This document shows positions 1-64,000 of a DNA stretch of 64,000 nucleotides, piece after piece. The DNA comes from an uncultured Steroidobacteraceae bacterium (lineage in GTDB: Bacteria > Pseudomonadota > Gammaproteobacteria > Steroidobacterales > Steroidobacteraceae). How positions within the stretch are numbered: position 1 is the stretch's first letter; each line of letters starts with the position of its first letter. The position numbers were made by a program, and so were the translations under genes. Location of the stretch: NCBI GenBank assembly GCA_964444835.1, contig CAYUIT010000016.1, positions 481-64,480 on the forward strand, given 5' to 3'. The notes beneath the pieces are model-generated. The model worked only from the letters and a program-made list of their open reading frames with translations, made no database searches and had not been told where the DNA came from.

Positions 1-438
1 CCGCGGCAGTTGCGCCACGCGAAACAACGACAGCGCCATCGGATACACCGAGAACGCGACGACGAACAAGCTCACGCCACCGTACGTGAGCACTGCACAA
101 GCGAGCACCACGGCGCCGACCGCGTGCCGTGCACCGATGCGTTCGACAATCCACTTGGCGACGGCGTCCGCTGCACCACTCGCCTCCATCACCTTCCCAA
201 ACAGCGAGCCGAGCAAGAACATGAAGAACCAGGCTTGCACAAACCCGACGAAGCCTTGCATGTATGCGGCCGTGAAACTCGGCATGCCCTCGGCAGCGAC
301 TTGCGGGAACAACGCGAAGCCGCTCGCGATCCCGACTAACAATGCGCACAACGGGGCCGCAATCAATAACTCGACGCCACGCATGGTGAACCACACGAGC
401 AGCGCAAGTCCTAACAAGAGACCGAATAGGCTGATCAC
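1..438 (-). CDS. GntP-family permease (possible 3-hydroxybutyrate/organic acid transporter). Only the 5' part is present because the gene runs off the left edge.
   Basis: Absent from the ORF track because no stop lies in the window. My own minus-strand translation from GTG at 438 reads VISLFGLLLGLALLVWFTMRGVELLIAAPLCALLVG...FLLGSLFGKVMEASGAADAVAKWIVERIG...LTYGGVSLFVVAF and stays open to position 1. This is a typical GntP N-terminal region. Confidence 0.65.
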   Translation of the reverse strand, partial: MISLFGLLLGLALLVWFTMRGVELLIAAPLCALLVGIASGFALFPQVAAEGMPSFTAAYMQGFVGFVQAWFFMFLLGSLFGKVMEASGAADAVAKWIVERIGARHAVGAVVLACAVLTYGGVSLFVVAFSVYPMALSLFRVAQLPR

Positions 439-441
439 GAT

Positions 442-2364
442 TTACTCCGGAATCACCAAGCGGCGACCGACAACCTCGATACGGGCAGCATCCGGTACCG
501 CTTGAATTCGCGCATGGACCACTTGACTCGGCGGCAACGGCGTTTGGGTACTGAGCTGCGCGTACAGCGCGTCGAGCGCATCGTTCAAGTGCGGCTGCAT
601 CGGCGTGTAGCTGCCGCGCATGCCCGGCCAGGGCAGGAAGGCATCGAAATGCTGGCCGCGCGCGATCTCGTAGTAGCGCACGTTCAAGCCGCGTTGGCGA
701 GCGGCCACATAGTAGGCGCGCGATGCGAAATTGACGGGCACCAACGCGTCTTGGCGTCCGTGTAACACCACAATAGGACGCTGGCCGACTCTCAGGGTGG
801 CGGCCGTTGCACGAATGCCTGGCTGCACTCGTCGCTTGAGCGCCGCAAGACACTGGATCGCCTCCAAGCTGCGCGCCGCTGCGAGCGAGCGCTGCCCGCT
901 CGCGTCAGTACGCACTAACATCACGCCGAGCGCGGGCGGAATGCCGCTCGCATCGCTGAACGCCATACGCAGTTCGGTGTCAGTCAACGCACGTGGCGCG
1001 CCGGATGCATCGACAGCGGCGAGGCCATAGCCGCAGGGCATCGCATCGATGGGCGCGCGTGCATAGGCGCTCGCGTAGGTCGCCGCCACGCTCAGCGCCA
1101 GCTCGAGTTGCACGTTGAGCGCACCCATCCGCAGCGCTTCGCGCTGCACTCCCGCTGCAATCAACGTGTCGCGCGCGCTCGCCGCTCTAGCTTTTACGGT
1201 GTCGCCCGTCACGAGCCCCGCCGCTGCAAGGCTTGCGCACCATTGCTCGTGCTGCGCCCGACCCAACAATGCGACAGCCGCCAACGGTGCCGTACTGTCA
1301 GGCTCGGCCAGAAATGCGCAGCGCTGCAACTGTGCATGCAGCACGGCGTACTCATACAAGGCCAGCGGCTGAATCACGCTCCGTGCACCGCCCTCTTGCA
1401 GCTCGAACGAGCGCAAGCGTGTGCCGACGTAAACGCTGGGCTCTGCAGCGACCGCGCCGTCAAACAAGCGCCCGCCGTCGGCCTCCATCGCGCGCAGCAC
1501 CGCGCCACCCCCATTCGAAATGCCGGCCGCGATGATGAGTGTGTTCGCAGCAGTGAACCCTTCGGGCCGACGCGCCGCGAACTCTTTCCCTAACCACTCG
1601 AGCGCGACACGTGCAGCACTGACGACATATTCACCCCAGAGCGCCTCCGGGTTGTTACCGGAATGAAAATGCTTCCACAGCACCGCGTGCGGCTCACGCT
1701 GACGCAACGCGACGAGCGCGTGTGCGTCGGTCGGCGCAAACGTCAGGTACGGATCCGCGGGATCGTCGGTCAGCGTGCCATCGATTCGGATACCCAGTGA
1801 ACGATCGACGTCATAAAGACCGGTCCCAGTGCCCTTGTCGCTGTGCGCTACAGCGCACCCGCGGCGCAAGCCCCATTCTCCAGCCGTCGGGAGCGCACCG
1901 TAGATGCCGCGCGACCCTGAGGCGGCCACCACAACCAAACAAGGCTGACTCGGATCGAATGCGCGCGGAATCTGCAGCATCACTGTGCTGCTGCCGCGGC
2001 CGCCCGGTCCGCGCACCGGCGCGAGCAACTCCACCCCGGCAATGCGCAGCCCATCGATCGGCCCGTACGTCGTGCCAAACCCGCCCTCCGCCGACACGTC
2101 GATGAGACCGCGGTAATTCTGATAGATCGCACGCCGTCGAATCTCTTGGCGTGTCGGCTTCGCGGGGTCGGCGAATGTCGGCGCGGCGCCGCGCAGCCCT
2201 TCGGCACCGAGCCCCGCCGTCAGTAGATCGTCGCTTTGCCCGTCCACTTCCAAGCGCAGCGGTGGCGCTAACCACTCTGCTTGGGCAAGCGGGACACCTG
2301 TGACGAGGCTCACGAGCAACAGCGCCGTGCAAAACAACATCGATCGCATGCGGGCCGCCATCAT
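442..2364 (-). CDS. D-(-)-3-hydroxybutyrate oligomer hydrolase family protein, secreted
   Basis: 640 aa ORF with an N-terminal signal peptide (LLLVSLVTGVPLAQA). The N-terminal region (DDLLTAGLG..GLRG....FADP..PT..ELRR.AIY.NYRGL.D) is characteristic of the 3HB-oligomer hydrolase family. Neighbours are a 3HB dehydrogenase and a GntP permease. Confidence 0.75.
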   Translation of the reverse strand: MMAARMRSMLFCTALLLVSLVTGVPLAQAEWLAPPLRLEVDGQSDDLLTAGLGAEGLRGAAPTFADPAKPTRQEIRRRAIYQNYRGLIDVSAEGGFGTTYGPIDGLRIAGVELLAPVRGPGGRGSSTVMLQIPRAFDPSQPCLVVVAASGSRGIYGALPTAGEWGLRRGCAVAHSDKGTGTGLYDVDRSLGIRIDGTLTDDPADPYLTFAPTDAHALVALRQREPHAVLWKHFHSGNNPEALWGEYVVSAARVALEWLGKEFAARRPEGFTAANTLIIAAGISNGGGAVLRAMEADGGRLFDGAVAAEPSVYVGTRLRSFELQEGGARSVIQPLALYEYAVLHAQLQRCAFLAEPDSTAPLAAVALLGRAQHEQWCASLAAAGLVTGDTVKARAASARDTLIAAGVQREALRMGALNVQLELALSVAATYASAYARAPIDAMPCGYGLAAVDASGAPRALTDTELRMAFSDASGIPPALGVMLVRTDASGQRSLAAARSLEAIQCLAALKRRVQPGIRATAATLRVGQRPIVVLHGRQDALVPVNFASRAYYVAARQRGLNVRYYEIARGQHFDAFLPWPGMRGSYTPMQPHLNDALDALYAQLSTQTPLPPSQVVHARIQAVPDAARIEVVGRRLVIPE

Positions 2365-2367
2365 TGC

Positions 2368-3258
2368 CTATCTCCCTTGCGCATAGGCTGCCAAGAAACT
2401 CTCGAGCGCCGTGCGCACGATAGTCTCATCCAGCGTCGGTGCGTGACCGCGCCCTTCCACTAACAACACCTGCAAATCCGGCTTCTGCGCTTGCATCTTC
2501 GCAACAGTTGCTGAGCTCAAGATGTCCGACATCGCACCGCGAATGAGCAGGGTGGGCACGCTGCGCAACGCCGCAAACAGCGGCCATAGGTCCGGCGTTG
2601 GGCCTGCCGCCCGTAACGCCTCACCGAGTCTTGGGTCCATGTCGAGCACGGGCTTGCCTTCACCGTCGTCGCGATACGTGGCGCGCACGAAGCGTTGCCA
2701 GTCTGCTACCGTGAAGTCCGGCAAAGCTGCGCCGTGCAGTATTCGCGATTGCTCGATCGCGTCTTCCCAACTCGTCACGGGCGGCAACTGACCGACATAG
2801 CCCGCGATTCGCGTTGCGCCGCGGGGATCGATCTCGGGCCCGACGTCGTTCAACACGCAGCCCGCCAGCAGCGCGGGCTGCAACATCGCCATCAGCATCG
2901 CAATCAAGCCGCCGAGTGACGTGCCGATCACGACGACTTGCGGGACCCGCAAAGCCTCGAGGATGGCGAATACATCGGCCGCATACTGCATCGGTTGGTA
3001 GCGTGCGACTTGCGAATCCCATTCCGAGCGACCACGGCCACGTAAATCCGGCGTCAGTACGCGGTACTGGGCACTCAGCGCGGCGGCAAGCGGCTCGAAG
3101 TCGCGGCTGTTGCGCGTCAACCCGGGCAAACACAAGACCGCGGGACGACCCGCCTGTGCTGCTGCGCGCCGGTAGTCGCGGCAGTACAGCTTGAGGCCGT
3201 CGCGTGCCGGCAGATAGTGCTCGTCAAACGATACGGCTTCAGGCACGTGGGGCTCCAT
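2368..3258 (-). CDS. alpha/beta-fold hydrolase
   Basis: The ORF track gives 2368..3474, but I prefer the internal ATG at 3258 (MEPHVPEAVSFDEHYLPARDG...). It has the nucleophile elbow GTSLGG and a C-terminal GRGHAP motif. The upstream extension overlaps the ligase gene. Confidence 0.75.
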   Translation of the reverse strand: MEPHVPEAVSFDEHYLPARDGLKLYCRDYRRAAAQAGRPAVLCLPGLTRNSRDFEPLAAALSAQYRVLTPDLRGRGRSEWDSQVARYQPMQYAADVFAILEALRVPQVVVIGTSLGGLIAMLMAMLQPALLAGCVLNDVGPEIDPRGATRIAGYVGQLPPVTSWEDAIEQSRILHGAALPDFTVADWQRFVRATYRDDGEGKPVLDMDPRLGEALRAAGPTPDLWPLFAALRSVPTLLIRGAMSDILSSATVAKMQAQKPDLQVLLVEGRGHAPTLDETIVRTALESFLAAYAQGR

Positions 3259-4825
3259 ACACACTGCGCAATTCGCGCTTGAGTATCTTGCCATTGGGAT
3301 TGCGCGGCAGCGCATCGACGAGCACGACGTCGGCGATTCGTTGTTGCCGTCCGACGCGTTCGTTAGTCCAATCCCGTAGCAGGCTGCGGAGAGCATCGAC
3401 TGACTCCAGCGGCGCGCTCCGCGGCACGACGATGGCAAGCGGCGTTTCGCCCCACTTCTCACTCGGTACGCCAATCACGGCGACCTCACTCACCTGCGGA
3501 TGCTGCAGCAGCACCGTCTCAATATCGGCGGGATAGATGTTCTGGCCGCCCGAGATGATCATGTCCTTCTTGCGATCGACCAGATACAAGAAACCATCTG
3601 CGTCGACACGCCCGACATCGCCCGTGCGCAACCAACGTCGTCCCGCAGTATCGACCCAGGTGGCCTCGGCATTCGCATCGTCGCGATGCAGATAGCCAGC
3701 CATGACGATGCGGCCACGGCTCACGATCTCGCCCGCGACACCTGGCGGCACTTCGCAATTGGATTCGTCGAGGATCTTGATATCGGTGCCCGGCAGCGGT
3801 CGCCCGACGGACGCGATCTTGTCGAACGCATCCTCTGGCGCGAGCGTTGTGATGACTCCCTCCGTTAGGCCATACAACTCGATAAACTGACAACCCAGTT
3901 CGCCCAATGCACGACGTTTCAGTGCTTCCGGCATCGGTGAGCCGCAGCACATGAGGCTTTGCAACGAGCGCAAGTCGTGCCGCGCGAAATCCGGATGCTC
4001 GAGCAAGCGTTGGTATTGCAGTGGCACCATTGAGCCGTGCGTGACGCGCTCGCGCTCGATCGTGGCCAACGTGCGTGCCGCGTCGAAACCCGCTTCGATC
4101 ACCAGCGTGCCGCCCACCAAGATCGTCGACAACATGCTGGCCCAGCTGATATTCGAATACAGCCCGAGGTTGCACAATGTGACCGCACCGCTGTGGTAGC
4201 GCAGCGCAAGCGCGATGTCGCTGGCCCAATCGAGTCGGCGGCGGTGCGTGTGCACGATGCCTTTCGGCAAGCCCGTGGTGCCGGAGCTGTAAATGATGTT
4301 GCAAGGTGCGTCTGGATCGATGCTCGTTAGCGGCGTCGCATCGCCGACCGCTGCCTGCAACCAATCGCTGAACACTTGCCACGGCGGCGCGCCCGCAATC
4401 GGCGGACCCACAGGCTCGACTGCGATCCACTGCCGGACGCCGTGGGCACCGCGGCCGTTCAGCGTAAAGCGCGCGCAATGCTCGTGCGAAGCGATGACCA
4501 CGGTCGCCGCACAATCCTCCAGCATCGCACCCATCGCCGCATCGCTGACCGACACGTTCAACGGCACAACGACGCAACCAGCACGCATCGCGCCAAACAT
4601 GGCGACCGCCATCTCGATGCCGTTACGCATCACGACGAGCACGGCATCGCCCGAGTGTGCGCCTGAGGCACGCAGCGCCCGCGCAACGCGCTCGCACTCG
4701 CTCGCGAACTGCCGCCAGCTCAGGCGTTGCTCGTCGCACACGAGCGCTGCCCGTGAGCCACGCCAGCGCCCCTGCAGATCGATCAGCTCTGGCAGCAGCA
4801 GCGGCGGCGCGTCGAACCAAGCCAT
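3239..4825 (-). CDS. AMP-forming acyl-CoA synthetase/ligase
   Basis: 528 aa with the AMP-binding signature YSSGTTGLPKG, TGDVG..D.DGFLY.VDRKKDMIISGG.NIYP and a C-terminal PRNP.GKILKRELR motif. Confidence 0.85.
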   Translation of the reverse strand: MAWFDAPPLLLPELIDLQGRWRGSRAALVCDEQRLSWRQFASECERVARALRASGAHSGDAVLVVMRNGIEMAVAMFGAMRAGCVVVPLNVSVSDAAMGAMLEDCAATVVIASHEHCARFTLNGRGAHGVRQWIAVEPVGPPIAGAPPWQVFSDWLQAAVGDATPLTSIDPDAPCNIIYSSGTTGLPKGIVHTHRRRLDWASDIALALRYHSGAVTLCNLGLYSNISWASMLSTILVGGTLVIEAGFDAARTLATIERERVTHGSMVPLQYQRLLEHPDFARHDLRSLQSLMCCGSPMPEALKRRALGELGCQFIELYGLTEGVITTLAPEDAFDKIASVGRPLPGTDIKILDESNCEVPPGVAGEIVSRGRIVMAGYLHRDDANAEATWVDTAGRRWLRTGDVGRVDADGFLYLVDRKKDMIISGGQNIYPADIETVLLQHPQVSEVAVIGVPSEKWGETPLAIVVPRSAPLESVDALRSLLRDWTNERVGRQQRIADVVLVDALPRNPNGKILKRELRSVYGAPRA

Positions 4826-4855
4826 TGCACGCGCCTCAGCGAGTTGTTAGTCGGG

Positions 4856-7126
4856 TTAGAACTTGTAGGCGAGCGTCGCCGTGATCGTCCGCGGGTTACC
4901 GTAGAACGCCAGCACCGAGTTGTCCGTGGCTGCGCCCGGGAAGTTGTAGCCCGAGGTGATATAGCGCTCGTCGCCCAAGTTGCGGCCTTGGATACCGAGA
5001 CGCCAGTGGTCATCGTCCGACGTCCAGTTGATCGCCGCATCCACGAGCCAATACGCCTCTTGATCGAGCAGCGGAATGGCAAATTCGAACTGCTGCGTGA
5101 AGCCGCGATAGGCGCCCGAGCCCGTGAAGGACACCGCACCACCTTTGCCGAACAACGAGAGCGGCACGCTGTAGGTGAGGCTCAAGTTACCCGTCCAATC
5201 CGGCGTGTTCTGCACATCGCGCTGCGACGACACGTCCACGTTATTCAAAATGAACTCGGTGTATTCCGCGTCGATGTAGCCGACCGAGAGTGCGCCCGAA
5301 AAGCGGTCCGTGAACCGCATCGTGCTCTCGAACTCGATGCCCTTGATCTCCGCAGCACCGGCGTTCGTCAACGTGCCAACGAAGGAAACCGGCGGTCCGG
5401 GAATGATCACCGATCCTGGAATTTGCACGTCTTCGTAGTCGGCGAAGAACACCGCCGTGTTCATCGTGGCGCGGCCATCAAACAACGTCGACTTCGCGCC
5501 GAGTTCATAAGAATTGACGAACTCGGGCAGGAACCCGGCGCGTACATCGGCGTTGGCGAAGTTACCGCGCGGATCGAAGCCGCCGCCCTTGAAGCCCTCA
5601 GAGTACGACGCGTAGAGATTCAGCGTTTCGAAGGGTTGCCACGCCGCAATGAAGCGCGGCGTAAAGTCGGTGTCGGTCCGCTCACCGAGGAACTGTGGCA
5701 CCACTTGCTGGCCGCTAACGACCACGGGCACGGTGATGCTCACGGCGGCGGGGTTGCCAAACAACGGTGAATTCACGCCGAGGAATGTCTGCCGAACGAT
5801 TCGCGAGCGTCGCTCGTCATCGGTGTAACGGCCGCCGAAGGTCAGGCTCACCGTGTCCGTAACATCCCAGGTCGCCTCACCGAACAGCGCCCATGTCTTC
5901 GTATCGACATCACCGACCGTTAGCTGCGTGACTGAGGTGAAGACGACGTCGAACTGGTTGTAGGCATTGGCGTCGAGGTAGTAAGCACCGCCGACCACCG
6001 TAAGCCGCTCGCCGGAGTACACGAGCTGGAACTCTTGGCTGAACTGCTCGTTCGTGTAGATGACCGGCGCGTCGAACGTGCGCGGCCCCGTGGAATCGAA
6101 GTCGATCGGCGAGTCCGAATCGTCCTCGCGATACGCCGTGATGGAACGGAATAGCCACTGGTCGTTCACAGTCCAGTCGAAGCGCAGTTGACCGCCAAAT
6201 GAATCGACCTTGTTGCGACGAATCGGGCCGAGATTGGTGATGCCGGCCGTCGTGTTGAAGTCGTCACCCAGCAATTGCTGCTGGGCGGTCGATACGGTGG
6301 GCAGCAAACGATAGCCGTGGCGCGGCGACGAATCGTCGGTGGTGTTATCCGCCGAGAAGGCAATGCGCAGCGCATCCGTCGGCTCGAACTCGAGCGACAC
6401 GCGTGCTGCGAGCACGTCCTTGTCGTAGTTCTCCTCGCCGGTGGTGAGGTTGGTGCCGAAGCCGTCGCGCTGTAGCAGTGCAATCGCACCGCCGAAACGG
6501 AAGCGATCGTTCACGGGTGTCGACGCACTGAACACCGCATCGCGCTGCCGGTAGCTACCGACTGACAACCGCGCATTGAGCGTCGGCTCGTTCGGATTGA
6601 TCCGCCGTGTGACGTACTTGACGGCACCACCGATCGTGTTGCGCCCATACAGCGTGCCCTGCGGTCCGCGCAAGATCTCGATGCGCTCGACGTCGTACAC
6701 ATCGAGCACGGCACCTTGCGGACGATTGAGATACACATCGTCGAGATAGATGCCCACACCTTGCTCGAAGCCTGCCACGGGATCTTGCTGACCGACGCCG
6801 CGGATGAAGGCCGTGAGTGTCGAATTCGTGGCGCGCGACGTTTCGAATGTGACGTTCGGCGTGGATTGCGTGATCGCCGTAATGTCTTGCGCGCCGATGC
6901 TCTCGAGCTCTGCACCCGAGATTGAAGTGACTGCAATGGGGACTTCTTGCAAGGATTCTTCGCGGCGGCGCGCGGTCACCGTGATCTCTTCGAGACCGGC
7001 GTCAGCGCCCTCCGCTGCGGGATCCTGCGCGTGCGCGGGCTGCAGACCGGCAGCGAGCAACAGCGCCGTGGCGGCCACTGCGCCTCCGAGTGTTTGAAGC
7101 GGCAACAGGCGAGCGCGAGACGTCAT
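4856..7126 (-). CDS. TonB-dependent receptor
   Basis: 756 aa with a signal peptide, a plug domain (ITVTARRREESLQEVPIAVT...IEILRGPQGTLYGRNTIGGAV) and a C-terminal aromatic residue (..TLAYKF). Confidence 0.9.
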   Translation of the reverse strand: MTSRARLLPLQTLGGAVAATALLLAAGLQPAHAQDPAAEGADAGLEEITVTARRREESLQEVPIAVTSISGAELESIGAQDITAITQSTPNVTFETSRATNSTLTAFIRGVGQQDPVAGFEQGVGIYLDDVYLNRPQGAVLDVYDVERIEILRGPQGTLYGRNTIGGAVKYVTRRINPNEPTLNARLSVGSYRQRDAVFSASTPVNDRFRFGGAIALLQRDGFGTNLTTGEENYDKDVLAARVSLEFEPTDALRIAFSADNTTDDSSPRHGYRLLPTVSTAQQQLLGDDFNTTAGITNLGPIRRNKVDSFGGQLRFDWTVNDQWLFRSITAYREDDSDSPIDFDSTGPRTFDAPVIYTNEQFSQEFQLVYSGERLTVVGGAYYLDANAYNQFDVVFTSVTQLTVGDVDTKTWALFGEATWDVTDTVSLTFGGRYTDDERRSRIVRQTFLGVNSPLFGNPAAVSITVPVVVSGQQVVPQFLGERTDTDFTPRFIAAWQPFETLNLYASYSEGFKGGGFDPRGNFANADVRAGFLPEFVNSYELGAKSTLFDGRATMNTAVFFADYEDVQIPGSVIIPGPPVSFVGTLTNAGAAEIKGIEFESTMRFTDRFSGALSVGYIDAEYTEFILNNVDVSSQRDVQNTPDWTGNLSLTYSVPLSLFGKGGAVSFTGSGAYRGFTQQFEFAIPLLDQEAYWLVDAAINWTSDDDHWRLGIQGRNLGDERYITSGYNFPGAATDNSVLAFYGNPRTITATLAYKF

Positions 7127-7141
7127 AATCGTTCCCCTCTA

Positions 7142-7179
7142 TTCAACGATTGCTGAAATCTAGTTCAACAGTTGTTGAA
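7142..7179. promoter_or_regulatory. Two tandem 16-bp palindromes (TTCAAC-N4-GYTGAA). Candidate TetR operator pair in the divergent promoter region.
   Basis: TTCAACGATTGCTGAA at 7142-7157 (5/6 arm match) and TTCAACAGTTGTTGAA at 7164-7179 (6/6 arm match). They lie between the TonB-dependent receptor start (7126) and the TetR start (7253). Confidence 0.35.
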
Positions 7180-7252
7180 AAACAAGTCCCGATTGCGCGC
7201 CCTGCGATGGTGCGCCAAACTAGCCACGCTGTTGCGCCGCTACGGATATCGG

Positions 7253-8014
7253 ATGAGTGCTGCCAAGAAATCCAGTCGAGCCCGCAGCGCGCAACCGCCA
7301 GCCCGCCGGCCGCGCGGGCCGCGCGCCACGGGCGCACCTGCCACCCGCGACCAAATCCTGGACGCCGCCGAGCGCCTGTTTGCGGAGCGCGGCTTTCACG
7401 GCGTGTCGGTACGCGAAATCACGCAAGCGGCTGGTGTCGACGTGGCGCTGGTCAACTACCACTTCGGCAACAAGCGTGCGCTGTACGAAACCACGCTCGG
7501 GCGACGTGCGCAGTTGCTCAACGACGAGCGCCTCTCGCGACTGCAAGACTGCATCGCGCGTTCCGCCCCGAATCCTCCTGACCTTGCGAGTATCGTCGAC
7601 GCGTTTACGCATCCCTTGCTCGATCGTTCAGCGCGCGGTGGCCCGGGCTGGAAGGCGTACTTTGCGCTCGTCGCGCAGGTTAACAACTCACCCGAGTTCG
7701 GCGGCAAGTTGATGACGAAGTCGTTCGATGAAGTCGTACACGCATTTATCGAGGCGATCCGCAGTGCCTTGCCAGGCTGCGATGACCGCGACCTCTATTG
7801 GAGTTATCACTTCCTGTCGGGCGCTCTCACCTTGACGTTCGCGGAGACCGGCCGCATCGATAATTTGTCAGGTGGCGTGTGTCGCTCGGCGGATCTCGAA
7901 AGCGTGCACCGTCGCCTCGTACCGTTCATCGCCGCAGGCTTCCGTGCACTGTGCGCCGACTCCGCCAAAGCTTCGGTGTCGCGCGCTCGACCGTCGCGGC
8001 GCAACACCCGATGA
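7253..8014 (+). CDS. TetR-family transcriptional regulator
   Basis: HTH region ILDAAERLFAERGFHGVSVREITQAAGVDVALVNYHFGNKRALY. I chose the ATG at 7253 rather than the alternative start at 7172, which would cover the operator-like palindromes. Confidence 0.85.
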   Translation: MSAAKKSSRARSAQPPARRPRGPRATGAPATRDQILDAAERLFAERGFHGVSVREITQAAGVDVALVNYHFGNKRALYETTLGRRAQLLNDERLSRLQDCIARSAPNPPDLASIVDAFTHPLLDRSARGGPGWKAYFALVAQVNNSPEFGGKLMTKSFDEVVHAFIEAIRSALPGCDDRDLYWSYHFLSGALTLTFAETGRIDNLSGGVCRSADLESVHRRLVPFIAAGFRALCADSAKASVSRARPSRRNTR

Positions 8015-8775
8015 ACGCGCGCATCGCATTAGTGACGGGCGCCGGCAGCGGCATCGGTCGTGGATTGGCACAACAACTGGGCGCCGCAGGCTTCACCATC
8101 GCCGTCACGGATCTTGACGGCACGGCAGCAACTGCCACCGCCGATTCAATCCGCGCGCGCGGCGGACAGGCCACGTCTCACGCCATGGACGTCACCGATG
8201 AGACCAGCATTGCGCGCGCAGTCGGCGAGTTGCCGCGAGCTGTTAGCCTGCTCGTCAACAACGCCGGGTTCCAACACGTCGCGCCGCTCGAGAGCTTTGG
8301 CATGGAGCGTTTCGCCCGCATGATCGATGTCATGCTAACCGGCGCGGCGCGCTGCTGTGCGGCGGTGTTGCCAGGGATGCGCGCAACCGGCTTCGGCCGC
8401 ATCGTCACGATTGGCTCGATTCATTCGCTCGTCGCTTCGCCCTATAAGAGCGCGTACGTCGCCGCGAAGCACGGCCTTGTCGGTTTCACACGCACGCTCG
8501 CGCTCGAAACAGCGGATACGGATATCACGGTCAACCTCGTGTGCCCGGCCTATGTCCGCACGCCGCTCGTCGATGCCCAAGTGGCTGCGCAGGCGGCCAC
8601 TCGCGGCATCGCGCCGGAGGCGGTCATCGACGACATCATGCTGCGGCCCATGCCAAAGCACCGCTTCGTGGAGATCGACGAAATCGCCGCTACCATCGCA
8701 TTCCTCGCCAGCGACGCCGCGCGTAACATCACGGGTCAGGCCATTGCGATCGACGGCGGATGGACGGCGCAGTAA
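8011..8775 (+). CDS. bdhA: 3-hydroxybutyrate dehydrogenase-like short-chain dehydrogenase
   Basis: Starts MNARIALVTGAGSGIGRG. NNAGFQHVAPLE, KSAYVAAKHGLVGFTR and a C-terminal IDGGWTAQ closely follow the BdhA pattern. The ATG at 8011 overlaps the TetR stop. Confidence 0.8.
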   Translation: MNARIALVTGAGSGIGRGLAQQLGAAGFTIAVTDLDGTAATATADSIRARGGQATSHAMDVTDETSIARAVGELPRAVSLLVNNAGFQHVAPLESFGMERFARMIDVMLTGAARCCAAVLPGMRATGFGRIVTIGSIHSLVASPYKSAYVAAKHGLVGFTRTLALETADTDITVNLVCPAYVRTPLVDAQVAAQAATRGIAPEAVIDDIMLRPMPKHRFVEIDEIAATIAFLASDAARNITGQAIAIDGGWTAQ

Positions 8776-9938
8776 CTCCTCATGCTCTGATCGTCGGCGC
8801 CGGCATCGGCGGTTTAGCGGCAGCGCTCGCCCTGCAGCGTGCAGGCCAGCGCGTCACGGTGCTCGAATCTGCGGCCGAGCTCGGCGACGTGGGCGCCGGC
8901 TTGTCGATTACGCCGAACGCGAGCCTCGCATTGGCTGCGCTCGGACTCGCGCCCGCTCTCGAGAATATTGGCAGTATCCCGCGCGCTGGCGCCGTGCGGC
9001 ACTACCAGTCGGGTGCCACGCTCGTAGCACTGCACCAAGACGCCAGTCGTGAGCGCTATGGCGCACCCCTCTATCACGTGCATCGTGCCGATCTGCATCG
9101 CGTACTCGCGGACGCCGTGCGAGAACGCGACGCCCATTGCATTCGCACTAACAGCACGGTGGTCGCTTACGACGCGACCGCGGACCAGGTGAGCGTCACG
9201 CTAGCGGACGGCTCACACGTGCGCGGCGACTGGTTAGTAGGCTGTGATGGCATTCGCTCAACGATTCGCACGCGCATGCGGGGACCGGAACGCGCTCACT
9301 TCACAGGCTTCGTCGCTTGGCGCGGCGTCGTGGATACGGTGCGAATTGCAGAATCGCTCTGCGATCCGCCGTTATGCATGACGGTTGGACCGCGGCGGCT
9401 CGTCATGCGCTACCTCCTGCGCCGCGGAACGCAGCTGAACATCGTCGCGGTGGCTCGACGTGATGCTTGGACCGAAGAGGGCTGGTCGGTCGCGGCGGAG
9501 CGCGACGAATTGCTCACCGAATTCGCCGACTTTGAGCCGCATACGCGCGACCTATTGGCCGCGATCCCTGCCGAGCGCTGTTTCAAATGGGGCTTGTTTG
9601 ATCGCGACCCGCTACCCGTTTGGAGCATGCACCTGTGTACCTTGTTAGGCGATGCAGCACATCCCATGCCACCGTTCACAGGGCAAGGCGCGGTGATGGC
9701 GCTCGAAGATGCCGTGGTGCTTGGGCGCGCCGCCGCAGCCAGCCCTCATCCATCCGAGGCGTGTCGCCGCTACGAAGCCGCGCGTCGCCCGCGTGTCGAT
9801 GCGGTCCTGGCAATGTCGCGCGCGCGGGCGAATTTGTACTTTGCCGACGACCCTGCCGCGCAAGTTCAAGCGCTCGGTCAGGGCATGGCGGAATTACGGA
9901 CGCTGTACACCTACAACGCCGGCACGGTCGCGATTTGA
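8760..9938 (+). CDS. FAD-dependent aromatic-ring monooxygenase (salicylate/3-hydroxybenzoate hydroxylase-like)
   Basis: 392 aa with the FAD motif IVGAGIGGLAAALAL, then DG.RS..R and the C-terminal motif LLGDAAHPMPPFTGQGAVMALEDA. Confidence 0.8.
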   Translation: MDGAVTPHALIVGAGIGGLAAALALQRAGQRVTVLESAAELGDVGAGLSITPNASLALAALGLAPALENIGSIPRAGAVRHYQSGATLVALHQDASRERYGAPLYHVHRADLHRVLADAVRERDAHCIRTNSTVVAYDATADQVSVTLADGSHVRGDWLVGCDGIRSTIRTRMRGPERAHFTGFVAWRGVVDTVRIAESLCDPPLCMTVGPRRLVMRYLLRRGTQLNIVAVARRDAWTEEGWSVAAERDELLTEFADFEPHTRDLLAAIPAERCFKWGLFDRDPLPVWSMHLCTLLGDAAHPMPPFTGQGAVMALEDAVVLGRAAAASPHPSEACRRYEAARRPRVDAVLAMSRARANLYFADDPAAQVQALGQGMAELRTLYTYNAGTVAI

Positions 9939-9942
9939 GCGC

Positions 9943-10845
9943 CTAACTGGCGAGCCGTGCACGCTCTGCCAACACGAGTGCGCCCATCGCGCCGGCCGAG
10001 TCCTTCAGCCCCGGCGCAACAATGAAGTCATCGAACGACTCGCTCAAGCGCGGGTGATGCAGATAGCCCGCGAGCTGATCGCGCGCCGCGGAACGTACCA
10101 ACGGATACACCGTGCCGTCGGTCGTGAGGCCGCCCCCTAACACGATGACGCTCGGCGAAATCATCAAAGCGATCGCCGCGCACAACTGCCCCAGATAGAA
10201 GCCAATGACCTCGCGCGCAGGGTGATCTGGCGGCAACTGATCCAGGCGCTGGCCCCAGCGGGCTACGACAGCCGGACCGCTAACAAGTCCTTCGAGGCAG
10301 TCTCCGTGGAACGGGCAAACGCCGCGGAAATCTTGGTCGTAGGGATGGCGCGGTACGCGCAGATGTCCCATCTCGGGATGGATCAAGCCGGGCACGGCGT
10401 GCCCGTCCACGGCGATGCCGCCGCCGATGCCCGTGCCGGCCGTCACGTAGACCACAGTGCGATGGCCTGCACCGGCGCCCCAACGAGCTTCGGCGACAGC
10501 CGCACCATTGACGTCTGTATCGATCGCCACGGGTCGCTGAAAGGCCGCCTGCAACGGCTGCGTGAGGCTCACGCCGCTCCACTGCGGCTTGGGCGTGCGG
10601 GTGATCGCACCGAAAGTCGACGAACGCGGATCGAGATCGAGCGGCCCGAAGGATGCGATGCCAAACGCCGCGAGCGGCCCCTGGCGTGCATCGACAGCGC
10701 GAAAGAAATCGACCACGTCGGCGAGCGTCGCTTCTGGCGCGCGGGTGTCGAAACGCGCGCGCTCGACGATCTCGCCATCGGCACGACCGACGACACACAC
10801 GAACTTCGTGCCGCCCGCTTCAATTCCTCCTAACAAATGCTGCAT
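9943..10845 (-). CDS. ROK-family sugar kinase (fructokinase/glucokinase-like)
   Basis: 300 aa starting MQHLLGGIEAGGTKFVC, with DTDVNGAA and the ROK zinc motif (CPFHGDCLEG). Confidence 0.75.
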   Translation of the reverse strand: MQHLLGGIEAGGTKFVCVVGRADGEIVERARFDTRAPEATLADVVDFFRAVDARQGPLAAFGIASFGPLDLDPRSSTFGAITRTPKPQWSGVSLTQPLQAAFQRPVAIDTDVNGAAVAEARWGAGAGHRTVVYVTAGTGIGGGIAVDGHAVPGLIHPEMGHLRVPRHPYDQDFRGVCPFHGDCLEGLVSGPAVVARWGQRLDQLPPDHPAREVIGFYLGQLCAAIALMISPSVIVLGGGLTTDGTVYPLVRSAARDQLAGYLHHPRLSESFDDFIVAPGLKDSAGAMGALVLAERARLAS

Positions 10846-10851
10846 CCCACC

Positions 10852-11115
10852 TCACTCACCCACGAGCTGAATCGCATCTACGTACTTGTTGCTGGTATTG
10901 AGCGCGTGAGCAAAGCTGTAGCACGCACCGCTCACCTTGTACGGTGCGGCTTCTAGCTTCGTCACATACCACGTGCGATCGCCGCGCGCGTCGGGCTTGA
11001 TCTCATCGAGCCCGCTCCACGCTTCACGCGCTTTGCCTTCCGTATCGATCACTTCGATCTTTTTCACCGAGCCGACACCGAAGCGCGAGCGTGACGAATC
11101 CCCTACAAAAAGCAA
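10852..11115 (-). CDS. Small hypothetical protein. The start is uncertain: TTG at 11115 or GTG at 11067.
   Basis: 87-codon ORF packed between the TonB-dependent receptor terminator and the ROK kinase gene. I recognise no family. The 5' end overlaps the T-tract of the upstream terminator. Confidence 0.3.
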   Translation of the reverse strand: MLFVGDSSRSRFGVGSVKKIEVIDTEGKAREAWSGLDEIKPDARGDRTWYVTKLEAAPYKVSGACYSFAHALNTSNKYVDAIQLVGE

Positions 11116-11143
11116 GGCCCGCCGAAGCGTGCTTCGACGGGCC
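11104..11143 (-). terminator. Rho-independent-type terminator after the TonB-dependent receptor gene
   Basis: The GC-rich hairpin GGCCCGCCGAAGC/GCTTCGACGGGCC (one mismatch) spans 11116-11143. On the minus strand it is followed by TTGCTTTTTGT. Confidence 0.5.
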
Positions 11144-11177
11144 CTGCGATTCGTTCGATCGACAAATCCTATGCCAA

Positions 11178-13694
11178 TCAGAACTCGTAGCGAACGCTCA
11201 ACATCGACGAGCGGCCCGACAACGGGCGACCTCGAACAACTGAGCCGATACCGGCGATCGCGGCAGGGACGACGCCCTCCTCGGCTTCCGTCAACACGAA
11301 CTCATCGGTGAGATTGTTCACGTTGAAGGACAGCGTCAGCGCGTCGGTGACGCGGAAGCTACCGAAGGCGTGGACGATCACGTAGCCGTCTTGCTTGAGC
11401 TGGTTCACGTCCGCAAGGTAGTACTCGCTTGAGCCCTGGAACGTCGCACCGATTGACCAACGATCTGCGCGATACGACGGCGTCAACGTGTAGATCAAGT
11501 CGGCCTGACGACGCGGCGTATTGCCAACGACCGCTGGGTTGTTGCGATCCGCCTTGATCTCGGCGTCCGTCCACGTGATGTTGCCCGCGATACCGAAGTT
11601 ATTGATCGAGTAGTTACCCTCGAGCTCGAGACCGTTGGCTTCGTAGTCACGCACGAAGGTGGCACCGCTCGTGATCTCGGCGTTGGTCTCCTCCGTCTTC
11701 GTATTGAAGAACGTGGCATAGAACGCCAGCGGCCCACTCTTGTACTTGTAGCCCACTTCGAGCTGCTCGACATTGTCGAAACCGTCGAAGCTCGAGTCGA
11801 GCGATCCGTCAGGGTTGATGGCACCGTCGATCTGCAACAAGCGATCGGCGATCGCACGACCACCATCGCTGTAGCGAGCGAACACCGACATATTGTCGCG
11901 GAACAACCACGTGCCGCCCAGCGAGAACGCCGTGTTGTCAGCGTCGTAGTTCACGAAGTTGACCGTCGAGGCGTTGTTAGCCACGGCGACGCCGCGCGCT
12001 TCCCAGAAGTCGATCTGGCCGTTGTTATCGACATCGACGAGGATGCCGTTCTGCACGCTCGTGCCGAACGCACCGCGACCGCAGCACGCCGCCGACCGCT
12101 GGCCACGCGCCTCGACTTCATCACGACGTACGCTGATGTCGAAGTTGAACTGGTCGAGATCGAATGCCACGTTCAAGTACGGCGCCGTAGTGTCGTACTC
12201 CAGGTCCCAAGCCCACGACAGCAAGCCCGGGAACCACAAGCCGTTGTTAGCGACGACTGCGCCGTTGTTCGCGCGGACGTTGACCGTGCGCGACTCGCCA
12301 CCCACGAATGTCTCAAGAATGAACGGCCAGGAGTTCCAGTCGATGTCGATTGCTTGCTTCGACTTGTACAAGCCCACCGTGATTGCGGCACGGCCGACTT
12401 CCTTCGATACCTTCAAGTCGTTGATCAAATTGCCGACGTCATTGAACGTCACGTCGAACAGCAAGTTCTGGAAGCCGAGCGCCGAGCGCGGCACCGTCGA
12501 TCCTGCCGAGGGGCCGCTACCGAGCGTGATGTTAGCCGCTGCGATGTTAGTGCAATCGGCGGCCGTCAGCGTCTGGCCCATGCCGTTCGCAGGTGATCCG
12601 GCGCAAACGCCGTCCGCCAGAGCACCGACCGTGCCGACGCCATCCGTGAACGGCGAAATCCAGCTACCGCTGATCTCCGACGTGCGGAACTTGTTATTGA
12701 TGCGCCAGCCATTGCCGAGCTCACGATCGAACTCGAAGCCGAACGAACTCACCTTCGAGTGAATGCCTTCGGTCACATCGCGTTGCAAGCGGTCGCCGAA
12801 TGCATTGAACGTGGAGATCGTCGCTTGGTAGGGCGAATGCAGCGCTTGCGTGCTCGCATCGAAACCCGCTACCGGGCCGAAGTCGCCATTGCTCTTCACG
12901 AGCACGGGCGCCGGCATGTACGTCGTGACGCGGTCGTCGAGACGCTTGGCGAAGAAGCGGATGAAGCCGTCGTCAAAGGTCTTGGTCAGGTTGAATTTGA
13001 CCTGGCCACCTTTGTCGCCGTCGAAGCCCGTCTCGCGCACGCCTTCGCCCGTGCGATAGAAACCACCGATGTGGTAGTTGATCGAGTCGGAGAGCGCGCC
13101 GCCGTAAGAGAAGTCGGTGCGCAGCTCATCGTAGTCGAGGCCGTACGCCAAACCGACACGGCCGCCTTCTTTGTCGCCGTAATTCGAGATCATGTTGATG
13201 ATGCCGCCGGGCGAGTTGCTCGCGAATGTCGAAGCGGAACCACCGCGTACCGACTCGATACGCGACACGCTGCCGTCGTAGCGGATGAAGTTGTCACCGT
13301 TGGCGAAATTCATATCGCCGAACTCGACGACCGGCAGGCCGTCCTCGTGCAACTGCAAATACTTGGCACCGCCGGTCGCGAGCGGAATGCCGCGAATGGT
13401 GATGTTCGCGTTGCCGTTACCGCCCGACGACTCGGAACGAATGCCGGGCAGACTGCGGAACACTTCCGCGACGGAACGCGGCGCGATTTCGTTGAGCGCA
13501 TCGATACTGAGCGCGCTCGTCGAGATGCTCGATTCGAGACGATTGACAGGTCGTGCCACTGCGGTGACGACGACTTCTTCGAGTGTTTCTTCTTCGGCTG
13601 GTGCGCTGTCTTGCGCGTTGGCCGTCGTGAAGACGAACAGCCCGCTCACCAAACACGTGAACGGACGCAGCCACTGGCGTTGCGTTGCGGACAT
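11178..13694 (-). CDS. TonB-dependent receptor
   Basis: I prefer the internal ATG at 13694 (MSATQRQWLRPFTCLVSGLFVFTTANAQ, a signal peptide). It has a plug domain (IESVRGGSASTFASNSPGGIIN) and ends ..SVRYEF. Confidence 0.9.
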   Translation of the reverse strand: MSATQRQWLRPFTCLVSGLFVFTTANAQDSAPAEEETLEEVVVTAVARPVNRLESSISTSALSIDALNEIAPRSVAEVFRSLPGIRSESSGGNGNANITIRGIPLATGGAKYLQLHEDGLPVVEFGDMNFANGDNFIRYDGSVSRIESVRGGSASTFASNSPGGIINMISNYGDKEGGRVGLAYGLDYDELRTDFSYGGALSDSINYHIGGFYRTGEGVRETGFDGDKGGQVKFNLTKTFDDGFIRFFAKRLDDRVTTYMPAPVLVKSNGDFGPVAGFDASTQALHSPYQATISTFNAFGDRLQRDVTEGIHSKVSSFGFEFDRELGNGWRINNKFRTSEISGSWISPFTDGVGTVGALADGVCAGSPANGMGQTLTAADCTNIAAANITLGSGPSAGSTVPRSALGFQNLLFDVTFNDVGNLINDLKVSKEVGRAAITVGLYKSKQAIDIDWNSWPFILETFVGGESRTVNVRANNGAVVANNGLWFPGLLSWAWDLEYDTTAPYLNVAFDLDQFNFDISVRRDEVEARGQRSAACCGRGAFGTSVQNGILVDVDNNGQIDFWEARGVAVANNASTVNFVNYDADNTAFSLGGTWLFRDNMSVFARYSDGGRAIADRLLQIDGAINPDGSLDSSFDGFDNVEQLEVGYKYKSGPLAFYATFFNTKTEETNAEITSGATFVRDYEANGLELEGNYSINNFGIAGNITWTDAEIKADRNNPAVVGNTPRRQADLIYTLTPSYRADRWSIGATFQGSSEYYLADVNQLKQDGYVIVHAFGSFRVTDALTLSFNVNNLTDEFVLTEAEEGVVPAAIAGIGSVVRGRPLSGRSSMLSVRYEF

Positions 13695-13778
13695 GATGTT
13701 TCCCCTCGTTGTGGACGGCGAACCACAGTGCGTCATTGCCTGCGGAACTCTCGACCTCGGGTTGAGGCTACTATGGTC

Positions 13779-13814
13779 TGCAATCGATTGCAATTGCAGC
13801 GACAAACGATTGCA
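13779..13814. promoter_or_regulatory. LacI-type operator, type A: a perfect palindrome TGCAATCGATTGCA plus a weaker adjacent copy
   Basis: TGCAATCGATTGCA at 13779-13792 is a perfect 14-bp palindrome, about 85 nt upstream of the receptor start. A second copy, GACAAACGATTGCA, lies at 13801-13814. Confidence 0.5.
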
Positions 13815-13877
13815 GGCATAGCCACCTGTGTCGCGGCGCCGCCACAATCGAGGCGGTGTTGGGGCGGTCTGCGCGGG

Positions 13878-15065
13878 CTACTGCGGGGGCTGCCGGCGCG
13901 CCAACATCGGTTGCACAACCGGTACGGTGAGCATCGTGCTCGCCACGGCCATCAGCAGCAACGCGGTGAACATGTCGGCCGAAATCAATTGCTTGTCGAG
14001 TAACACATTGGAAAACACGATCATGATCAGCGCCTTGGTTTGTAGCAGCCAGCCGACCAGGGCGGCCTCCCCGGGCGCCCACCGCAGAATTCGCCCTGCC
14101 AGCTGCACGCCTACCAACTTCCCGACGACCGCAGCCACGAGGAGTGCCGCCGCCACCAAGAAGACACTCGGGCCGCCAAGCGCCCACGTCGTTCGCAAAC
14201 CCGTGCTCAGGAAGAACACGGGCATCATCACTAACAAGATCGTACGACGAAATTCATCGAGTTCACGCGGGTCGAACCAGTCGCGCTCGAGAATCGTCCC
14301 CGCAAGGAATGCACCCACCATGAAGTGCAGCCCGCAGTAGTCGGCGCCAAAAGACACGACCGTCAGCCAAATCAAACCCACATACCAGCGATCGCGCGGT
14401 GACAAACGTGGCATCAGTTTGCGCAGCGCCTGCCCTGCAATCAGAAACGCGAGCAGGAACACCACCTGCATGCCCACCCGGTGCCAGTCCATCAGAATCA
14501 GCGCCAACACGGCCCAAATCAGCAGATCGTCGAGGCTGGCGTAGCGCAGGATTCTCTGCCCGAGTGGCTGACGCAGTATCTCAAGCTTCTCCATCAGCAA
14601 GATCAAAATGGGCAATGCCGTCACCGCACACGCCATGCCAACGCCCAGCACGAACTGCCAGTCATGCGCCTTGGCACCCATCCAACCAGGCTCATCGACG
14701 AGCAGCGCCGCAACGATCGCGCCAGTCGCAAGGGGCACGACCAGCGCGCAGCCAGCAGTGATCGCACTCTCGCGCCGCTCAGCCCAAGCGCTGCGCAGGT
14801 CGAGCTCAATGCCTGCGATCCAAACGAAGCACATCACGGCCCACCACGCGATGCCGTTGAGTAGCGCGATCACCGCTGGACTGAAGACCGTGGCATGCAG
14901 CTCAGGCTGCCAAACCCCCAAGATGCCTGGTCCTAACAAGATGCCCGTGATGATTTGCACGACCACGAGCGGCGCATAGCGCTCGGTACGGCCGAGGCGC
15001 CAAATGGCGTACGGCACCGCGATGATGATCGTCATTGCGATCAGAAACAGCTCGGCCGAATTCAC
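13878..15065 (-). CDS. Cation:proton antiporter (CPA2/Na_H_Exchanger family)
   Basis: 395 aa, a polytopic membrane protein. The N-terminus LVVVQIITGILLGPGILG is typical of Kef/CPA2-type exchangers. Confidence 0.75.
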   Translation of the reverse strand: MNSAELFLIAMTIIIAVPYAIWRLGRTERYAPLVVVQIITGILLGPGILGVWQPELHATVFSPAVIALLNGIAWWAVMCFVWIAGIELDLRSAWAERRESAITAGCALVVPLATGAIVAALLVDEPGWMGAKAHDWQFVLGVGMACAVTALPILILLMEKLEILRQPLGQRILRYASLDDLLIWAVLALILMDWHRVGMQVVFLLAFLIAGQALRKLMPRLSPRDRWYVGLIWLTVVSFGADYCGLHFMVGAFLAGTILERDWFDPRELDEFRRTILLVMMPVFFLSTGLRTTWALGGPSVFLVAAALLVAAVVGKLVGVQLAGRILRWAPGEAALVGWLLQTKALIMIVFSNVLLDKQLISADMFTALLLMAVASTMLTVPVVQPMLARRQPPQ

Positions 15066-15167
15066 GTTATAGGTTCTCGGATGCGGGCGCCCTCTGACAG
15101 GGCAAGCTAACGCGAGACCGCGTCGAGATCAATCGCTCGCGGCGAGCTCACCGCGAGCGACGCGCAT

Positions 15168-16643
15168 CTACTTGCACCGGGCGAACTGCACCACGGAACC
15201 CCCTTGCGTGTACTCGAGTGCGAACGCCAGGGATTCGAATTGCACGCTGAGTTGAATGAACTCGCCCCCAGCAGCCCAGCGGAGCTTGAGCCCCTGGTCG
15301 CCGATGAGCTCTGCGGAGAAAGCGCCACCGAAGGCGGCATGCGTGTTGCGCAATCGAATGAGCGCCAACAAGTCGCGTACGACGGGCAGGCGCAGCGCCG
15401 ACTCGATTTCATCAGCAGAATAATGGTGTCGATTGATGTCGCGACCCACCTTGGTGCGCTCAAGCAAAGCCATGTCATTGCGACCGGCCAATAGACCGAC
15501 GTAATAGATCTGCGGCACACCGGGCACGAAGAGCTGGATCGCACGCGCGATCAAGTACGCGGTCGGATCCGCCCCGACCGCATCGAAAAACGTGCAATTG
15601 ACCTGATAGAGATCGAGATTCGACGCCGCAGCGCCCGTCGCACGCCGACTTTCGCCGCGGCTCTTTTCGTGCACGATGTCGACCAACCGATCGAGCTCTT
15701 GCGGCGGCACGAGGCCGGGGCGATTCGCACGATCGCTTGTGTCCGCGCCAATGTCGATCACGCCGATCCCGTCGTGCGTATCGAGCACGGTCAACGCGTT
15801 GTTAGGCCGGATATCGAGCCACTGCTTCAGGTAGCGCGCCGTGCGGAAGAACAACGCGTGGAGCACCAATGGCGGCAACGCGAAGTCATAGACCCAATCC
15901 ACGTGCTTGGCGATCTCGATTTGCTTGCGATAGTACGAGTGGATCTCGACGAGCACTTCAATACCGAGTGCATGCGCACGGCCCGTGAAATCTGCGATGA
16001 ACGCAAACGTCTCGGGCATCATAAAGCACGAATCGCCCGCCTTCTTGATCGCGTAGCCCGCTGCGTCGAGCCGAATCATCCGCACACCGTTGTCCGCGAG
16101 TGTGCGCAAGATGCTGTCGAGATATTCGCGGCCTTGCGGGTGCTCCACGGCAATGTCGATCTGCTGCGACGTAAACGTAGTCCACAAAATGCGCTTCTCG
16201 CCGTTCTTAAGCGTCGCATAGGTGAACGGCAAGCCTGGACGCGGTCGGTAGATCGCTAACAACTCTCGTTCGGTGGCACCGCGCGGAAACACCGAGTCGT
16301 ACGTCAGGAACAACCCAGCAAACGGCGACGCCGCGCCCCGACTGCTGAAGTCTTGGAACTGTGGCGAATCCGCCGACATATGGTTGACGATTACATCGGA
16401 CATGACGTCCGCGACAGCAGCGAGCGCTTTGACATCGGACCAATCGCCGAGGCGTGGATCGACTTGTGTGTGATCGATCGGATCGAAGCCCGCATCGGCA
16501 CCGTCGATTGGATAGAAGAACGGCAGCAAGTGAACCCCGCCAAACAGGCCTGCGAACGGCCCGCGCAGCAACGTCGCGAGATCGCGCAGCCCGCCCCCGC
16601 TCAAACGGTCCACGTAGGTAATTAGTTGTACTTTGTTCTGCAT
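15168..16643 (-). CDS. Sucrose phosphorylase family glycoside hydrolase (GH13 subfamily 18)
   Basis: From the ATG at 16643: MQNKVQLITYVDRL...HLLPFFYPIDGADAGFDPIDHTQVDPRLG...IYRPRPGLPF...IRLDAAGYA...EVLVEIHSYY...DFALPPL...IRPNNALTVLDTHDGIGVIDIG. By recall this is nearly colinear with characterised sucrose phosphorylases. Confidence 0.85.
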   Translation of the reverse strand: MQNKVQLITYVDRLSGGGLRDLATLLRGPFAGLFGGVHLLPFFYPIDGADAGFDPIDHTQVDPRLGDWSDVKALAAVADVMSDVIVNHMSADSPQFQDFSSRGAASPFAGLFLTYDSVFPRGATERELLAIYRPRPGLPFTYATLKNGEKRILWTTFTSQQIDIAVEHPQGREYLDSILRTLADNGVRMIRLDAAGYAIKKAGDSCFMMPETFAFIADFTGRAHALGIEVLVEIHSYYRKQIEIAKHVDWVYDFALPPLVLHALFFRTARYLKQWLDIRPNNALTVLDTHDGIGVIDIGADTSDRANRPGLVPPQELDRLVDIVHEKSRGESRRATGAAASNLDLYQVNCTFFDAVGADPTAYLIARAIQLFVPGVPQIYYVGLLAGRNDMALLERTKVGRDINRHHYSADEIESALRLPVVRDLLALIRLRNTHAAFGGAFSAELIGDQGLKLRWAAGGEFIQLSVQFESLAFALEYTQGGSVVQFARCK

Positions 16644-16701
16644 GCGCCGTGCAGCGTCTGCTGCACCCCCTCGAGTCATCGCTGTCGGGCAAAGCGTATT
16701 A

Positions 16702-16715
16702 TGCAATCGATTGAA
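16702..16715. promoter_or_regulatory. LacI-type operator, type A (TGCAATCGATTGAA)
   Basis: It matches the perfect palindrome at 13779 in 13 of 14 positions. It lies about 59 nt upstream of the phosphorylase start. Confidence 0.45.
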
Positions 16716-16769
16716 ATGCCAGTTTTTTGCACTTTTTTAGGTCAGGCAGACCCGCAAAATCCAGCGTCA

Positions 16770-17813
16770 CTATTTCGCTTTGCGCGGCATGGCGGGCCGC
16801 ACGCTGCTCGCCCGCACGATCAGTTCCACAGGCAGTATCGATGACGCCACCTCGCGCCCGGCGATGACGTCGAGCAATTTCTCCACGAGCAGCTGGCCGC
16901 TCTTGGCCAGATCCTGCCGTAACGTCGTCAATGGCGGCGACGCGAACATCGCCATCGGCAGCCCATCGAAGCCGACGACGGCGACATCTTGCGGCACGCG
17001 CAGCTTGTGTTCCGCGAGCGCACGCATCGCGCTCATCGCAATGCCGTCGGAAGCCGCCACGATACCGTCGATTTGCAGCCCGCTCGCGAGCAACGACTTC
17101 GCTTCTTGGTAGGCCGCATCCGCGCCGAAATGCACCGCAATCTCGAGCCGCGGTGCCTGATCGAGCCGATGCTGCTCGAGGGCGCGGACGTAGCCCTCAC
17201 GGCGCGCCGACACCTCTGGCACACGCGTATCGCCAAAGAATGCGATGCGCCGGCAGCCTTGGTCGATCAGGTGCGAGGTTGCTAGATAGCCGCCGCTCAG
17301 GTTATCGGAGCCGACCGTTATGTAGCGCTGATCGTCGAGCTTTTGCCCCCACACGACGAACTTGAGTCCCGCGGCGGCGGCTTCGTTCAACGCCGAATGA
17401 TGCAAGCTCTGTCCAATGACTATGACGCCATCCGCACGGCGCGCACGCAGACTCTCGCTGACCCAATCGGGCGAACTCCCGTCGATTTTTGCCAGCAGCA
17501 AGCTATAGCCGCGTTCCGTCAGCGCATCGGCGATATGTCCTAACAACTCCATGAAGAACGGATCTGAGACGGATTGGCGGCTTTCATGCTGGAGCGGAAT
17601 GAGCACGGCGATCGTCCGCGTAATCCGCGACCGTAAACTGCTCGCCACGGGATTCACGCGATAACCTGAACGCGCCGCGATCTCCTGGATGCGCTTGCGC
17701 GTCTTCTGTGCGATGAGAGGGCTGTCGGCCAGCGCTCGCGAGACCGTCGCTTCGCTGACGCCCGCCCGCTTCGCAAGATCGGCCATGGTAATGACAGCTA
17801 TCGTCTTTGGCAT
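16770..17813 (-). CDS. LacI-family transcriptional regulator
   Basis: HTH region ITMADLAKRAGVSEATVSRAL followed by a periplasmic-binding-protein-like sugar-binding fold. I prefer the start MPKTIAV at 17813. Confidence 0.85.
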   Translation of the reverse strand: MPKTIAVITMADLAKRAGVSEATVSRALADSPLIAQKTRKRIQEIAARSGYRVNPVASSLRSRITRTIAVLIPLQHESRQSVSDPFFMELLGHIADALTERGYSLLLAKIDGSSPDWVSESLRARRADGVIVIGQSLHHSALNEAAAAGLKFVVWGQKLDDQRYITVGSDNLSGGYLATSHLIDQGCRRIAFFGDTRVPEVSARREGYVRALEQHRLDQAPRLEIAVHFGADAAYQEAKSLLASGLQIDGIVAASDGIAMSAMRALAEHKLRVPQDVAVVGFDGLPMAMFASPPLTTLRQDLAKSGQLLVEKLLDVIAGREVASSILPVELIVRASSVRPAMPRKAK

Positions 17814-18040
17814 GTGTCCATGCTGCGCGAAGCCCCGCCGGGTGGCAAGCGCGCCGAGCAGCGACGACGACGAGCAAGACACGCCGAGTCCGCTAGGCGA
17901 TCCGGGAGAGCCCGGCCATTGGGCCATCGCTTCCTTCGATTACACGGCGGCGCGGGGGACACGCCACAGCGTACGATCGGTCAATGGACCGGACCCTCCC
18001 AAGATTCAATGCGTCACTACCGCACGGCTCCCGCCCGACA

Positions 18041-21000
18041 CTAACGACTCACGCCATGGCGTATACGGCGGCAGCTACGATCCAGCCAGGCCTCGCGCGT
18101 TCCGTGAGCGAGGCGCACCTCTTGCGCGCCGCACATCACCACCAAGCCGCCGGGCGGCTGAACTGCACCAGAGCTGACAAAGTGAAGGTTCGACTGCGAG
18201 TCGAGTCGCAAGCTGTAGTCGAGCGCTCCCCACGGTGTGCGCAAGCCTGTAACTCGCACGCCCTCGTCCCGCAGCCAGTCTTGAGAAAGACCCGCACCGA
18301 GGATCAAGGCGCGATCCGACTCACGCTCATAGGCGAACGTATCCAGCATCGCGCGGATGTAATCCCCGGCGACCCACCCGTGCGGCATATCGCCGATGAA
18401 GCGGGGCTCCCGCAACTCACGCCCCACGACTTCCGCCCACTGATTCCAGCCAGGCGGCCGCCGGTCGTGCATGAAGAACGCTAACAACTCATGCGCGCGC
18501 TCGTACCAGCCAAGACGGAGGAACGTTCCGATGGTCCGAATTTCGTATGGCGTGTAGGCATCCCACACGCGCTGCCCATCGCGCCGTGCGACGAACTCAC
18601 GCCAATAGCGCTCGAAGGTGTTCGTCAACAGATCGCGCGGTAAATGCGTCATCTCAACGCCGGGCGACAAAGCGATCGTGGTCGATGTCGCATCAAAATC
18701 GCCGAGTTCGGCAGCACCCGGCAGGAAGTCGATACCATGTTGCGCAGTGCTGTATCGCAATGATGCAAGCACATCGGCGCGATACTCAACGAGTTGGCGC
18801 CGATAGTTGCGAGCTGCGCCGCGGTGGCCCAGCACCTGCGCCATCTCGATCGCCCGCTCGTAGCCGAGCAGTCCCCAATAGTTGTCCCAATACGAGTGCA
18901 TCGGCTTCGCGGAGTAGCCTTCGTGACTGATCGACGCCGGAAGCAGGCCGTAGAATGCGCGACGCGCTGGCGCGAGATTCGCTGCGATTCTTTCTGATTG
19001 GCGCAGCGATTCGAGATACACCATCGCACGCTGGATCTCAGGCCAATGCGTTGCGAGCCACGCTTCATTGGGTGCGTAACGGTGCAGCTCGGAGAACAAC
19101 CACACGAACTCGCCGGAACTGTCGTTCTCTGGAACGGGATCGGCGCCGCGGCTATCGACGCAGCAAGGCACCTTGCCGTTATCGAACAAATGCGGCGCAT
19201 ACCAGTCGGCGAACTCACGCGCCACGGATTCATGGCCCAAGCGCAGCAAGGCTGATGAACTCAGCGCACCATCGCGTATCCACGAACGCTCGTAGCTACG
19301 TGAGCCCGGCTGCAACCGTGGACCGTCGCGATTGATCAAGACGTGCGCGAGCGAGGTGCGAAGCGTATCGATTACGGGACGCATCCTCGTGGGCCCGTCG
19401 ATTCGGACACGATTCAGCGCCTCACGCCAGTAATCTGCCGTCGTCGCCCGTTCATTCTCGAGGCGTTCGGCCAGAGATTGCGTTCCAACGGCATGCGGTA
19501 CGCCAGACCACGGAATGGCTACGCTAACAACCCAGACCTCACCGGGCTGCAGGCTCCGCCGATAGCGCAATGCGCCGGACGCGTAGCCCCATGGATCCTC
19601 AGCCTCGTGCTTGGCGGGAAGCGCTAACAACTGCGATAGAGTCTCAGCAGCATCGAACGACGCTGCGACGAACTCATCCGGCGGAACCGCGGGCGCGATG
19701 CGCGGGCGGCCGTCGATTTCGACGGACGCACCGTTCCAACGAATCGAGCGCAGCGGCGCAACTCCGCCCGGCGTGTTCAAAAACTGCGCGGGCGGATTGA
19801 CTTGAAAAGGCCGTATCGCAAGCGCTAACTCGACGCGCTGTGGCGCCGATGAGCGGTTCGTGTATTCGTACCGGACGACACCGAAATCATGCTCCGGAAT
19901 GCCAGCACCGAATGCTTCGATGCGTAAGGCGCCAACCGCGTGACGCCATGTCACATACGGCATCGGCAAATACTGCTCGGGCAGCCCGTGCTCGATCGAC
20001 ACGTTCGCCCAATCGAACGCTTGGCCATCCACCGTCAGGAACGGCTCGATCGACGCTGCGCCCTTACCGATCTCGAACGCGCCATCCTCGGAAAACAAGC
20101 CTTCCTCGGCTCCGCCATCGGTGCCCACGATCGTCCAATACGACTGCTCGCCGATGAAGCCGCGCGGAAAAGTGCCGCGCGGTGACTGCTGCGCAAGATT
20201 CTTGAAGAGTGCGTTCGGCGTGGCACCGAAAGACAGTTCGCGCACGACGACCGACTGCAGCGCGATCTCTGCCGTTGCAGCGCTCACGACCGCCACGCGC
20301 AGATAGCGTGCGCTCGACTCGGGCAACGCCAACCAATCCGTGCCGCCGTTGCCCTCGCGCACTTCTCGGACGGTTCGCCATTCCACATTGTCGTCTGACA
20401 ACTGCACGCGATACGCGCGCGGATGCGCTCCCGGCGCCCAATGCAACGTGACGCCACCGAACTCGCGCTCGAAGCCGAAATCGACTTGCCACCACGCACC
20501 CTGCACTCGTGTGCGCCAAGTGGAGGCCGGATCGCCATCGAGCGCGGCAGCTGCGTTCCCCGCTGACGCCGTTGCCAGCGGCGTGGGTGGCGTGACGGGC
20601 GGCGGTGGCAACGGCACGAGCGTCAACTCGTCAATATCGATGTGTCCTGCACCACCACCCTCGCCCGCCGTCATCACGAACTCGAGCTGCTCGGTATTCG
20701 GAAGCGAGTGGTTAGTGGTTGGGCCCCACGCAAACTCAATTTGGCGCTTGCGAACCCGCACGGTTTGCCACTCATCGGCGAACGTCGTATCAGGCTTGCG
20801 ATACCACCATACGTTGTCGCCCGTGGCATCCACGAGCTTCATTTCGAAATGGTTCGAAGCGCCGGCACCGCGAATCCGAAAGCGCAATTCGAAATGCGCG
20901 GGAAACTCGAGTGGCAACCGGCGACGCGCGGCCACGTAGCCACCCCGATCGCGGAAATCGTAACTCAGACGCAGTGCATTACCGTGCTCGCCTGTGATCG

Positions 21001-21181
21001 ATTCGACGCGCGCCATGACACCATCGGAGGCTACGGCTTCCCATCGAGTGGCGTCATCCATGGAATCCAAGAGGCGTGGATCGCGTGACGCCGTGGCTGC
21101 CGCGGCCGCACCCGCTGCAAGAGACAGCCATGCCAATGACAACCCGACCACGATACGTTGCTGTGCCGGCCCGATGTTCAT
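18041..21181 (-). CDS. Large secreted multidomain protein: N-terminal CBM-like domain, F5/8 type C (discoidin/CBM32) domain and a C-terminal (alpha/alpha)6-barrel glycoside-hydrolase-like domain
   Basis: 1046 aa with a signal peptide (LSLAAGAAAAATAS). The discoidin-like segment is NAAAALDGDPASTWRT...WWQVDFG...YRVQLSDDNVEWRTV. The C-terminal segment YERSWIRDGALSS...GKVPCCVD...SGEF.W...ISHEGYSAKPMHSYWDNYWGL resembles glucoamylase-type six-hairpin folds. Its start overlaps the stop of the upstream ABC permease gene (21178..21993), consistent with co-transcription. Confidence 0.6.
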   Translation of the reverse strand: MNIGPAQQRIVVGLSLAWLSLAAGAAAAATASRDPRLLDSMDDATRWEAVASDGVMARVESITGEHGNALRLSYDFRDRGGYVAARRRLPLEFPAHFELRFRIRGAGASNHFEMKLVDATGDNVWWYRKPDTTFADEWQTVRVRKRQIEFAWGPTTNHSLPNTEQLEFVMTAGEGGGAGHIDIDELTLVPLPPPPVTPPTPLATASAGNAAAALDGDPASTWRTRVQGAWWQVDFGFEREFGGVTLHWAPGAHPRAYRVQLSDDNVEWRTVREVREGNGGTDWLALPESSARYLRVAVVSAATAEIALQSVVVRELSFGATPNALFKNLAQQSPRGTFPRGFIGEQSYWTIVGTDGGAEEGLFSEDGAFEIGKGAASIEPFLTVDGQAFDWANVSIEHGLPEQYLPMPYVTWRHAVGALRIEAFGAGIPEHDFGVVRYEYTNRSSAPQRVELALAIRPFQVNPPAQFLNTPGGVAPLRSIRWNGASVEIDGRPRIAPAVPPDEFVAASFDAAETLSQLLALPAKHEAEDPWGYASGALRYRRSLQPGEVWVVSVAIPWSGVPHAVGTQSLAERLENERATTADYWREALNRVRIDGPTRMRPVIDTLRTSLAHVLINRDGPRLQPGSRSYERSWIRDGALSSSALLRLGHESVAREFADWYAPHLFDNGKVPCCVDSRGADPVPENDSSGEFVWLFSELHRYAPNEAWLATHWPEIQRAMVYLESLRQSERIAANLAPARRAFYGLLPASISHEGYSAKPMHSYWDNYWGLLGYERAIEMAQVLGHRGAARNYRRQLVEYRADVLASLRYSTAQHGIDFLPGAAELGDFDATSTTIALSPGVEMTHLPRDLLTNTFERYWREFVARRDGQRVWDAYTPYEIRTIGTFLRLGWYERAHELLAFFMHDRRPPGWNQWAEVVGRELREPRFIGDMPHGWVAGDYIRAMLDTFAYERESDRALILGAGLSQDWLRDEGVRVTGLRTPWGALDYSLRLDSQSNLHFVSSGAVQPPGGLVVMCGAQEVRLAHGTREAWLDRSCRRIRHGVSR

Positions 21182-21993
21182 CCCTTTACGCTCCCCATCA
21201 AGATGCCTTGGATGTAGTAGCGCTGCAGCAGCAAGAACAGCAGCAGCACCGGCACCGTCGTCACGACCGCGCCAGCCATCATCAGCTCATTGTCTTGCAC
21301 GTGCTCGCGCGACAATCCCGCGAGCGCGATGGGCAACGTATGCAGCGAATCGTCCGTCAGCACGATCAGCGGCCACATGAAGTCGTTCCACGCGCCGAGG
21401 AACGTGAATACGCCGAGTGTGACGAGAATTGGCTTCAGCAGCGGCAAGACGATGCGCAGGAATACTTGCCTCTCGCTAGCGCCGTCGATGCGAGCCGCGT
21501 CGAGTAAGTCGTCGGGAATGGTGAGCGCATACTGCCTGACGAGCAGAATGCCGAAGATACTCGCCATCGACGGCACGATCGCAGCAGCGTAGCTATTGAC
21601 CAGACCTAACCACTTCAGCATACCGAACAGCGGAATCATGCCCACCTGAGCTGGGATCAGCATCGCGGCCAGCATGATGCCGAGCGTCACTTCACGGCCG
21701 CGGAAGCGCAGCTTCGCGAACGCGTAGCCCGCAAGTCCGTTGAACAGTAGCGATATCAGCGTTGCCGCACTTGCAACGATGGCGCTGTTTGCCAGATAGC
21801 GACCCATATCGTTCAACACAAACAGCTGACGATAGTTGTCGAGGGTTGGCGCAACGGGCAGCAGCGGCGGTGGCGACACGTTCGATGCGCCGGTCTGCAT
21901 GAACGAGACCGACAGCATCCACAGCAATGGAAACGCGGTGAGCCCCGCGAGCACGACCAGCGCGCTGTTGACGATGACGTCCTTCCGATTCAT
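21178..21993 (-). CDS. Carbohydrate ABC transporter permease (MalG-like)
   Basis: 271 aa with six TM segments and the EAA-type loop DAARIDGASERQVFLRIVLPLLKP. Confidence 0.9.
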   Translation of the reverse strand: MNRKDVIVNSALVVLAGLTAFPLLWMLSVSFMQTGASNVSPPPLLPVAPTLDNYRQLFVLNDMGRYLANSAIVASAATLISLLFNGLAGYAFAKLRFRGREVTLGIMLAAMLIPAQVGMIPLFGMLKWLGLVNSYAAAIVPSMASIFGILLVRQYALTIPDDLLDAARIDGASERQVFLRIVLPLLKPILVTLGVFTFLGAWNDFMWPLIVLTDDSLHTLPIALAGLSREHVQDNELMMAGAVVTTVPVLLLFLLLQRYYIQGILMGSVKG

Positions 21994-22886
21994 GCCGTCG
22001 CCTCACGACGCAGCGCGACCGACTGCAAGTACGTCACGCTCAAGATGATCAAGAACAGCAGGAACGCCACTGCCGATGCGGCGCCGAGGTTCCACCACTT
22101 GAAGCCTTCGTCGTACATGAAGTAGAGCACGCTCACCGTGCTCTGCAAGGGGCCGCCTTCGGTCATCACGTACGGCTCGGCGAACATCTGAAAGTAACCG
22201 GCAGTCGTTAGGACCGCGACTAGAATGAACGTCGGCCGTAGCATGGGCAGCGTGACGTGGCGAAGTCGCTGCCAGAATGAGGCGCCGTCGATCTTGGCAG
22301 CTTCGTACAAATCCGTGGGAATCGCCTGTAGCGCCGCCACGAAAATGATCATGTTGTAGCCGAAGTTCTTCCACACGGCGAGGATGACGATCGACGGAAT
22401 CGACCACTGCGGATCGCCGAGCCAGTCGATGGGTTCGATGCCGACCTGCGCCAACGCATGGTTAATGAGGCCGTAGCGAGCATGGAACAAGTAGCGCCAC
22501 ACGATGGCGACTGCTACGAGCGTCGTGACGACCGGCGCAAAGTACACGGTACGAAAGAAGCCTGGGAAGCGCGCACGCTGCGAACTCACTAACAGCGCGG
22601 CACCGAGCGATACCGCAATCGTCAAGGGCACTCCCAAGCCCACGAACCAAGCCGTGTTCCCGAGCGCCTTCCAGAAGAGCGGTGTATGCAACAACCGCCA
22701 GTAGTTATCGAACCCGACGAAGCGCAAGTTGCCGATATCGGCGAGTGCGTACAAATCGAAGTCGGTGAGACTGAGGACGAGCGCCGCGCAGCAGGGCACC
22801 ACAAAGAACGCTGCGATGACGCCGAGCGCGGGGGCGGCAAACCACCATCCGACTCGACTGTGCGCCAAACTTGGGCTCGCGCTCAT
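21990..22886 (-). CDS. Carbohydrate ABC transporter permease (MalF-like)
   Basis: 298 aa with the EAA loop YEAAKIDGASFWQRLRHVTLPMLRP. It has 4-nt overlaps with both neighbours. Confidence 0.9.
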   Translation of the reverse strand: MSASPSLAHSRVGWWFAAPALGVIAAFFVVPCCAALVLSLTDFDLYALADIGNLRFVGFDNYWRLLHTPLFWKALGNTAWFVGLGVPLTIAVSLGAALLVSSQRARFPGFFRTVYFAPVVTTLVAVAIVWRYLFHARYGLINHALAQVGIEPIDWLGDPQWSIPSIVILAVWKNFGYNMIIFVAALQAIPTDLYEAAKIDGASFWQRLRHVTLPMLRPTFILVAVLTTAGYFQMFAEPYVMTEGGPLQSTVSVLYFMYDEGFKWWNLGAASAVAFLLFLIILSVTYLQSVALRREATA

Positions 22887-24157
22887 TGCACAGCGTTCCG
22901 CGCCAGCATCCAGCGACGCTTCTCGAGCAGTGCATCGACTCGCTGATCGAGCTGCGCGACCGCCTCATCCACGGTCTGCTCGCCGTGCGCGACGCGCTCC
23001 GCCGCATAGCGCATCTCTTGCATGATGCGCTCCCACTCCGGTACTTGCGGCGCAGGTCGCAAGCGCTCGAGTTGTTCACGAAACGCGCGCATGTAAGGGT
23101 CGTCTTGCAGTGCCGATGTGCTCCACGCGGCCCGTCGTGTCGGTAGATCGCCCGTCACTTCATTCAGGACTTTCTGGCTCTCAGCACTCGACAAGAACTC
23201 AATCAGTTGCCACGCGAGCTCTTTACGCGGCGAGCGCTTGAAAATGACGAGACTCGAACCGCCTGCGCTCGAAACGCCGGGACCATCCGGACCGGGCATC
23301 GACGCCGTCATCCAAGTCGGTTGCTGCTCGGGTGTCAAACGTCGCTTGAACTCGCCGACATTCCATGGGCCCGACAAATAAAAGGAGAAATAGCCGTTAC
23401 CAAGCTCGAGCCACACGTTGGAGATCTGCGCATTCGTCGCTGGCGGCGCGAGCTGCTCGTTGAACAATTGTGCATAGAAGCCGAGTGCACGCTTGAACGA
23501 CTCGCTGCGAAAATTGCCGAACCGGTCGCCGTCGCGCAGCATCGGTTCGGGTTGTTGCAGGGCAAGCACTTGCAACGGCTCGAATTCATTGAGCGGCAGC
23601 AACACGCCATAGCGATCCGGGCCTACGTGCTGCTTGATCGCGCGCAGCATCGCTAACCACTCGTCCCAAGTTCTCGGCGGTTGCTCGAAGCCGACAGCCG
23701 CAAGGATGTCGCGACGATAGAACAGCAGGCGCGTATCGACATACCACGGCACGCCGTAGGTGGTGCCGCCGATGACATTGGTAGCCCAGACACCGCTGAA
23801 GTAATCCGCGGGATCGATGTTGCGCGATGCGCGAATACGCTCATCGAGCGGCTCGAGCGCATCCAACGCCTGGAATTCTGCGATCCAAGTGTTGCCGAGC
23901 TGACAGACATCCGGCGTCGCGTCGCCCGCGAACGCCGTCAGGAGCTTTTCATGCGCAGCAGTCCAGGCGAGCTCCTGCACTCGCACGCGGACACCCGGAT
24001 GCAGGCGCTCGAATTCCGGCGCGAGCTGCCTAACAACCTGCGCTTCGCGCCCAACCGCCCAGACCGTGAGTGTTTGGTCCGTCGCCGCATCGCGCGCGCA
24101 GCCCGCGGCAACGACCGCGACAAGCAAGAACCACGTGGCGCGCAGCCAAATCTTCAT
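22883..24157 (-). CDS. Extracellular sugar-binding lipoprotein of the ABC transporter
   Basis: 424 aa with a lipobox (VVAAGC). It shows family-1 solute-binding features (WAVGREA.., GVPWYVDTRLLFYRRD). Confidence 0.85.
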   Translation of the reverse strand: MKIWLRATWFLLVAVVAAGCARDAATDQTLTVWAVGREAQVVRQLAPEFERLHPGVRVRVQELAWTAAHEKLLTAFAGDATPDVCQLGNTWIAEFQALDALEPLDERIRASRNIDPADYFSGVWATNVIGGTTYGVPWYVDTRLLFYRRDILAAVGFEQPPRTWDEWLAMLRAIKQHVGPDRYGVLLPLNEFEPLQVLALQQPEPMLRDGDRFGNFRSESFKRALGFYAQLFNEQLAPPATNAQISNVWLELGNGYFSFYLSGPWNVGEFKRRLTPEQQPTWMTASMPGPDGPGVSSAGGSSLVIFKRSPRKELAWQLIEFLSSAESQKVLNEVTGDLPTRRAAWSTSALQDDPYMRAFREQLERLRPAPQVPEWERIMQEMRYAAERVAHGEQTVDEAVAQLDQRVDALLEKRRWMLARNAVQ

Positions 24158-25584
24158 TCACGCAACCATCCGCCCGTGAATCCCGCACGCTCGAGCCCCT
24201 TCCGCACGTACGGATTGCGTCGCATGACCCGCCACACGAGTTCGGTCTCGTGGTTCTCGATCATCGTGATGATCGGGCCTTGATCGATTCCGAGATAATC
24301 CGTATCCACCCAACCCAATCCCGGTGCGAGCCGTCCATGTCGCAACGGCACCGGATAATCGAAGCTCGGGTTGAACGCATCGAAGAAGCCATACTTCCCG
24401 TAGATTTCGTGACCGTAACGACGATGCATTTCGGTCACGGCGGGGATCACAATCTCGGGTGCGAACGGTAGCGAACCCAATGCGGCAGTCGGTGCAATCG
24501 TACCGTCGTCATAGTTGTGCGCGGGATCGAGGCTCACACCTCGCGCCGCATAGGTGCGGAAGCGACGTAACTCGCCGCGATACGGCAAGTCGAGATCGAT
24601 TGGGCCATCTGACGCAGTGAGCCCCCACACGTTCTCGGAGTAGTCGCGCCAACCCAGTGGATTCGCAATCGCATACGCCCGCTGCGAGTACACCGCGCGA
24701 CGGCTGTTTTCGAAGTAGTCGAGCCCACGGCGCTCACCTAACTCGCGATCGCGTATTCCGCGTAAGTCTAACCAGATGTGGCTGTATTGATGGCCAAAGA
24801 GCGGGCCGAACGTCAGGTGCGACTGACCATGCAACGTACCCCAGCTCTTGTCGTAGCTCGCAGCCCACTCCCGCCAAGCGTCGACAGAAATCGGATGTGT
24901 CGGCGAGCCGAGCGCCAGCACATAGACGAGAATGGCCTCGTTGTAGCCGCGCCAATCGTACGCGATGAAGCCTGTCTCCGGATGCCAGCCTAGGGCGATC
25001 GCAGGTGGGCGCGCCTGTGCCCACGTCCATTCGACACGCCGATAGAGCTCGTCCGCGAGCTTGCGAATCTGCGCTTCCTCGGCGCTCTGGCCATCGAAGT
25101 ACTCGCGACAGAACAGCACACCCGCCATCAACAGCGTCGTATCGACGGTGGACAACTCGTTCGTTCCCGTTCGCAAGCCACTCGGGATGTCGAGGAAGTG
25201 ATAGAAGAAGCCTCGATAGCCGGCACGCCCGGTCGGCTCAGGGCCTTGAGGCAGAGCCGCCAGGAATCGTAAAGTTGTTAGTACACGCTGCGCTGCCTGT
25301 TGGCGCGTGATATAGCCTCGCTCGGCGCCGATCCCGTAACTCGTGAGGCCGAATCCGATGGCCGCAATGCTCGAGGGGGAGTCCGCCGGGTACCGATCGC
25401 GCACGAGACCGGTGGCCGCGTCCGTTGTCTGCCAAAAATAGTCGAATGTTCGCCGGTGTATATCGCTGAGCAAAGCCGCCGGTGCCGCCGGAGCGGCCGC
25501 TGGCGCACTCGGCTCCGCCGTCCCACCGCCCGCACAAGCGACCAGGCCGAGCGCGCATAGAAGCACCGCAAATCGCATTGTCAC
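24154..25584 (-). CDS. GH144-like (Glycoamylase/DUF3131 family) putative endo-beta-1,2-glucanase, lipoprotein
   Basis: 476 aa with a lipobox (LGLVAC). Motifs recalled from the PF10091/GH144 family: FDYFWQ, IAAIGFGLTSY, GFFYHFLD, ELSTVDTTLLMAG, YNEAILVYVLALGSPTHPI, LFGHQYSHIWLDLRG and WGLTASDGP. Confidence 0.65.
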   Translation of the reverse strand: MTMRFAVLLCALGLVACAGGGTAEPSAPAAAPAAPAALLSDIHRRTFDYFWQTTDAATGLVRDRYPADSPSSIAAIGFGLTSYGIGAERGYITRQQAAQRVLTTLRFLAALPQGPEPTGRAGYRGFFYHFLDIPSGLRTGTNELSTVDTTLLMAGVLFCREYFDGQSAEEAQIRKLADELYRRVEWTWAQARPPAIALGWHPETGFIAYDWRGYNEAILVYVLALGSPTHPISVDAWREWAASYDKSWGTLHGQSHLTFGPLFGHQYSHIWLDLRGIRDRELGERRGLDYFENSRRAVYSQRAYAIANPLGWRDYSENVWGLTASDGPIDLDLPYRGELRRFRTYAARGVSLDPAHNYDDGTIAPTAALGSLPFAPEIVIPAVTEMHRRYGHEIYGKYGFFDAFNPSFDYPVPLRHGRLAPGLGWVDTDYLGIDQGPIITMIENHETELVWRVMRRNPYVRKGLERAGFTGGWLRE

Positions 25585-25612
25585 TTTCTTCCCCTCGTCG
25601 CCATCTCACTAA

Positions 25613-26626
25613 CTAGCCATTACTGGCACCACACGACTTGCGCACGATGAGCGTGGTGCGCAGGGTCTCGGTGCGGTTCGATTTGTCGAATCGCAAGGAG
25701 CTGTCTGCCAGCACGGGAGCGAGCGCCTCGAGCGCGCGTCGGCCCATCTCGGCGATATCCACCCGCACCGTCGTAAGCGGAGGCGCTACGTAGGATGCAA
25801 TGGGGATATCGTCGAATCCGGCAATCGCAATGACCTCGGGCACCTTGACGTGGCCCGCCGTGAGCGCTAACAAACAACCCACGGCCATCATGTCGTTAGC
25901 GGCGAACACGGCATCCGGCATCGAGCGCATGCCCAAAATCTGTCGGCCCGCGAGATAGCCCGACTCTTCCGTGAAGTTGCCCGCGATGATGATCGGCTCG
26001 GGCTTACCGCGCAGACTCGCGAGCGCCGCGAGATAGCCGCGTTGGCGCTCCTGCGACTCGAAGTTGCTATCGGGCCCGGTGATGAAGGCAATCCGCGAAC
26101 GCCGCTGCCGCGCGAGATGCTGCGTGACCGCCATCGCGCCACCAAAGTTGTCGACCAAGAAAGACGGATACGCACCCGATCCCTCGCGCGTATTCATCAA
26201 AACCGACGGCAGGCCTGGCGGTAAGGTGTCCGACAAGAAATCGGCATCGACGTGCGGCGACATCACGAGCAAACCGTCGACGCGACCGCTCATCGATGCG
26301 AGTGCAGCCGCCGCCTCCGTTGCATCGCCATGCGAACTCGACACCAGCAGATGCAAACCATGGGCGCGCGCCGCGCGGTCGATACCGCGAATCAGTTCCG
26401 AGAAAAACTCACCGTGGATGTCTGGCAGCAGCACGCCTACGGTGTGGGTCCTGCGAGTGATCAAACTTCTCGCCCCTGCGTGCGGCGTGTAACGCAGGCG
26501 ACGAGCCACTCGCAGAATGCGCTCGCGAGTCGTCGCATCGACCTTCGTCGAGCCGTTCAGGGCGCGCGAGACCGACGCCACAGAGACTCGCGCCTGCTTG
26601 GCAATGTCCTTGATCGTCGCTGCCAT
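25613..26626 (-). CDS. LacI-family transcriptional regulator (paralog of 37493..38542)
   Basis: Starts MAATIKDIAKQARVSVASVSRALNGS and continues with a sugar-binding domain. It has long stretches nearly identical to the LacI protein at 37.5 kb. Confidence 0.9.
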   Translation of the reverse strand: MAATIKDIAKQARVSVASVSRALNGSTKVDATTRERILRVARRLRYTPHAGARSLITRRTHTVGVLLPDIHGEFFSELIRGIDRAARAHGLHLLVSSSHGDATEAAAALASMSGRVDGLLVMSPHVDADFLSDTLPPGLPSVLMNTREGSGAYPSFLVDNFGGAMAVTQHLARQRRSRIAFITGPDSNFESQERQRGYLAALASLRGKPEPIIIAGNFTEESGYLAGRQILGMRSMPDAVFAANDMMAVGCLLALTAGHVKVPEVIAIAGFDDIPIASYVAPPLTTVRVDIAEMGRRALEALAPVLADSSLRFDKSNRTETLRTTLIVRKSCGASNG

Positions 26627-26685
26627 GGTGCATCACTCCCAGTCGCCTGCGCGGCCGCCCGGCAAAAGCTCGAAATTTACGCTGG

Positions 26686-26699
26686 AGAAAACGTTTACA
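26686..26699. promoter_or_regulatory. LacI-type operator, type B (AGAAAACGTTTACA)
   Basis: An imperfect palindrome centred on CG, related to the perfect CGTAAACGTTTACG at 38602. It lies about 60 nt upstream of the LacI start (26626). Confidence 0.4.
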
Positions 26700-26745
26700 C
26701 AATAAGTGTAGGCAGCCGCCATAAAGATTGTCAAAGCGCCTGACG

Positions 26746-27861
26746 CTACGACGCGAGGCGCTCGCCGGAATCGGCGCGAAAGAAATGCAGTCGCTGCGGC
26801 TCGTAGGTCAACGTCACTGCCTGGCCGATCGGCGGCACGCCGTCTGCAGCAACTCGTGCAACCAACGGGCTCACCCCGACACGCACGGTTACGAATGCTT
26901 CGCTGCCGAGCTGCTCAACCGATTCCAGTGTACCGCTCACCGCGAGCACCCCCTGCGCGCGCAGGTCGCTCGCCGCCGCACGATGGTACTGCAGATGCTC
27001 GGGACGTAACCCGACCAGAATCTCCTGGCCGTCGAGCGCGCGCACTGCCTCGCCGAGTGCGTGCGCCGCGAGCGGAAAGTCCATGCCGCTGGCTCGCACC
27101 ACCGGCGGTGCGGATAGAGCGAGCGCGCCGCGCACGAGATTGATCGCTGGACTGCCCAGAAACGCCGCGACGAATGCAGTTGCGGGCCGTTCGTACAACG
27201 CCATCGGCGTGTCGATTTGCTGAATCTTGCCTTGATTCAACACGACGATGCGCTGCCCAAGCGTCATCGCCTCGACTTGATCGTGGGTGACATAAAGCAT
27301 CGTCGTTTTCAGCTCGCGATGCAGTTTCGCGATTTCGCTTCGCATCGCGGAGCGCAGTTTTGCGTCGAGATTCGAGAGCGGCTCGTCGAGCAAGAAAACC
27401 TTCGGCTGCCGGACGAGCGCGCGACCCAGCGCGACGCGCTGACGCTGGCCACCTGACAACTGGCTCGGACGCCGCTCCAACATCGCTCCGAGCTCCAACA
27501 TCTGTGCCGCCTCGTTCACGCGCTGCGCAACGAGTTGACGATCCACACCGCGTAAGGTCAGACCAAACCCGAGGTTCTCGGCGACCGTCATGTGCGGATA
27601 AAGTGCGTAGCTCTGGAACACCATCGCAATATCGCGATCCTTCGCCGCGACATCGTTGACGACGCGACCCCCGATCGACAGCGTCCCGGAGGTCACGTCC
27701 TCGAGCCCCGCCACCATGCGCAATAAGGTCGACTTGCCGCAGCCGGACGGCCCGACCATCACGACCAATTCGCCGGCGGCCACTTCGAACGACGCACCGG
27801 CGATCGCCACCTGCCCGCCGGGGTAGACCTTCGTAACGTCTTGCAGCACGACTTGTGACAT
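26746..27861 (-). CDS. Sugar ABC transporter ATP-binding protein (MalK/UgpC/MsiK type)
   Basis: From the ATG at 27861: MSQVVLQDVTKVYPGG. It has Walker A GPSGCGKST, the signature LSGGQRQRVALGRAL, Walker B FLLDEPLSNLD and a C-terminal TOBE-like domain. The long N-terminal extension in the track is not credible. Confidence 0.9.
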   Translation of the reverse strand: MSQVVLQDVTKVYPGGQVAIAGASFEVAAGELVVMVGPSGCGKSTLLRMVAGLEDVTSGTLSIGGRVVNDVAAKDRDIAMVFQSYALYPHMTVAENLGFGLTLRGVDRQLVAQRVNEAAQMLELGAMLERRPSQLSGGQRQRVALGRALVRQPKVFLLDEPLSNLDAKLRSAMRSEIAKLHRELKTTMLYVTHDQVEAMTLGQRIVVLNQGKIQQIDTPMALYERPATAFVAAFLGSPAINLVRGALALSAPPVVRASGMDFPLAAHALGEAVRALDGQEILVGLRPEHLQYHRAAASDLRAQGVLAVSGTLESVEQLGSEAFVTVRVGVSPLVARVAADGVPPIGQAVTLTYEPQRLHFFRADSGERLAS

Positions 27862-27921
27862 GACCAATGACTCGCTCTTCGGGGCGCCCAGGATCGTATA
27901 GAATTCGGGCCAAACAAGCCA

Positions 27922-27935
27922 TGTAAACGTTTCCC
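27922..27935. promoter_or_regulatory. Weak LacI-type operator, type B (TGTAAACGTTTCCC)
   Basis: A good half-site, TGTAAACG, in the divergent region between the ABC ATPase gene (start 27861) and the GH1 gene (start 27972). Confidence 0.3.
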
Positions 27936-27971
27936 CCGCTTGGGGCCCACCGACTTTCCGAAGGCTCGATC

Positions 27972-29315
27972 GTGACTCGAACAACAGACTTTCCCGCGGG
28001 TTTCCTCTGGGGCACCGCAACCTCAGCGCATCAAATCGAGGGCTCGCCGCTCGCCGACGGCGCAGGCGCTTCCATCTGGCAGCGCTTTGCCCATACACCA
28101 GGGCTTACGCACGCGGGCGACCATGGGGACATCGCCTGCGATCACTATCGCCGCTTCCGCGAGGATGTCGCGTTAATGCGCGATCTCGGCGTGAACGCGT
28201 ATCGGTTCAGCATCGCTTGGGGCCGGGTGTTGCCGAACGGCACTGGTGCCGTGAACCCTCAGGGACTCGGCTTCTACGAAGCACTCGTCGACGAGTTGCT
28301 GCGCGCGGGTATCGAGCCCGTCGTCACGCTATACCACTGGGATCTTCCCGCGGCGCTCGATGATCGTGGTGGCTGGCTCAATCGCGACATTGCCGGCTGG
28401 TTCGCCGACTACGGTACGGCTGTGTTCAAGCGGCTCGACGATCGCGTCTCGAAGTGGGTGACGCTGAACGAGCCCTGGGTCGTCACGGACGGCGGCTACC
28501 TCCACGGCGTGCTCGCCCCCGGTCACCGCAACCGCTTCGAGGCGCCGCTCGCGTCTAACAACTTACTGCGCGCCCATGGTGCTGCGGTGCAGGCCTATCG
28601 TGCGATTGGCAAGCACCAAATTGGCTTGGTCGTGAACATCGAACCGAAATACCCGGCATCCCAAGGCTCGGACGATCTCGCCGCCACGCGACGCGCCGAC
28701 GCATACATGAATCGGCAGTACCTTGACCCCGTCTTCCTCGGCCAATACCCGAAAGAACTGTCCGAAATCTTCGGCGAGGCTTGGCCCTTGATCTCGCCCG
28801 AGGACCTGGCGTTGATTCGACAGAAGATTGATTTCCTCGGCATCAACTACTACACGCGCAACGTGACGCGCGCCGAACCCGGCGCGTGGCCACTGCGCGC
28901 GGGCCCCGTGAAGCAAGACGGCGCGATCTACTCGGAGACGGGCTGGGAAGTGTTCCCACAAGGCTTGACCGATACGCTGAGCTGGGTGAAATCGCGCTAC
29001 GGCAACATCCCGCTCTACGTGACGGAAAACGGCGCCGCATTTGCGGACCCACCGACGGTTGCGGGCGACGTGCTCGACGACCCGTTGCGCGTCGAGTATT
29101 TGCGTCAGCACATCGCTGCCGTCCGTGCCGCGATTGCGGCGGGCGTTGATGTCCGTGGTTACTTCGTGTGGTCGCTACTCGATAACTTCGAGTGGGCGCT
29201 CGGTTACTCGAAGCGCTTCGGCATCTTTCATGTCGACTACGCCACGCAAAAGCGCACACCGAAAGCGAGTGCACGCTTTTACGCGCAAGCGATCGCCGCC
29301 AATCGCACACCCTGA
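27972..29315 (+). CDS. GH1 beta-glucosidase
   Basis: 447 aa with FLWGTATSAHQIEG, the acid/base motif TLNEPW and the nucleophile motif YVTENGAA. Confidence 0.9.
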   Translation: MTRTTDFPAGFLWGTATSAHQIEGSPLADGAGASIWQRFAHTPGLTHAGDHGDIACDHYRRFREDVALMRDLGVNAYRFSIAWGRVLPNGTGAVNPQGLGFYEALVDELLRAGIEPVVTLYHWDLPAALDDRGGWLNRDIAGWFADYGTAVFKRLDDRVSKWVTLNEPWVVTDGGYLHGVLAPGHRNRFEAPLASNNLLRAHGAAVQAYRAIGKHQIGLVVNIEPKYPASQGSDDLAATRRADAYMNRQYLDPVFLGQYPKELSEIFGEAWPLISPEDLALIRQKIDFLGINYYTRNVTRAEPGAWPLRAGPVKQDGAIYSETGWEVFPQGLTDTLSWVKSRYGNIPLYVTENGAAFADPPTVAGDVLDDPLRVEYLRQHIAAVRAAIAAGVDVRGYFVWSLLDNFEWALGYSKRFGIFHVDYATQKRTPKASARFYAQAIAANRTP

Positions 29316-29346
29316 GCGGGAGTCGATGCCGCCGCTAACCTAACAC

Positions 29347-32300
29347 TCATGCGCCGAGCAAGATGCGGCACTCATGCGCTCTGCCCGTTCGCGGCAGCGT
29401 GATGCGTACCTCGCCGTCGCTCACGGCTATCGGCTCACCGTCGAAGCGTGCGTCCACGACGCGAGCCGCACACTCGGCTGGGTTGCGAACATCAAGGTGA
29501 ACCGTCGTGCCATCTGCAGCACGGTAAGTGAGTTGGAATCCCGGCCAACTATCGGCCACCCGCGGGCGCACGACCAGCGTCGTGCCGCGCTCGACGCGCA
29601 CACCCAAAATCGACTCGATCGCGACGCGATAGAGCCAGCCCGCTGAACCTGTGTACCAAGTCCAGCCGCCGCGGCCCACGTGCGGTGCGGCCCCGTAGAC
29701 ATCGGCCGCAATCACGTATGGCTCGACCTTGTAGCGTTCGGCCGCCGCGCGATCGAGGGTATGGCTTACGGGTAGCAAAGACTCCAGCAATTGGCATGCT
29801 CGATCGCGCCGGCCAGCCTCCGCCATTGCCCTAACAACCCAAACTGCTGCGTGTGTGTACTGACCGCCGTTCTCGCGTACGCCCGCGACATACCCTTTGA
29901 TGTAACCCGGATCGTTGGGCGTCTCGACGAACGGTGGCGTGAGCAAGCGAATCAGCCCTTGCTCGTCGTCGATCAAGTGCGCTTCCACGGAGTCGAGTGA
30001 ACGTTCGATACGCTCGCGCGGCGCCACGTGCGACATCACAGCCCACGCCTGTGCCAGCGCATCGATGCGACACTCATCGCTCGCCTGCGAGCCGAGAACC
30101 GCACCGTTGTCGTACCAGCCGCGTCGGTACCAACCACCGTCCCAGCCGTCCGCATTGAGTGCGACGGTTAGTTCATCACGATGCCGCCGGTAGCGCTGAG
30201 CGCGCTCCGCGTCACCGCGGGCAATACACAGTGGCAAGAAATCATCGATGACCGTGACGAGAAAGAATCCCATCCACGTGCTCTCGCCGCGCCCATCATG
30301 ACCGACGCGATTCATGCCATCGTTCCAATCGCCGGCTCCAAACAAGGGCAAGCCATGCACCCCGCGCGTGAGCGAGCGATCGATCGCACGGCAACAATGC
30401 TCGTATACCGTGGCGCTCTCGGCTGCTAGCTGCACTGGCAGATAGGCCTCAGCCTCTCCGGCAAGCAAGGCACGCGCATGCACGAACGGAACGCGCTCAT
30501 CGAGCAGCGCAGCGTCTCCCGTCGTCGCCGTGTAGTAAGCCGTGATCCACGGCAGCCACAGCAAGTCGTCGGCGAAGCGCGTACGGATGCCGACTTCATG
30601 CGGCGGATGCCACCAATGCAACACGTCCCCTTCCACGAACTGGTGCGCGGCATGCAAGAGAATCTGCGCGCGCGTCATGTCTGGACGTAGCAATACAATG
30701 GAAGCGGCGTCCTGCAATTGATCGCGAAAGCCGAACGCGCCGCCCGACTGGTAGAACGCGCTGCGCGCCCAAATGCGACACGCGATGTCCTGATAGGGCA
30801 ACCAACCGTTCAACATGGCATCGAGCGCGGGAGACGGCGTTTTCACTTGCACCCGCTCGAACAGCGCTTGCCAGCTCGTCCGTACGGCTAACAACTCAGT
30901 CTCGACCTCCCCGGGCGAGCGATAGCGTGCGAGCAAAGCTGCAACCTCGGCATCCGTCGCTGCCATCCCGAGCAGGAAACTCACCTCGCGCGTCTCGCCA
31001 GGCGGGATCTCCAGCGTCACCTGCAAGACCGCACACGGTTCGCCGCTGCTCGACACCGGTGGCAAATGGTCGCGCAGCAGAGCCGCTGGCGCGCGAACTG
31101 ACCCCGGAACACCGAGGAATGCCGCTCGATCGGCACACCAACCATCCACCTTGTCGCGATCCACCGCAGCAAATGCCGTCCCGGCGAACGGCGCCAACGA
31201 AGCGGAGTTACGTGCGAGCACGGCTTGCTGCGACGCGGAGAACTCCGCATTCACCGTCGCGCGCGTCGCCTCACCCGTGCCACCCAGGACCCAGCGGTTA
31301 TAGCCGTAAACCGCCACACGCCGCGACGCTTGGCCGGTGTTGCGGATTCGCACGCGCGTCACCCGGAGCGAGTCTTGGCGCGGGACGAACATCGTCGTCT
31401 CCTGCTCGAGACCCGCCACGTTGCAACGCCAAGTGCTAAAGCCAAAGCCATGACGCGCCTCGTAATCGACCGGCGCCGGCACAGGACCTGGCTGGGGAGA
31501 CCACACAGCGCCGCTCGATAGATCCTTTACGTAGAGCGCGTCACCGTGCGGATCGACGATGGGATCGTTGCTCCACGGTGTTAGGCGGTACTCCCGGCTA
31601 TTGCGCCACCACGAATTGCCAGCGCCCGACTCACTGACGAAGCAACCGAAGTTGGGATTGGCCAGCACGTTGATCCACGCGGCCGGCGGCAACTGTAGAT
31701 GACCTGTGACATCGCGCTGCATACGTACGACGTACTCTCGACCACAGTCGGCGAAACCGCCGAAGCCGTTATCGAACAGCAGCGGCTCGGACCGGGTCGC
31801 CACAGCGGCGGCATCGACACACGCTCGCATCACGGCCTCAGTCGTCGGCGCCATGAGCGGAGCCAAGGAATTCGTCATTTGCGCCACGATGAGTGGCGCG
31901 CTCGATGCGGAATAGACCGGCGACCCGGCTGCTCCGCGCTGTGCGCTTGCGCGACGCAATCGCTCAAGGACGTCCGCCACCGAGTCCGCAGCCGCCAACG
32001 CGAATCGAACGGTGCTCGTGGAGCCCGCCTCCAGAGTGAGTATCGTGCGCAGCGCAAATGCGGGATCCAACACGTTCCCGCAAGTTGCGCCGAGCGGCTG
32101 TGCCGTCACCAGGCTTGCGGGCGCACGCACATGGCGACCCCGGCCGATGAAGCGCGCGCGATCTGTCGTGTAATCCGTGACGGGAGCGTCGAGCAGCGCG
32201 TGAGCTACCGCGGGCGATGTTTCGCCGTGGCCGCGCGGCCGACGCGTCGCGATCAGAAAGCCATCCTCGGCGCGACGAGTTTGCACGAACAACTTCGAGA

Positions 32301-32781
32301 ACGCCGGGTGCCCCTCGTGTGCTGCAGGAGTATTCAGCGCAAGCGCCAGAAAGCTGGTGAGCTCGATTCGCCGCGTCACGTTGCTCGTGTTGGTGAGCGC
32401 GCAGGTGCGCACCTCTAACGCCGGCGAGCCCTCGAGCGCGATGCTCACGCGCGAGTGGACGCCCGCGTGCCGTCGTTCGATCGTGATGGCGCGATCCGTG
32501 CTCGTGACGCTACCGGGCTCGTGCCCAGCGCACGCGCGGCCCGAGACCGTCCAGAATTCGCCGCTGTCGAGATCGCGCGCAAAGACGTAGAAACCGCCCT
32601 CACCTTCGACCGGGTCCGGACGCCAGACGTCCAGCAACCAATCGCCAAAACTCGAGAAGCCGCCACCGATGGACGTGACGACGACCGCGCTGCGTCCATC
32701 GCTCAACACATGATGCGATCGAACGCTCGCTGCACGGCTCGAGCGCGGCACCGCTCCAAACGACTCACTCATGGTTGGCAA
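29347..32781 (-). CDS. GH94 family glycan phosphorylase. The large (about 1100 aa) form suggests a 1,2-beta-oligoglucan phosphorylase-like enzyme.
   Basis: 1144 aa. GH94-type blocks: NGFGGF...GREYVV, WINVLANPNFGCFVSESGAGNSWWRNSREYRLTPWSNDPIVDPHGDALYVKD and FRDQLQDA...QFVEGDVLHWWHP. The size and the GH144/GH1 neighbours suggest beta-1,2 specificity, which is an inference. Confidence 0.8.
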   Translation of the reverse strand: MPTMSESFGAVPRSSRAASVRSHHVLSDGRSAVVVTSIGGGFSSFGDWLLDVWRPDPVEGEGGFYVFARDLDSGEFWTVSGRACAGHEPGSVTSTDRAITIERRHAGVHSRVSIALEGSPALEVRTCALTNTSNVTRRIELTSFLALALNTPAAHEGHPAFSKLFVQTRRAEDGFLIATRRPRGHGETSPAVAHALLDAPVTDYTTDRARFIGRGRHVRAPASLVTAQPLGATCGNVLDPAFALRTILTLEAGSTSTVRFALAAADSVADVLERLRRASAQRGAAGSPVYSASSAPLIVAQMTNSLAPLMAPTTEAVMRACVDAAAVATRSEPLLFDNGFGGFADCGREYVVRMQRDVTGHLQLPPAAWINVLANPNFGCFVSESGAGNSWWRNSREYRLTPWSNDPIVDPHGDALYVKDLSSGAVWSPQPGPVPAPVDYEARHGFGFSTWRCNVAGLEQETTMFVPRQDSLRVTRVRIRNTGQASRRVAVYGYNRWVLGGTGEATRATVNAEFSASQQAVLARNSASLAPFAGTAFAAVDRDKVDGWCADRAAFLGVPGSVRAPAALLRDHLPPVSSSGEPCAVLQVTLEIPPGETREVSFLLGMAATDAEVAALLARYRSPGEVETELLAVRTSWQALFERVQVKTPSPALDAMLNGWLPYQDIACRIWARSAFYQSGGAFGFRDQLQDAASIVLLRPDMTRAQILLHAAHQFVEGDVLHWWHPPHEVGIRTRFADDLLWLPWITAYYTATTGDAALLDERVPFVHARALLAGEAEAYLPVQLAAESATVYEHCCRAIDRSLTRGVHGLPLFGAGDWNDGMNRVGHDGRGESTWMGFFLVTVIDDFLPLCIARGDAERAQRYRRHRDELTVALNADGWDGGWYRRGWYDNGAVLGSQASDECRIDALAQAWAVMSHVAPRERIERSLDSVEAHLIDDEQGLIRLLTPPFVETPNDPGYIKGYVAGVRENGGQYTHAAVWVVRAMAEAGRRDRACQLLESLLPVSHTLDRAAAERYKVEPYVIAADVYGAAPHVGRGGWTWYTGSAGWLYRVAIESILGVRVERGTTLVVRPRVADSWPGFQLTYRAADGTTVHLDVRNPAECAARVVDARFDGEPIAVSDGEVRITLPRTGRAHECRILLGA

Positions 32782-34290
32782 CTAGTTAGCTTTCACAAAG
32801 CGGGCGATGAACTGTTCGTGCTCGGGCATCGCACCCACACACGCGGCGATCACACGGTGCACGCTGCGCTCGAGCTCTTCGAGTTCCTGCTGCGGAATCA
32901 GATCCACAGCCGGGTGATAGCCGACGGGCATGCGGTTCTGACCGACGAGCACTTGCACCCAACTCGTCACCGCAAACATTTCATCTGCATTACGAAAGAA
33001 GCGGCCACTCTCGTTGAACAAGCGCAGGTTGTCGTCGAGCTCAGGAGGAATGCGCATATTCGCGCAGTACTCCCAGAACGGCGAATCGCGCCGATCGGTG
33101 GCGTAGTAGTGCAAGATCAAAAAGTCGCGAATTCGCTCGTACTCGAACGCAGCCTGCGCGTTGTAGCGATCGATCAACGTCTGACTGAAGCTGCGGTCTG
33201 GAAACAAATTGATCAAGCGGCCGACGCCGCTTTGGATCAGGTAGATACTGGTCGATTCGAGCGGCTCGAGAAAGCCACTCGCAAGACCGATGGCCACGCA
33301 ATTGCGATTCCAAATCTTGCGCCGTCGACCCGTCGTGAATTTCAGGATGCGCGGCTCGGCCAGTACCTTGCCATCGAGATTCGCAAGCAACGTCTCGCGT
33401 GCGGCGTCATCGCTGATATAGCCGCTCGAATACACGTAGCCGTTACCCGTCCGATGCTGCAGTGGGATGCGCCACTGCCAACCGGCCGCGCGCGCCGTGG
33501 AGCGCGTGTACGGTGTCGCGGGCCCCGTCTTCTCGCACGGCACGGCCATCGCGCGATCGCACGGTAACCACTGTGTCCAATTCTCATAACCACTTTGCAG
33601 CGCCTGCTCGATCAACAGCCCGCGAAAGCCCGAGCAATCGACGAACAAGTCGGCAGCGATACGCTCGCCGCTCGCCATTTGCACGGACTCGATGAATCCG
33701 TCCTCGGGCCGCAGATGCACATCCACGACTTGACCTTCGGTGCGCCGCACGCCACGCGCTTCGGAATAGCTGCGCAGGAACGCCGCGTACAACCCAGCAT
33801 CGAAGTGATACGCGTGCGCGATGTGCGACAACGGGCTGTTAGGCGGCGCATCCGTCGCAGACGACATGAACTTCATGAGCGGCGCTGCGGCGGTGTGGAT
33901 CGAGTACGCGCCGATATGATCGGCTTTGCCGGCTAAGCGGAGCTTCAGCCAATACTGGTGGAACGGCAGGAATCCATAGTCGTGACCGATTTGGCCGAAG
34001 CCGTGGATGTAGCGATCGCCGATGCGACCCCAATCGCAGAACTGGATACCCAGCTTGAAGGTGCCGCGAACCGCTTTGACAAAATCGATCTCGTTGATGC
34101 CGAGTGCATCGTTGAAAGTCTGCAGATGCGGGACGGTAGCCTCGCCCACGCCAACCGTGCCGATCTCGTCCGACTCGATCAATCGGATCGAACAGGAATC
34201 GCCGAGCGCCTTGATCAGGGCAGCGGCAGACATCCAGCCGGCAGTGCCCCCGCCGACGATTACGATACTGCGAATTCGCTTGTCGCTCAC
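32782..34290 (-). CDS. Flavin-dependent (tryptophan-type) halogenase family protein
   Basis: 502 aa with the FAD motif IVIVGGGTAGWMSA and GVGEATVP. A conserved Lys context (GTFKLGIQF) and the halogenase signature WxWxIP (GWQWRIPL) are present. The stop abuts the GH94 start with zero gap. Confidence 0.8.
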   Translation of the reverse strand: MSDKRIRSIVIVGGGTAGWMSAAALIKALGDSCSIRLIESDEIGTVGVGEATVPHLQTFNDALGINEIDFVKAVRGTFKLGIQFCDWGRIGDRYIHGFGQIGHDYGFLPFHQYWLKLRLAGKADHIGAYSIHTAAAPLMKFMSSATDAPPNSPLSHIAHAYHFDAGLYAAFLRSYSEARGVRRTEGQVVDVHLRPEDGFIESVQMASGERIAADLFVDCSGFRGLLIEQALQSGYENWTQWLPCDRAMAVPCEKTGPATPYTRSTARAAGWQWRIPLQHRTGNGYVYSSGYISDDAARETLLANLDGKVLAEPRILKFTTGRRRKIWNRNCVAIGLASGFLEPLESTSIYLIQSGVGRLINLFPDRSFSQTLIDRYNAQAAFEYERIRDFLILHYYATDRRDSPFWEYCANMRIPPELDDNLRLFNESGRFFRNADEMFAVTSWVQVLVGQNRMPVGYHPAVDLIPQQELEELERSVHRVIAACVGAMPEHEQFIARFVKAN

Positions 34291-34371
34291 AGAGTCACCG
34301 TTACCCGCCTAACACCCGTGCGCGAGCGTGGCAGGCAGACGCTGCAACATGCAACCAGAACGGAGCCCCGG

Positions 34372-34399
34372 CTCAACCACCGGGGCTCCTCGTTGCAGG
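34372..34399 (-). terminator. Hairpin directly after the TonB-dependent receptor stop
   Basis: A perfect 10-bp stem, GGAGCCCCGG...CCGGGGCTCC, with an 8-nt loop. On the minus strand it is followed by GTTCTGGTT, a weak T-tract. Confidence 0.45.
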
Positions 34400-34400
34400 C

Positions 34401-37400
34401 TTAGAACTTCGCACCGAACGTCAACCGCATCTGGCGCGGTACGCCCGAGATGTTGCCCGTGGGGTTGTAGTCGCCACCGGTCACGATACCGTTGGCGCCA
34501 GCCACGTCGATGTAGTCAACCAAGTTCTTCGAGTTCGTGATGTTGAGCATGTCGAGACGCAAATAGGCCGTCGACAAATCACGAATCTGGAAGTTCTTCG
34601 TCAATTGCAGATCGAGGCTGCGGTAACCGTTACCCGACGCTTCGTACGACACCGCCGTGCACTGACCGCCGTTGGGGAACGAGGGGCCTGCACTGTTAAA
34701 GCACGTGATCGTGTTTCGCGGCAACGGGCTGGCCAGCGTGAGCTTGGCGGCAGCCACGATGTCCCACGGCGCGCGATACGTGAACGTGCCTACGAAGCGA
34801 TGCTTCGCGGCCGCATTCGACGTGATGAACGGGTAGAGCGAGATGTTCGCTTCGTCAAACGAGTAATGCTCGTTGATGTCGCGGTTCTGCTTTGCCTTCG
34901 TGAACGTGTACGCGAGCGTGGTACCCCAACGCGAATCGCGCGTATACGGCTTGTCGGCGGACAGCAGGAATTGCGTGTTGCGAGTCTCGATACCGTTGCG
35001 ACCGATGATCAAGTTGCCAGCAAGTCCCGGCGGCGCAAACAACCACGGCTGCGCTGGCCCACCCCACGGCACAGGGCCCCAGAAAGAACCGTCCGGACGA
35101 CGATTGCCGAGGTTGAACGCAAAGCCATCATGGCTCTCGATGCGCGAGATCGTCGCACTCGTATTCCAGTCGCCAATGCGATTGCGCATACCGAGGCTGA
35201 ACTGGTCGGAGTACGGCATCTTCAGCCGATTGTTCATCATGTTCATTTCGCCGGCCGCCGCCCCGCCGAGCAGCGCTTGCAGATTCTGCACGCCATTCAG
35301 GAAGTTCGGATTCCACGCGAAGCATGACGTGTTGTTGACGGTGCACGGATGATCGGGCGTGTTGAAGCGCACTTCCGCCTGACCGAGCGCGATCTTGGTC
35401 TGCTCGAGCTGCAAGAAGTCGTACAAGTTGCGATCGTAGCTGCGGCCTGCGCCGCCGAAGATCACATGCTCTTGATCGGCGCCAATGTCGTACGAGAAGC
35501 CGAAGCGCGGCGCGAAGTTGCCCTTCTCGCTGCGGTTGTTACCCGTGCTGATGTAGTCGTTGATATTGATGGCTGTCGAACCATCGGAGCTCCGCCCGAG
35601 CGTCTGACCGTAGGTCAAGCCACCCGTGCCCGGCACGACGGTGTTCAGCGCGTTGATGACGACTTGCGGCGTCACGAAGTCGGAATACGACGGATTCTTT
35701 TCGAGATCCCAACGTGCACCGATGTTCAACGTGAGGTGATCGTTCACCGCCCAGTCGTCTTGCAAGAAGATGCCCAGTTGCTTGGCGCTCGATTCCACTT
35801 TCGGATCGAGCCCCGCGACCGGCAGCGCGAACACCGCCTTGTAAGGAATCGTCGCGGTCCCTGCGGCCGTGACGTCGTACGAGAACACCGGATTGTTGAT
35901 GATCGCGTCCTGCGCCACGAGATCGACGAGCTTGTACTTGATGCCCGCCTTGATCGTGTGATCGCCCTTCCATTCGAGATTTGAGAAGGTGAGCGTGTTG
36001 GCGATTGCCCAACCTTTCTGGCCCTTGTTCTGACCCGCACGCGGATCGACGCCATTCGTTGCAAGAATACGTCGATCGTTGCCCGAGTCGAGGAACGTGT
36101 AAATGGCGCCGTTCTCACCCGCGTTCTTGACCTGCGGGTTGAAGAACGCATCTTCCCACGTCAGCAACAATTCGTTGAACCAGCGATCGCCGCTGCGCTG
36201 CCAGCGCAAATCGGCGCGATGATCCCAATTCTCGGTGCGAATCGACGCCGATGGTGCGGTACCCACGCCAGCGCCATCGCCGACGCTCTCTTCATCGCGA
36301 ATCTTGAAGGAGAAAGCAATGTGATCGCGATCCGTCGGTGAGTAGTCGAGTTTGCCGAAGATCAAATCTTCGTCGAACGGCAGCGTGGACGGCCCAATCT
36401 CGGCGCGCGCACTGGCCGGCAGCGCGGCAATCAGCGCGGCCGACGCGCTGTTGTCTGCGGTCACCGTGACGGGCGTGACGTAGCGCTTCGCCTCGAACGT
36501 GACCAAGAAATGCAGCTTATCCTCGATGATCGGTCCGCCGAGCGCGAAGCCGTACTCTTTGGTCTCGGACTTCGTCTTGCGCCCCGAGGCTGTCTCGCCG
36601 GGCGTCTTTGCACGCCAGCCATCCTCGGTGTAAGTGAAAAACGCATCGCCCTCGAACTCGTTAGTGCCCGAGCGAGTCTCTGCCGTAATCGCGGCGCTCG
36701 CCACTTGGTCGTACTCAGCCTTGTAGTTAGACGTGATGACCTTGTACTCGCCGATTGCGAGCTGCGGGAACGGATTGCCTTGCGAGTTGTCCGTTTGGCC
36801 TGAGAGACCCGATCGCACGTAGCCTTTCTGGCCCACGCCGTCGATGTACACATTGACGGTCGCGTCCTTCTGCGCGCCGCCGCGAATGCTCGTGCGGCCT
36901 TTCGAGTCGACGTTGAAAACGACGCCCGGAACGACATCCGCAAACTCGAGGAAGTTGCGAGTCAATTGCGGCACGGATTCGATCTGTGCGAGTGAAACGA
37001 CGCCACCGACTTCAGAGGTGCGAGTCTCTGCCAAGCGGCGCGCACTAACGACCACCTGCTCGAGCGAGGCATCGGCTGCAACCTCAGCCGAGACGGGCGC
37101 AGCGGCCGTGAGATCCAGCGTACCGGTCGAGGCTACGGTCAATGTGACCGTCTGCTCGCCCGCGCCGTTGGCGCTTACTCGGTAAGTTCCAGGCGGCAAG
37201 CCGATGAGCGTGTACGTGCCATCCGATCCTGCGATCGTGCGACGCGCGACACCGGTCGAAACATTGCGCGCGGTGATCTCGGCATTCGGCGGCGCTACAC
37301 CGCGAAGCGTGGCATCGGCGGTTTGCGCCCAGCCGGCCGTCGGCGCAGCGAGCGCCAGCGCGACAGCAGCGGCTACCATTGATTGCGGGCGTCGCTTCGC

Positions 37401-37427
37401 GAAGCCTCTCGGCAGATTTATTTTCAT
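34401..37427 (-). CDS. TonB-dependent receptor, Oar-like, with an N-terminal carboxypeptidase-regulatory-like domain
   Basis: From the ATG at 37427: MKINLPRGFAKRRPQSMVAAAVALALAAPTAGWAQ. It has a CarboxypepD_reg-like segment (GTYTLIGLPPGTYRV) followed by plug and barrel domains, and ends ..LTFGAKF. Confidence 0.9.
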   Translation of the reverse strand: MKINLPRGFAKRRPQSMVAAAVALALAAPTAGWAQTADATLRGVAPPNAEITARNVSTGVARRTIAGSDGTYTLIGLPPGTYRVSANGAGEQTVTLTVASTGTLDLTAAAPVSAEVAADASLEQVVVSARRLAETRTSEVGGVVSLAQIESVPQLTRNFLEFADVVPGVVFNVDSKGRTSIRGGAQKDATVNVYIDGVGQKGYVRSGLSGQTDNSQGNPFPQLAIGEYKVITSNYKAEYDQVASAAITAETRSGTNEFEGDAFFTYTEDGWRAKTPGETASGRKTKSETKEYGFALGGPIIEDKLHFLVTFEAKRYVTPVTVTADNSASAALIAALPASARAEIGPSTLPFDEDLIFGKLDYSPTDRDHIAFSFKIRDEESVGDGAGVGTAPSASIRTENWDHRADLRWQRSGDRWFNELLLTWEDAFFNPQVKNAGENGAIYTFLDSGNDRRILATNGVDPRAGQNKGQKGWAIANTLTFSNLEWKGDHTIKAGIKYKLVDLVAQDAIINNPVFSYDVTAAGTATIPYKAVFALPVAGLDPKVESSAKQLGIFLQDDWAVNDHLTLNIGARWDLEKNPSYSDFVTPQVVINALNTVVPGTGGLTYGQTLGRSSDGSTAININDYISTGNNRSEKGNFAPRFGFSYDIGADQEHVIFGGAGRSYDRNLYDFLQLEQTKIALGQAEVRFNTPDHPCTVNNTSCFAWNPNFLNGVQNLQALLGGAAAGEMNMMNNRLKMPYSDQFSLGMRNRIGDWNTSATISRIESHDGFAFNLGNRRPDGSFWGPVPWGGPAQPWLFAPPGLAGNLIIGRNGIETRNTQFLLSADKPYTRDSRWGTTLAYTFTKAKQNRDINEHYSFDEANISLYPFITSNAAAKHRFVGTFTYRAPWDIVAAAKLTLASPLPRNTITCFNSAGPSFPNGGQCTAVSYEASGNGYRSLDLQLTKNFQIRDLSTAYLRLDMLNITNSKNLVDYIDVAGANGIVTGGDYNPTGNISGVPRQMRLTFGAKF

Positions 37428-37492
37428 CGTTGTTACCCTCCTCGATTTTCTGAACTTCCGTGCCAACGCTGCGGCATAACTGCCGCGCCGGC

Positions 37493-38542
37493 CTACCAAC
37501 CCTTCTTCGGTGAATTCGCTCCGATTGCCGTGAGCGTGGCCGCTTGGCGCCCGCACGACGCACGGACCACCAGTTCGGTTCGCAACACTTGATTGCCGGC
37601 AACGACGTGATCGGGCTCTACGATCGATGCGGCCAGCCGCTCAACCGCCAGCTCGCCCAGTTCCTCGATGAGCACTTTGACGCTTGTTAGCGCCGGGGCG
37701 ACGTAGCGCGCGATCGGAATGTCGTCGTAGCCCGTGACCGCGATATCACGCGGCACAGCAATGCCCGCTTCAGCCAACGCAAACATGCAGCCGATAGCCA
37801 TCATGTCGTTGGAGGCAAACACCGCTTGCGGTCGATCGGCCAATGCCGCCAGCTTTTTTCCCACGCGCCATCCGGACTCTTCCGTGAAATCGCCGTGCAA
37901 AATCTCGGGATGGGCGTCCGGCAGCAGTTGGCGGAGCGCGTCGCGATAGCCACGCAAGCGCTCTTGCGCTTCGAAGTTCGCATCGGGACCTGCGATCACA
38001 GCGATCCGTCGATGGCCGCGCGAAACTAAGTGCTTCACCATCGCGAACGCACCGCCGTAGTTGTCGACGGTGAACGACGGCACCTTCGCACCGGCCGCAA
38101 CAGGTGTGTTCATCAAGACCAGGCGCGAATCACTGGGGATATTCGTTTGCAGAAATGCCGCATCCGCATGGGGCGACATCACCAGCAGCCCGTCGACGCG
38201 CCCATGCATTGCCCGCAATGCACTCGCCGCCTCTTGCGCATTTCCATGCGAGCTCGACACGAGCACGTTCAAGCCGCGCGCGCGCGCGGCGCGATCGATA
38301 CCGCGGATGAGCTCCGAGAAGAACTCGCCGTGCATGTCTGGCAACAGAACGCCAATCGTATGAGTGCGCTTTGTGATGAGACTGCGAGCGGCACCGTGCG
38401 GCGTGTAATTGAGTTCGGCGGCAATTCGCAGAATCCGCTCGCGTGTATCGGCCGATAATCCGGGTGAGCCATTGACGGCACGCGATACCGATGCGACCGA
38501 TACGCAAGCCCGCTCCGCCACGTCTTTGATGCTCGTCGGCAA
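37493..38542 (-). CDS. LacI-family transcriptional regulator (paralog of 25613..26626). The start is uncertain; TTG at 38542 is proposed.
   Basis: HTH region PTSIKDVAERACVSVASVSRAVNGS. No ATG lies near the HTH, and the ATG at 38650 would place both operators inside the CDS. A G7 run/GGGAG lies just upstream of the TTG. Confidence 0.8.
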   Translation of the reverse strand: MPTSIKDVAERACVSVASVSRAVNGSPGLSADTRERILRIAAELNYTPHGAARSLITKRTHTIGVLLPDMHGEFFSELIRGIDRAARARGLNVLVSSSHGNAQEAASALRAMHGRVDGLLVMSPHADAAFLQTNIPSDSRLVLMNTPVAAGAKVPSFTVDNYGGAFAMVKHLVSRGHRRIAVIAGPDANFEAQERLRGYRDALRQLLPDAHPEILHGDFTEESGWRVGKKLAALADRPQAVFASNDMMAIGCMFALAEAGIAVPRDIAVTGYDDIPIARYVAPALTSVKVLIEELGELAVERLAASIVEPDHVVAGNQVLRTELVVRASCGRQAATLTAIGANSPKKGW

Positions 38543-38580
38543 GACTCCCCCCCGTGTGAGCGGCACCAACTCATGCCACC

Positions 38581-38615
38581 CGGAAACGTTTTCGCACTGA
38601 ACGTAAACGTTTACG
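38581..38615. promoter_or_regulatory. Pair of LacI-type operators, type B
   Basis: CGGAAACGTTTTCG at 38581-38594 (6/7 arm match) and CGTAAACGTTTACG at 38602-38615 (a perfect 14-bp palindrome). Both lie just upstream of the LacI/receptor/halogenase/GH94 gene string. Confidence 0.5.
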
Positions 38616-38650
38616 CTGGCGAGGATACAAAGACGGGCCGAACGTGTCAA

Positions 38651-39298
38651 TCAGCGCTGACAGGGCGCGCTCAGACTCGAAGGCACGAGGGCTTGAGCCG
38701 TGGCTGCTTCAATGAGGGGCCGCATCGCACGGTACCCAGCCGTATTGGGGTGCAGGCCATGACCGGCCCACTCGCGACGCAAGAACCCGCGCTCATCGAC
38801 CGTCGCGGTGAAATGGTCGCGGTAGACACACCCTGCCCGCGCAGTACGCGCGCATGCGGCGGTTGAGCGCCAAAATCTTCTCGGGCAAGCGCTGCAGAAC
38901 ACACTTGTGCGCCGCAGCCGTGTAGTCGTGCACAGGCAAAACCGACGCGAGGCCCGTGCGGATACCATTGGCGACCGCTAACTGCACCATCGACTGGTAG
39001 TTAGCCTCAATGTCGTCCAGTGTCATCGGTCCGGTGTTGCCGACGATATCGTTCGTGCCGGCGAGCACCACCACGGCGGGGGGGTGCAACGCGAAAACAT
39101 CTTGCCGAAATTGTTGCTGAACATGTCGGCGTGCGAGCGGCGCCACTGCTCGAAGCCGCTCAACTGATCTGCTGGCTCGGTCAGCGTCGTGACACATGCA
39201 GCAAGAATGACGCTGCTCGATAGGAGCAGGATAGAACCCCTGCCACGACTACACGCAACTTCATCTCGCGTCCTCATCGCCAAGTGGCACAACCGCAT
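38651..39298 (-). pseudogene. Degraded SGNH/GDSL-family hydrolase (lipoprotein) split over three reading frames
   Basis: Frame 1 (39298..39023) carries a lipoprotein signal, ILLLSSSVILAAC. Frame 2 (39197..38793) carries RQDVFALHPPAVVVLAGTNDIVGNTGP (SGNH block III) and ..GIRTGLASVLPV. Frame 3 (38968..38651) carries GCVYRDHF...DERGFL...HGLHPNTAGY, block V with His in place of the usual Asp. No GDS block I was found. Confidence 0.5.
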
Positions 39299-39364
39299 TC
39301 GTATGCAAGCGCCGTCTGAAAAAGCCTTGTTACAGTACTAGGACGATGCGACAGTAGCATTGTA

Positions 39365-39380
39365 ATGCAATCGATTGCAT
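39365..39380. promoter_or_regulatory. LacI-type operator, type A: a perfect 16-bp palindrome ATGCAATCGATTGCAT
   Basis: It lies about 35 nt upstream of the zwf ATG (39414) and has the same 14-bp core as 13779-13792. Confidence 0.5.
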
Positions 39381-39413
39381 GATTGGATTAAGCCCATATT
39401 CCGTCGGAGACTC

Positions 39414-40868
39414 ATGACAGACCCTAAACAGACATTCGTGCTCTTCGGTGCCACCGGCGATCTCGCCTCGCGCATGCTCCTGCCGTCGCTCTATCACTTG
39501 CACCGCGACAACCTGCTGTGCGACTCGCTCCGTGTACTCGGTGTCTCACGCTCCGAGCTCTCGGCGGAAGCATTTTCCCAGCACGTTGAGCGCGTGGTGC
39601 GCGACTTCGTGCCGGGTTCGTTCGTCGAGACGGCGGTGCTCGATCGCTTCGTGCGCCGCTGCTCGTATCGCGCCATCGATGCGGAGCGCGCGGCCGGCTT
39701 TACGGAGGTTGGCGCTGCGCTCGGTGAGTCGCCGCAACGCTTGTACTACCTATCGACCGCGCCCGAACTCTACGGCCCTGTCTGCGCAGGCTTGGCAGAT
39801 GCAGGTCTCGTCTCCGAGCGCTGCCACGTGGTCCTCGAGAAACCGATCGGCAAAGACCTGGCGTCTGCACACGCCGTCAACGCCGCCGTTCAGCGGCACT
39901 TCCATGAAGATCGCATCTTCCGGGTCGATCACTACCTCGGCAAAGAGCCGGTGCAGAATTTGCTCGCACTGCGATTTGGGAACGCGCTGTTCGAGCCGCT
40001 GTGGCGCAGCGATGCGATCGAACAAGTGCAAATCACCGTCGCCGAAACGGTCGGTGCTGAGGGCCGCTGGAGCTATTACGATCGCGCCGGCGCGCTACGC
40101 GATATGATCCAGAATCATTTGTTGCAGTTGTTAGCACTGGTCGCGATGGAGCCGCCGGTCAATTTCGAGCCGAATGAGGTACGCAACGAAAAGGTGAAAG
40201 TGTTGCGCTCGTTACGGCCTATCGATGTTACGGACATTCCGAGTAAGACTGTCTCGGGCCAATACGCGGCTGGCGTCGCAGGCACACAAGGTGTGCCCGG
40301 CTACCTCGATGAGGCAGGAGCGCGCCCCGGGAGCACGACGGAAACCTTCGTGGCATTGCGCGCCGAGGTCGACAACTGGCGCTGGAAGGGTGTGCCCTTC
40401 TATTTGCGCACGGGCAAGCGCATGGCCACGCGACGCACCGAAATCGTGATCCAGTTCCGCAGCGTGCCACACAACATTTTCGACTCGCACGGCACACCAT
40501 TGCAACCTAACAAGATGCTGATCCGCATGCAGCCCGAGGAAACGATCACGCTCGAGGTGATGGGCAAACAACCCGGTCTCAACGGCATGCGGCTCGCTCC
40601 GGTTGCACTCAATCTTTCGCTGACCGAAGCGTTCAAGGAGAGTCGTCGCCGACAGGCGCACGAGCGCTTGATCCTCGACGCGTTGGCTGGCAATTCCACG
40701 TTGTTCGTACGGAGCGACGAAGTCGAAGCCGCGTGGCGCTGGGTCGACCACATTGCCGAGGGCTGGCGGCGTAGCAACGTCGTGCCGAAGAGTTACCCTG
40801 CGGGTACGTGGGGCCCGGCTGCAGCGATTGCGCTGCCCGAGCGTTTCGGACACTCCTGGTACGAATGA
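39414..40868 (+). CDS. zwf: Glucose-6-phosphate 1-dehydrogenase
   Basis: Starts [22 protein letters not shown], with the active-site block RVDHYLGKE and [17 protein letters not shown]. Confidence 0.95.
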
Positions 40869-40869
40869 C

Positions 40870-42696
<1,827 letters not shown>

Positions 42697-42711
42697 CGTC
42701 GCGAGGCTCGC

Positions 42712-43341
42712 GTGTCGGTATTCCAGGATTCGTTCCCCAACGCCGTGCTGCCGGTCGTGACGTTCGACTCGCTAGCGAGCGCGGTGCCCACCGCGCGCGC
42801 GCTTGTCGCAGGCGGCATACGCGCGATCGAAGTAACGCTGCGGACGCCGATTGCACTCGAAGCGATTCGAGCCATCGCGGCGGAAGTGCCGCAGATGTCG
42901 GTCGGCGCGGGGACGATCCTGCGCCCGGCCGATCTCACGGCAGCGCTCGCGTGCGGTGCACGTTTCGGACTCTCCCCGGGCGCCACGCCGGAATTGTTAG
43001 CCGCAGCGCGCGAGTCTGCTCTACCCTTCATCCCGGGTATCGCAACGGCCTCCGAGCTGATGCGCGCATTGGACGAGGGCTTCACGACCGTGAAGTTCTT
43101 CCCGGCAGAAGCAGCGGGCGGCGTGGCCGCGCTGCAAGCCCTCAGCGCGCCGTTCCCGCAAGTCCGATTCTGCCCGACGGGCGGCATCACACTCGCGACG
43201 GCACCGAAGTACCTCGCGCTACGGAGCGTGCTCGGTCTTGGCGGCTCGTGGCTGACGGCGCGCGATGTTCTGGCGCGCGGTGATTACGCTACCATCGAGG
43301 CAGCTGCTCGCGCCGCTGCGGCACTAACCACTCAAACGTGA
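42712..43341 (+). CDS. eda: KDPG/KHG aldolase
   Basis: 209 aa with a GTG start. Motifs are GIRAIEVTLRTP, GAGTIL and FPAEAAGG...CPTGGI. Confidence 0.9.
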   Translation: MSVFQDSFPNAVLPVVTFDSLASAVPTARALVAGGIRAIEVTLRTPIALEAIRAIAAEVPQMSVGAGTILRPADLTAALACGARFGLSPGATPELLAAARESALPFIPGIATASELMRALDEGFTTVKFFPAEAAGGVAALQALSAPFPQVRFCPTGGITLATAPKYLALRSVLGLGGSWLTARDVLARGDYATIEAAARAAAALTTQT

Positions 43342-44561
43342 GCTTGCTGTTGATCGAGCGCTTGCAAGCGCGCTGCCGCTGGATCGCGCCACCAGTTATA
43401 GAACAAGCCCAGCGCGAGTAATGCAGCGAACGCCGTGGCGAGGACGAAGCCGTAGCGAATATCGCCATATTGATCGCTGATGAAACCCATCGCGGGTGGG
43501 CTCGCCGCTGCCGCGGCTGCCGTGAAAAACAGAATCACGCCGGCCACTGCGCCATGCTCAGACTTCTCGAAGCAGCTGATGCCTTTCGAGTTGATCGTCG
43601 GGTACATCACTGACATGAAGAGCCCGGACAGCGGCAAGAGCCACGCTGCCACGTCGCGACCGCCAATCAAGCTGCCTGCGAAGCACGCGAAGATCGCGAA
43701 TCCGAACCACATCAGCACCGTGCTCCAGCGGAAGTGGCTCAGCATCCAGACGCCGAGGAAACGGCCGGCCGCGCGCAGCACGAAGAATGTTGTCAGCGCG
43801 TACGCGACGATATGCGCGGCAGGCCCGGAGTAGTCCTTGAGTAGCGTCGGCATCCACACGTAGATCGCAACCTCCGTGGCGACATACAACATGATCAGCA
43901 GCGAGAAGCCCAAGGCGTACGGGTTCTTCATCATGCGCAAGGTGCGTGCGAGGTTGATCGGCTCGTCCGTCGCAGCTTTCATCGTCGGGTAACGCACGCC
44001 CAAGGCAATGATCATCAACACGGCACACATGATCGAGGCCGTGACGTACAGATACTTCCACGAGAGCCCGGCCGTCAGCAGTGCGGTGACGATGGCCGGG
44101 CCGATCATCGCGCCCACGCCGAAGAAGCCCTCCGCGAGATTCATCGTTGCGGTGTGTTGTTTGGCGGAGGTGGAGATATCGCCGATCAACGCAATCGCGC
44201 CAATCTTGAACACGGCGATACCAACCCCCGATATCGCAAGCAAAGCGACGAAGAAGCCGAAGGTATTACCGAACGCGAACAACAGCGAGCCGATGCCGTA
44301 CAGCAGTAGGCCCAAGAGAATCGTGATCTTGCGGCCAATGCGATCGGCCAAGAAGCCTAACAAGATGGCACCGAGCGCGATCGCGGCCATGGTGACCCAA
44401 TGGAACGCGCTCGCCGCCGTCATGCTCAGGCGGTACTCCTCGATCACGCGCGGTATGACCGTACCGACGGCGTCGGTCGTCATCGCGAACATCAAGAACA
44501 TCAAGCACGTGAGCCACTTGATGAGCTGCACGTTGCGCTCGGCCGGTGCGGTCGTGGTCAT
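43332..44561 (-). CDS. MFS sugar transporter (FucP/glucose-galactose porter-like)
   Basis: From the ATG at 44561: MTTTAPAERNVQLIKWLTCLMFLMFAMTTDAVGTVIP. It has 12 TM-like segments and the motif FLADRIGRK. Its 3' end overlaps the eda 3' end convergently by 10 nt. Confidence 0.8.
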   Translation of the reverse strand: MTTTAPAERNVQLIKWLTCLMFLMFAMTTDAVGTVIPRVIEEYRLSMTAASAFHWVTMAAIALGAILLGFLADRIGRKITILLGLLLYGIGSLLFAFGNTFGFFVALLAISGVGIAVFKIGAIALIGDISTSAKQHTATMNLAEGFFGVGAMIGPAIVTALLTAGLSWKYLYVTASIMCAVLMIIALGVRYPTMKAATDEPINLARTLRMMKNPYALGFSLLIMLYVATEVAIYVWMPTLLKDYSGPAAHIVAYALTTFFVLRAAGRFLGVWMLSHFRWSTVLMWFGFAIFACFAGSLIGGRDVAAWLLPLSGLFMSVMYPTINSKGISCFEKSEHGAVAGVILFFTAAAAAASPPAMGFISDQYGDIRYGFVLATAFAALLALGLFYNWWRDPAAARLQALDQQQAHV

Positions 44562-44606
44562 GGAAGCCCCCTCGTAGCGCTGACCGTAACAGGTCAGTTC
44601 TCGGCT

Positions 44607-44620
44607 TGCAATCGAATGCA
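44607..44620. promoter_or_regulatory. LacI-type operator, type A variant (TGCAATCGAATGCA)
   Basis: It matches the core at 13779 in 13 of 14 positions and lies about 46 nt upstream of the MFS start. Confidence 0.4.
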
Positions 44621-44629
44621 AAAGCGGCC

Positions 44630-45469
44630 TTAGGCGAGCGCGGTGGCGTGCAGAACGAGGTGCTCGGCGACGAAACTCTGGATGAAGTAATAGCCGTGGT
44701 CGTAACCGTCGTGGGCGCGGTAATCGACAGGTTGGCCGGCCGCGCGAGCGGCCGCCAGGAAGCGATCGGGATGGAGCTGGTCGGCGAGGAACTTATCGGC
44801 CAGCCCTTGATCGATGCGAATCGTGCCAGGAAAGCGTCGCGCTGCCACGAGTTCCGTTGCGTCGTGCTCACGCCACACGTCGCGGTCGTCCCCCAAATAG
44901 CCCGAGAACGCCTTGACGCCCCACGGGCATTGCATCGGTGCACAAATCGGCGCGAACGCGGAAACGAAGCGATAGCGCTCGGGATTGCGCAGCGCGATCG
45001 TGAGCGCGCCATGGCCACCCATTGAGTGGCCCATGATGCTTTGCCGACGCTCCGCCGCAGGGAAATGCGTGCCGATCAACGTGGGTAATTCGTCGACGAT
45101 GTACGAGTACATTCGATAGTGCTGCGCCCAAGGCTCGCGCCGCGCATCCACATAGAACCCAGCCGCGAGACCGAAGTCCCAAGCCGCATCGTCGCCCGGC
45201 AGGCGCACGCGAGGGCTGGTATCGGGTGCCACGAGCATGAGTCCAAGCTCCGCTGCCACACGCTGCGCCCCGGCCTTGATCATGAAGGTCTCTTCCGTGC
45301 ACGTGAGACCTGCGAGGTAGTACACGACGGGCACACGCCGCGTGGCCGACTGCGGTGGCTCGTAGACGGCGAATCGCATCGAGCAACGAGTTGTTAGTGA
45401 ATCGTGCTCGTAAAAGCCCACCCTGCCGCCGAACGCAGCGTGACGGCTGAGAGTCTTCAATGCGCTCAT
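44630..45469 (-). CDS. fghA: S-formylglutathione hydrolase (esterase D)
   Basis: 279 aa starting FGG.VGFYEHDS....MRFAVY.PPQ, with YYLAGLTCTEE and the nucleophile motif GHSMGGHGA. Confidence 0.9.
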   Translation of the reverse strand: MSALKTLSRHAAFGGRVGFYEHDSLTTRCSMRFAVYEPPQSATRRVPVVYYLAGLTCTEETFMIKAGAQRVAAELGLMLVAPDTSPRVRLPGDDAAWDFGLAAGFYVDARREPWAQHYRMYSYIVDELPTLIGTHFPAAERRQSIMGHSMGGHGALTIALRNPERYRFVSAFAPICAPMQCPWGVKAFSGYLGDDRDVWREHDATELVAARRFPGTIRIDQGLADKFLADQLHPDRFLAAARAAGQPVDYRAHDGYDHGYYFIQSFVAEHLVLHATALA

Positions 45470-45486
45470 CGAACGGCGCGCAAACG

Positions 45487-46596
45487 TCAGAAAGTGACGA
45501 CGCTGCGAATTGACTCACCGGCGTGCATCAAGTCGAAGGCGTCGTTGATCCGCGCAAGCGGCATCGTATGCGTGATCAGCGGATCGATTTGGATCTTGCC
45601 GTCCATGTACCAATCGACGATTTTCGGCACGTCCGTGCGCCCGCGAGCGCCGCCAAACGCCGTGCCCTTCCACACGCGCCCCGTCACGAGCTGGAATGGC
45701 CGCGTGCGAATCTCCTGACCGGCACCAGCGACGCCGATGATGATCGACTCACCCCAACCGCGGTGGCAACACTCAAGGGCTTGCCGCATGAGATCGACGT
45801 TACCGACGCATTCGAACGAGTAGTCAGCGCCGCCGTCTGTCAGCGCCACGAGATACGCCACCAAATCGCCCTGCACTTCCTTCGGATTGACGAAGTGCGT
45901 CATGCCGAAACGCTCGGCAAGCGGCTTACGCGCCGGATTGAGATCGACACCGATAATCTTGTTAGCACCAGCAAGCCTTGCGCCTTGAATGACGTTGAGG
46001 CCGATACCGCCGAGGCCAAAGACCACCACGTTGGCGCCAGGCTCAACTTTCGCCGTGTTGATGACGGCGCCGATGCCAGTCGTGACGCCGCAGCCGATGT
46101 AGCAAACCTTGTCGAACGGCGCATCTTCGCGAATCTTCGCGAGCGCGATCTCGGGCAGCACGGTGAAGTTGGAAAACGTGGAGCAACCCATGTAGTGATG
46201 CACGGTCTCCTTGCCAACCGAGAACCGGCTCGTGCCATCGGGCATCATGCCTTTGCCCTGCGTCGCGCGAATGGCGGTACACAGATTGGTCTTGTGCGAG
46301 GTGCACGATTTGCACTGCCGACACTCGGGCGTGTAGAGCGGAATGACGTGATCGCCTTTCTTCAGGCTGGTAACACCCGGCCCGACGTCGACCACGATTC
46401 CGGCGCCTTCATGGCCGAAGATGACCGGGAACAAACCCTCGGGGTCCGCGCCGGAGCGCGTGAATTCGTCGGTGTGGCAGACGCCAGTCGCTTTGATCTC
46501 GACCAGCACTTCGCCAGCACGCGGACCAGCCAGATCCACTTCAATGACTTCGAGTGGTTTGTTAGCGGCCCAAGCGACCGCGGCGCGAGTCTTCAT
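45487..46596 (-). CDS. adhC: S-(hydroxymethyl)glutathione dehydrogenase / class III alcohol dehydrogenase
   Basis: 369 aa starting [24 protein letters not shown], with GVCHTDEFT and GHEGAGIV and ending IRSVVTF. It is adjacent to fghA. Confidence 0.95.
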
Positions 46597-46672
46597 CGAT
46601 CCGTCCCCTACACCTCATGACGAGAGCGTCATTGTGCCACGGGGCACGCGGCTCGTCGCCGCGCGTGGGACC

Positions 46673-48502
46673 TTAGGCGGACAGCGACAGGAATTCCGTA
46701 CCGCGGGCAGCGACGGCATCCAACACATCCCGGAACGGGACGGGCCGCGCGATTGCAAATCCTTGACCGAACTGCACACCGAGTTCCGCGAGCCGATTGC
46801 GGATACCGACCGTCTCGACATACTCCGCGACCGTCGTGATACCCATACCATCCGCAAGTTGGACGATGGCGCAGACGAGCGCTTCCGAGCGAGTGTTCTT
46901 TTCGATGTCGCGAACGTAGGCGCCATCGAGTTTGATGGTGCTCACGTCGAGCGCCTTCAGGTACGCGAGCGAGTTGACGCCCGTACCGAAGTCATCGAGC
47001 GCAAATCGCACGCCGAGCGCCGAGAGCTGCTTCATGCAAGCTTGCAATTGCGCCAAGTTCGCGGCGGCAGCGGCCTCAGTGATCTCGAACACGAGATCCT
47101 TGCCTTGGATGCCGTACTCCTGCATCGCCGCTTCGAGCCAATCCGCGAAGCCCACCGAGCCGATCGTGGGGCCCGATAGATTGATCGAAACACGAATCGT
47201 CTCGCCCTTCATCTTTGCGTTGAACGCCTTGAGCTGCTCGAAGGATTTGCGCACCACCGCGCGGTCCATCTCGGGCAACAATTGATAGCGGGTCGCCGCC
47301 GACATGAACTGCGCCGGCTCCATCAGTGCGCCATTCGTATCTCGCAAACGCACTAACAACTCATACGCCAGCGGCAGAGAATTATTGATCAGCGGCGCAA
47401 CGGTTTGCGCATACACCTCGATACGGCCCTCTTGCAGGGCGTCGCGAATTCGGCCGATCGCGACAATATCGTCGTGACGGCGAATGATGCTGAGATCTTC
47501 AGCGCGGTACACCTCGGCTCGGCCCCGGCCACGATCCTTCGCAGCTTTGCAGGCAATTTCTGCCTCGGCGACCACTTGCTCGAGCTTGGAGCCCGGCCCG
47601 TTGGCCGCCGCAATGCCCCATGACACCGACACATCGATCTTGCCGCCACCTGTGCCGTCGCCCACCGTGAGCTGAGCGACGTCTGCGCCAATCTTGCTAA
47701 CGATCTTCTGCGCTTGCTCGAGCGATACTTCCGGCAGCAGCATCATGAAGCGATCACCTGACAGGCGGCTCGCGAGCCCACCTGCAGCGCGCACGCGACC
47801 GCGAATGGCATTGCCCACTTCTGCAATCACCTTGTCGCCCGCAGCGTAGCCGCGCAAGTCGTTTGCGACGTGCATGCGATCGATGTCGCCATACACCATG
47901 CAATAGGCTTTGGGGCCGGCTGCACCATTGATCAAGCGTTGCGCGTCGCTCTTGAAGGCCGACCATGCGAGCAGACCGGTCAGCTTGTCGCGGTCGCGCT
48001 GCTGCGCGCGACAATACAGGCGCGAAAAGCGTTCGGCGCGACGCACTGTGTTCTCGTCGAACTTATCGCCCTCGGGGCGATTCAGCACGATGAGCGCGCC
48101 TGTGACCTTCTTGCCATCAGGTACCAACGGCACGGCGACGAGACGACACGATACAGGCGCGCCAGGCGAGGCTTTCAGCTTGTTAGTTACGATCGGCGTG
48201 CCAGCCGCGACAACGCGCTGGGCGATCTCTTGACCGAGCGCCGCAATCTGGGCCTCGGCAAACTTCTCGTTCTCGGGACTACCCGCCCAAATCTGTTGCG
48301 ACCGGGCATGCGGAGTCACGATCGCCGCCGCCGCGCACCCAATGCGGGCACACGCGACACGCAACACGGCCATAGCATCCATGGCCGTATGCGCGCTGGT
48401 GCGAGCAACGGTATCGGCGGACTCCAAGCAATGACTCCAAACGTTTTCTGGTATCTGGAGCGTAGGAGAAAGCCTGGATTGGGGGTGCGAACGAGTCCGC
48501 AA
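46673..48502 (-). CDS. GAF-like sensor / GGDEF / EAL domain c-di-GMP signalling protein
   Basis: 609 aa. The GGDEF region has a degenerate-looking signature (RLSGDRFMML). The EAL region includes E.YAQTVAP, EITE, FALDDFGTG and a GQGF motif. Confidence 0.85.
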   Translation of the reverse strand: MRTRSHPQSRLSPTLQIPENVWSHCLESADTVARTSAHTAMDAMAVLRVACARIGCAAAAIVTPHARSQQIWAGSPENEKFAEAQIAALGQEIAQRVVAAGTPIVTNKLKASPGAPVSCRLVAVPLVPDGKKVTGALIVLNRPEGDKFDENTVRRAERFSRLYCRAQQRDRDKLTGLLAWSAFKSDAQRLINGAAGPKAYCMVYGDIDRMHVANDLRGYAAGDKVIAEVGNAIRGRVRAAGGLASRLSGDRFMMLLPEVSLEQAQKIVSKIGADVAQLTVGDGTGGGKIDVSVSWGIAAANGPGSKLEQVVAEAEIACKAAKDRGRGRAEVYRAEDLSIIRRHDDIVAIGRIRDALQEGRIEVYAQTVAPLINNSLPLAYELLVRLRDTNGALMEPAQFMSAATRYQLLPEMDRAVVRKSFEQLKAFNAKMKGETIRVSINLSGPTIGSVGFADWLEAAMQEYGIQGKDLVFEITEAAAAANLAQLQACMKQLSALGVRFALDDFGTGVNSLAYLKALDVSTIKLDGAYVRDIEKNTRSEALVCAIVQLADGMGITTVAEYVETVGIRNRLAELGVQFGQGFAIARPVPFRDVLDAVAARGTEFLSLSA

Positions 48503-48582
48503 GTGCAGGGGAGCGCGCCGTATTGACTCAGACGTTATGCGACGTGCGTCACACGCCGGGGGCCCATTGGCGCCCGCCGGGG

Positions 48583-49257
48583 CTAGAACCAGCCGTAGTT
48601 GAAGCTGATGCTGATTCGGTCAGTCTGCGTAGTATTGGGCGGCACCTCATGGCGCAGCCAGCTTTCGAACAATACGAGCGTGCCCACCGTCGCGGGCAGC
48701 GTCACCCACCAACGATTCGCCACCCGACAGTCCGCCATTCGAGGCAACGCGGCCATGTAGCGCTCGAGTCGCGGATCCTCGAACTTGATACCCGCAGCAC
48801 CCTTCGCCGCTTGCACATAGTAGGTTCCACTAACAACTGCATGCGGATGCAAATGCAGGCCGTGCACGCAATGTGCGCCCATGATATTGATCCAGCAATC
48901 GGTCATTTGAATCTGACGCCCACGGGTATCGACCTCGAGCGAGCGCAGAAACCGCGCGACGTGTGGCTGCACGCGCCGCTCGAACTCGGCGAAGGTCGGT
49001 ACGATCTCATGCAAACGATGCTGCGAGCCGTAAGACGTGAAGCCATTGGGGTAGTGGCGCCGGGACCAAGCACGACCGGCGTCGTCATCGACCGAGATCT
49101 GTTCGCATTGGCGCCGCAAGCGCGCGTTGAGGCGCGCACCGAGCCGCCGCTCGAGCGGTGCCTGATAGATCGACGTCGGGAAATAATGTTTTGCTGTCAC
49201 GACGACGAGACTAGCGAGCGCGACTGCCTGTGGTAAAGCCCCGCGCGTGGTCGCCAT
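48583..49257 (-). CDS. 2OG-Fe(II) oxygenase superfamily protein (TIGR02466-like)
   Basis: The C-terminus VLFESWLRHEVPPN...RISISFNYGWF is typical of this conserved hypothetical family. I chose the ATG at 49257. Confidence 0.65.
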   Translation of the reverse strand: MATTRGALPQAVALASLVVVTAKHYFPTSIYQAPLERRLGARLNARLRRQCEQISVDDDAGRAWSRRHYPNGFTSYGSQHRLHEIVPTFAEFERRVQPHVARFLRSLEVDTRGRQIQMTDCWINIMGAHCVHGLHLHPHAVVSGTYYVQAAKGAAGIKFEDPRLERYMAALPRMADCRVANRWWVTLPATVGTLVLFESWLRHEVPPNTTQTDRISISFNYGWF

Positions 49258-49323
49258 CGCATTTCTTTCGGCCCCATGCGAGACTTGCCGCAGACTCACT
49301 GGGATCGCAAGGAGACAAATCAG

Positions 49324-49932
49324 ATGGACCTATTGAACACGATTCTCTCGGCGGGCGGCGGCACCGTCGTACGCCAGGTAGCCAACCAATTCGGCACCGA
49401 CGAGTCGCAGACTAACAGCGCCTTGGCGCAGATCATTCGCGTCCTCGGCCAAGGCGTCGCGCAGAACGCCGCCACTCCGACCGGTCTCGAGAGTCTCACG
49501 CGGGCACTCGGGTCTGGCAGCCACGCGCGTTACCTCGACGACGTGAGTGCGCTGTCGGATCCGGCCGCACGCGCCGATGGCAATGGCATCCTCGGACACA
49601 TTCTCGGCAGCCCAGACATCAGTCGTGCGCTTGCGGGGCGTGTCGCCGGCCAAACGGGGCTCTCGCAAGACGTAATCAAGAAGCTGCTGCCGGTGGCAGC
49701 GATGTTATTGATGGGTGCTCTGTCAAAGCGAACGCAAGGCGGCAGCGGTCTCGGCGGCCTGTTAGGCGACACACTCGCGCGAGCAAGCGCACCCGCGGCC
49801 GCACCCGCACGGCCCGCACAAACCAGCTCGTCACCGCTCGGCGGACTATTGGGGATGCTCGATCGCGACGGCGATGGCTCTCCCGCCGACGACATTCTGA
49901 AGATGGCAGCGCAAGTCCTGATGCGCCGTTGA
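49324..49932 (+). CDS. DUF937 domain protein
   Basis: MDLLNTILSAGGGTVVRQVANQFG.DESQTNSALAQIIRVLGQG is the characteristic DUF937 N-terminus. The C-terminal half is low-complexity. Confidence 0.7.
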   Translation: MDLLNTILSAGGGTVVRQVANQFGTDESQTNSALAQIIRVLGQGVAQNAATPTGLESLTRALGSGSHARYLDDVSALSDPAARADGNGILGHILGSPDISRALAGRVAGQTGLSQDVIKKLLPVAAMLLMGALSKRTQGGSGLGGLLGDTLARASAPAAAPARPAQTSSSPLGGLLGMLDRDGDGSPADDILKMAAQVLMRR

Positions 49933-49964
49933 GCACGGCGCGCGCGGCCGCCTCGAGCTGCCGG

Positions 49965-52697
49965 TCAACGCACGGGCCGCGCGTGCGCTGCGCCGCGATA
50001 CACGGCATTCAACAACAGCAAGTTGAGGCCGTCGTTGAAGCTGCGCAGCGTCGGGTCTGCCGTGAAGCCGATGATCATCCCGCGACCCTTCGGCTCGACG
50101 AGCACGAACGGCTTGTACGCGAGTTGTTGTCGGTTCTCATCCCACAGATAGCCGCTTGCTAACAACTCGCTTGCGGGAGCGAATCGCGCCACGTTGAATC
50201 CAGCATCGAGCTTGACAGGCGTATAGATGTCCTGACCTTGGTACATCACGTGTACGCGTGCCGCGACGCCGGCGGCGAGCCAATGAGCGCTATCCACCTC
50301 GGCGCGCACGAGCACCCCTGCGACGGAATCCGGCGCAGCCCGCTTGGGCTGGATGGATTGCTTCGCCGCCTCCGCATCACGAATCAAAGTGCCTGCTACT
50401 GTCGCGCGCTCCGCTTTCGCATCTGCGTCCCCGGCTTTGTCGGTACCCGGCTTCTTGTCTTTGCTTGCACCATCATCGGCCGGTGCGGCATCTTCACGTC
50501 GCACCGACAAGAGCTCGATGTCGGGCGACGCGAGAAAACGCATCGCGCGACCGAGTCCGATCAACACACCCCCACGCTTGACCCAGGCAGCGAGATTGTC
50601 CGCCTCCTTCTCGCCCCAGCGTGACTCGAAATCGCCATCGGGCAGGATCAACACTTCGAAATCGTTCAACTCCGCGCGCCCGAGCGCAGCAGAGCGAATG
50701 ACGGTCACCGGCTGCCCGAATTGCTGTTCGAGCAGAAACCGAGCCGCGCCCGCGGCCGTCGCATCGGTCGGGCTGTCCCACGCGAGCGCTATACGCGGCG
50801 CCGGCATCTCGACCACCTTGGCCGAGCCAAAGCTGGGACCCGCAGTGACCCAACTATCGTTCACGCCCGTCACGCGCGCGCCGGTCTGCTCTGCGAGCTT
50901 GGCGAGCCGGGCCCCCAAGTTCGGCGCGTTGTCCGCGACCGAGATGATCAACGTGCCCGCGGGATAACTCACACCGCCGTGCACAAACGCTTCGTCGCTC
51001 GAGCGCACCCGGATGCCCGCTCGTCGCGCCGCCACTAACAACCGTGCGGAGGCGGTATCGCCCCACGGGACCAGAAAGGCGACCAAAGCATCGGCGCTGC
51101 GCAACTCGCCGGGCACGAAGCTCCCAGGCTGGACAGCATCGCTGGCGACTTTCGGCATGGCCGAACAGCGCTCGATCTTGACGTTGTACAACAGTGGCAG
51201 CGACCACGCAGTCACGTCGTAGATCTCGTCCGGTAGATCGCGGGCACGACGGCGCTCTTGCTCCGCCACGAACTGCGGATCGAGCGGTACTTGCTCATCG
51301 AGTAGCACGCGCACCATGCGCCCTGCCGGTTGCGCACTATCAATCAAGTACGAGCCCGCACCAAAGGTCTTGCCGCAGGCCGTGAAGCTCGTGCGGGCGC
51401 GCCCGATCTCAACACCCTGTTGCGCAATCAAGCTCGCGAACTTGTTAGCCGTACCTTGATCGAGCTGCGTCGGAATGACGAGTAAGCGTTGCGAAGACTT
51501 CCGCCCCACTTCGATGGCCGATGACCGATAGTCGTAGAAATCGCGCAGAAACTTGGCGCGATTCTGCGCGACCACTTCGATTGTCGACAGTGACGCGATC
51601 GCTTGCGATTCTGCGGTGCTCGCAAACGTAAAGCGTGTCCCGTCCTGCCGCTGCGCGGCAAGGCCGCGGGCCGAACCTTGCTCGTAGGTCATGGCGACGG
51701 CGCCATGGTGTGCCGGCCAGCCGTCGCCGTAGCCTGGGTAAAAGAGGTCGTACACTTCCCGCGTAAAGTACGGACGGCCAAATTGATCGAACCAGCGCGC
51801 GTTGTTACGCCCAATCAGTTCGCGATTGGCATTCTGCGTGGTCGTGAGCCAGGGATTCGTCGGCGGCCCGGCAGGCGCGAAAAAATACGTCGCGTTCGTG
51901 CTCATCTCATGCACGTCCGCGAGTACGACGGGAAACCACTCGAGGATTGCGCGCGTGTGCGCCCGGCTTTCAGGCTGTGTTTGTGCGAACCAATCGCGAT
52001 TCAAGTCGAAAAGATAGTGATTGAAACGCCCTGGCGGCCAAGGTTCATTGCGCTCGGCTGCCAGCGGATGCGGATCGACGGCGAGGCCGGTTGCGCCCCG
52101 ATTCGCATGAATGAATCGATCGCGCCCATCGGGATTCTGGATAGGATTGAGAATCACGACTGTGTTCGCGAGCATCGTCGCGACGCGCGGATCCCCTTGC
52201 GCCGCCAATAAGTGATACAGCGTCTGCAAGGCACCGTCGGTCGTTCCGGGCTCGTTACCGTGTACGGAGTACGCCAACCACACGACGGCAGGCAGCGAGT
52301 CGATCCAACGGCCGGCCGCCGCAGCAGACGTCTTGCGCGGATCCGCAAGCGCCGCCATGCCTTGTTTGATCTCTTCAAGGCGTGCGATGTTGTTAGGAGC
52401 ACTGACGATCGCATAAGTGAGTTCGCGGCCCTGCCAGCTCTGCCCGTAGTCGACCAAGCGCACGCGGTCCGGCGCGGCCGCCGCGATGGCCTGCAGGTAC
52501 CGCCGTACGTCGGCGTGGGTCGTCATCCGTTCGCCCAACTGGAAGCCCAAAACGGACTGTGTGGTAGGCACCGCCGCGTCGTATGTCACATTGGGCCATG
52601 CGGCCACGGGTTCGCCGGTGGGCAAGCCAGCCGCGAACGGATTCGACGACGCCAAGCACAGCAAAGCAGCCAAAGCCACGGACGGGGCGTATTTCAC
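49965..52697 (-). CDS. Secreted M14-family zinc carboxypeptidase, large form
   Basis: GTG start at 52697 preceded by GGGAG. Signal peptide VKYAPSVALAALLCLASSNPFAAG. It has the zinc motif YSVHGNEPG (HxxE). Confidence 0.8.
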   Translation of the reverse strand: MKYAPSVALAALLCLASSNPFAAGLPTGEPVAAWPNVTYDAAVPTTQSVLGFQLGERMTTHADVRRYLQAIAAAAPDRVRLVDYGQSWQGRELTYAIVSAPNNIARLEEIKQGMAALADPRKTSAAAAGRWIDSLPAVVWLAYSVHGNEPGTTDGALQTLYHLLAAQGDPRVATMLANTVVILNPIQNPDGRDRFIHANRGATGLAVDPHPLAAERNEPWPPGRFNHYLFDLNRDWFAQTQPESRAHTRAILEWFPVVLADVHEMSTNATYFFAPAGPPTNPWLTTTQNANRELIGRNNARWFDQFGRPYFTREVYDLFYPGYGDGWPAHHGAVAMTYEQGSARGLAAQRQDGTRFTFASTAESQAIASLSTIEVVAQNRAKFLRDFYDYRSSAIEVGRKSSQRLLVIPTQLDQGTANKFASLIAQQGVEIGRARTSFTACGKTFGAGSYLIDSAQPAGRMVRVLLDEQVPLDPQFVAEQERRRARDLPDEIYDVTAWSLPLLYNVKIERCSAMPKVASDAVQPGSFVPGELRSADALVAFLVPWGDTASARLLVAARRAGIRVRSSDEAFVHGGVSYPAGTLIISVADNAPNLGARLAKLAEQTGARVTGVNDSWVTAGPSFGSAKVVEMPAPRIALAWDSPTDATAAGAARFLLEQQFGQPVTVIRSAALGRAELNDFEVLILPDGDFESRWGEKEADNLAAWVKRGGVLIGLGRAMRFLASPDIELLSVRREDAAPADDGASKDKKPGTDKAGDADAKAERATVAGTLIRDAEAAKQSIQPKRAAPDSVAGVLVRAEVDSAHWLAAGVAARVHVMYQGQDIYTPVKLDAGFNVARFAPASELLASGYLWDENRQQLAYKPFVLVEPKGRGMIIGFTADPTLRSFNDGLNLLLLNAVYRGAAHARPVR

Positions 52698-52866
52698 GCG
52701 AACTCCCTTGCAAACCCACCAGGTGAAGCAACGAGTATAGCCGTCGACTGAGGCCACGCGATCGCACCGTGGTAACAGAAGGCGCCTGACCTGGGCTCTT
52801 TCCACGCGCTCATAGTTTCAATCGGATCGGGAGGCGCTATAGTGTGTATAGGGGTTCAAGTTCGTC

Positions 52867-53763
52867 ATGACTGCGCGCGATTTCCAAAAGTATTATCAAG
52901 CGCCGCTGCCTGCGCTGCTGGCGTTCATCACCGTTTTCGCGTGGCAAGCCATCGGGCACTTCTTGATGCACCAGATGGAGTACGCGTGGTTTCACGATCA
53001 CGTGTTCTTAGCCGCGTTCGTGATCGGCGCCGTCGGCGTGTGGGCCATTTGGTACGGCCGCGATAAATCTGAGAATGCAGCGACGCTACTGGGTTTCGTG
53101 GGTGGCAATCTGATTTGGTTGTCGTGGATCGAATTCAGCTTTGTCTACGTGGCCGAAGACCTCGGCGTACAGTCGGTCTTGTGGGGCGCCAAAGATACGA
53201 AGGCCGAGTATCGCGTGATGTTGTCGTCGATCGGCGTACTGTTCGCGACGTTGGTGTTTTTCTTCTTCAATCGCGACACGCGTTGCAATGCGTTCATGTG
53301 GCTGCATCGTAAACTGCGTCTCGACCCCGGTGAAAAGACCACCGCACAACACCGCAATGTCTGCTCGATCGTCGCGATGGAGACCATCTACGTCACGTGG
53401 TTCTTCTACATCGTGCTGTTGACGCTGTACAACCCGGCATTCTTCGGCACCGATCACTGGGTCACGTTTGCGGCCTGCGGGTTCTTCTTCGTCTGGGCGA
53501 TCTATTTGCTGCAGCGCTTATGGTGGTTCCAGCGGATGGCGCCGGCCCTGCGCTACGCCATTCCCACGGGCATCATTCTGTGGAACGTGGTCGAGATCTT
53601 GGAGAAGTGGGGCCACATCGACGAGATCTGGGTACAACCGCAGAAGTACGCGTTCGAAATTAGCGTGACAGTCGCGGCGTTCGTACTAACGATCATTTTG
53701 GCAGTTGTTAGCCCTGCGCGCCGAATCGTGCGGCAGCAAAGCGCCGAGGGCTCGGCGCGTTGA
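52867..53763 (+). CDS. Hypothetical integral membrane protein
   Basis: 298 aa with several hydrophobic segments rich in Trp/Phe/Tyr. I recognise no family. Its stop overlaps the next gene's start. Confidence 0.55.
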   Translation: MTARDFQKYYQAPLPALLAFITVFAWQAIGHFLMHQMEYAWFHDHVFLAAFVIGAVGVWAIWYGRDKSENAATLLGFVGGNLIWLSWIEFSFVYVAEDLGVQSVLWGAKDTKAEYRVMLSSIGVLFATLVFFFFNRDTRCNAFMWLHRKLRLDPGEKTTAQHRNVCSIVAMETIYVTWFFYIVLLTLYNPAFFGTDHWVTFAACGFFFVWAIYLLQRLWWFQRMAPALRYAIPTGIILWNVVEILEKWGHIDEIWVQPQKYAFEISVTVAAFVLTIILAVVSPARRIVRQQSAEGSAR

Positions 53764-54302
53764 ATACGCCAGGTGCACTGCCCTCGAAACACGAGTTGCT
53801 GCAACAGGCCTGGGTCGTCGACGACTTAGAGGCCGCCGCGCAGCGCTTTTCGCGCACGCTCGGCATCGGGCCATTCTTCGTTGCCGAGTATCGACCCGAG
53901 TTCTTCGAGGGCGTGGAATACCGCGGTCGCCCGGGCAGCTTGCAGATGCGCACCGCGATCGCGTACGCGGGCGCTGTCCAAATCGAACTGATCCAGCCGA
54001 CGGGCGATGGGCCTTCGTGTTACCGCGACACCGTGCCCGCGGGCCACGAGGGATTCCATCACATATGCTTCTGGACGCACGATCTCGAGCGTGACATCGC
54101 CGACTACGTTGCACGGGGCTGCAGTATTGCCGTGCGTGGCCGCGTCAAGAAAGGCCCGGGATTCGCGTATCTCGATGCCGTGTCGAGCGTTGGCTACATG
54201 ATCGAGCTGCTCGAGTACTCAGCGGGCATTGCACAAGTCTTCGACCGCTGGCGCGCGACTTGCGCCGAGTGGTCGGGCGGCGAGCTCTTCGTCCGCCGCT
54301 AG
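53760..54302 (+). CDS. VOC (glyoxalase/bleomycin-resistance/dioxygenase) family protein
   Basis: 180 aa. QQAWVVDDLEAAAQRF...GIGPFF and IELIQP....Y......GHEGFHHICFW..DL follow the VOC beta-alpha-beta pattern. Confidence 0.7.
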   Translation: MNTPGALPSKHELLQQAWVVDDLEAAAQRFSRTLGIGPFFVAEYRPEFFEGVEYRGRPGSLQMRTAIAYAGAVQIELIQPTGDGPSCYRDTVPAGHEGFHHICFWTHDLERDIADYVARGCSIAVRGRVKKGPGFAYLDAVSSVGYMIELLEYSAGIAQVFDRWRATCAEWSGGELFVRR

Positions 54303-54627
54303 TGTCGCGGCCGCATGATCGCGTGGGTCGCGATCGCGAGAATCGCGGCCAGCGTGGCAATGCCATCACGAGCGTGACGCAAAAGCTCGCGACCGACCGC
54401 ATGCCGCGCCATTGTCGAGCTGCAAGATCAACAGAAGTGGAATCAGCACGATATTGACGGCGAGAAACATTGGCACTCACAGCGATAAGCCAGTCCGTGC
54501 CGTACTCGACTCGTCTGACGGGTGACGCATTGTGCGAGTGGTTCGACATGCGAGAGTCGCAAACTCGGTAACGTCACCGTCTCTATACTCGCTGACCGTT
54601 GTCTTGGCGCTTTGGATGAGGCCTCTT

Positions 54628-55755
54628 ATGAGCACACGTCACCGCTTGGCCGTTGCTACCTTGAGCCTGCTGACCCTGATGGCGATATCGAATACGCAGG
54701 CACAGGCGGCTGCCGATTCCCCGACTGCGGCACAGCTCGCCGAGCGCATGCTTACCGCGCTTGGCGGCCGCGACGCCTGGGCGCGCCTCACCAATCTCGT
54801 CAACGATTCCGAGCAGCACCGAGCCACCGAGCCGACCGTCGTGCGGGCCGTCATTACGCTCGACCTGACACGACCCCGATTTCGCATCGAAACGACCGCA
54901 CCCGACTTGCATGTCATTCGCGTCATCGATGCCGAGCGCGATTGGCGCTTGAGTCGCACAGGGTCGATCGAAGCCGTGCCGGCCGACACGCGTGCAGGTG
55001 ACGTGCAGTGGTATGCCGGTCACGTGTATCGCACCATTCACCGCATTGCGCGACGCGACCCTGCCCTGCGCCTCGAGACAGACGCGTCTCAACGCCTGCT
55101 CGTGTACGAAGGCGCGACCCGAATCGCTTGGTACAAGCTCGATGCGCGCTATGAGCCGTATGCCTTTGGCGCACACCAAGATGAAGTCGGCTCGTTAGCG
55201 GGCCGCTGGCTCATGCAGTCCGTCGGGATAAAGCATCCAGCTTGGACTTCGTCAGCCGATGGCACGTGGCGCGCTCAACTCGTCTCGCTCGCTGTGAACG
55301 TGCCGCTCGGCGATGAACTCTTTGCGCGGCCGTCGCGGGTGGTGTCGTTCGAGCAGCTCGCCGGTGACTGGCGCGGCGAAGGCGAGTTTCGCGGCAAGGC
55401 CACCGCGATTGCGCTTGCGGTGCGCCCGGTACTGGGGTCGCAGTTTCATGAGCTACAGCTTGCGCTCAGTCCCACCCCCCAAGCGGAGCCAATCTTTTCA
55501 GGGTTCGCGCTCTATCAACGGGCACTCGACGGTCTTCAGGCACAATGGTTCGATTCGAGCGGCAACCAGTACGCTGTTCGTGGCCGTATCGACGGCGTCT
55601 GTCTGCATGCGCAATGGACGACTGCAAATCGAGCCAGCGCTCGTTCCAGCTATTGCGTCGATGACAACGGCAAGCTCGTGGTCACCGACGCGATCGCCAC
55701 CACCCGTGACGAGTGGCGCACTTTCGGTCGCTACACACTCCAGCGAACGCCTTAG
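54628..55755 (+). CDS. Hypothetical secreted protein with a C-terminal DUF1579-like (lipocalin-like) region
   Basis: Signal peptide MSTRHRLAVATLSLLTLMAISNTQAQA. The C-terminal LAGDWRGEGEF..., ...QAQWFDSSGN pattern resembles the neighbouring protein at 56771..57331. Confidence 0.55.
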   Translation: MSTRHRLAVATLSLLTLMAISNTQAQAAADSPTAAQLAERMLTALGGRDAWARLTNLVNDSEQHRATEPTVVRAVITLDLTRPRFRIETTAPDLHVIRVIDAERDWRLSRTGSIEAVPADTRAGDVQWYAGHVYRTIHRIARRDPALRLETDASQRLLVYEGATRIAWYKLDARYEPYAFGAHQDEVGSLAGRWLMQSVGIKHPAWTSSADGTWRAQLVSLAVNVPLGDELFARPSRVVSFEQLAGDWRGEGEFRGKATAIALAVRPVLGSQFHELQLALSPTPQAEPIFSGFALYQRALDGLQAQWFDSSGNQYAVRGRIDGVCLHAQWTTANRASARSSYCVDDNGKLVVTDAIATTRDEWRTFGRYTLQRTP

Positions 55756-56669
55756 TGGCTGTCTCGCCCGAGCGTTCGCCAAGCGCGCGGTGTGGTGCCA
55801 GCCACGGCGCGCATCGCACGAAACAGCGCCGATCGGGTCCCGAGACCGACGTGGTCCGCGACTTCATCGACCGAGCGAGCAGATTGCCGCAATAGTCGCT
55901 GCGCCACGGCGACGCGCTTGCGTCGCAAGTATTCTTGCGGCGTACACGCAAAGGCCTCGCGAAACATGCGCGAAAAATGGAACCGGGACATCGCGGCGGC
56001 TGCAGCCGCCTCTGCCACTCGAACATCGCGCCGGTAGTTAGACAGCAAGAAATCGGCACCGAGGTGTAGCCGCCGCAAAATCTCTCGTCTCGTCGCGGCT
56101 CGCAGCTGCGCGAACGCTGATGCGGCCGCCAGTGCTTTCGAATGCGTAAGCCACACGCGCTCAGCAAGCAGCGTGAATTGATCCTCGAGCCACTCGTCGC
56201 CGCTGGCCCCTTGCAACACTCCCCAGCGAATGAATCGAAGCACGGGTGCGACCGTGGTATCGAGCAAGCGCAGGTGCTCACTGAGCTCGACCGCCGCAGC
56301 CGCATGCGGTAGCGGCTCGAGTATTGCCCCCTCGCGCAACGGCAGTGCAGCGCCGACCTCAGCCATGAGTCCCGGCCGAAAGAAAACGCAGAACGACTCG
56401 ATCGGCACTCGCGCTGCAATCGAGCTCCCATAAATGCGTCCCTCGTTGAGTACGAGGTAGCTGTCATCGTCGACAGCGACTCGGCGCCGCTCGACGAAGT
56501 ACTCCTCGGAGCCGCCCGAGGCCATTTTGATGGAGAACGCTTGTTGGTAGCGCGAGTACTCCGCGCGCTTCGCCTGCGCAAGAATCACACAGTTGCGAGT
56601 ACCCCACCAACGATAAAACTCACGCGCGTAGTTGGGATCGGAGACACGCGGCATTTCGCGCAGGATCAT
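55752..56669 (-). CDS. AraC-family transcriptional regulator
   Basis: The C-terminal HTH pair is AAAAAMSRFHFSRMFREAFACTPQEYLRRKRVAVAQRLL...SVDEVADHVGLGTRSALFRAMRAVAGTTP. Confidence 0.8.
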   Translation of the reverse strand: MILREMPRVSDPNYAREFYRWWGTRNCVILAQAKRAEYSRYQQAFSIKMASGGSEEYFVERRRVAVDDDSYLVLNEGRIYGSSIAARVPIESFCVFFRPGLMAEVGAALPLREGAILEPLPHAAAAVELSEHLRLLDTTVAPVLRFIRWGVLQGASGDEWLEDQFTLLAERVWLTHSKALAAASAFAQLRAATRREILRRLHLGADFLLSNYRRDVRVAEAAAAAAMSRFHFSRMFREAFACTPQEYLRRKRVAVAQRLLRQSARSVDEVADHVGLGTRSALFRAMRAVAGTTPRAWRTLGRDSH

Positions 56670-56770
56670 CGGGCACCTCCGTCGAGCCACCACTCGCGCG
56701 GCGCATCACAGCCGCGCTCGACGCGCAAAGTTTGCAACAACTTACGGTCGCGAGCGTACGACTATTGCGT

Positions 56771-57331
56771 ATGCGAGTCCTGTTCGTCCCTATTCTGAGC
56801 TTGCTCTGGAGCACACCGCTTGCCGCTGCTTGCTCCGATATCGTCCATCGCGCGTTCGATTTCTGGGCAGGCGAGTGGCTCGTCCGCTCAGGTGCCAAGA
56901 TCGTGGGCGAAAACACCGTGACGGCCGTCGCCGAGGGCTGCGCGCTTCGCGAGGAGTGGCGCGGCCGTGACGGCTCGACGGGCACTAGCCTCACGTTCTA
57001 CGACACGGCACGCACACAGTGGCATCAGACCTGGATCGGTGGCGATGGCGGCGCGCTCTATTTGGATGGTGTGTTTCGCGACGCAACTTTGCAACTCGAG
57101 GGCACTCGCATACTCCGCGATGGGCGACGCGCTACCGAGCGCATCGAATGGACTCCGCTGCAGGACGGCAAGGTTCGGCAGCGCTGGGATCGCCGTATCG
57201 AGGGTGAGTCCGAGTGGCAAGTCGTCTTCGACGGCATCTACGAACGGGTGTCGCGCGCCCACAAGCTATCGAGCGACCAGCGGCCTCCGCCAAACACCGC
57301 GATCGTCACCAACATGAGCCCCCAAAAGTAG
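56771..57331 (+). CDS. Small secreted protein, DUF1579-like
   Basis: Starts MRVLFVPILSLLWSTPLAAA, a signal peptide. The pattern FDFWAGEWLV....G..T......GCALREEW.G..G..G.SLTFYD.....WHQTWI follows. The 3' tail overlaps the DoxX gene convergently. Confidence 0.6.
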   Translation: MRVLFVPILSLLWSTPLAAACSDIVHRAFDFWAGEWLVRSGAKIVGENTVTAVAEGCALREEWRGRDGSTGTSLTFYDTARTQWHQTWIGGDGGALYLDGVFRDATLQLEGTRILRDGRRATERIEWTPLQDGKVRQRWDRRIEGESEWQVVFDGIYERVSRAHKLSSDQRPPPNTAIVTNMSPQK

Positions 57332-57702
57332 TGTTGGCCAAGTGCGGCCTCAAAGCCCTCGGTCAGCAGCACGTGCGCGTACGACACCACCGCAAGTACG
57401 TTGACGGCTAACAACCCGAGTGCGGCATAGCGCGTGCAAAGGCCCATCACCAACAGCGCGGGAAACACCAGCTCACCCGCGGTGCCTGCCACAGCCGCCA
57501 ATGCAGGCGACAGGACCGGCACACGATACTCCTCTTCGAACAGCCACACGGTGCCCGGCCAATCGCTGAACTTCAGCCAACCCGACTTCAAGAACTGCCA
57601 CGATACATACACTCGCAAGCCCAACAGCAAAAGCGATTGCAGCGGTTGCGTGAGAGTGGCGGCGACGGCGTTCACGCGCGGCACGAAAGCAAGTACAGAC
57701 AT
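57238..57702 (-). CDS. bufD: DoxX-family membrane protein, last gene of the bufferin-type operon
   Basis: From the ATG at 57702: MSVLAFVPRV...LLLLGLRVYVSWQFLKSGWLKF...FPALLVMGLCTRYAALGLLAVN. This is a typical DoxX protein. Confidence 0.8.
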   Translation of the reverse strand: MSVLAFVPRVNAVAATLTQPLQSLLLLGLRVYVSWQFLKSGWLKFSDWPGTVWLFEEEYRVPVLSPALAAVAGTAGELVFPALLVMGLCTRYAALGLLAVNVLAVVSYAHVLLTEGFEAALGQHYFWGLMLVTIAVFGGGRWSLDSLWARDTRS

Positions 57703-57767
57703 GGCGGCTCCGGTCGTAAAGAGTGTGTGGTGAGGCTCGGAACGAGCACCACAGACGACCGGCGTTA

Positions 57768-58529
57768 TCAGCCAATTATTGCAGCAACGCAGCCATCGCC
57801 AAACAGACGCGCGAGCGCTTGCTGCAGCGCTTCGATCGCTAGCGCAGACTGTTCGAGCGCTTCCTCGAGAGACTGTCCGTCGTGCAAGGCGCGCACGAAT
57901 CGGCATTCCTCAGCGCTGACGCGCCGCAGCTCCACGTCATCGCTCGCAGCGCGATGCACGACCACGCACTCGCCTCCCAGCGCCAGGTCGATCGGTACAC
58001 TGGACGCTTGATCGCGATTCGCACGCCACACTGCGAGCACCGGCACGCTCGCTTCAATCACCGCGAGCGATGGAATGAGTTGCAATCGCACGGCACCGAG
58101 ACTATCGGGTGCGACGTTGCGGAGCGCGTCCACGCCGATCCGCTCGCTTTCGGGCGCCACCGCAGCAGCCGCCACAGCCCACTCGAGCTGCGCAAGCTCG
58201 GTGAGCCAGGCGTACGGCGTGTCGGCCAAATGTTGTGCGAGAAAGCGCGGGAAATGCGCACCGACCCAATGTAAGTCGCCGCGCGCTGAAGGATGCGCGT
58301 CGCGGTACTGCGCACTGAGTTGCTTGAAGTAATCGGTGCCGACCCGACGCTCGATCACAGGATACGTGCTACGCAACGCCGCATCGAAGAAGCTGCGCGA
58401 GTTGTGTCGGTACACGGCCAAGCGAGCCGCTGCGGGTATCGCCGCGTCGACGACAAAGCTCGTCGGTGCATCGGCCGCCGTAAGCAAATGCGCCGCAAAC
58501 GCGGACTGGATCTCACGCAGCGTCGGCAT
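57768..58529 (-). CDS. bufC: DUF2063 protein (partner of the DUF692 enzyme)
   Basis: 253 aa starting MPTLREIQSAFAAHLL. Its start overlaps the stop of the upstream DUF692 gene by 17 nt. Confidence 0.8.
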   Translation of the reverse strand: MPTLREIQSAFAAHLLTAADAPTSFVVDAAIPAAARLAVYRHNSRSFFDAALRSTYPVIERRVGTDYFKQLSAQYRDAHPSARGDLHWVGAHFPRFLAQHLADTPYAWLTELAQLEWAVAAAAVAPESERIGVDALRNVAPDSLGAVRLQLIPSLAVIEASVPVLAVWRANRDQASSVPIDLALGGECVVVHRAASDDVELRRVSAEECRFVRALHDGQSLEEALEQSALAIEALQQALARLFGDGCVAAIIG

Positions 58530-59373
58530 GAGTCCTCGCCAGAAACTGATCTGCCGTGCGCGCCTCAGCGAGGAGCACTTCGAGCGCAGGCAACTCCGTA
58601 TCCCACTCGATCAGTGTGGGACGCGGCCCGACGCGGACGAGCGCGTACTGAAACAATTCCCATACCGGCGATGCCACTGTCGACCCGTGATCGTCGATCA
58701 GCAGCGTGTGCTCACCTACCACTTTGCGCGTATGGCCGGCGAGGTGGTATTGACTCACCGCGTGCGCCGGGAGTGCGTCGAGCACGGCGCGCGGATCGCT
58801 CCCGAGATTGTGCGCATTGACGAATAAGTTATTGATATCTACTAACAACTCACACTGCGCTTCCTGCACGATCGCAGCGAGGTACTCGCCCTCGGTCAAG
58901 CTCGAGTGTGCGAATGCCACATACTGCGAGACGTTCTCGAGCAACAGGCGGCGCCCGAGTGCGTCTTGCACTTGGCGAATGCGGCTCGCCAGATGGTGGA
59001 CGGCCTCTTCGGTGTACGGCAACGGCAGCAGATCGTTGAAATGCGCGCCGTCGATCGCGCCCCAACAGGCATGCTCGGACACGAGCGCTGGCTCGAAGCG
59101 CCGCACGGCCGCCACCACCTGCGCGAGGTGATTTGCGTCGAGCGCATCGACGCCCCCCAGCGCCAAACCCACGCCGTGCAAGCTGATGGGATAGCGTTCG
59201 CGGAGTCGATCAAGCTCGCGCGGTGCATAGCCGCCCGCGTGAAAATAGTTCTCGGTGTGAACTTCGAGAAACGCAATGTCCGGTCGCGACTCCGCGAACT
59301 GCACAGCATGTGCTGCGCGGTAACCGATCCCGGCTCGCGCGGGAATCGTGCGGTTGCCAACGAATCCGGACAT
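58513..59373 (-). CDS. bufB: DUF692 / MNIO (multinuclear non-heme iron oxidative) enzyme
   Basis: 286 aa. GIGYR..H, FLEVHTENYF, ISLHGVGLALGG, VSEHACW, NDLLPLPYTEEAV, LLLENVSQYV, LLVDINNLFVNAHN, HLAGH, IDDHGS.V and PTLIEWDTELP are the canonical DUF692 blocks. Confidence 0.9.
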   Translation of the reverse strand: MSGFVGNRTIPARAGIGYRAAHAVQFAESRPDIAFLEVHTENYFHAGGYAPRELDRLRERYPISLHGVGLALGGVDALDANHLAQVVAAVRRFEPALVSEHACWGAIDGAHFNDLLPLPYTEEAVHHLASRIRQVQDALGRRLLLENVSQYVAFAHSSLTEGEYLAAIVQEAQCELLVDINNLFVNAHNLGSDPRAVLDALPAHAVSQYHLAGHTRKVVGEHTLLIDDHGSTVASPVWELFQYALVRVGPRPTLIEWDTELPALEVLLAEARTADQFLARTHADAA

Positions 59374-59388
59374 TGCGCCGCGAGCGTC

Positions 59389-59646
59389 CTACATCTTTGC
59401 GTCGGGCTTCGTCTTGCCGCCCATCTTTTCGCACTCGCCCGCAGGTACCTTCTTCCACTCCTTCGGATCATTGTCCGTCTTCGCTTGGCCCGCACAGGAA
59501 TGGCCGTTCGCTGCGCAATCGTTTTGGCCGGCTTTGGCAATGCCGTAGCACTTTTCCATCGCCTTGTCGGCACTGAAGCTCGTATCGGCGCCCAGCGCAA
59601 AGAGGCTGCCGACGACGGCGGCAATAGCTAGAGTTTTGCTGTTCAT
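59389..59646 (-). CDS. bufA: DUF2282 secreted Cys-containing peptide, a bufferin-type RiPP precursor
   Basis: 85 aa from the ATG at 59646. Signal peptide [26 protein letters not shown]. The core [24 protein letters not shown]...[11 protein letters not shown] carries the four conserved Cys of DUF2282. It lies immediately upstream of the DUF692 gene. Confidence 0.85.
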
Positions 59647-59714
59647 GAGGATTCGCTCCAAGGGTAAAACGTCAGAATGGATCGCAGCGCGGCGCCGATC
59701 TCGGACCGCGGTGT

Positions 59715-59736
59715 CAAGTGATCGCTCGATCACTTG
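59715..59736. promoter_or_regulatory. 22-bp perfect palindrome CAAGTGATCG-CT-CGATCACTTG between the SDR stop and bufA
   Basis: 10-bp perfect arms with a 2-bp spacer, about 70 nt upstream of the bufA ATG. It could be an operator or a terminator-like hairpin for the SDR gene. Confidence 0.35.
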
Positions 59737-59785
59737 CTCACATCGGTACAGACCGTCGTCCCCAAGCACTTATTGCAAAGATTCA

Positions 59786-60538
59786 TTACAAAAACACATC
59801 GCCGCCGTTTGGACTGATGCACTGACCCTGGTAGTGGCGTCCCGCGTCGCTCGCCAAGAACACGTAGCTCGGCACGATGTCATCCACTGTTGCGATCCGG
59901 CCCAATGGAATGGCTTGGCGAATCTGTTCGAGAAGGTCGGGCGGCACGTCGGCCAACATGCGCGTTTGCGTTGCACCCGGCGCGACGCAATTGATATTCA
60001 CGCCGCGCTCGCCGATCTCGAGCGCGACGGAGCGCGTGAACGACAAGATTGCGCCTTTGGCCGCCGTGTAGGCGGCAAAGCCCGGTGCACCTTTATAGGC
60101 CAACTGTGAGGCGGTGTTGATGATCCTCCCCCACTTGCGCGCGTAGAGCAGCGGCAAGACGCGGCGCGTCATCAAGAAGGTGCCGCGCACATGTACCGCC
60201 ATCACGCGATCCCAGTGCTCGATCGGCATCGCCTCGACGGGCGCGCCCAAGGCAACGCCCGCGTTGTTGACGAGAATATCGATGTGACCAAACGCATCGA
60301 TCGCCGCTGCGACGAGTCGGGCGCAATCGGCATCGTCGCTCACATCAGCCTCGACGGCGATTGCACGGCCGCTGGCTGCCATGATCTCAGCAACGACCTC
60401 GCGCGCGGCGGCACTGTCTGCGCCGCTCGGACCATTCACGACGACGCACGCACCTTCACGTGCAAACGCGAGCGCGATTCCGCGACCGATGCCGGTCGCA
60501 CTGCCAGTCACGATGGCTGTCCGATTCGCTAACCGCAT
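59786..60538 (-). CDS. SDR-family oxidoreductase (FabG-like)
   Basis: 250 aa with TGSATGIGRG, NNAG and the catalytic Y..AYTAAKGA motif. Confidence 0.85.
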   Translation of the reverse strand: MRLANRTAIVTGSATGIGRGIALAFAREGACVVVNGPSGADSAAAREVVAEIMAASGRAIAVEADVSDDADCARLVAAAIDAFGHIDILVNNAGVALGAPVEAMPIEHWDRVMAVHVRGTFLMTRRVLPLLYARKWGRIINTASQLAYKGAPGFAAYTAAKGAILSFTRSVALEIGERGVNINCVAPGATQTRMLADVPPDLLEQIRQAIPLGRIATVDDIVPSYVFLASDAGRHYQGQCISPNGGDVFL

Positions 60539-60688
60539 CCGCTGTTCTCCTTGAGATGTGACGCCAGGAATCGATGATAGCCTTCCGCAGCGTCTGCGGC
60601 GCAGCGCATTGTGGTTCGATCGCCGTGCTTGTCACCCGATATATCCATCGGTATACATCGAGAACCAACCAAGAACAGGGAGTGGGAT

Positions 60689-61375
60689 TTGCTCGAGCCG
60701 GCCGAGTGGCAAGCACTGCGAACGAGTCTGACGGTCGCGACCTTGGCGGTGGTGGTCGCCCTGCCGCTGGCCGTCGCGACTGCGTGGCTGCTCGCACGAA
60801 AGCAGTTCCCCGGCAAGCTGCTGCTCGACGGGCTCGTGCACGCGCCGTTGGTGTTGCCACCCGTGGTGGTGGGCTACCTACTCCTGCTCACATTCGGTGT
60901 GCAAGGTCCGATCGGTGCATGGCTTGAGAGCACGTTCGACATCCGGCTCGTGTTCACGACGACAGGCGCCGCAATGGCTGCGGGCACCATGGCATTTCCG
61001 ATGATGGTTCGCGCGGTGCGCTTGTCCATCGAGGCGATCGACCCAGGTTTGGAGGTTGCCGCCCGCTCGCTCGGCGCACACCGCTGGGATCGCTTGCGCA
61101 CGATCACACTGCCGCTCGCATTGCCAGGGATCGTCGCCGCTGCGATCGTGGGCTTCGCCGCAGCGCTCGGTGAATTCGGCGCCGTGATCACTTTCGCGGC
61201 GAATGTTCCCGGCGAAACGCAAACGCTGCCACTCGCCATCTACAGCGCCTTGCAGACCCCAGGCGGCGAGACCACCGCACTCAAGTTGGCGCTCGTCTCA
61301 CTCAGCATCGCTCTGATTGCACTCGTCCTGGCAGAGTGGTTAGGCCGGCGAGCCCGCACGCTCGCATCGCGCTGA
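60689..61375 (+). CDS. modB: Molybdate ABC transporter permease
   Basis: TTG start at 60689 preceded by AGGGAG. The sequence ..LLEPAEWQALRTSLTVATLAVVVALPLAVATAWLLAR..FPGK and the EAA loop EVAARSLGAHRWDRLRTITLPLALPG are typical of ModB. Confidence 0.8.
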   Translation: MLEPAEWQALRTSLTVATLAVVVALPLAVATAWLLARKQFPGKLLLDGLVHAPLVLPPVVVGYLLLLTFGVQGPIGAWLESTFDIRLVFTTTGAAMAAGTMAFPMMVRAVRLSIEAIDPGLEVAARSLGAHRWDRLRTITLPLALPGIVAAAIVGFAAALGEFGAVITFAANVPGETQTLPLAIYSALQTPGGETTALKLALVSLSIALIALVLAEWLGRRARTLASR

Positions 61376-61376
61376 C

Positions 61377-62495
61377 ATGCTGCACGTTGCGACCCAGCAC
61401 TCCGTGGGCGGCTTCACGCTCGACGCCCGCATCGCGAACGAGAGCGGCGGCGTCACGGCGTTGTATGGTCCGTCGGGCGCCGGCAAGTCGACCATCCTCG
61501 GCATCGTCGGCGGCCTAGTCCAGCCCACTCACGCCACGGTCGTCGTGGGCGACACGACACTCCTCGATACCGCACGCCGCGTACACGTCCCGATGGAACA
61601 GCGACGGATTGGTTGGGTGTTCCAGGACTCGCGGCTGTTTCCACATCTAACGGTTGCGGACAATCTCGACTACGGTGCGCACCGCGCCGTACGCCTGCCG
61701 GCAAGCGCGGCCGTCGCCACCATCGAGCGCGACGCTGTCATCGCGACGCTTGGAATCGGTGCCTTGCTCTCGCGCAAACCTCATACGTTGTCGGGGGGTG
61801 AGCGCCAGCGCGTCGCGCTCGGTCGAGCGTTGCTGGCCCGGCCCCGCTTGCTATTGCTCGACGAGCCACTCGCGTCACTCGACATGGAACGCCGCGAGGA
61901 GATCCTGGAACTGATCGATCGGATCAAGCGCGAGTTCCGCGTGCCGATGATCTATGTCACTCACAGCCTCGGCGAAGTGCTGCGAGTCGCCGATCACTTG
62001 GTCGTTCTCGAAAACGGCCGAGTCGCCGAGCAAGGCCCCGTCGACCGATTGCTCGCCAATGCACAGTCGCCTTCGATCCGTAATCGGCCGGAGTTCGGCG
62101 CTGTACTAACAGGTGACGTAATCGAGTTCGATCCGGCGCGCTTTCTCGCGGTGGTGCGTGTCGGCGATGCCTTACTCCAGGTGAGTGCCTCGACGGGCGT
62201 TGTCGGCAGCACCGTTCGGGTGCATGTGCCCGCTCGTGAGGTCATTCTGGCGACCGCCAGACCGGCGCGCGTCTCGGTCCGAAACGTGTTGCCTTGTCAG
62301 GTGCTCGCCCTCACGCCAACGGACACCGGTACCGTTCATGTGCAGCTTGCCCTCGGCGCAACGCAGCTCGTCGCCTCGATCACGGCGGACGCCGTACGAG
62401 AGCTCGAACTCACGCCAGGTATTGAGGTATTCGCGCTGATCAAGTCGGCCTCGGTCGACTTGCCTGCCGGCGCCCGCTCGCTGCGCGTCAGTTGA
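61377..62495 (+). CDS. modC: Molybdate ABC transporter ATP-binding protein with a C-terminal Mop/TOBE domain
   Basis: 372 aa with Walker A GPSGAGKST, the signature LSGGERQRVALGRAL, Walker B LLLDEPLASLD and a TOBE-like C-terminus. Confidence 0.9.
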   Translation: MLHVATQHSVGGFTLDARIANESGGVTALYGPSGAGKSTILGIVGGLVQPTHATVVVGDTTLLDTARRVHVPMEQRRIGWVFQDSRLFPHLTVADNLDYGAHRAVRLPASAAVATIERDAVIATLGIGALLSRKPHTLSGGERQRVALGRALLARPRLLLLDEPLASLDMERREEILELIDRIKREFRVPMIYVTHSLGEVLRVADHLVVLENGRVAEQGPVDRLLANAQSPSIRNRPEFGAVLTGDVIEFDPARFLAVVRVGDALLQVSASTGVVGSTVRVHVPAREVILATARPARVSVRNVLPCQVLALTPTDTGTVHVQLALGATQLVASITADAVRELELTPGIEVFALIKSASVDLPAGARSLRVS

Positions 62496-62621
62496 GGTCA
62501 GCCGCTTGTCAGTCGCGACCCGCCCCGGCATCATGGGCCGGCGCTGCGTGCCCCGGTCTCCACCAATATAACGGCACGCGCCACGACCCTCGATAACGTC
62601 ATCATCAGGTAGGCAAACAAG

Positions 62622-63383
62622 ATGCTGGAACTCCTCTCGAGCCCTGAGGCATGGATCGCTTTTGCGACGTTGACCGCGCTTGAGCTCGTGCTCGGCATCG
62701 ACAACATCATCTTCATCTCGATCTTGGTGGACAAGCTGCCCGAAGCGCAGCGCAACCTGGCACGACGCATCGGCCTATTCATGGCCATGTTCATGCGCGT
62801 GGCATTGTTGTTAGTGCTGTCGTGGATCATAGGCCTCGTCAAGCCGATGTTCGTGATCTTTGGGCAAGAGATTTCGGGGCGCGATCTGATCTTGATCCTG
62901 GGTGGTCTGTTCCTCGTGTGGAAGAGCACGAACGAAATCCACGGCTCACTCGAAGGCGAAGAAGGTGATAAGTCCTCGGCGGTCAGAGCGACCTTCGCCA
63001 GCGTGATCATGCAGATCATGATCATCGACTTGGTGTTCTCGCTCGATTCGATCATCACGGCGGTCGGCATGGTCGACGACGTGCGCATCATGATCGCGGC
63101 CGTCCTCGTGTCCGTCGCATTGATGATGGTGTTTGCGCGCCCAATCGGCGAATTCGTATCGCGCCATCCCTCAATCAAGATGTTGGCGCTGTCATTCCTC
63201 GTGGTCGTAGGCGTCGTGCTGATCGCCGAAGGCTTCGACCACAAAGTGCCGAAGGGCTACGTGTACTTCGCGATGGCCTTCTCGCTCGGTGTCGAGATGC
63301 TCAACATCCGCATGCGCAAGCGGTCCAAGAAGGTCGTCGCACTGCACAGCCACTACGAGCCGGAGCGCCCACCAGCGAAGTAA
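62622..63383 (+). CDS. TerC-family integral membrane protein
   Basis: 253 aa. ALELVLGIDNIIFISILV and DLVFSLDSIITAVGM are the duplicated TerC motifs. Confidence 0.85.
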   Translation: MLELLSSPEAWIAFATLTALELVLGIDNIIFISILVDKLPEAQRNLARRIGLFMAMFMRVALLLVLSWIIGLVKPMFVIFGQEISGRDLILILGGLFLVWKSTNEIHGSLEGEEGDKSSAVRATFASVIMQIMIIDLVFSLDSIITAVGMVDDVRIMIAAVLVSVALMMVFARPIGEFVSRHPSIKMLALSFLVVVGVVLIAEGFDHKVPKGYVYFAMAFSLGVEMLNIRMRKRSKKVVALHSHYEPERPPAK

Positions 63384-63420
63384 CGCCGCGCGCGCGGGCG
63401 TGCCGGCGGATTATGTTACT

Positions 63421-63446
63421 CACGGCCCTCGAGGTTGAGGGCCGTG
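63421..63446 (+). terminator. Perfect 10-bp stem hairpin after the TerC gene
   Basis: CACGGCCCTC-gaggtt-GAGGGCCGTG, with only a weak T-tract (TCCTAT). It also lies directly upstream of the sigma-factor start. Confidence 0.5.
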
Positions 63447-63450
63447 TCCT

Positions 63451-64000
63451 ATGGCAGCCGATGTCATGCCACTCATACTCCGGAATGAGCGCATGGCTGA
63501 ACACCCTACACTGCCCAGTAATCCTCGCGTCGCGGTCACCGAGCTCGAGGCTTTGCATCGCGCGGCGTACTCCTGGGCCCTCACGCGCAGCGGCCAACGT
63601 CGCGCCGATGCCGCCGATCTGCTGCAAAGCGCCTACGCACGCATTCTCGATGGCAGCGCCAGGTTCGATGGTCGCTCCACACTCAAAACCTTTTTGTTCG
63701 GCATCATCGAGCGAGTTGCGCGCGAACAGCGGCGACGCGATCGTTTGCAGGCCCTGTTGCGCGGACGATTTCATACCGCACTCGCACCCAGCGAACCCGA
63801 GCCGCCGAGCCAAGCGACATCGACTCACGACATCGATCGCGTGCGCGCCGCTTTGCGCAACGTGTCGGCGCGTCAGCGCGACGTGCTCGAGCTCGTGTTC
63901 TACCGGGAGTGCACGCTCGAAGAAGCCGCAGCCATCATGCGTCTACCCGTGGGCACGGCGCGAACACACTATGAGCGCGGCAAGCGCGCGCTGGCTGCCG
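63451..64000 (+). CDS. ECF (sigma-70 family) RNA polymerase sigma factor, truncated by the right edge
   Basis: Absent from the track because no stop lies in the window. My own translation reads MAADVMPLILRNERMAEHP...LHRAAYSWALTRSG...DLLQSAYARILDG...TFLFGIIERVAREQRRR...RQRDVLELVFYRECTLEEAAAIMRLPVGTARTHYERGKRAL, covering regions 2 and 4. The start could also be 63466 or 63493. Confidence 0.8.
   Translation, partial: MAADVMPLILRNERMAEHPTLPSNPRVAVTELEALHRAAYSWALTRSGQRRADAADLLQSAYARILDGSARFDGRSTLKTFLFGIIERVAREQRRRDRLQALLRGRFHTALAPSEPEPPSQATSTHDIDRVRAALRNVSARQRDVLELVFYRECTLEEAAAIMRLPVGTARTHYERGKRALAA

Follow-up and report, generated by a model that had tools for sequence, protein, structure and literature searches.

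To our knowledge, only Neisseriaceae and Pasteurellaceae have so far been found to use uptake sequences. The USS and DUS are placed at the expense of the proteome and prefer reading frames with preferred codons (PMC2817400), and terminators contain about half of the known DUES, frequently in inverted pairs (bioRxiv 10.1101/2025.10.24.684340). For HIP1, selection was inferred by Xu et al. from over-representation together with conservation at orthologous sites (PMC5861425). Here we describe TTGTTAG (CTAACAA on the opposite strand), a word that occurs about once per 1.5 kb throughout the ordinary housekeeping and carbohydrate-utilisation genes of the window (the whole 64-kb stretch of DNA analysed), in a gammaproteobacterial lineage whose closest named relatives belong to the Steroidobacteraceae. 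In the literature searched, we found no description of TTGTTAG as a motif.

Abundance, variants and placement of TTGTTAG

The window contains 43 exact copies, 17 as TTGTTAG and 26 as CTAACAA on the + strand (first at 336, last at 62808-62814), exactly as counted in an earlier note on this DNA, and its G+C content is 62.4%, slightly below the two-thirds or so assumed there. Base composition predicts 2.9 copies and an order-3 Markov model 3.6; under the latter, TTGTTAG is the most over-represented 7-mer of the window (z ∼19). Shuffling synonymous codons within genes yielded 2.46 ± 1.51 copies (maximum of 9 in 1000 shuffles) vs 41 observed in CDSs, and permuting whole codons of the window genes gave an expectation of 1.65 ± 1.30. 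Overall, the frequency of the word is ∼12x too high, both in the window DNA and in uncultured relatives. Variants at the last position had been put at about 6, 3 and 0 and are indeed rare, although the recount on both strands of the window differs slightly (TTGTTAC 5, TTGTTAT 2, TTGTTAA 1).

Position 2 is tolerant (9 copies of TGGTTAG in the window vs 2.3 expected), and GTCGTTAG is enriched. Following AG, TGGTTAG stands as GAGTGGTTAG at 1590-1596 (-; TGG-TTA-GGG, WLG), 2268-2274 (-; WLA), 23653-23659 (-; WLA) and 61337-61343 (+; WLG), as AAGTGGTTAG at 21606-21612 (-; WLG), and on the template strand at 20709-20715 (+; ORF 18041-21181(-)) and 43324-43330 (-; ORF 42712-43341(+)); it is also found at 24768-24774 (-; WLD) and at 9231-9237 (+), where it is aligned to the canonical-word TGG-TTG-TTA-GG of the L084 and L086 orthologs. 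Among the 110 pooled TTGTTAG sites, the base at -1 is G or C at 93 and the base at +1 is A at only 2, preferences that are present in every frame, giving an extended consensus of roughly A-S-T-[T>C,G]-G-T-T-A-G-[not A] (S = G/C). Outside -3 to +1, the flanks are unrelated between copies, with no conserved flank.

Copies are spread evenly: their spacing is Poisson-like without clustering, their positions within genes are uniform, no inverted pairs were found, and neither the window (1 of 43 copies intergenic) nor the pooled sites (4 of 110) show intergenic or terminator enrichment. The only clearly intergenic copy in the window (4844-4850, +) lies in the 30 nt that separate ORF 3239-4825(-) from ORF 4856-7126(-). 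Replication-strand skew is likewise absent from the eight pooled loci (60 copies on the leading, G-rich strand vs 50 on the lagging), and the word is on the coding strand in 65% of cases in leading-strand genes (46:25) and 64% in lagging-strand genes (16:9). A separate word, GGCGTGA(G), does show a leading-strand skew, with leading:lagging ratios in the window of 18:4 for GGCGTGA and 12:1 for GGCGTGAG, and in relatives of 11:2, 5:1 and 7:2 for GGCGTGA.

Reading frames and protein cost

All four stop-free strand and frame contexts are occupied in the window, with 22 copies as TTG-TTA-Gnn, 6 as nTT-GTT-AGn, 10 as nCT-AAC-AAn, 4 as CTA-ACA-Ann and one intergenic, a tally identical to that made earlier; the two unused frames are those placing TAG or TAA in frame. 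As TTG-TTA-Gnn on the coding strand, the word encodes LLV at 336-342 (-; GTC, ORF 1-438(-)), 2460-2466 (-; GTG, ORF 2368-3474(-)), 14231-14237 (-; GTG, ORF 13878-15065(-)) and 62808-62814 (+; GTG, ORF 62622-63383(+)), and LLG, each time with GGA, at 411-417 (-; ORF 1-438(-)), 10830-10836 (-; ORF 9943-10845(-)) and 14933-14939 (-; ORF 13878-15065(-)). LLA is encoded with GCG at 18481-18487 and 19624-19630 (both -; ORF 18041-21181(-)) and 25867-25873 (-; ORF 25613-26626(-)), and with GCC at 30888-30894 (-; ORF 29347-32781(-)), 42994-43000 (+; ORF 42712-43341(+)) and 57408-57414 (-; ORF 57238-57906(-), absent from crude gene calling and included in the 22). The other coding-strand frame is used at 10280-10286 (-; CTT-GTT-AGC, LVS, ORF 9943-10845(-)), 19524-19530 (-; GTT-GTT-AGC, VVS, ORF 18041-21181(-)), and, as GTT-GTT-AGG (VVR), at 24030-24036 (-; ORF 22883-24157(-)) and 29831-29837 (-; ORF 29347-32781(-)). 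Template-strand copies, which number 14 and alone amount to ∼10x expectation in the window, include GCT-AAC-AAC (ANN) at 11974-11980 and 12244-12250 (both +; ORF 11178-13847(-)), TCT-AAC-AAC (SNN) at 28555-28561 (-; ORF 27972-29315(+)), CTA-ACA-ACT (LTT) at 25275-25281 (+; ORF 24154-25584(-)) and CTA-ACA-AGC (LTS) at 37684-37690 (+; ORF 37493-38650(-)).

In the window genes, TTA accounts for 83 and CTA for 78 of 2062 Leu codons, of which 21 and 4, respectively, lie inside TTGTTAG. The pair TTG-TTA is found at 21 of 100 Leu-Leu-Gnn sites (∼1 expected from codon usage), the spelling TTG-TTA-G at 21% of Leu-Leu-[ADEGV] sites, and nCT-AAC-AAn at 10 of the 12 [APST]-N-[NK] tripeptides of the window: the cheap sites for the word are saturated.

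Conservation at orthologous positions

In each of eight metagenome or MAG contigs from relatives, TTGTTAG ranks first or close to first among the 7-mers; these relatives are diverged, and their contigs come from independent JGI, ENA, NCBI and Logan assemblies. Its density in relatives forms a gradient across the clade (8.4, 7.7, 6.6, 3.7, 2.8, 2.8 and 2.6 per 10 kb), and across 2.6 Mb of unrelated DNA (160 loci) it ranges from 0.17 to 0.33 per 10 kb. Within a lineage sample of ∼190 kb, with most relatives from one syntenic region, it is the top 7-mer in both the pooled inner (51 observed vs 5.1 expected) and the pooled outer relatives (16 vs 1.7). Site by site, 13 of 16 copies are conserved in L081 (vs 3.8 expected, p=1.8e-6), where third-position identity is only 0.54, 6 of 9 in L082 (vs 1.3, p=5.5e-4) and 6 of 13 in L083 (vs 1.7, p=3.3e-3); the word is retained at orthologous positions though third codon positions are near saturation.

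Copies kept in L081, L082 and L083 alike are those at 44357-44363 (-; coding strand, ORF 43332-44621(-)), where the next third position varies (GGC/GGC/GGT/GGG), at 47353-47359 (-; coding strand, TTG-TTA-GTG, ORF 46673-48502(-)), where L086 (CTG-TTG) and L084 (TTG-CTC) have the same ELLVR, at 48830-48836 (-; coding strand, GTT-GTT-AGT, VVS, ORF 48583-49299(-)), and, within the M14 peptidase ORF 49965-52805(-), at 50159-50165 (-; coding strand, TTG-TTA-GCA) and 52390-52396 (+; template strand, CCT-AAC-AAC, PNN). L081 also keeps both copies of the zwf ORF 39375-40868(+), at 40128-40134 (+; coding strand, TTG-TTA-GCA) and 40507-40513 (-; template strand, CCT-AAC-AAG, PNK), as well as those at 58842-58848 (-; coding strand, TTG-TTA-GTA, ORF 58513-59373(-)) and 45391-45397 (+; template strand, CTA-ACA-ACT, LTT, ORF 44630-45469(-)), the latter facing other residues in L083, L086 and L084. 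A further copy in the M14 peptidase ORF, at 51035-51041 (-; coding strand, TTG-TTA-GTG), is common to L081 only, the others encoding RLLVA via other Leu codons. The copy at 45959-45965 (+; template strand, GCT-AAC-AAG, ANK, ORF 45487-46596(-)) is kept in L081 and L084, and that at 17540-17546 (-; coding strand, TTG-TTA-GGA, ORF 16770-17927(-)) in L083.

Comparison with orthologs also shows that new copies arise via synonymous as well as amino-acid-changing substitutions. TTG-TTA-GCG (LLA) at 16256-16262 (-; coding strand, ORF 15168-16706(-)) corresponds to CTC-CTC-ACG in L083, CTA-ACA-ACT (LTT) at 42034-42040 (-; template strand, edd ORF 40753-42696(+)) to CTC-ACA-GCG in L081, and GTT-GTT-AGC (VVS) at 53705-53711 (+; coding strand, ORF 52867-53763(+)) is window-specific. 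Replacements creating the word comprise D->N, G->N, H->N, A->L and R->K. ANK at 51442-51448 (+; template strand of the M14 peptidase ORF, GCT-AAC-AAG) has D in 5/5 relatives (D->N); ANK at 46559-46565 (+; template strand, GCT-AAC-AAA, ORF 45487-46596(-)) is AGK in L086 and L084 (G->N); PNN at 15799-15805 (+; template strand, CCT-AAC-AAC, ORF 15168-16706(-)) is PHN in L083; LLG at 9642-9648 (+; coding strand, TTG-TTA-GGC, ORF 8760-9938(+)) faces TLAGD in L084 and L086 (A->L); and TNK at 48180-48186 (+; template strand, ACT-AAC-AAG, ORF 46673-48502(-)) faces NR in L083, L086 and L084.

That the same gene positions are kept at the cost of rare codons and amino-acid changes marks TTGTTAG as a genuine DNA-level signal. 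The earlier note had proposed drive or selection on the DNA word rather than on a peptide or codon, and its proposal holds: the CDS copies exceed the codon-aware null ∼17-fold, both strands and every stop-free frame are used, independent assemblies show the word again in eight related contigs, orthologous sites are conserved far over background, and copies are made by replacements as well as by synonymous changes. Almost certainly, then, TTGTTAG is a real signal that is read on double-stranded DNA across the lineage and is under drive or selection.

Candidate mechanisms and known systems

Our best mechanistic guess, held tentatively, is a DNA-uptake-enhancing sequence upheld by biased uptake and recombination. 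TTGTTAG would be the invariant core of a ∼9-10 bp word read on double-stranded DNA by a putative lineage protein, and the competence machinery would bind and import fragments bearing it by preference. Homologous recombination of the imported conspecific DNA would then act as a molecular drive, spreading word-bearing alleles and restoring mutated copies, so that the word would accumulate wherever the protein tolerates it. Low-GC foreign DNA carries TTGTTAG by chance (2 to 3.6 per 10 kb), and self-discrimination would therefore be weak unless the flanks matter.

Nearly as likely, if somewhat doubtful in itself, is a HIP1-like case, with the word bound by a putative DNA-binding protein that is abundant inside the cell (a nucleoid-associated factor, say, or one that organises the chromosome) or serving repair or defence as a self marker independent of orientation; either way it would be selected for chromosome function with no uptake role. 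Over-representation and orthologous conservation are the same evidence as that adduced for HIP1 (PMC5861425), and selection for an intracellular binding site predicts this conservation and the protein cost equally well. The even spread over gene bodies, with no intergenic or terminator enrichment, fits a chromosome-wide site better than neutral uptake drive; were drive alone at work, copies should be densest where the DNA is least constrained, which counts against the uptake reading. In its preferred flanking bases and its tolerance at position 2, the word also resembles a protein recognition site. Known nucleoid proteins, however, recognise degenerate sites, whose exact words do not show the 12-fold enrichment of TTGTTAG, and selection at each of hundreds to thousands of sites would need to be stronger than the cost of rare codons and replacements.

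We consider it improbable that the word is itself functionless, made and protected by neutral word-directed mismatch correction or short-patch conversion (a Vsr/CCWGG analog). Such a bias would mimic orthologous conservation, would be indifferent to frame and strand, and could leave a clade density gradient mirroring gain or loss of one enzyme. Yet gains often require 2-3 simultaneous differences between orthologs (e.g. CTG-CTC to TTG-TTA), protection would be needed at all seven core and three flank positions, and intergenic loading should be at least as heavy as genic, which is not seen; moreover, the excess produced by known short-patch systems is no more than a few-fold, and their targets are palindromic methylation sites.

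Directional recognition, as a Chi-like hotspot (RecBCD/AddAB) or a KOPS/AIMS-like polar motif (FtsK), is disfavoured and very unlikely. In length (7 nt) and density (1 per 1.5 kb) the word is within the range of known Chi sites, and it is rich in G and T, as is the leading strand; but it lacks polarity, its coding-strand fraction is equal in leading- and lagging-strand genes, and the expected leading-strand skew is carried by GGCGTGA(G), the better candidate for a polar role of this type. A polar segregation or recombination site of KOPS/Chi type is therefore not supported. Scarcely credible are a peptide or translation effect (Leu-Leu motif, codon pair or TTA-dependent regulation), for which TTG-TTA on the coding strand makes up half of the copies but the four contexts encode unrelated LL, VS/VR, NN/NK and LT and synonymous shuffling gives 2.5, a dispersed mobile repeat, excluded since similarity between copies does not extend past -3 to +1, and an artefact or the artificial watermark once suggested, the latter excluded since the word occurs in independent assemblies of diverged relatives.

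A DNA-uptake-enhancing sequence would differ here from its known counterparts in several respects. Unlike known DUES, TTGTTAG is rarely intergenic and forms no inverted pairs; unlike known uptake sequences, its dominant frame uses the rare TTA; and its invariant core is only 7 bp. Akin to uptake sequences, on the other hand, it is without replication-strand skew, occupies all stop-free frames, is conserved across relatives, and is uniform within genes with Poisson-like spacing; its density equals that of USS/DUS, and like them it is placed at a cost to the proteome (PMC2817400).

Excess of the word and its cost to the encoded proteins

An exact count over the 64 kb of the window (62.4% G+C) returned 17 copies of TTGTTAG and 26 of its reverse complement CTAACAA on the + strand, that is 43 copies or one per 1.5 kb, the outermost lying at 336 and at 62808-62814. 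Copy number, orientation split and end positions as claimed in the earlier note were reproduced exactly, and its breakdown by reading frame was identical to ours. For both strands together, base composition predicts 2.9 copies and an order-3 Markov model 3.6; under the latter the word ranks first among the over-represented 7-mers of the window (z ∼19). The excess claimed earlier also persists under a codon-aware null: shuffling synonymous codons within genes left 2.46 ± 1.51 copies (maximum of 9 in 1000 shuffles) and permuting whole codons 1.65 ± 1.30, compared to 41 observed in coding sequence, the gene calls being our own and approximate (longest ORFs with high GC3 minus GC2). The overall excess is thus 12- to 17-fold over composition-aware and codon-aware expectation. 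Spacing is Poisson-like (CV 0.94, p=0.31) and position within genes uniform, with no orientation runs or inverted pairs among the window copies; the nearest neighbours, separated by 75 and 100 bp, are in direct, not inverted, orientation. Islands were rejected as an explanation of the copy-free gaps (the largest being 6.8 kb, at 30.9-37.7 kb), all of which fit a Poisson process and the number of amino-acid-compatible sites.

All but one of the copies (42/43) lie in coding sequences, and the lone intergenic copy is without a hairpin. Within genes the word is read as TTG-TTA-Gnn (22 copies), nTT-GTT-AGn (6), nCT-AAC-AAn (10) or CTA-ACA-Ann (4); the two remaining frames, which are unused, would result in an in-frame TAG or TAA. 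The host genes are ordinary, encoding TonB-dependent receptors, GH94, GH1, a glucoamylase, an ABC sugar transporter, LacI regulators, Zwf-Edd-Eda, an M14 peptidase (910-aa ORF) and a GGDEF-EAL protein, and genes devoid of copies are no more than chance would produce from the amino-acid-compatible sites that they contain. Scanning the window with Rfam models and for tRNAs gave no matches. Exact look-ups of window proteins likewise gave no record for the TonB receptor ORF, for the M14 ORF or for P0126, a protein from a 72-kb NCBI contig whose sequence is contained exactly in the window ORF.

TTA accounts for 83 of the 2062 Leu codons (4%), 21 of them within the word, and TTG-TTA spells 21 of 100 Leu-Leu-Gnn sites when ∼1 would be expected. 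Occupancy of the amino-acid-compatible sites is 21% for LL[ADEGV], 9% for [FILV]V[RS], 12% for LT[IKMNRST] and 83% (10/12) for [APST]N[NK], one synonymous change being enough in this last case; pooled with the inner relatives L081-L083, 21 of 27 such [Ala/Pro/Ser/Thr]-Asn-[Asn/Lys] tripeptides are spelled with the word, and several of their Asn residues correspond to Asp, Gly or His in relatives lacking the word. Lineage-specific copies are seen both through synonymous change (RLLVA is encoded with TTG-TTA in the window and with CTC-TTG, CTG-CTC, TTG-CTC or CTA-CTG elsewhere) and through replacement (D to N at 51442, G to N at 46559, H to N at 15799, A to L at 9642 and R to K at 48180). Among window sites for which comparison with relatives allows polarisation, about two-thirds differ in the encoded tripeptide by our reading of the ortholog alignments. 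Protein sequence is visibly shaped by a DNA word.

Conservation, distribution and anatomy of the word

Relatives were taken as the contigs carrying homologs of the M14 peptidase ORF (window 49965-52805, - strand), which form a graded identity series. The word occurs 6.7 times per 10 kb in the window, and its density is 8.4 in L081 (M14 identity 86%), 7.7 in L082 (76%), 3.7 in L169 (71%), 6.6 in L083 (69%), 2.8 in L086 (67%), 2.8 in L171 (65%) and 2.6 in L084 (63%), high density being found in eight related contigs altogether. It is the top 7-mer both in the pooled inner relatives L081-L083 and L169 (51 vs 5.1 expected) and in the outer ones, L084, L086 and L171, when these are pooled (16 vs 1.7). 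This sampling of the lineage amounts to ∼190 kb, most relatives being covered where they are syntenic with 40-64 kb of the window. By comparison, 160 unrelated loci (2.6 Mb), comprising Edd homologs (59-65% identical) and GH94 homologs (41-54%) from unrelated taxa among the matches listed, carry 0.17 to 0.33 copies per 10 kb, and values of 2 to 3.6 are reached only in low-GC contigs, by chance. Names given by the sources near the M14 series are solely ‘Steroidobacteraceae bacterium’ MAGs, and there was no cultured, named close relative among the Zwf homologs found. An artificial watermark, one of the alternatives raised earlier, is excluded, as is an assembly artefact, because the contigs of relatives that carry the word were assembled independently of one another (JGI, ENA, NCBI and Logan).

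Codon alignments of orthologs, with control 7-mers in the same frames as expectation, revealed that window sites persist in L081-L083. In L081 (third-position identity 0.54) 13 of 16 sites are conserved vs 3.8 expected (p=1.8e-6), in L082 (0.50) 6 of 9 vs 1.3 (p=5.5e-4) and in L083 (0.48) 6 of 13 vs 1.7 (p=3.3e-3); no excess is seen in L086 (0.45; 0/12 vs 1.3) or L084 (0.42; 1/12 vs 1.1). Third positions flanking the word vary where the word itself persists, as at site 44357, at which the word is constant and the next codon reads GGC, GGC, GGT and GGG across four genomes. The word is maintained, with a cost to protein sequence. Taken together, these results make it almost certain that TTGTTAG is a real, lineage-wide signal at the DNA level, under drive or selection.

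Pooling the window copies with those of seven relatives (110 in all) uncovered preferences in the flanks that are present in each frame and strand context: position -1 is G in 63 copies, C in 30 and T in only 5, position +1 is A in just 2, and position -2 is A in 43. The variant TGGTTAG is enriched (9 vs 2.3 expected), seven times with a preceding AG and on coding as well as template strands, and the variant GTCGTTAG is enriched in relatives (17 vs 2.1 and 8 vs 0.9); core position 2 is tolerant. From these preferences and this tolerance the recognised word would be approximately A-[G/C]-T-[T>C,G]-G-T-T-A-G-[not A], a strong core with weaker edges of the kind typical of protein-DNA recognition sites. 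At window 9231-9237, TGG-TTA-GTA (containing TGGTTAG) aligns with the canonical TGG-TTG-TTA-GG of L084 and L086, which suggests interconversion between word variants at this orthologous position.

Other short words and loci of the region were recorded alongside. CTCGAG (the XhoI site) is moderately over-represented on both strands in relatives (182 vs 122 in L081-L083 with L169; 148 vs 87 in L084, L086 and L171), and the outer relatives have an excess of TAGCGCA/TGCGCTA (25 vs 6.4). The palindrome AAACGTTT has five sites in the window (26689, 27925, 38584, 38605 and 48439) vs ∼0.3 expected, several of them at the 5' ends or upstream of genes for LacI-family regulators and sugar transport (nearby ORFs 25613-26626, 26746-28098 and 37493-38650); these are probably LacI/GalR-type operators. 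According to the gene table of L088 (same organism, 99.97% identity), window ∼56.7-60.6 kb holds a BufA1 / MbnB-TglH-ChrH / HvfC / DoxX cluster, a bufferin-type RiPP-like locus that adjoins an SDR gene and a molybdate-type ABC transporter and is unrelated to TTGTTAG. Finally, zwf-edd-eda (39375-43341; zwf ORF 39375-40868, + strand) may have a different history from the other window genes: Zwf is 80-93% identical in the inner clade only, with the next best at ≤63%, whereas identity of the other genes falls gradually over the same relatives.

Candidate explanations

Biased uptake followed by homologous recombination would be a molecular drive of the type known for the USS of Pasteurellaceae (AAGTGCGGT, ACAAGCGGT) and the DUS of Neisseriaceae (GCCGTCTGAA dialects), and we hold this reading of TTGTTAG tentatively, as one that is somewhat less than an even prospect. 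It is argued for by a high copy number at a common density (∼1 copy per 1-1.5 kb), by the occurrence of both orientations without replication polarity, by the mostly or often intragenic location in all stop-free frames, and by the altered tripeptide content of proteins, akin to the multiple intragenic frames, tripeptide usage changes and proteome cost described for USS and DUS (PMC2817400). Conservation of orthologous sites between related species and a family-level distribution with variants, around a strong core with weaker flanks, point in the same direction. Unlike USS and DUS, the word occurs in a lineage that is environmental and uncultured; no competence machinery or receptor gene (e.g. 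a ComP minor pilin) was found in the window or the flanks examined. The following differences weigh against uptake drive. While terminators hold about half of the known DNA-uptake-enhancing sequences (DUES), often as inverted pairs (bioRxiv 10.1101/2025.10.24.684340), TTGTTAG is nearly absent from intergenic DNA (1/43 copies in the window, 4/110 in the pooled loci) and none of its copies is paired. Known uptake sequences favour frames with preferred codons (PMC2817400), whereas the dominant frame here, TTG-TTA-G, uses the rare codon TTA. Lastly, the core is only 7 bp long and A+T-rich within a 62% G+C genome, and would be a poor discriminator against foreign DNA rich in A+T.

The second of the two main classes of explanation is that selection favours a binding site inside the cell, as may be the case for the cyanobacterial HIP1 (GCGATCGC); we consider it only slightly less probable than uptake drive. 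Both words are short and hyper-abundant, HIP1 inside and between genes; both are conserved at orthologous positions beyond background, and neither has a peptide, RNA or gene-regulatory explanation. HIP1, whose function is unresolved (PMC5861425) and which has been linked to orphan methyltransferases (PMC4390886), is a G+C-rich palindrome, whereas TTGTTAG/CTAACAA is asymmetric and A+T-rich, and no methyltransferase genes were found in the window. The 12-fold enrichment of TTGTTAG stands at the low end of HIP1's 15- to 300-fold range. A neutral repair bias directed at the word is improbable.

A polar motif of the Chi or KOPS/AIMS type, the segregation site of the latter kind having been one of the alternatives in the earlier note, is very improbable. 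Chi (E. coli GCTGGTGG, other 5-8-mers elsewhere) and KOPS/AIMS resemble TTGTTAG as short exact words of comparable density that are frequent in core genes, but they are strongly co-oriented with replication and TTGTTAG is not. GC skew on the + strand is negative over the full window, and the - strand was accordingly taken as leading; on this basis the leading:lagging ratio is 60:50 for eight loci pooled, counts that are not fully independent because orthologous copies are among them. The ratio of coding to template copies is 46:25 in leading-strand genes (65%) and 16:9 in lagging-strand genes (64%), so that the orientation of the word tracks coding opportunity, Leu-Leu being common, and not replication. 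A leading-strand skew is shown here by another word, GGCGTGA(G). Its extended form (T)GGCGTGAG occurs 10 times as a 9-mer in the window vs ∼1 expected, on the - strand at 71, 8177, 18048, 18596, 19421, 44867, 61528, 62310 and 62409 and on the + strand at 29935. The skew (+ vs -) is 1 vs 12 for GGCGTGAG and 4 vs 18 for GGCGTGA, the skewed copies being partly antisense in + strand genes, and the presumed leading:lagging ratio of GGCGTGA in relatives is 11:2 (L081), 5:1 (L083) and 7:2 (L086). In (T)GGCGTGAG/GGCGTGA the lineage has a candidate for a polar motif of the Chi or KOPS type.

The remaining possibilities were rejected: a dispersed repeat (REP/BIME, MITE or Correia-like), because the copies are unrelated in sequence outside -3 to +1 and 42/43 are in coding sequence; a promoter -35 element or bipartite site, as there is no conserved position outside that interval and no second element; and an integron attC core (GTTRRRY), as the copies are intragenic and lack cassette-type inverted repeats. 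A role for the peptide or codon pair is at odds with four unrelated peptide contexts, and a signal in RNA or the non-template strand (sRNA target, pause, ops-like) with the ∼10-fold enrichment of template-strand copies too; together with the shuffle null, these observations uphold the earlier view that drive or selection acts on the DNA word and not on a peptide or codon.

Place among known genome-wide words

Genome-wide hyper-abundant words are rare, and those that are understood (USS/DUS, Chi, KOPS) each revealed a basic DNA transaction; HIP1, to our knowledge, has stayed unexplained despite decades. Searches of the literature by whole word did not find TTGTTAG/CTAACAA as a genomic signal, searches on uptake sequences and on Steroidobacter gave no report of such a signal in the group, and nothing relevant was found on Steroidobacter competence. 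The lineage is not known to have an earlier described signal of this sort, and the excess in it leaves the cheapest coding sites nearly saturated. Uptake sequences are listed only for Neisseriaceae and Pasteurellaceae in a 2025 survey; TTGTTAG with its weak flanks could conceivably be a third, independently evolved DUES and the first outside these host-associated families, a proposal to which we give rather less than even credence. With the same reserve, its carriers would be environmental, GC-rich gammaproteobacteria near Steroidobacteraceae, and the DUES would be unusual in having an A+T-rich core, in lying almost exclusively within genes and in lacking terminator pairs. If so, sequence-selective natural transformation would extend to environmental bacteria of soil or sediment, with a new kind of DNA receptor, and the link to terminators would be dispensable; if not, the word poses a second puzzle of the HIP1 type, in which asymmetry should make dissection easier. 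Since its density is high, low or zero across relatives, phylogenetic profiling for the responsible protein is feasible. The word could also serve as a compact taxonomic marker for binning this lineage, and it calls for caution in analyses of codon usage and selection in the lineage's genes. TTGTTAG belongs among the hyper-abundant genome-wide words and is distinct from each described family, as it is non-polar, unlike Chi and KOPS, non-palindromic, unlike HIP1, and, unlike USS and DUS, built on a short A+T-rich core that is not associated with terminators.
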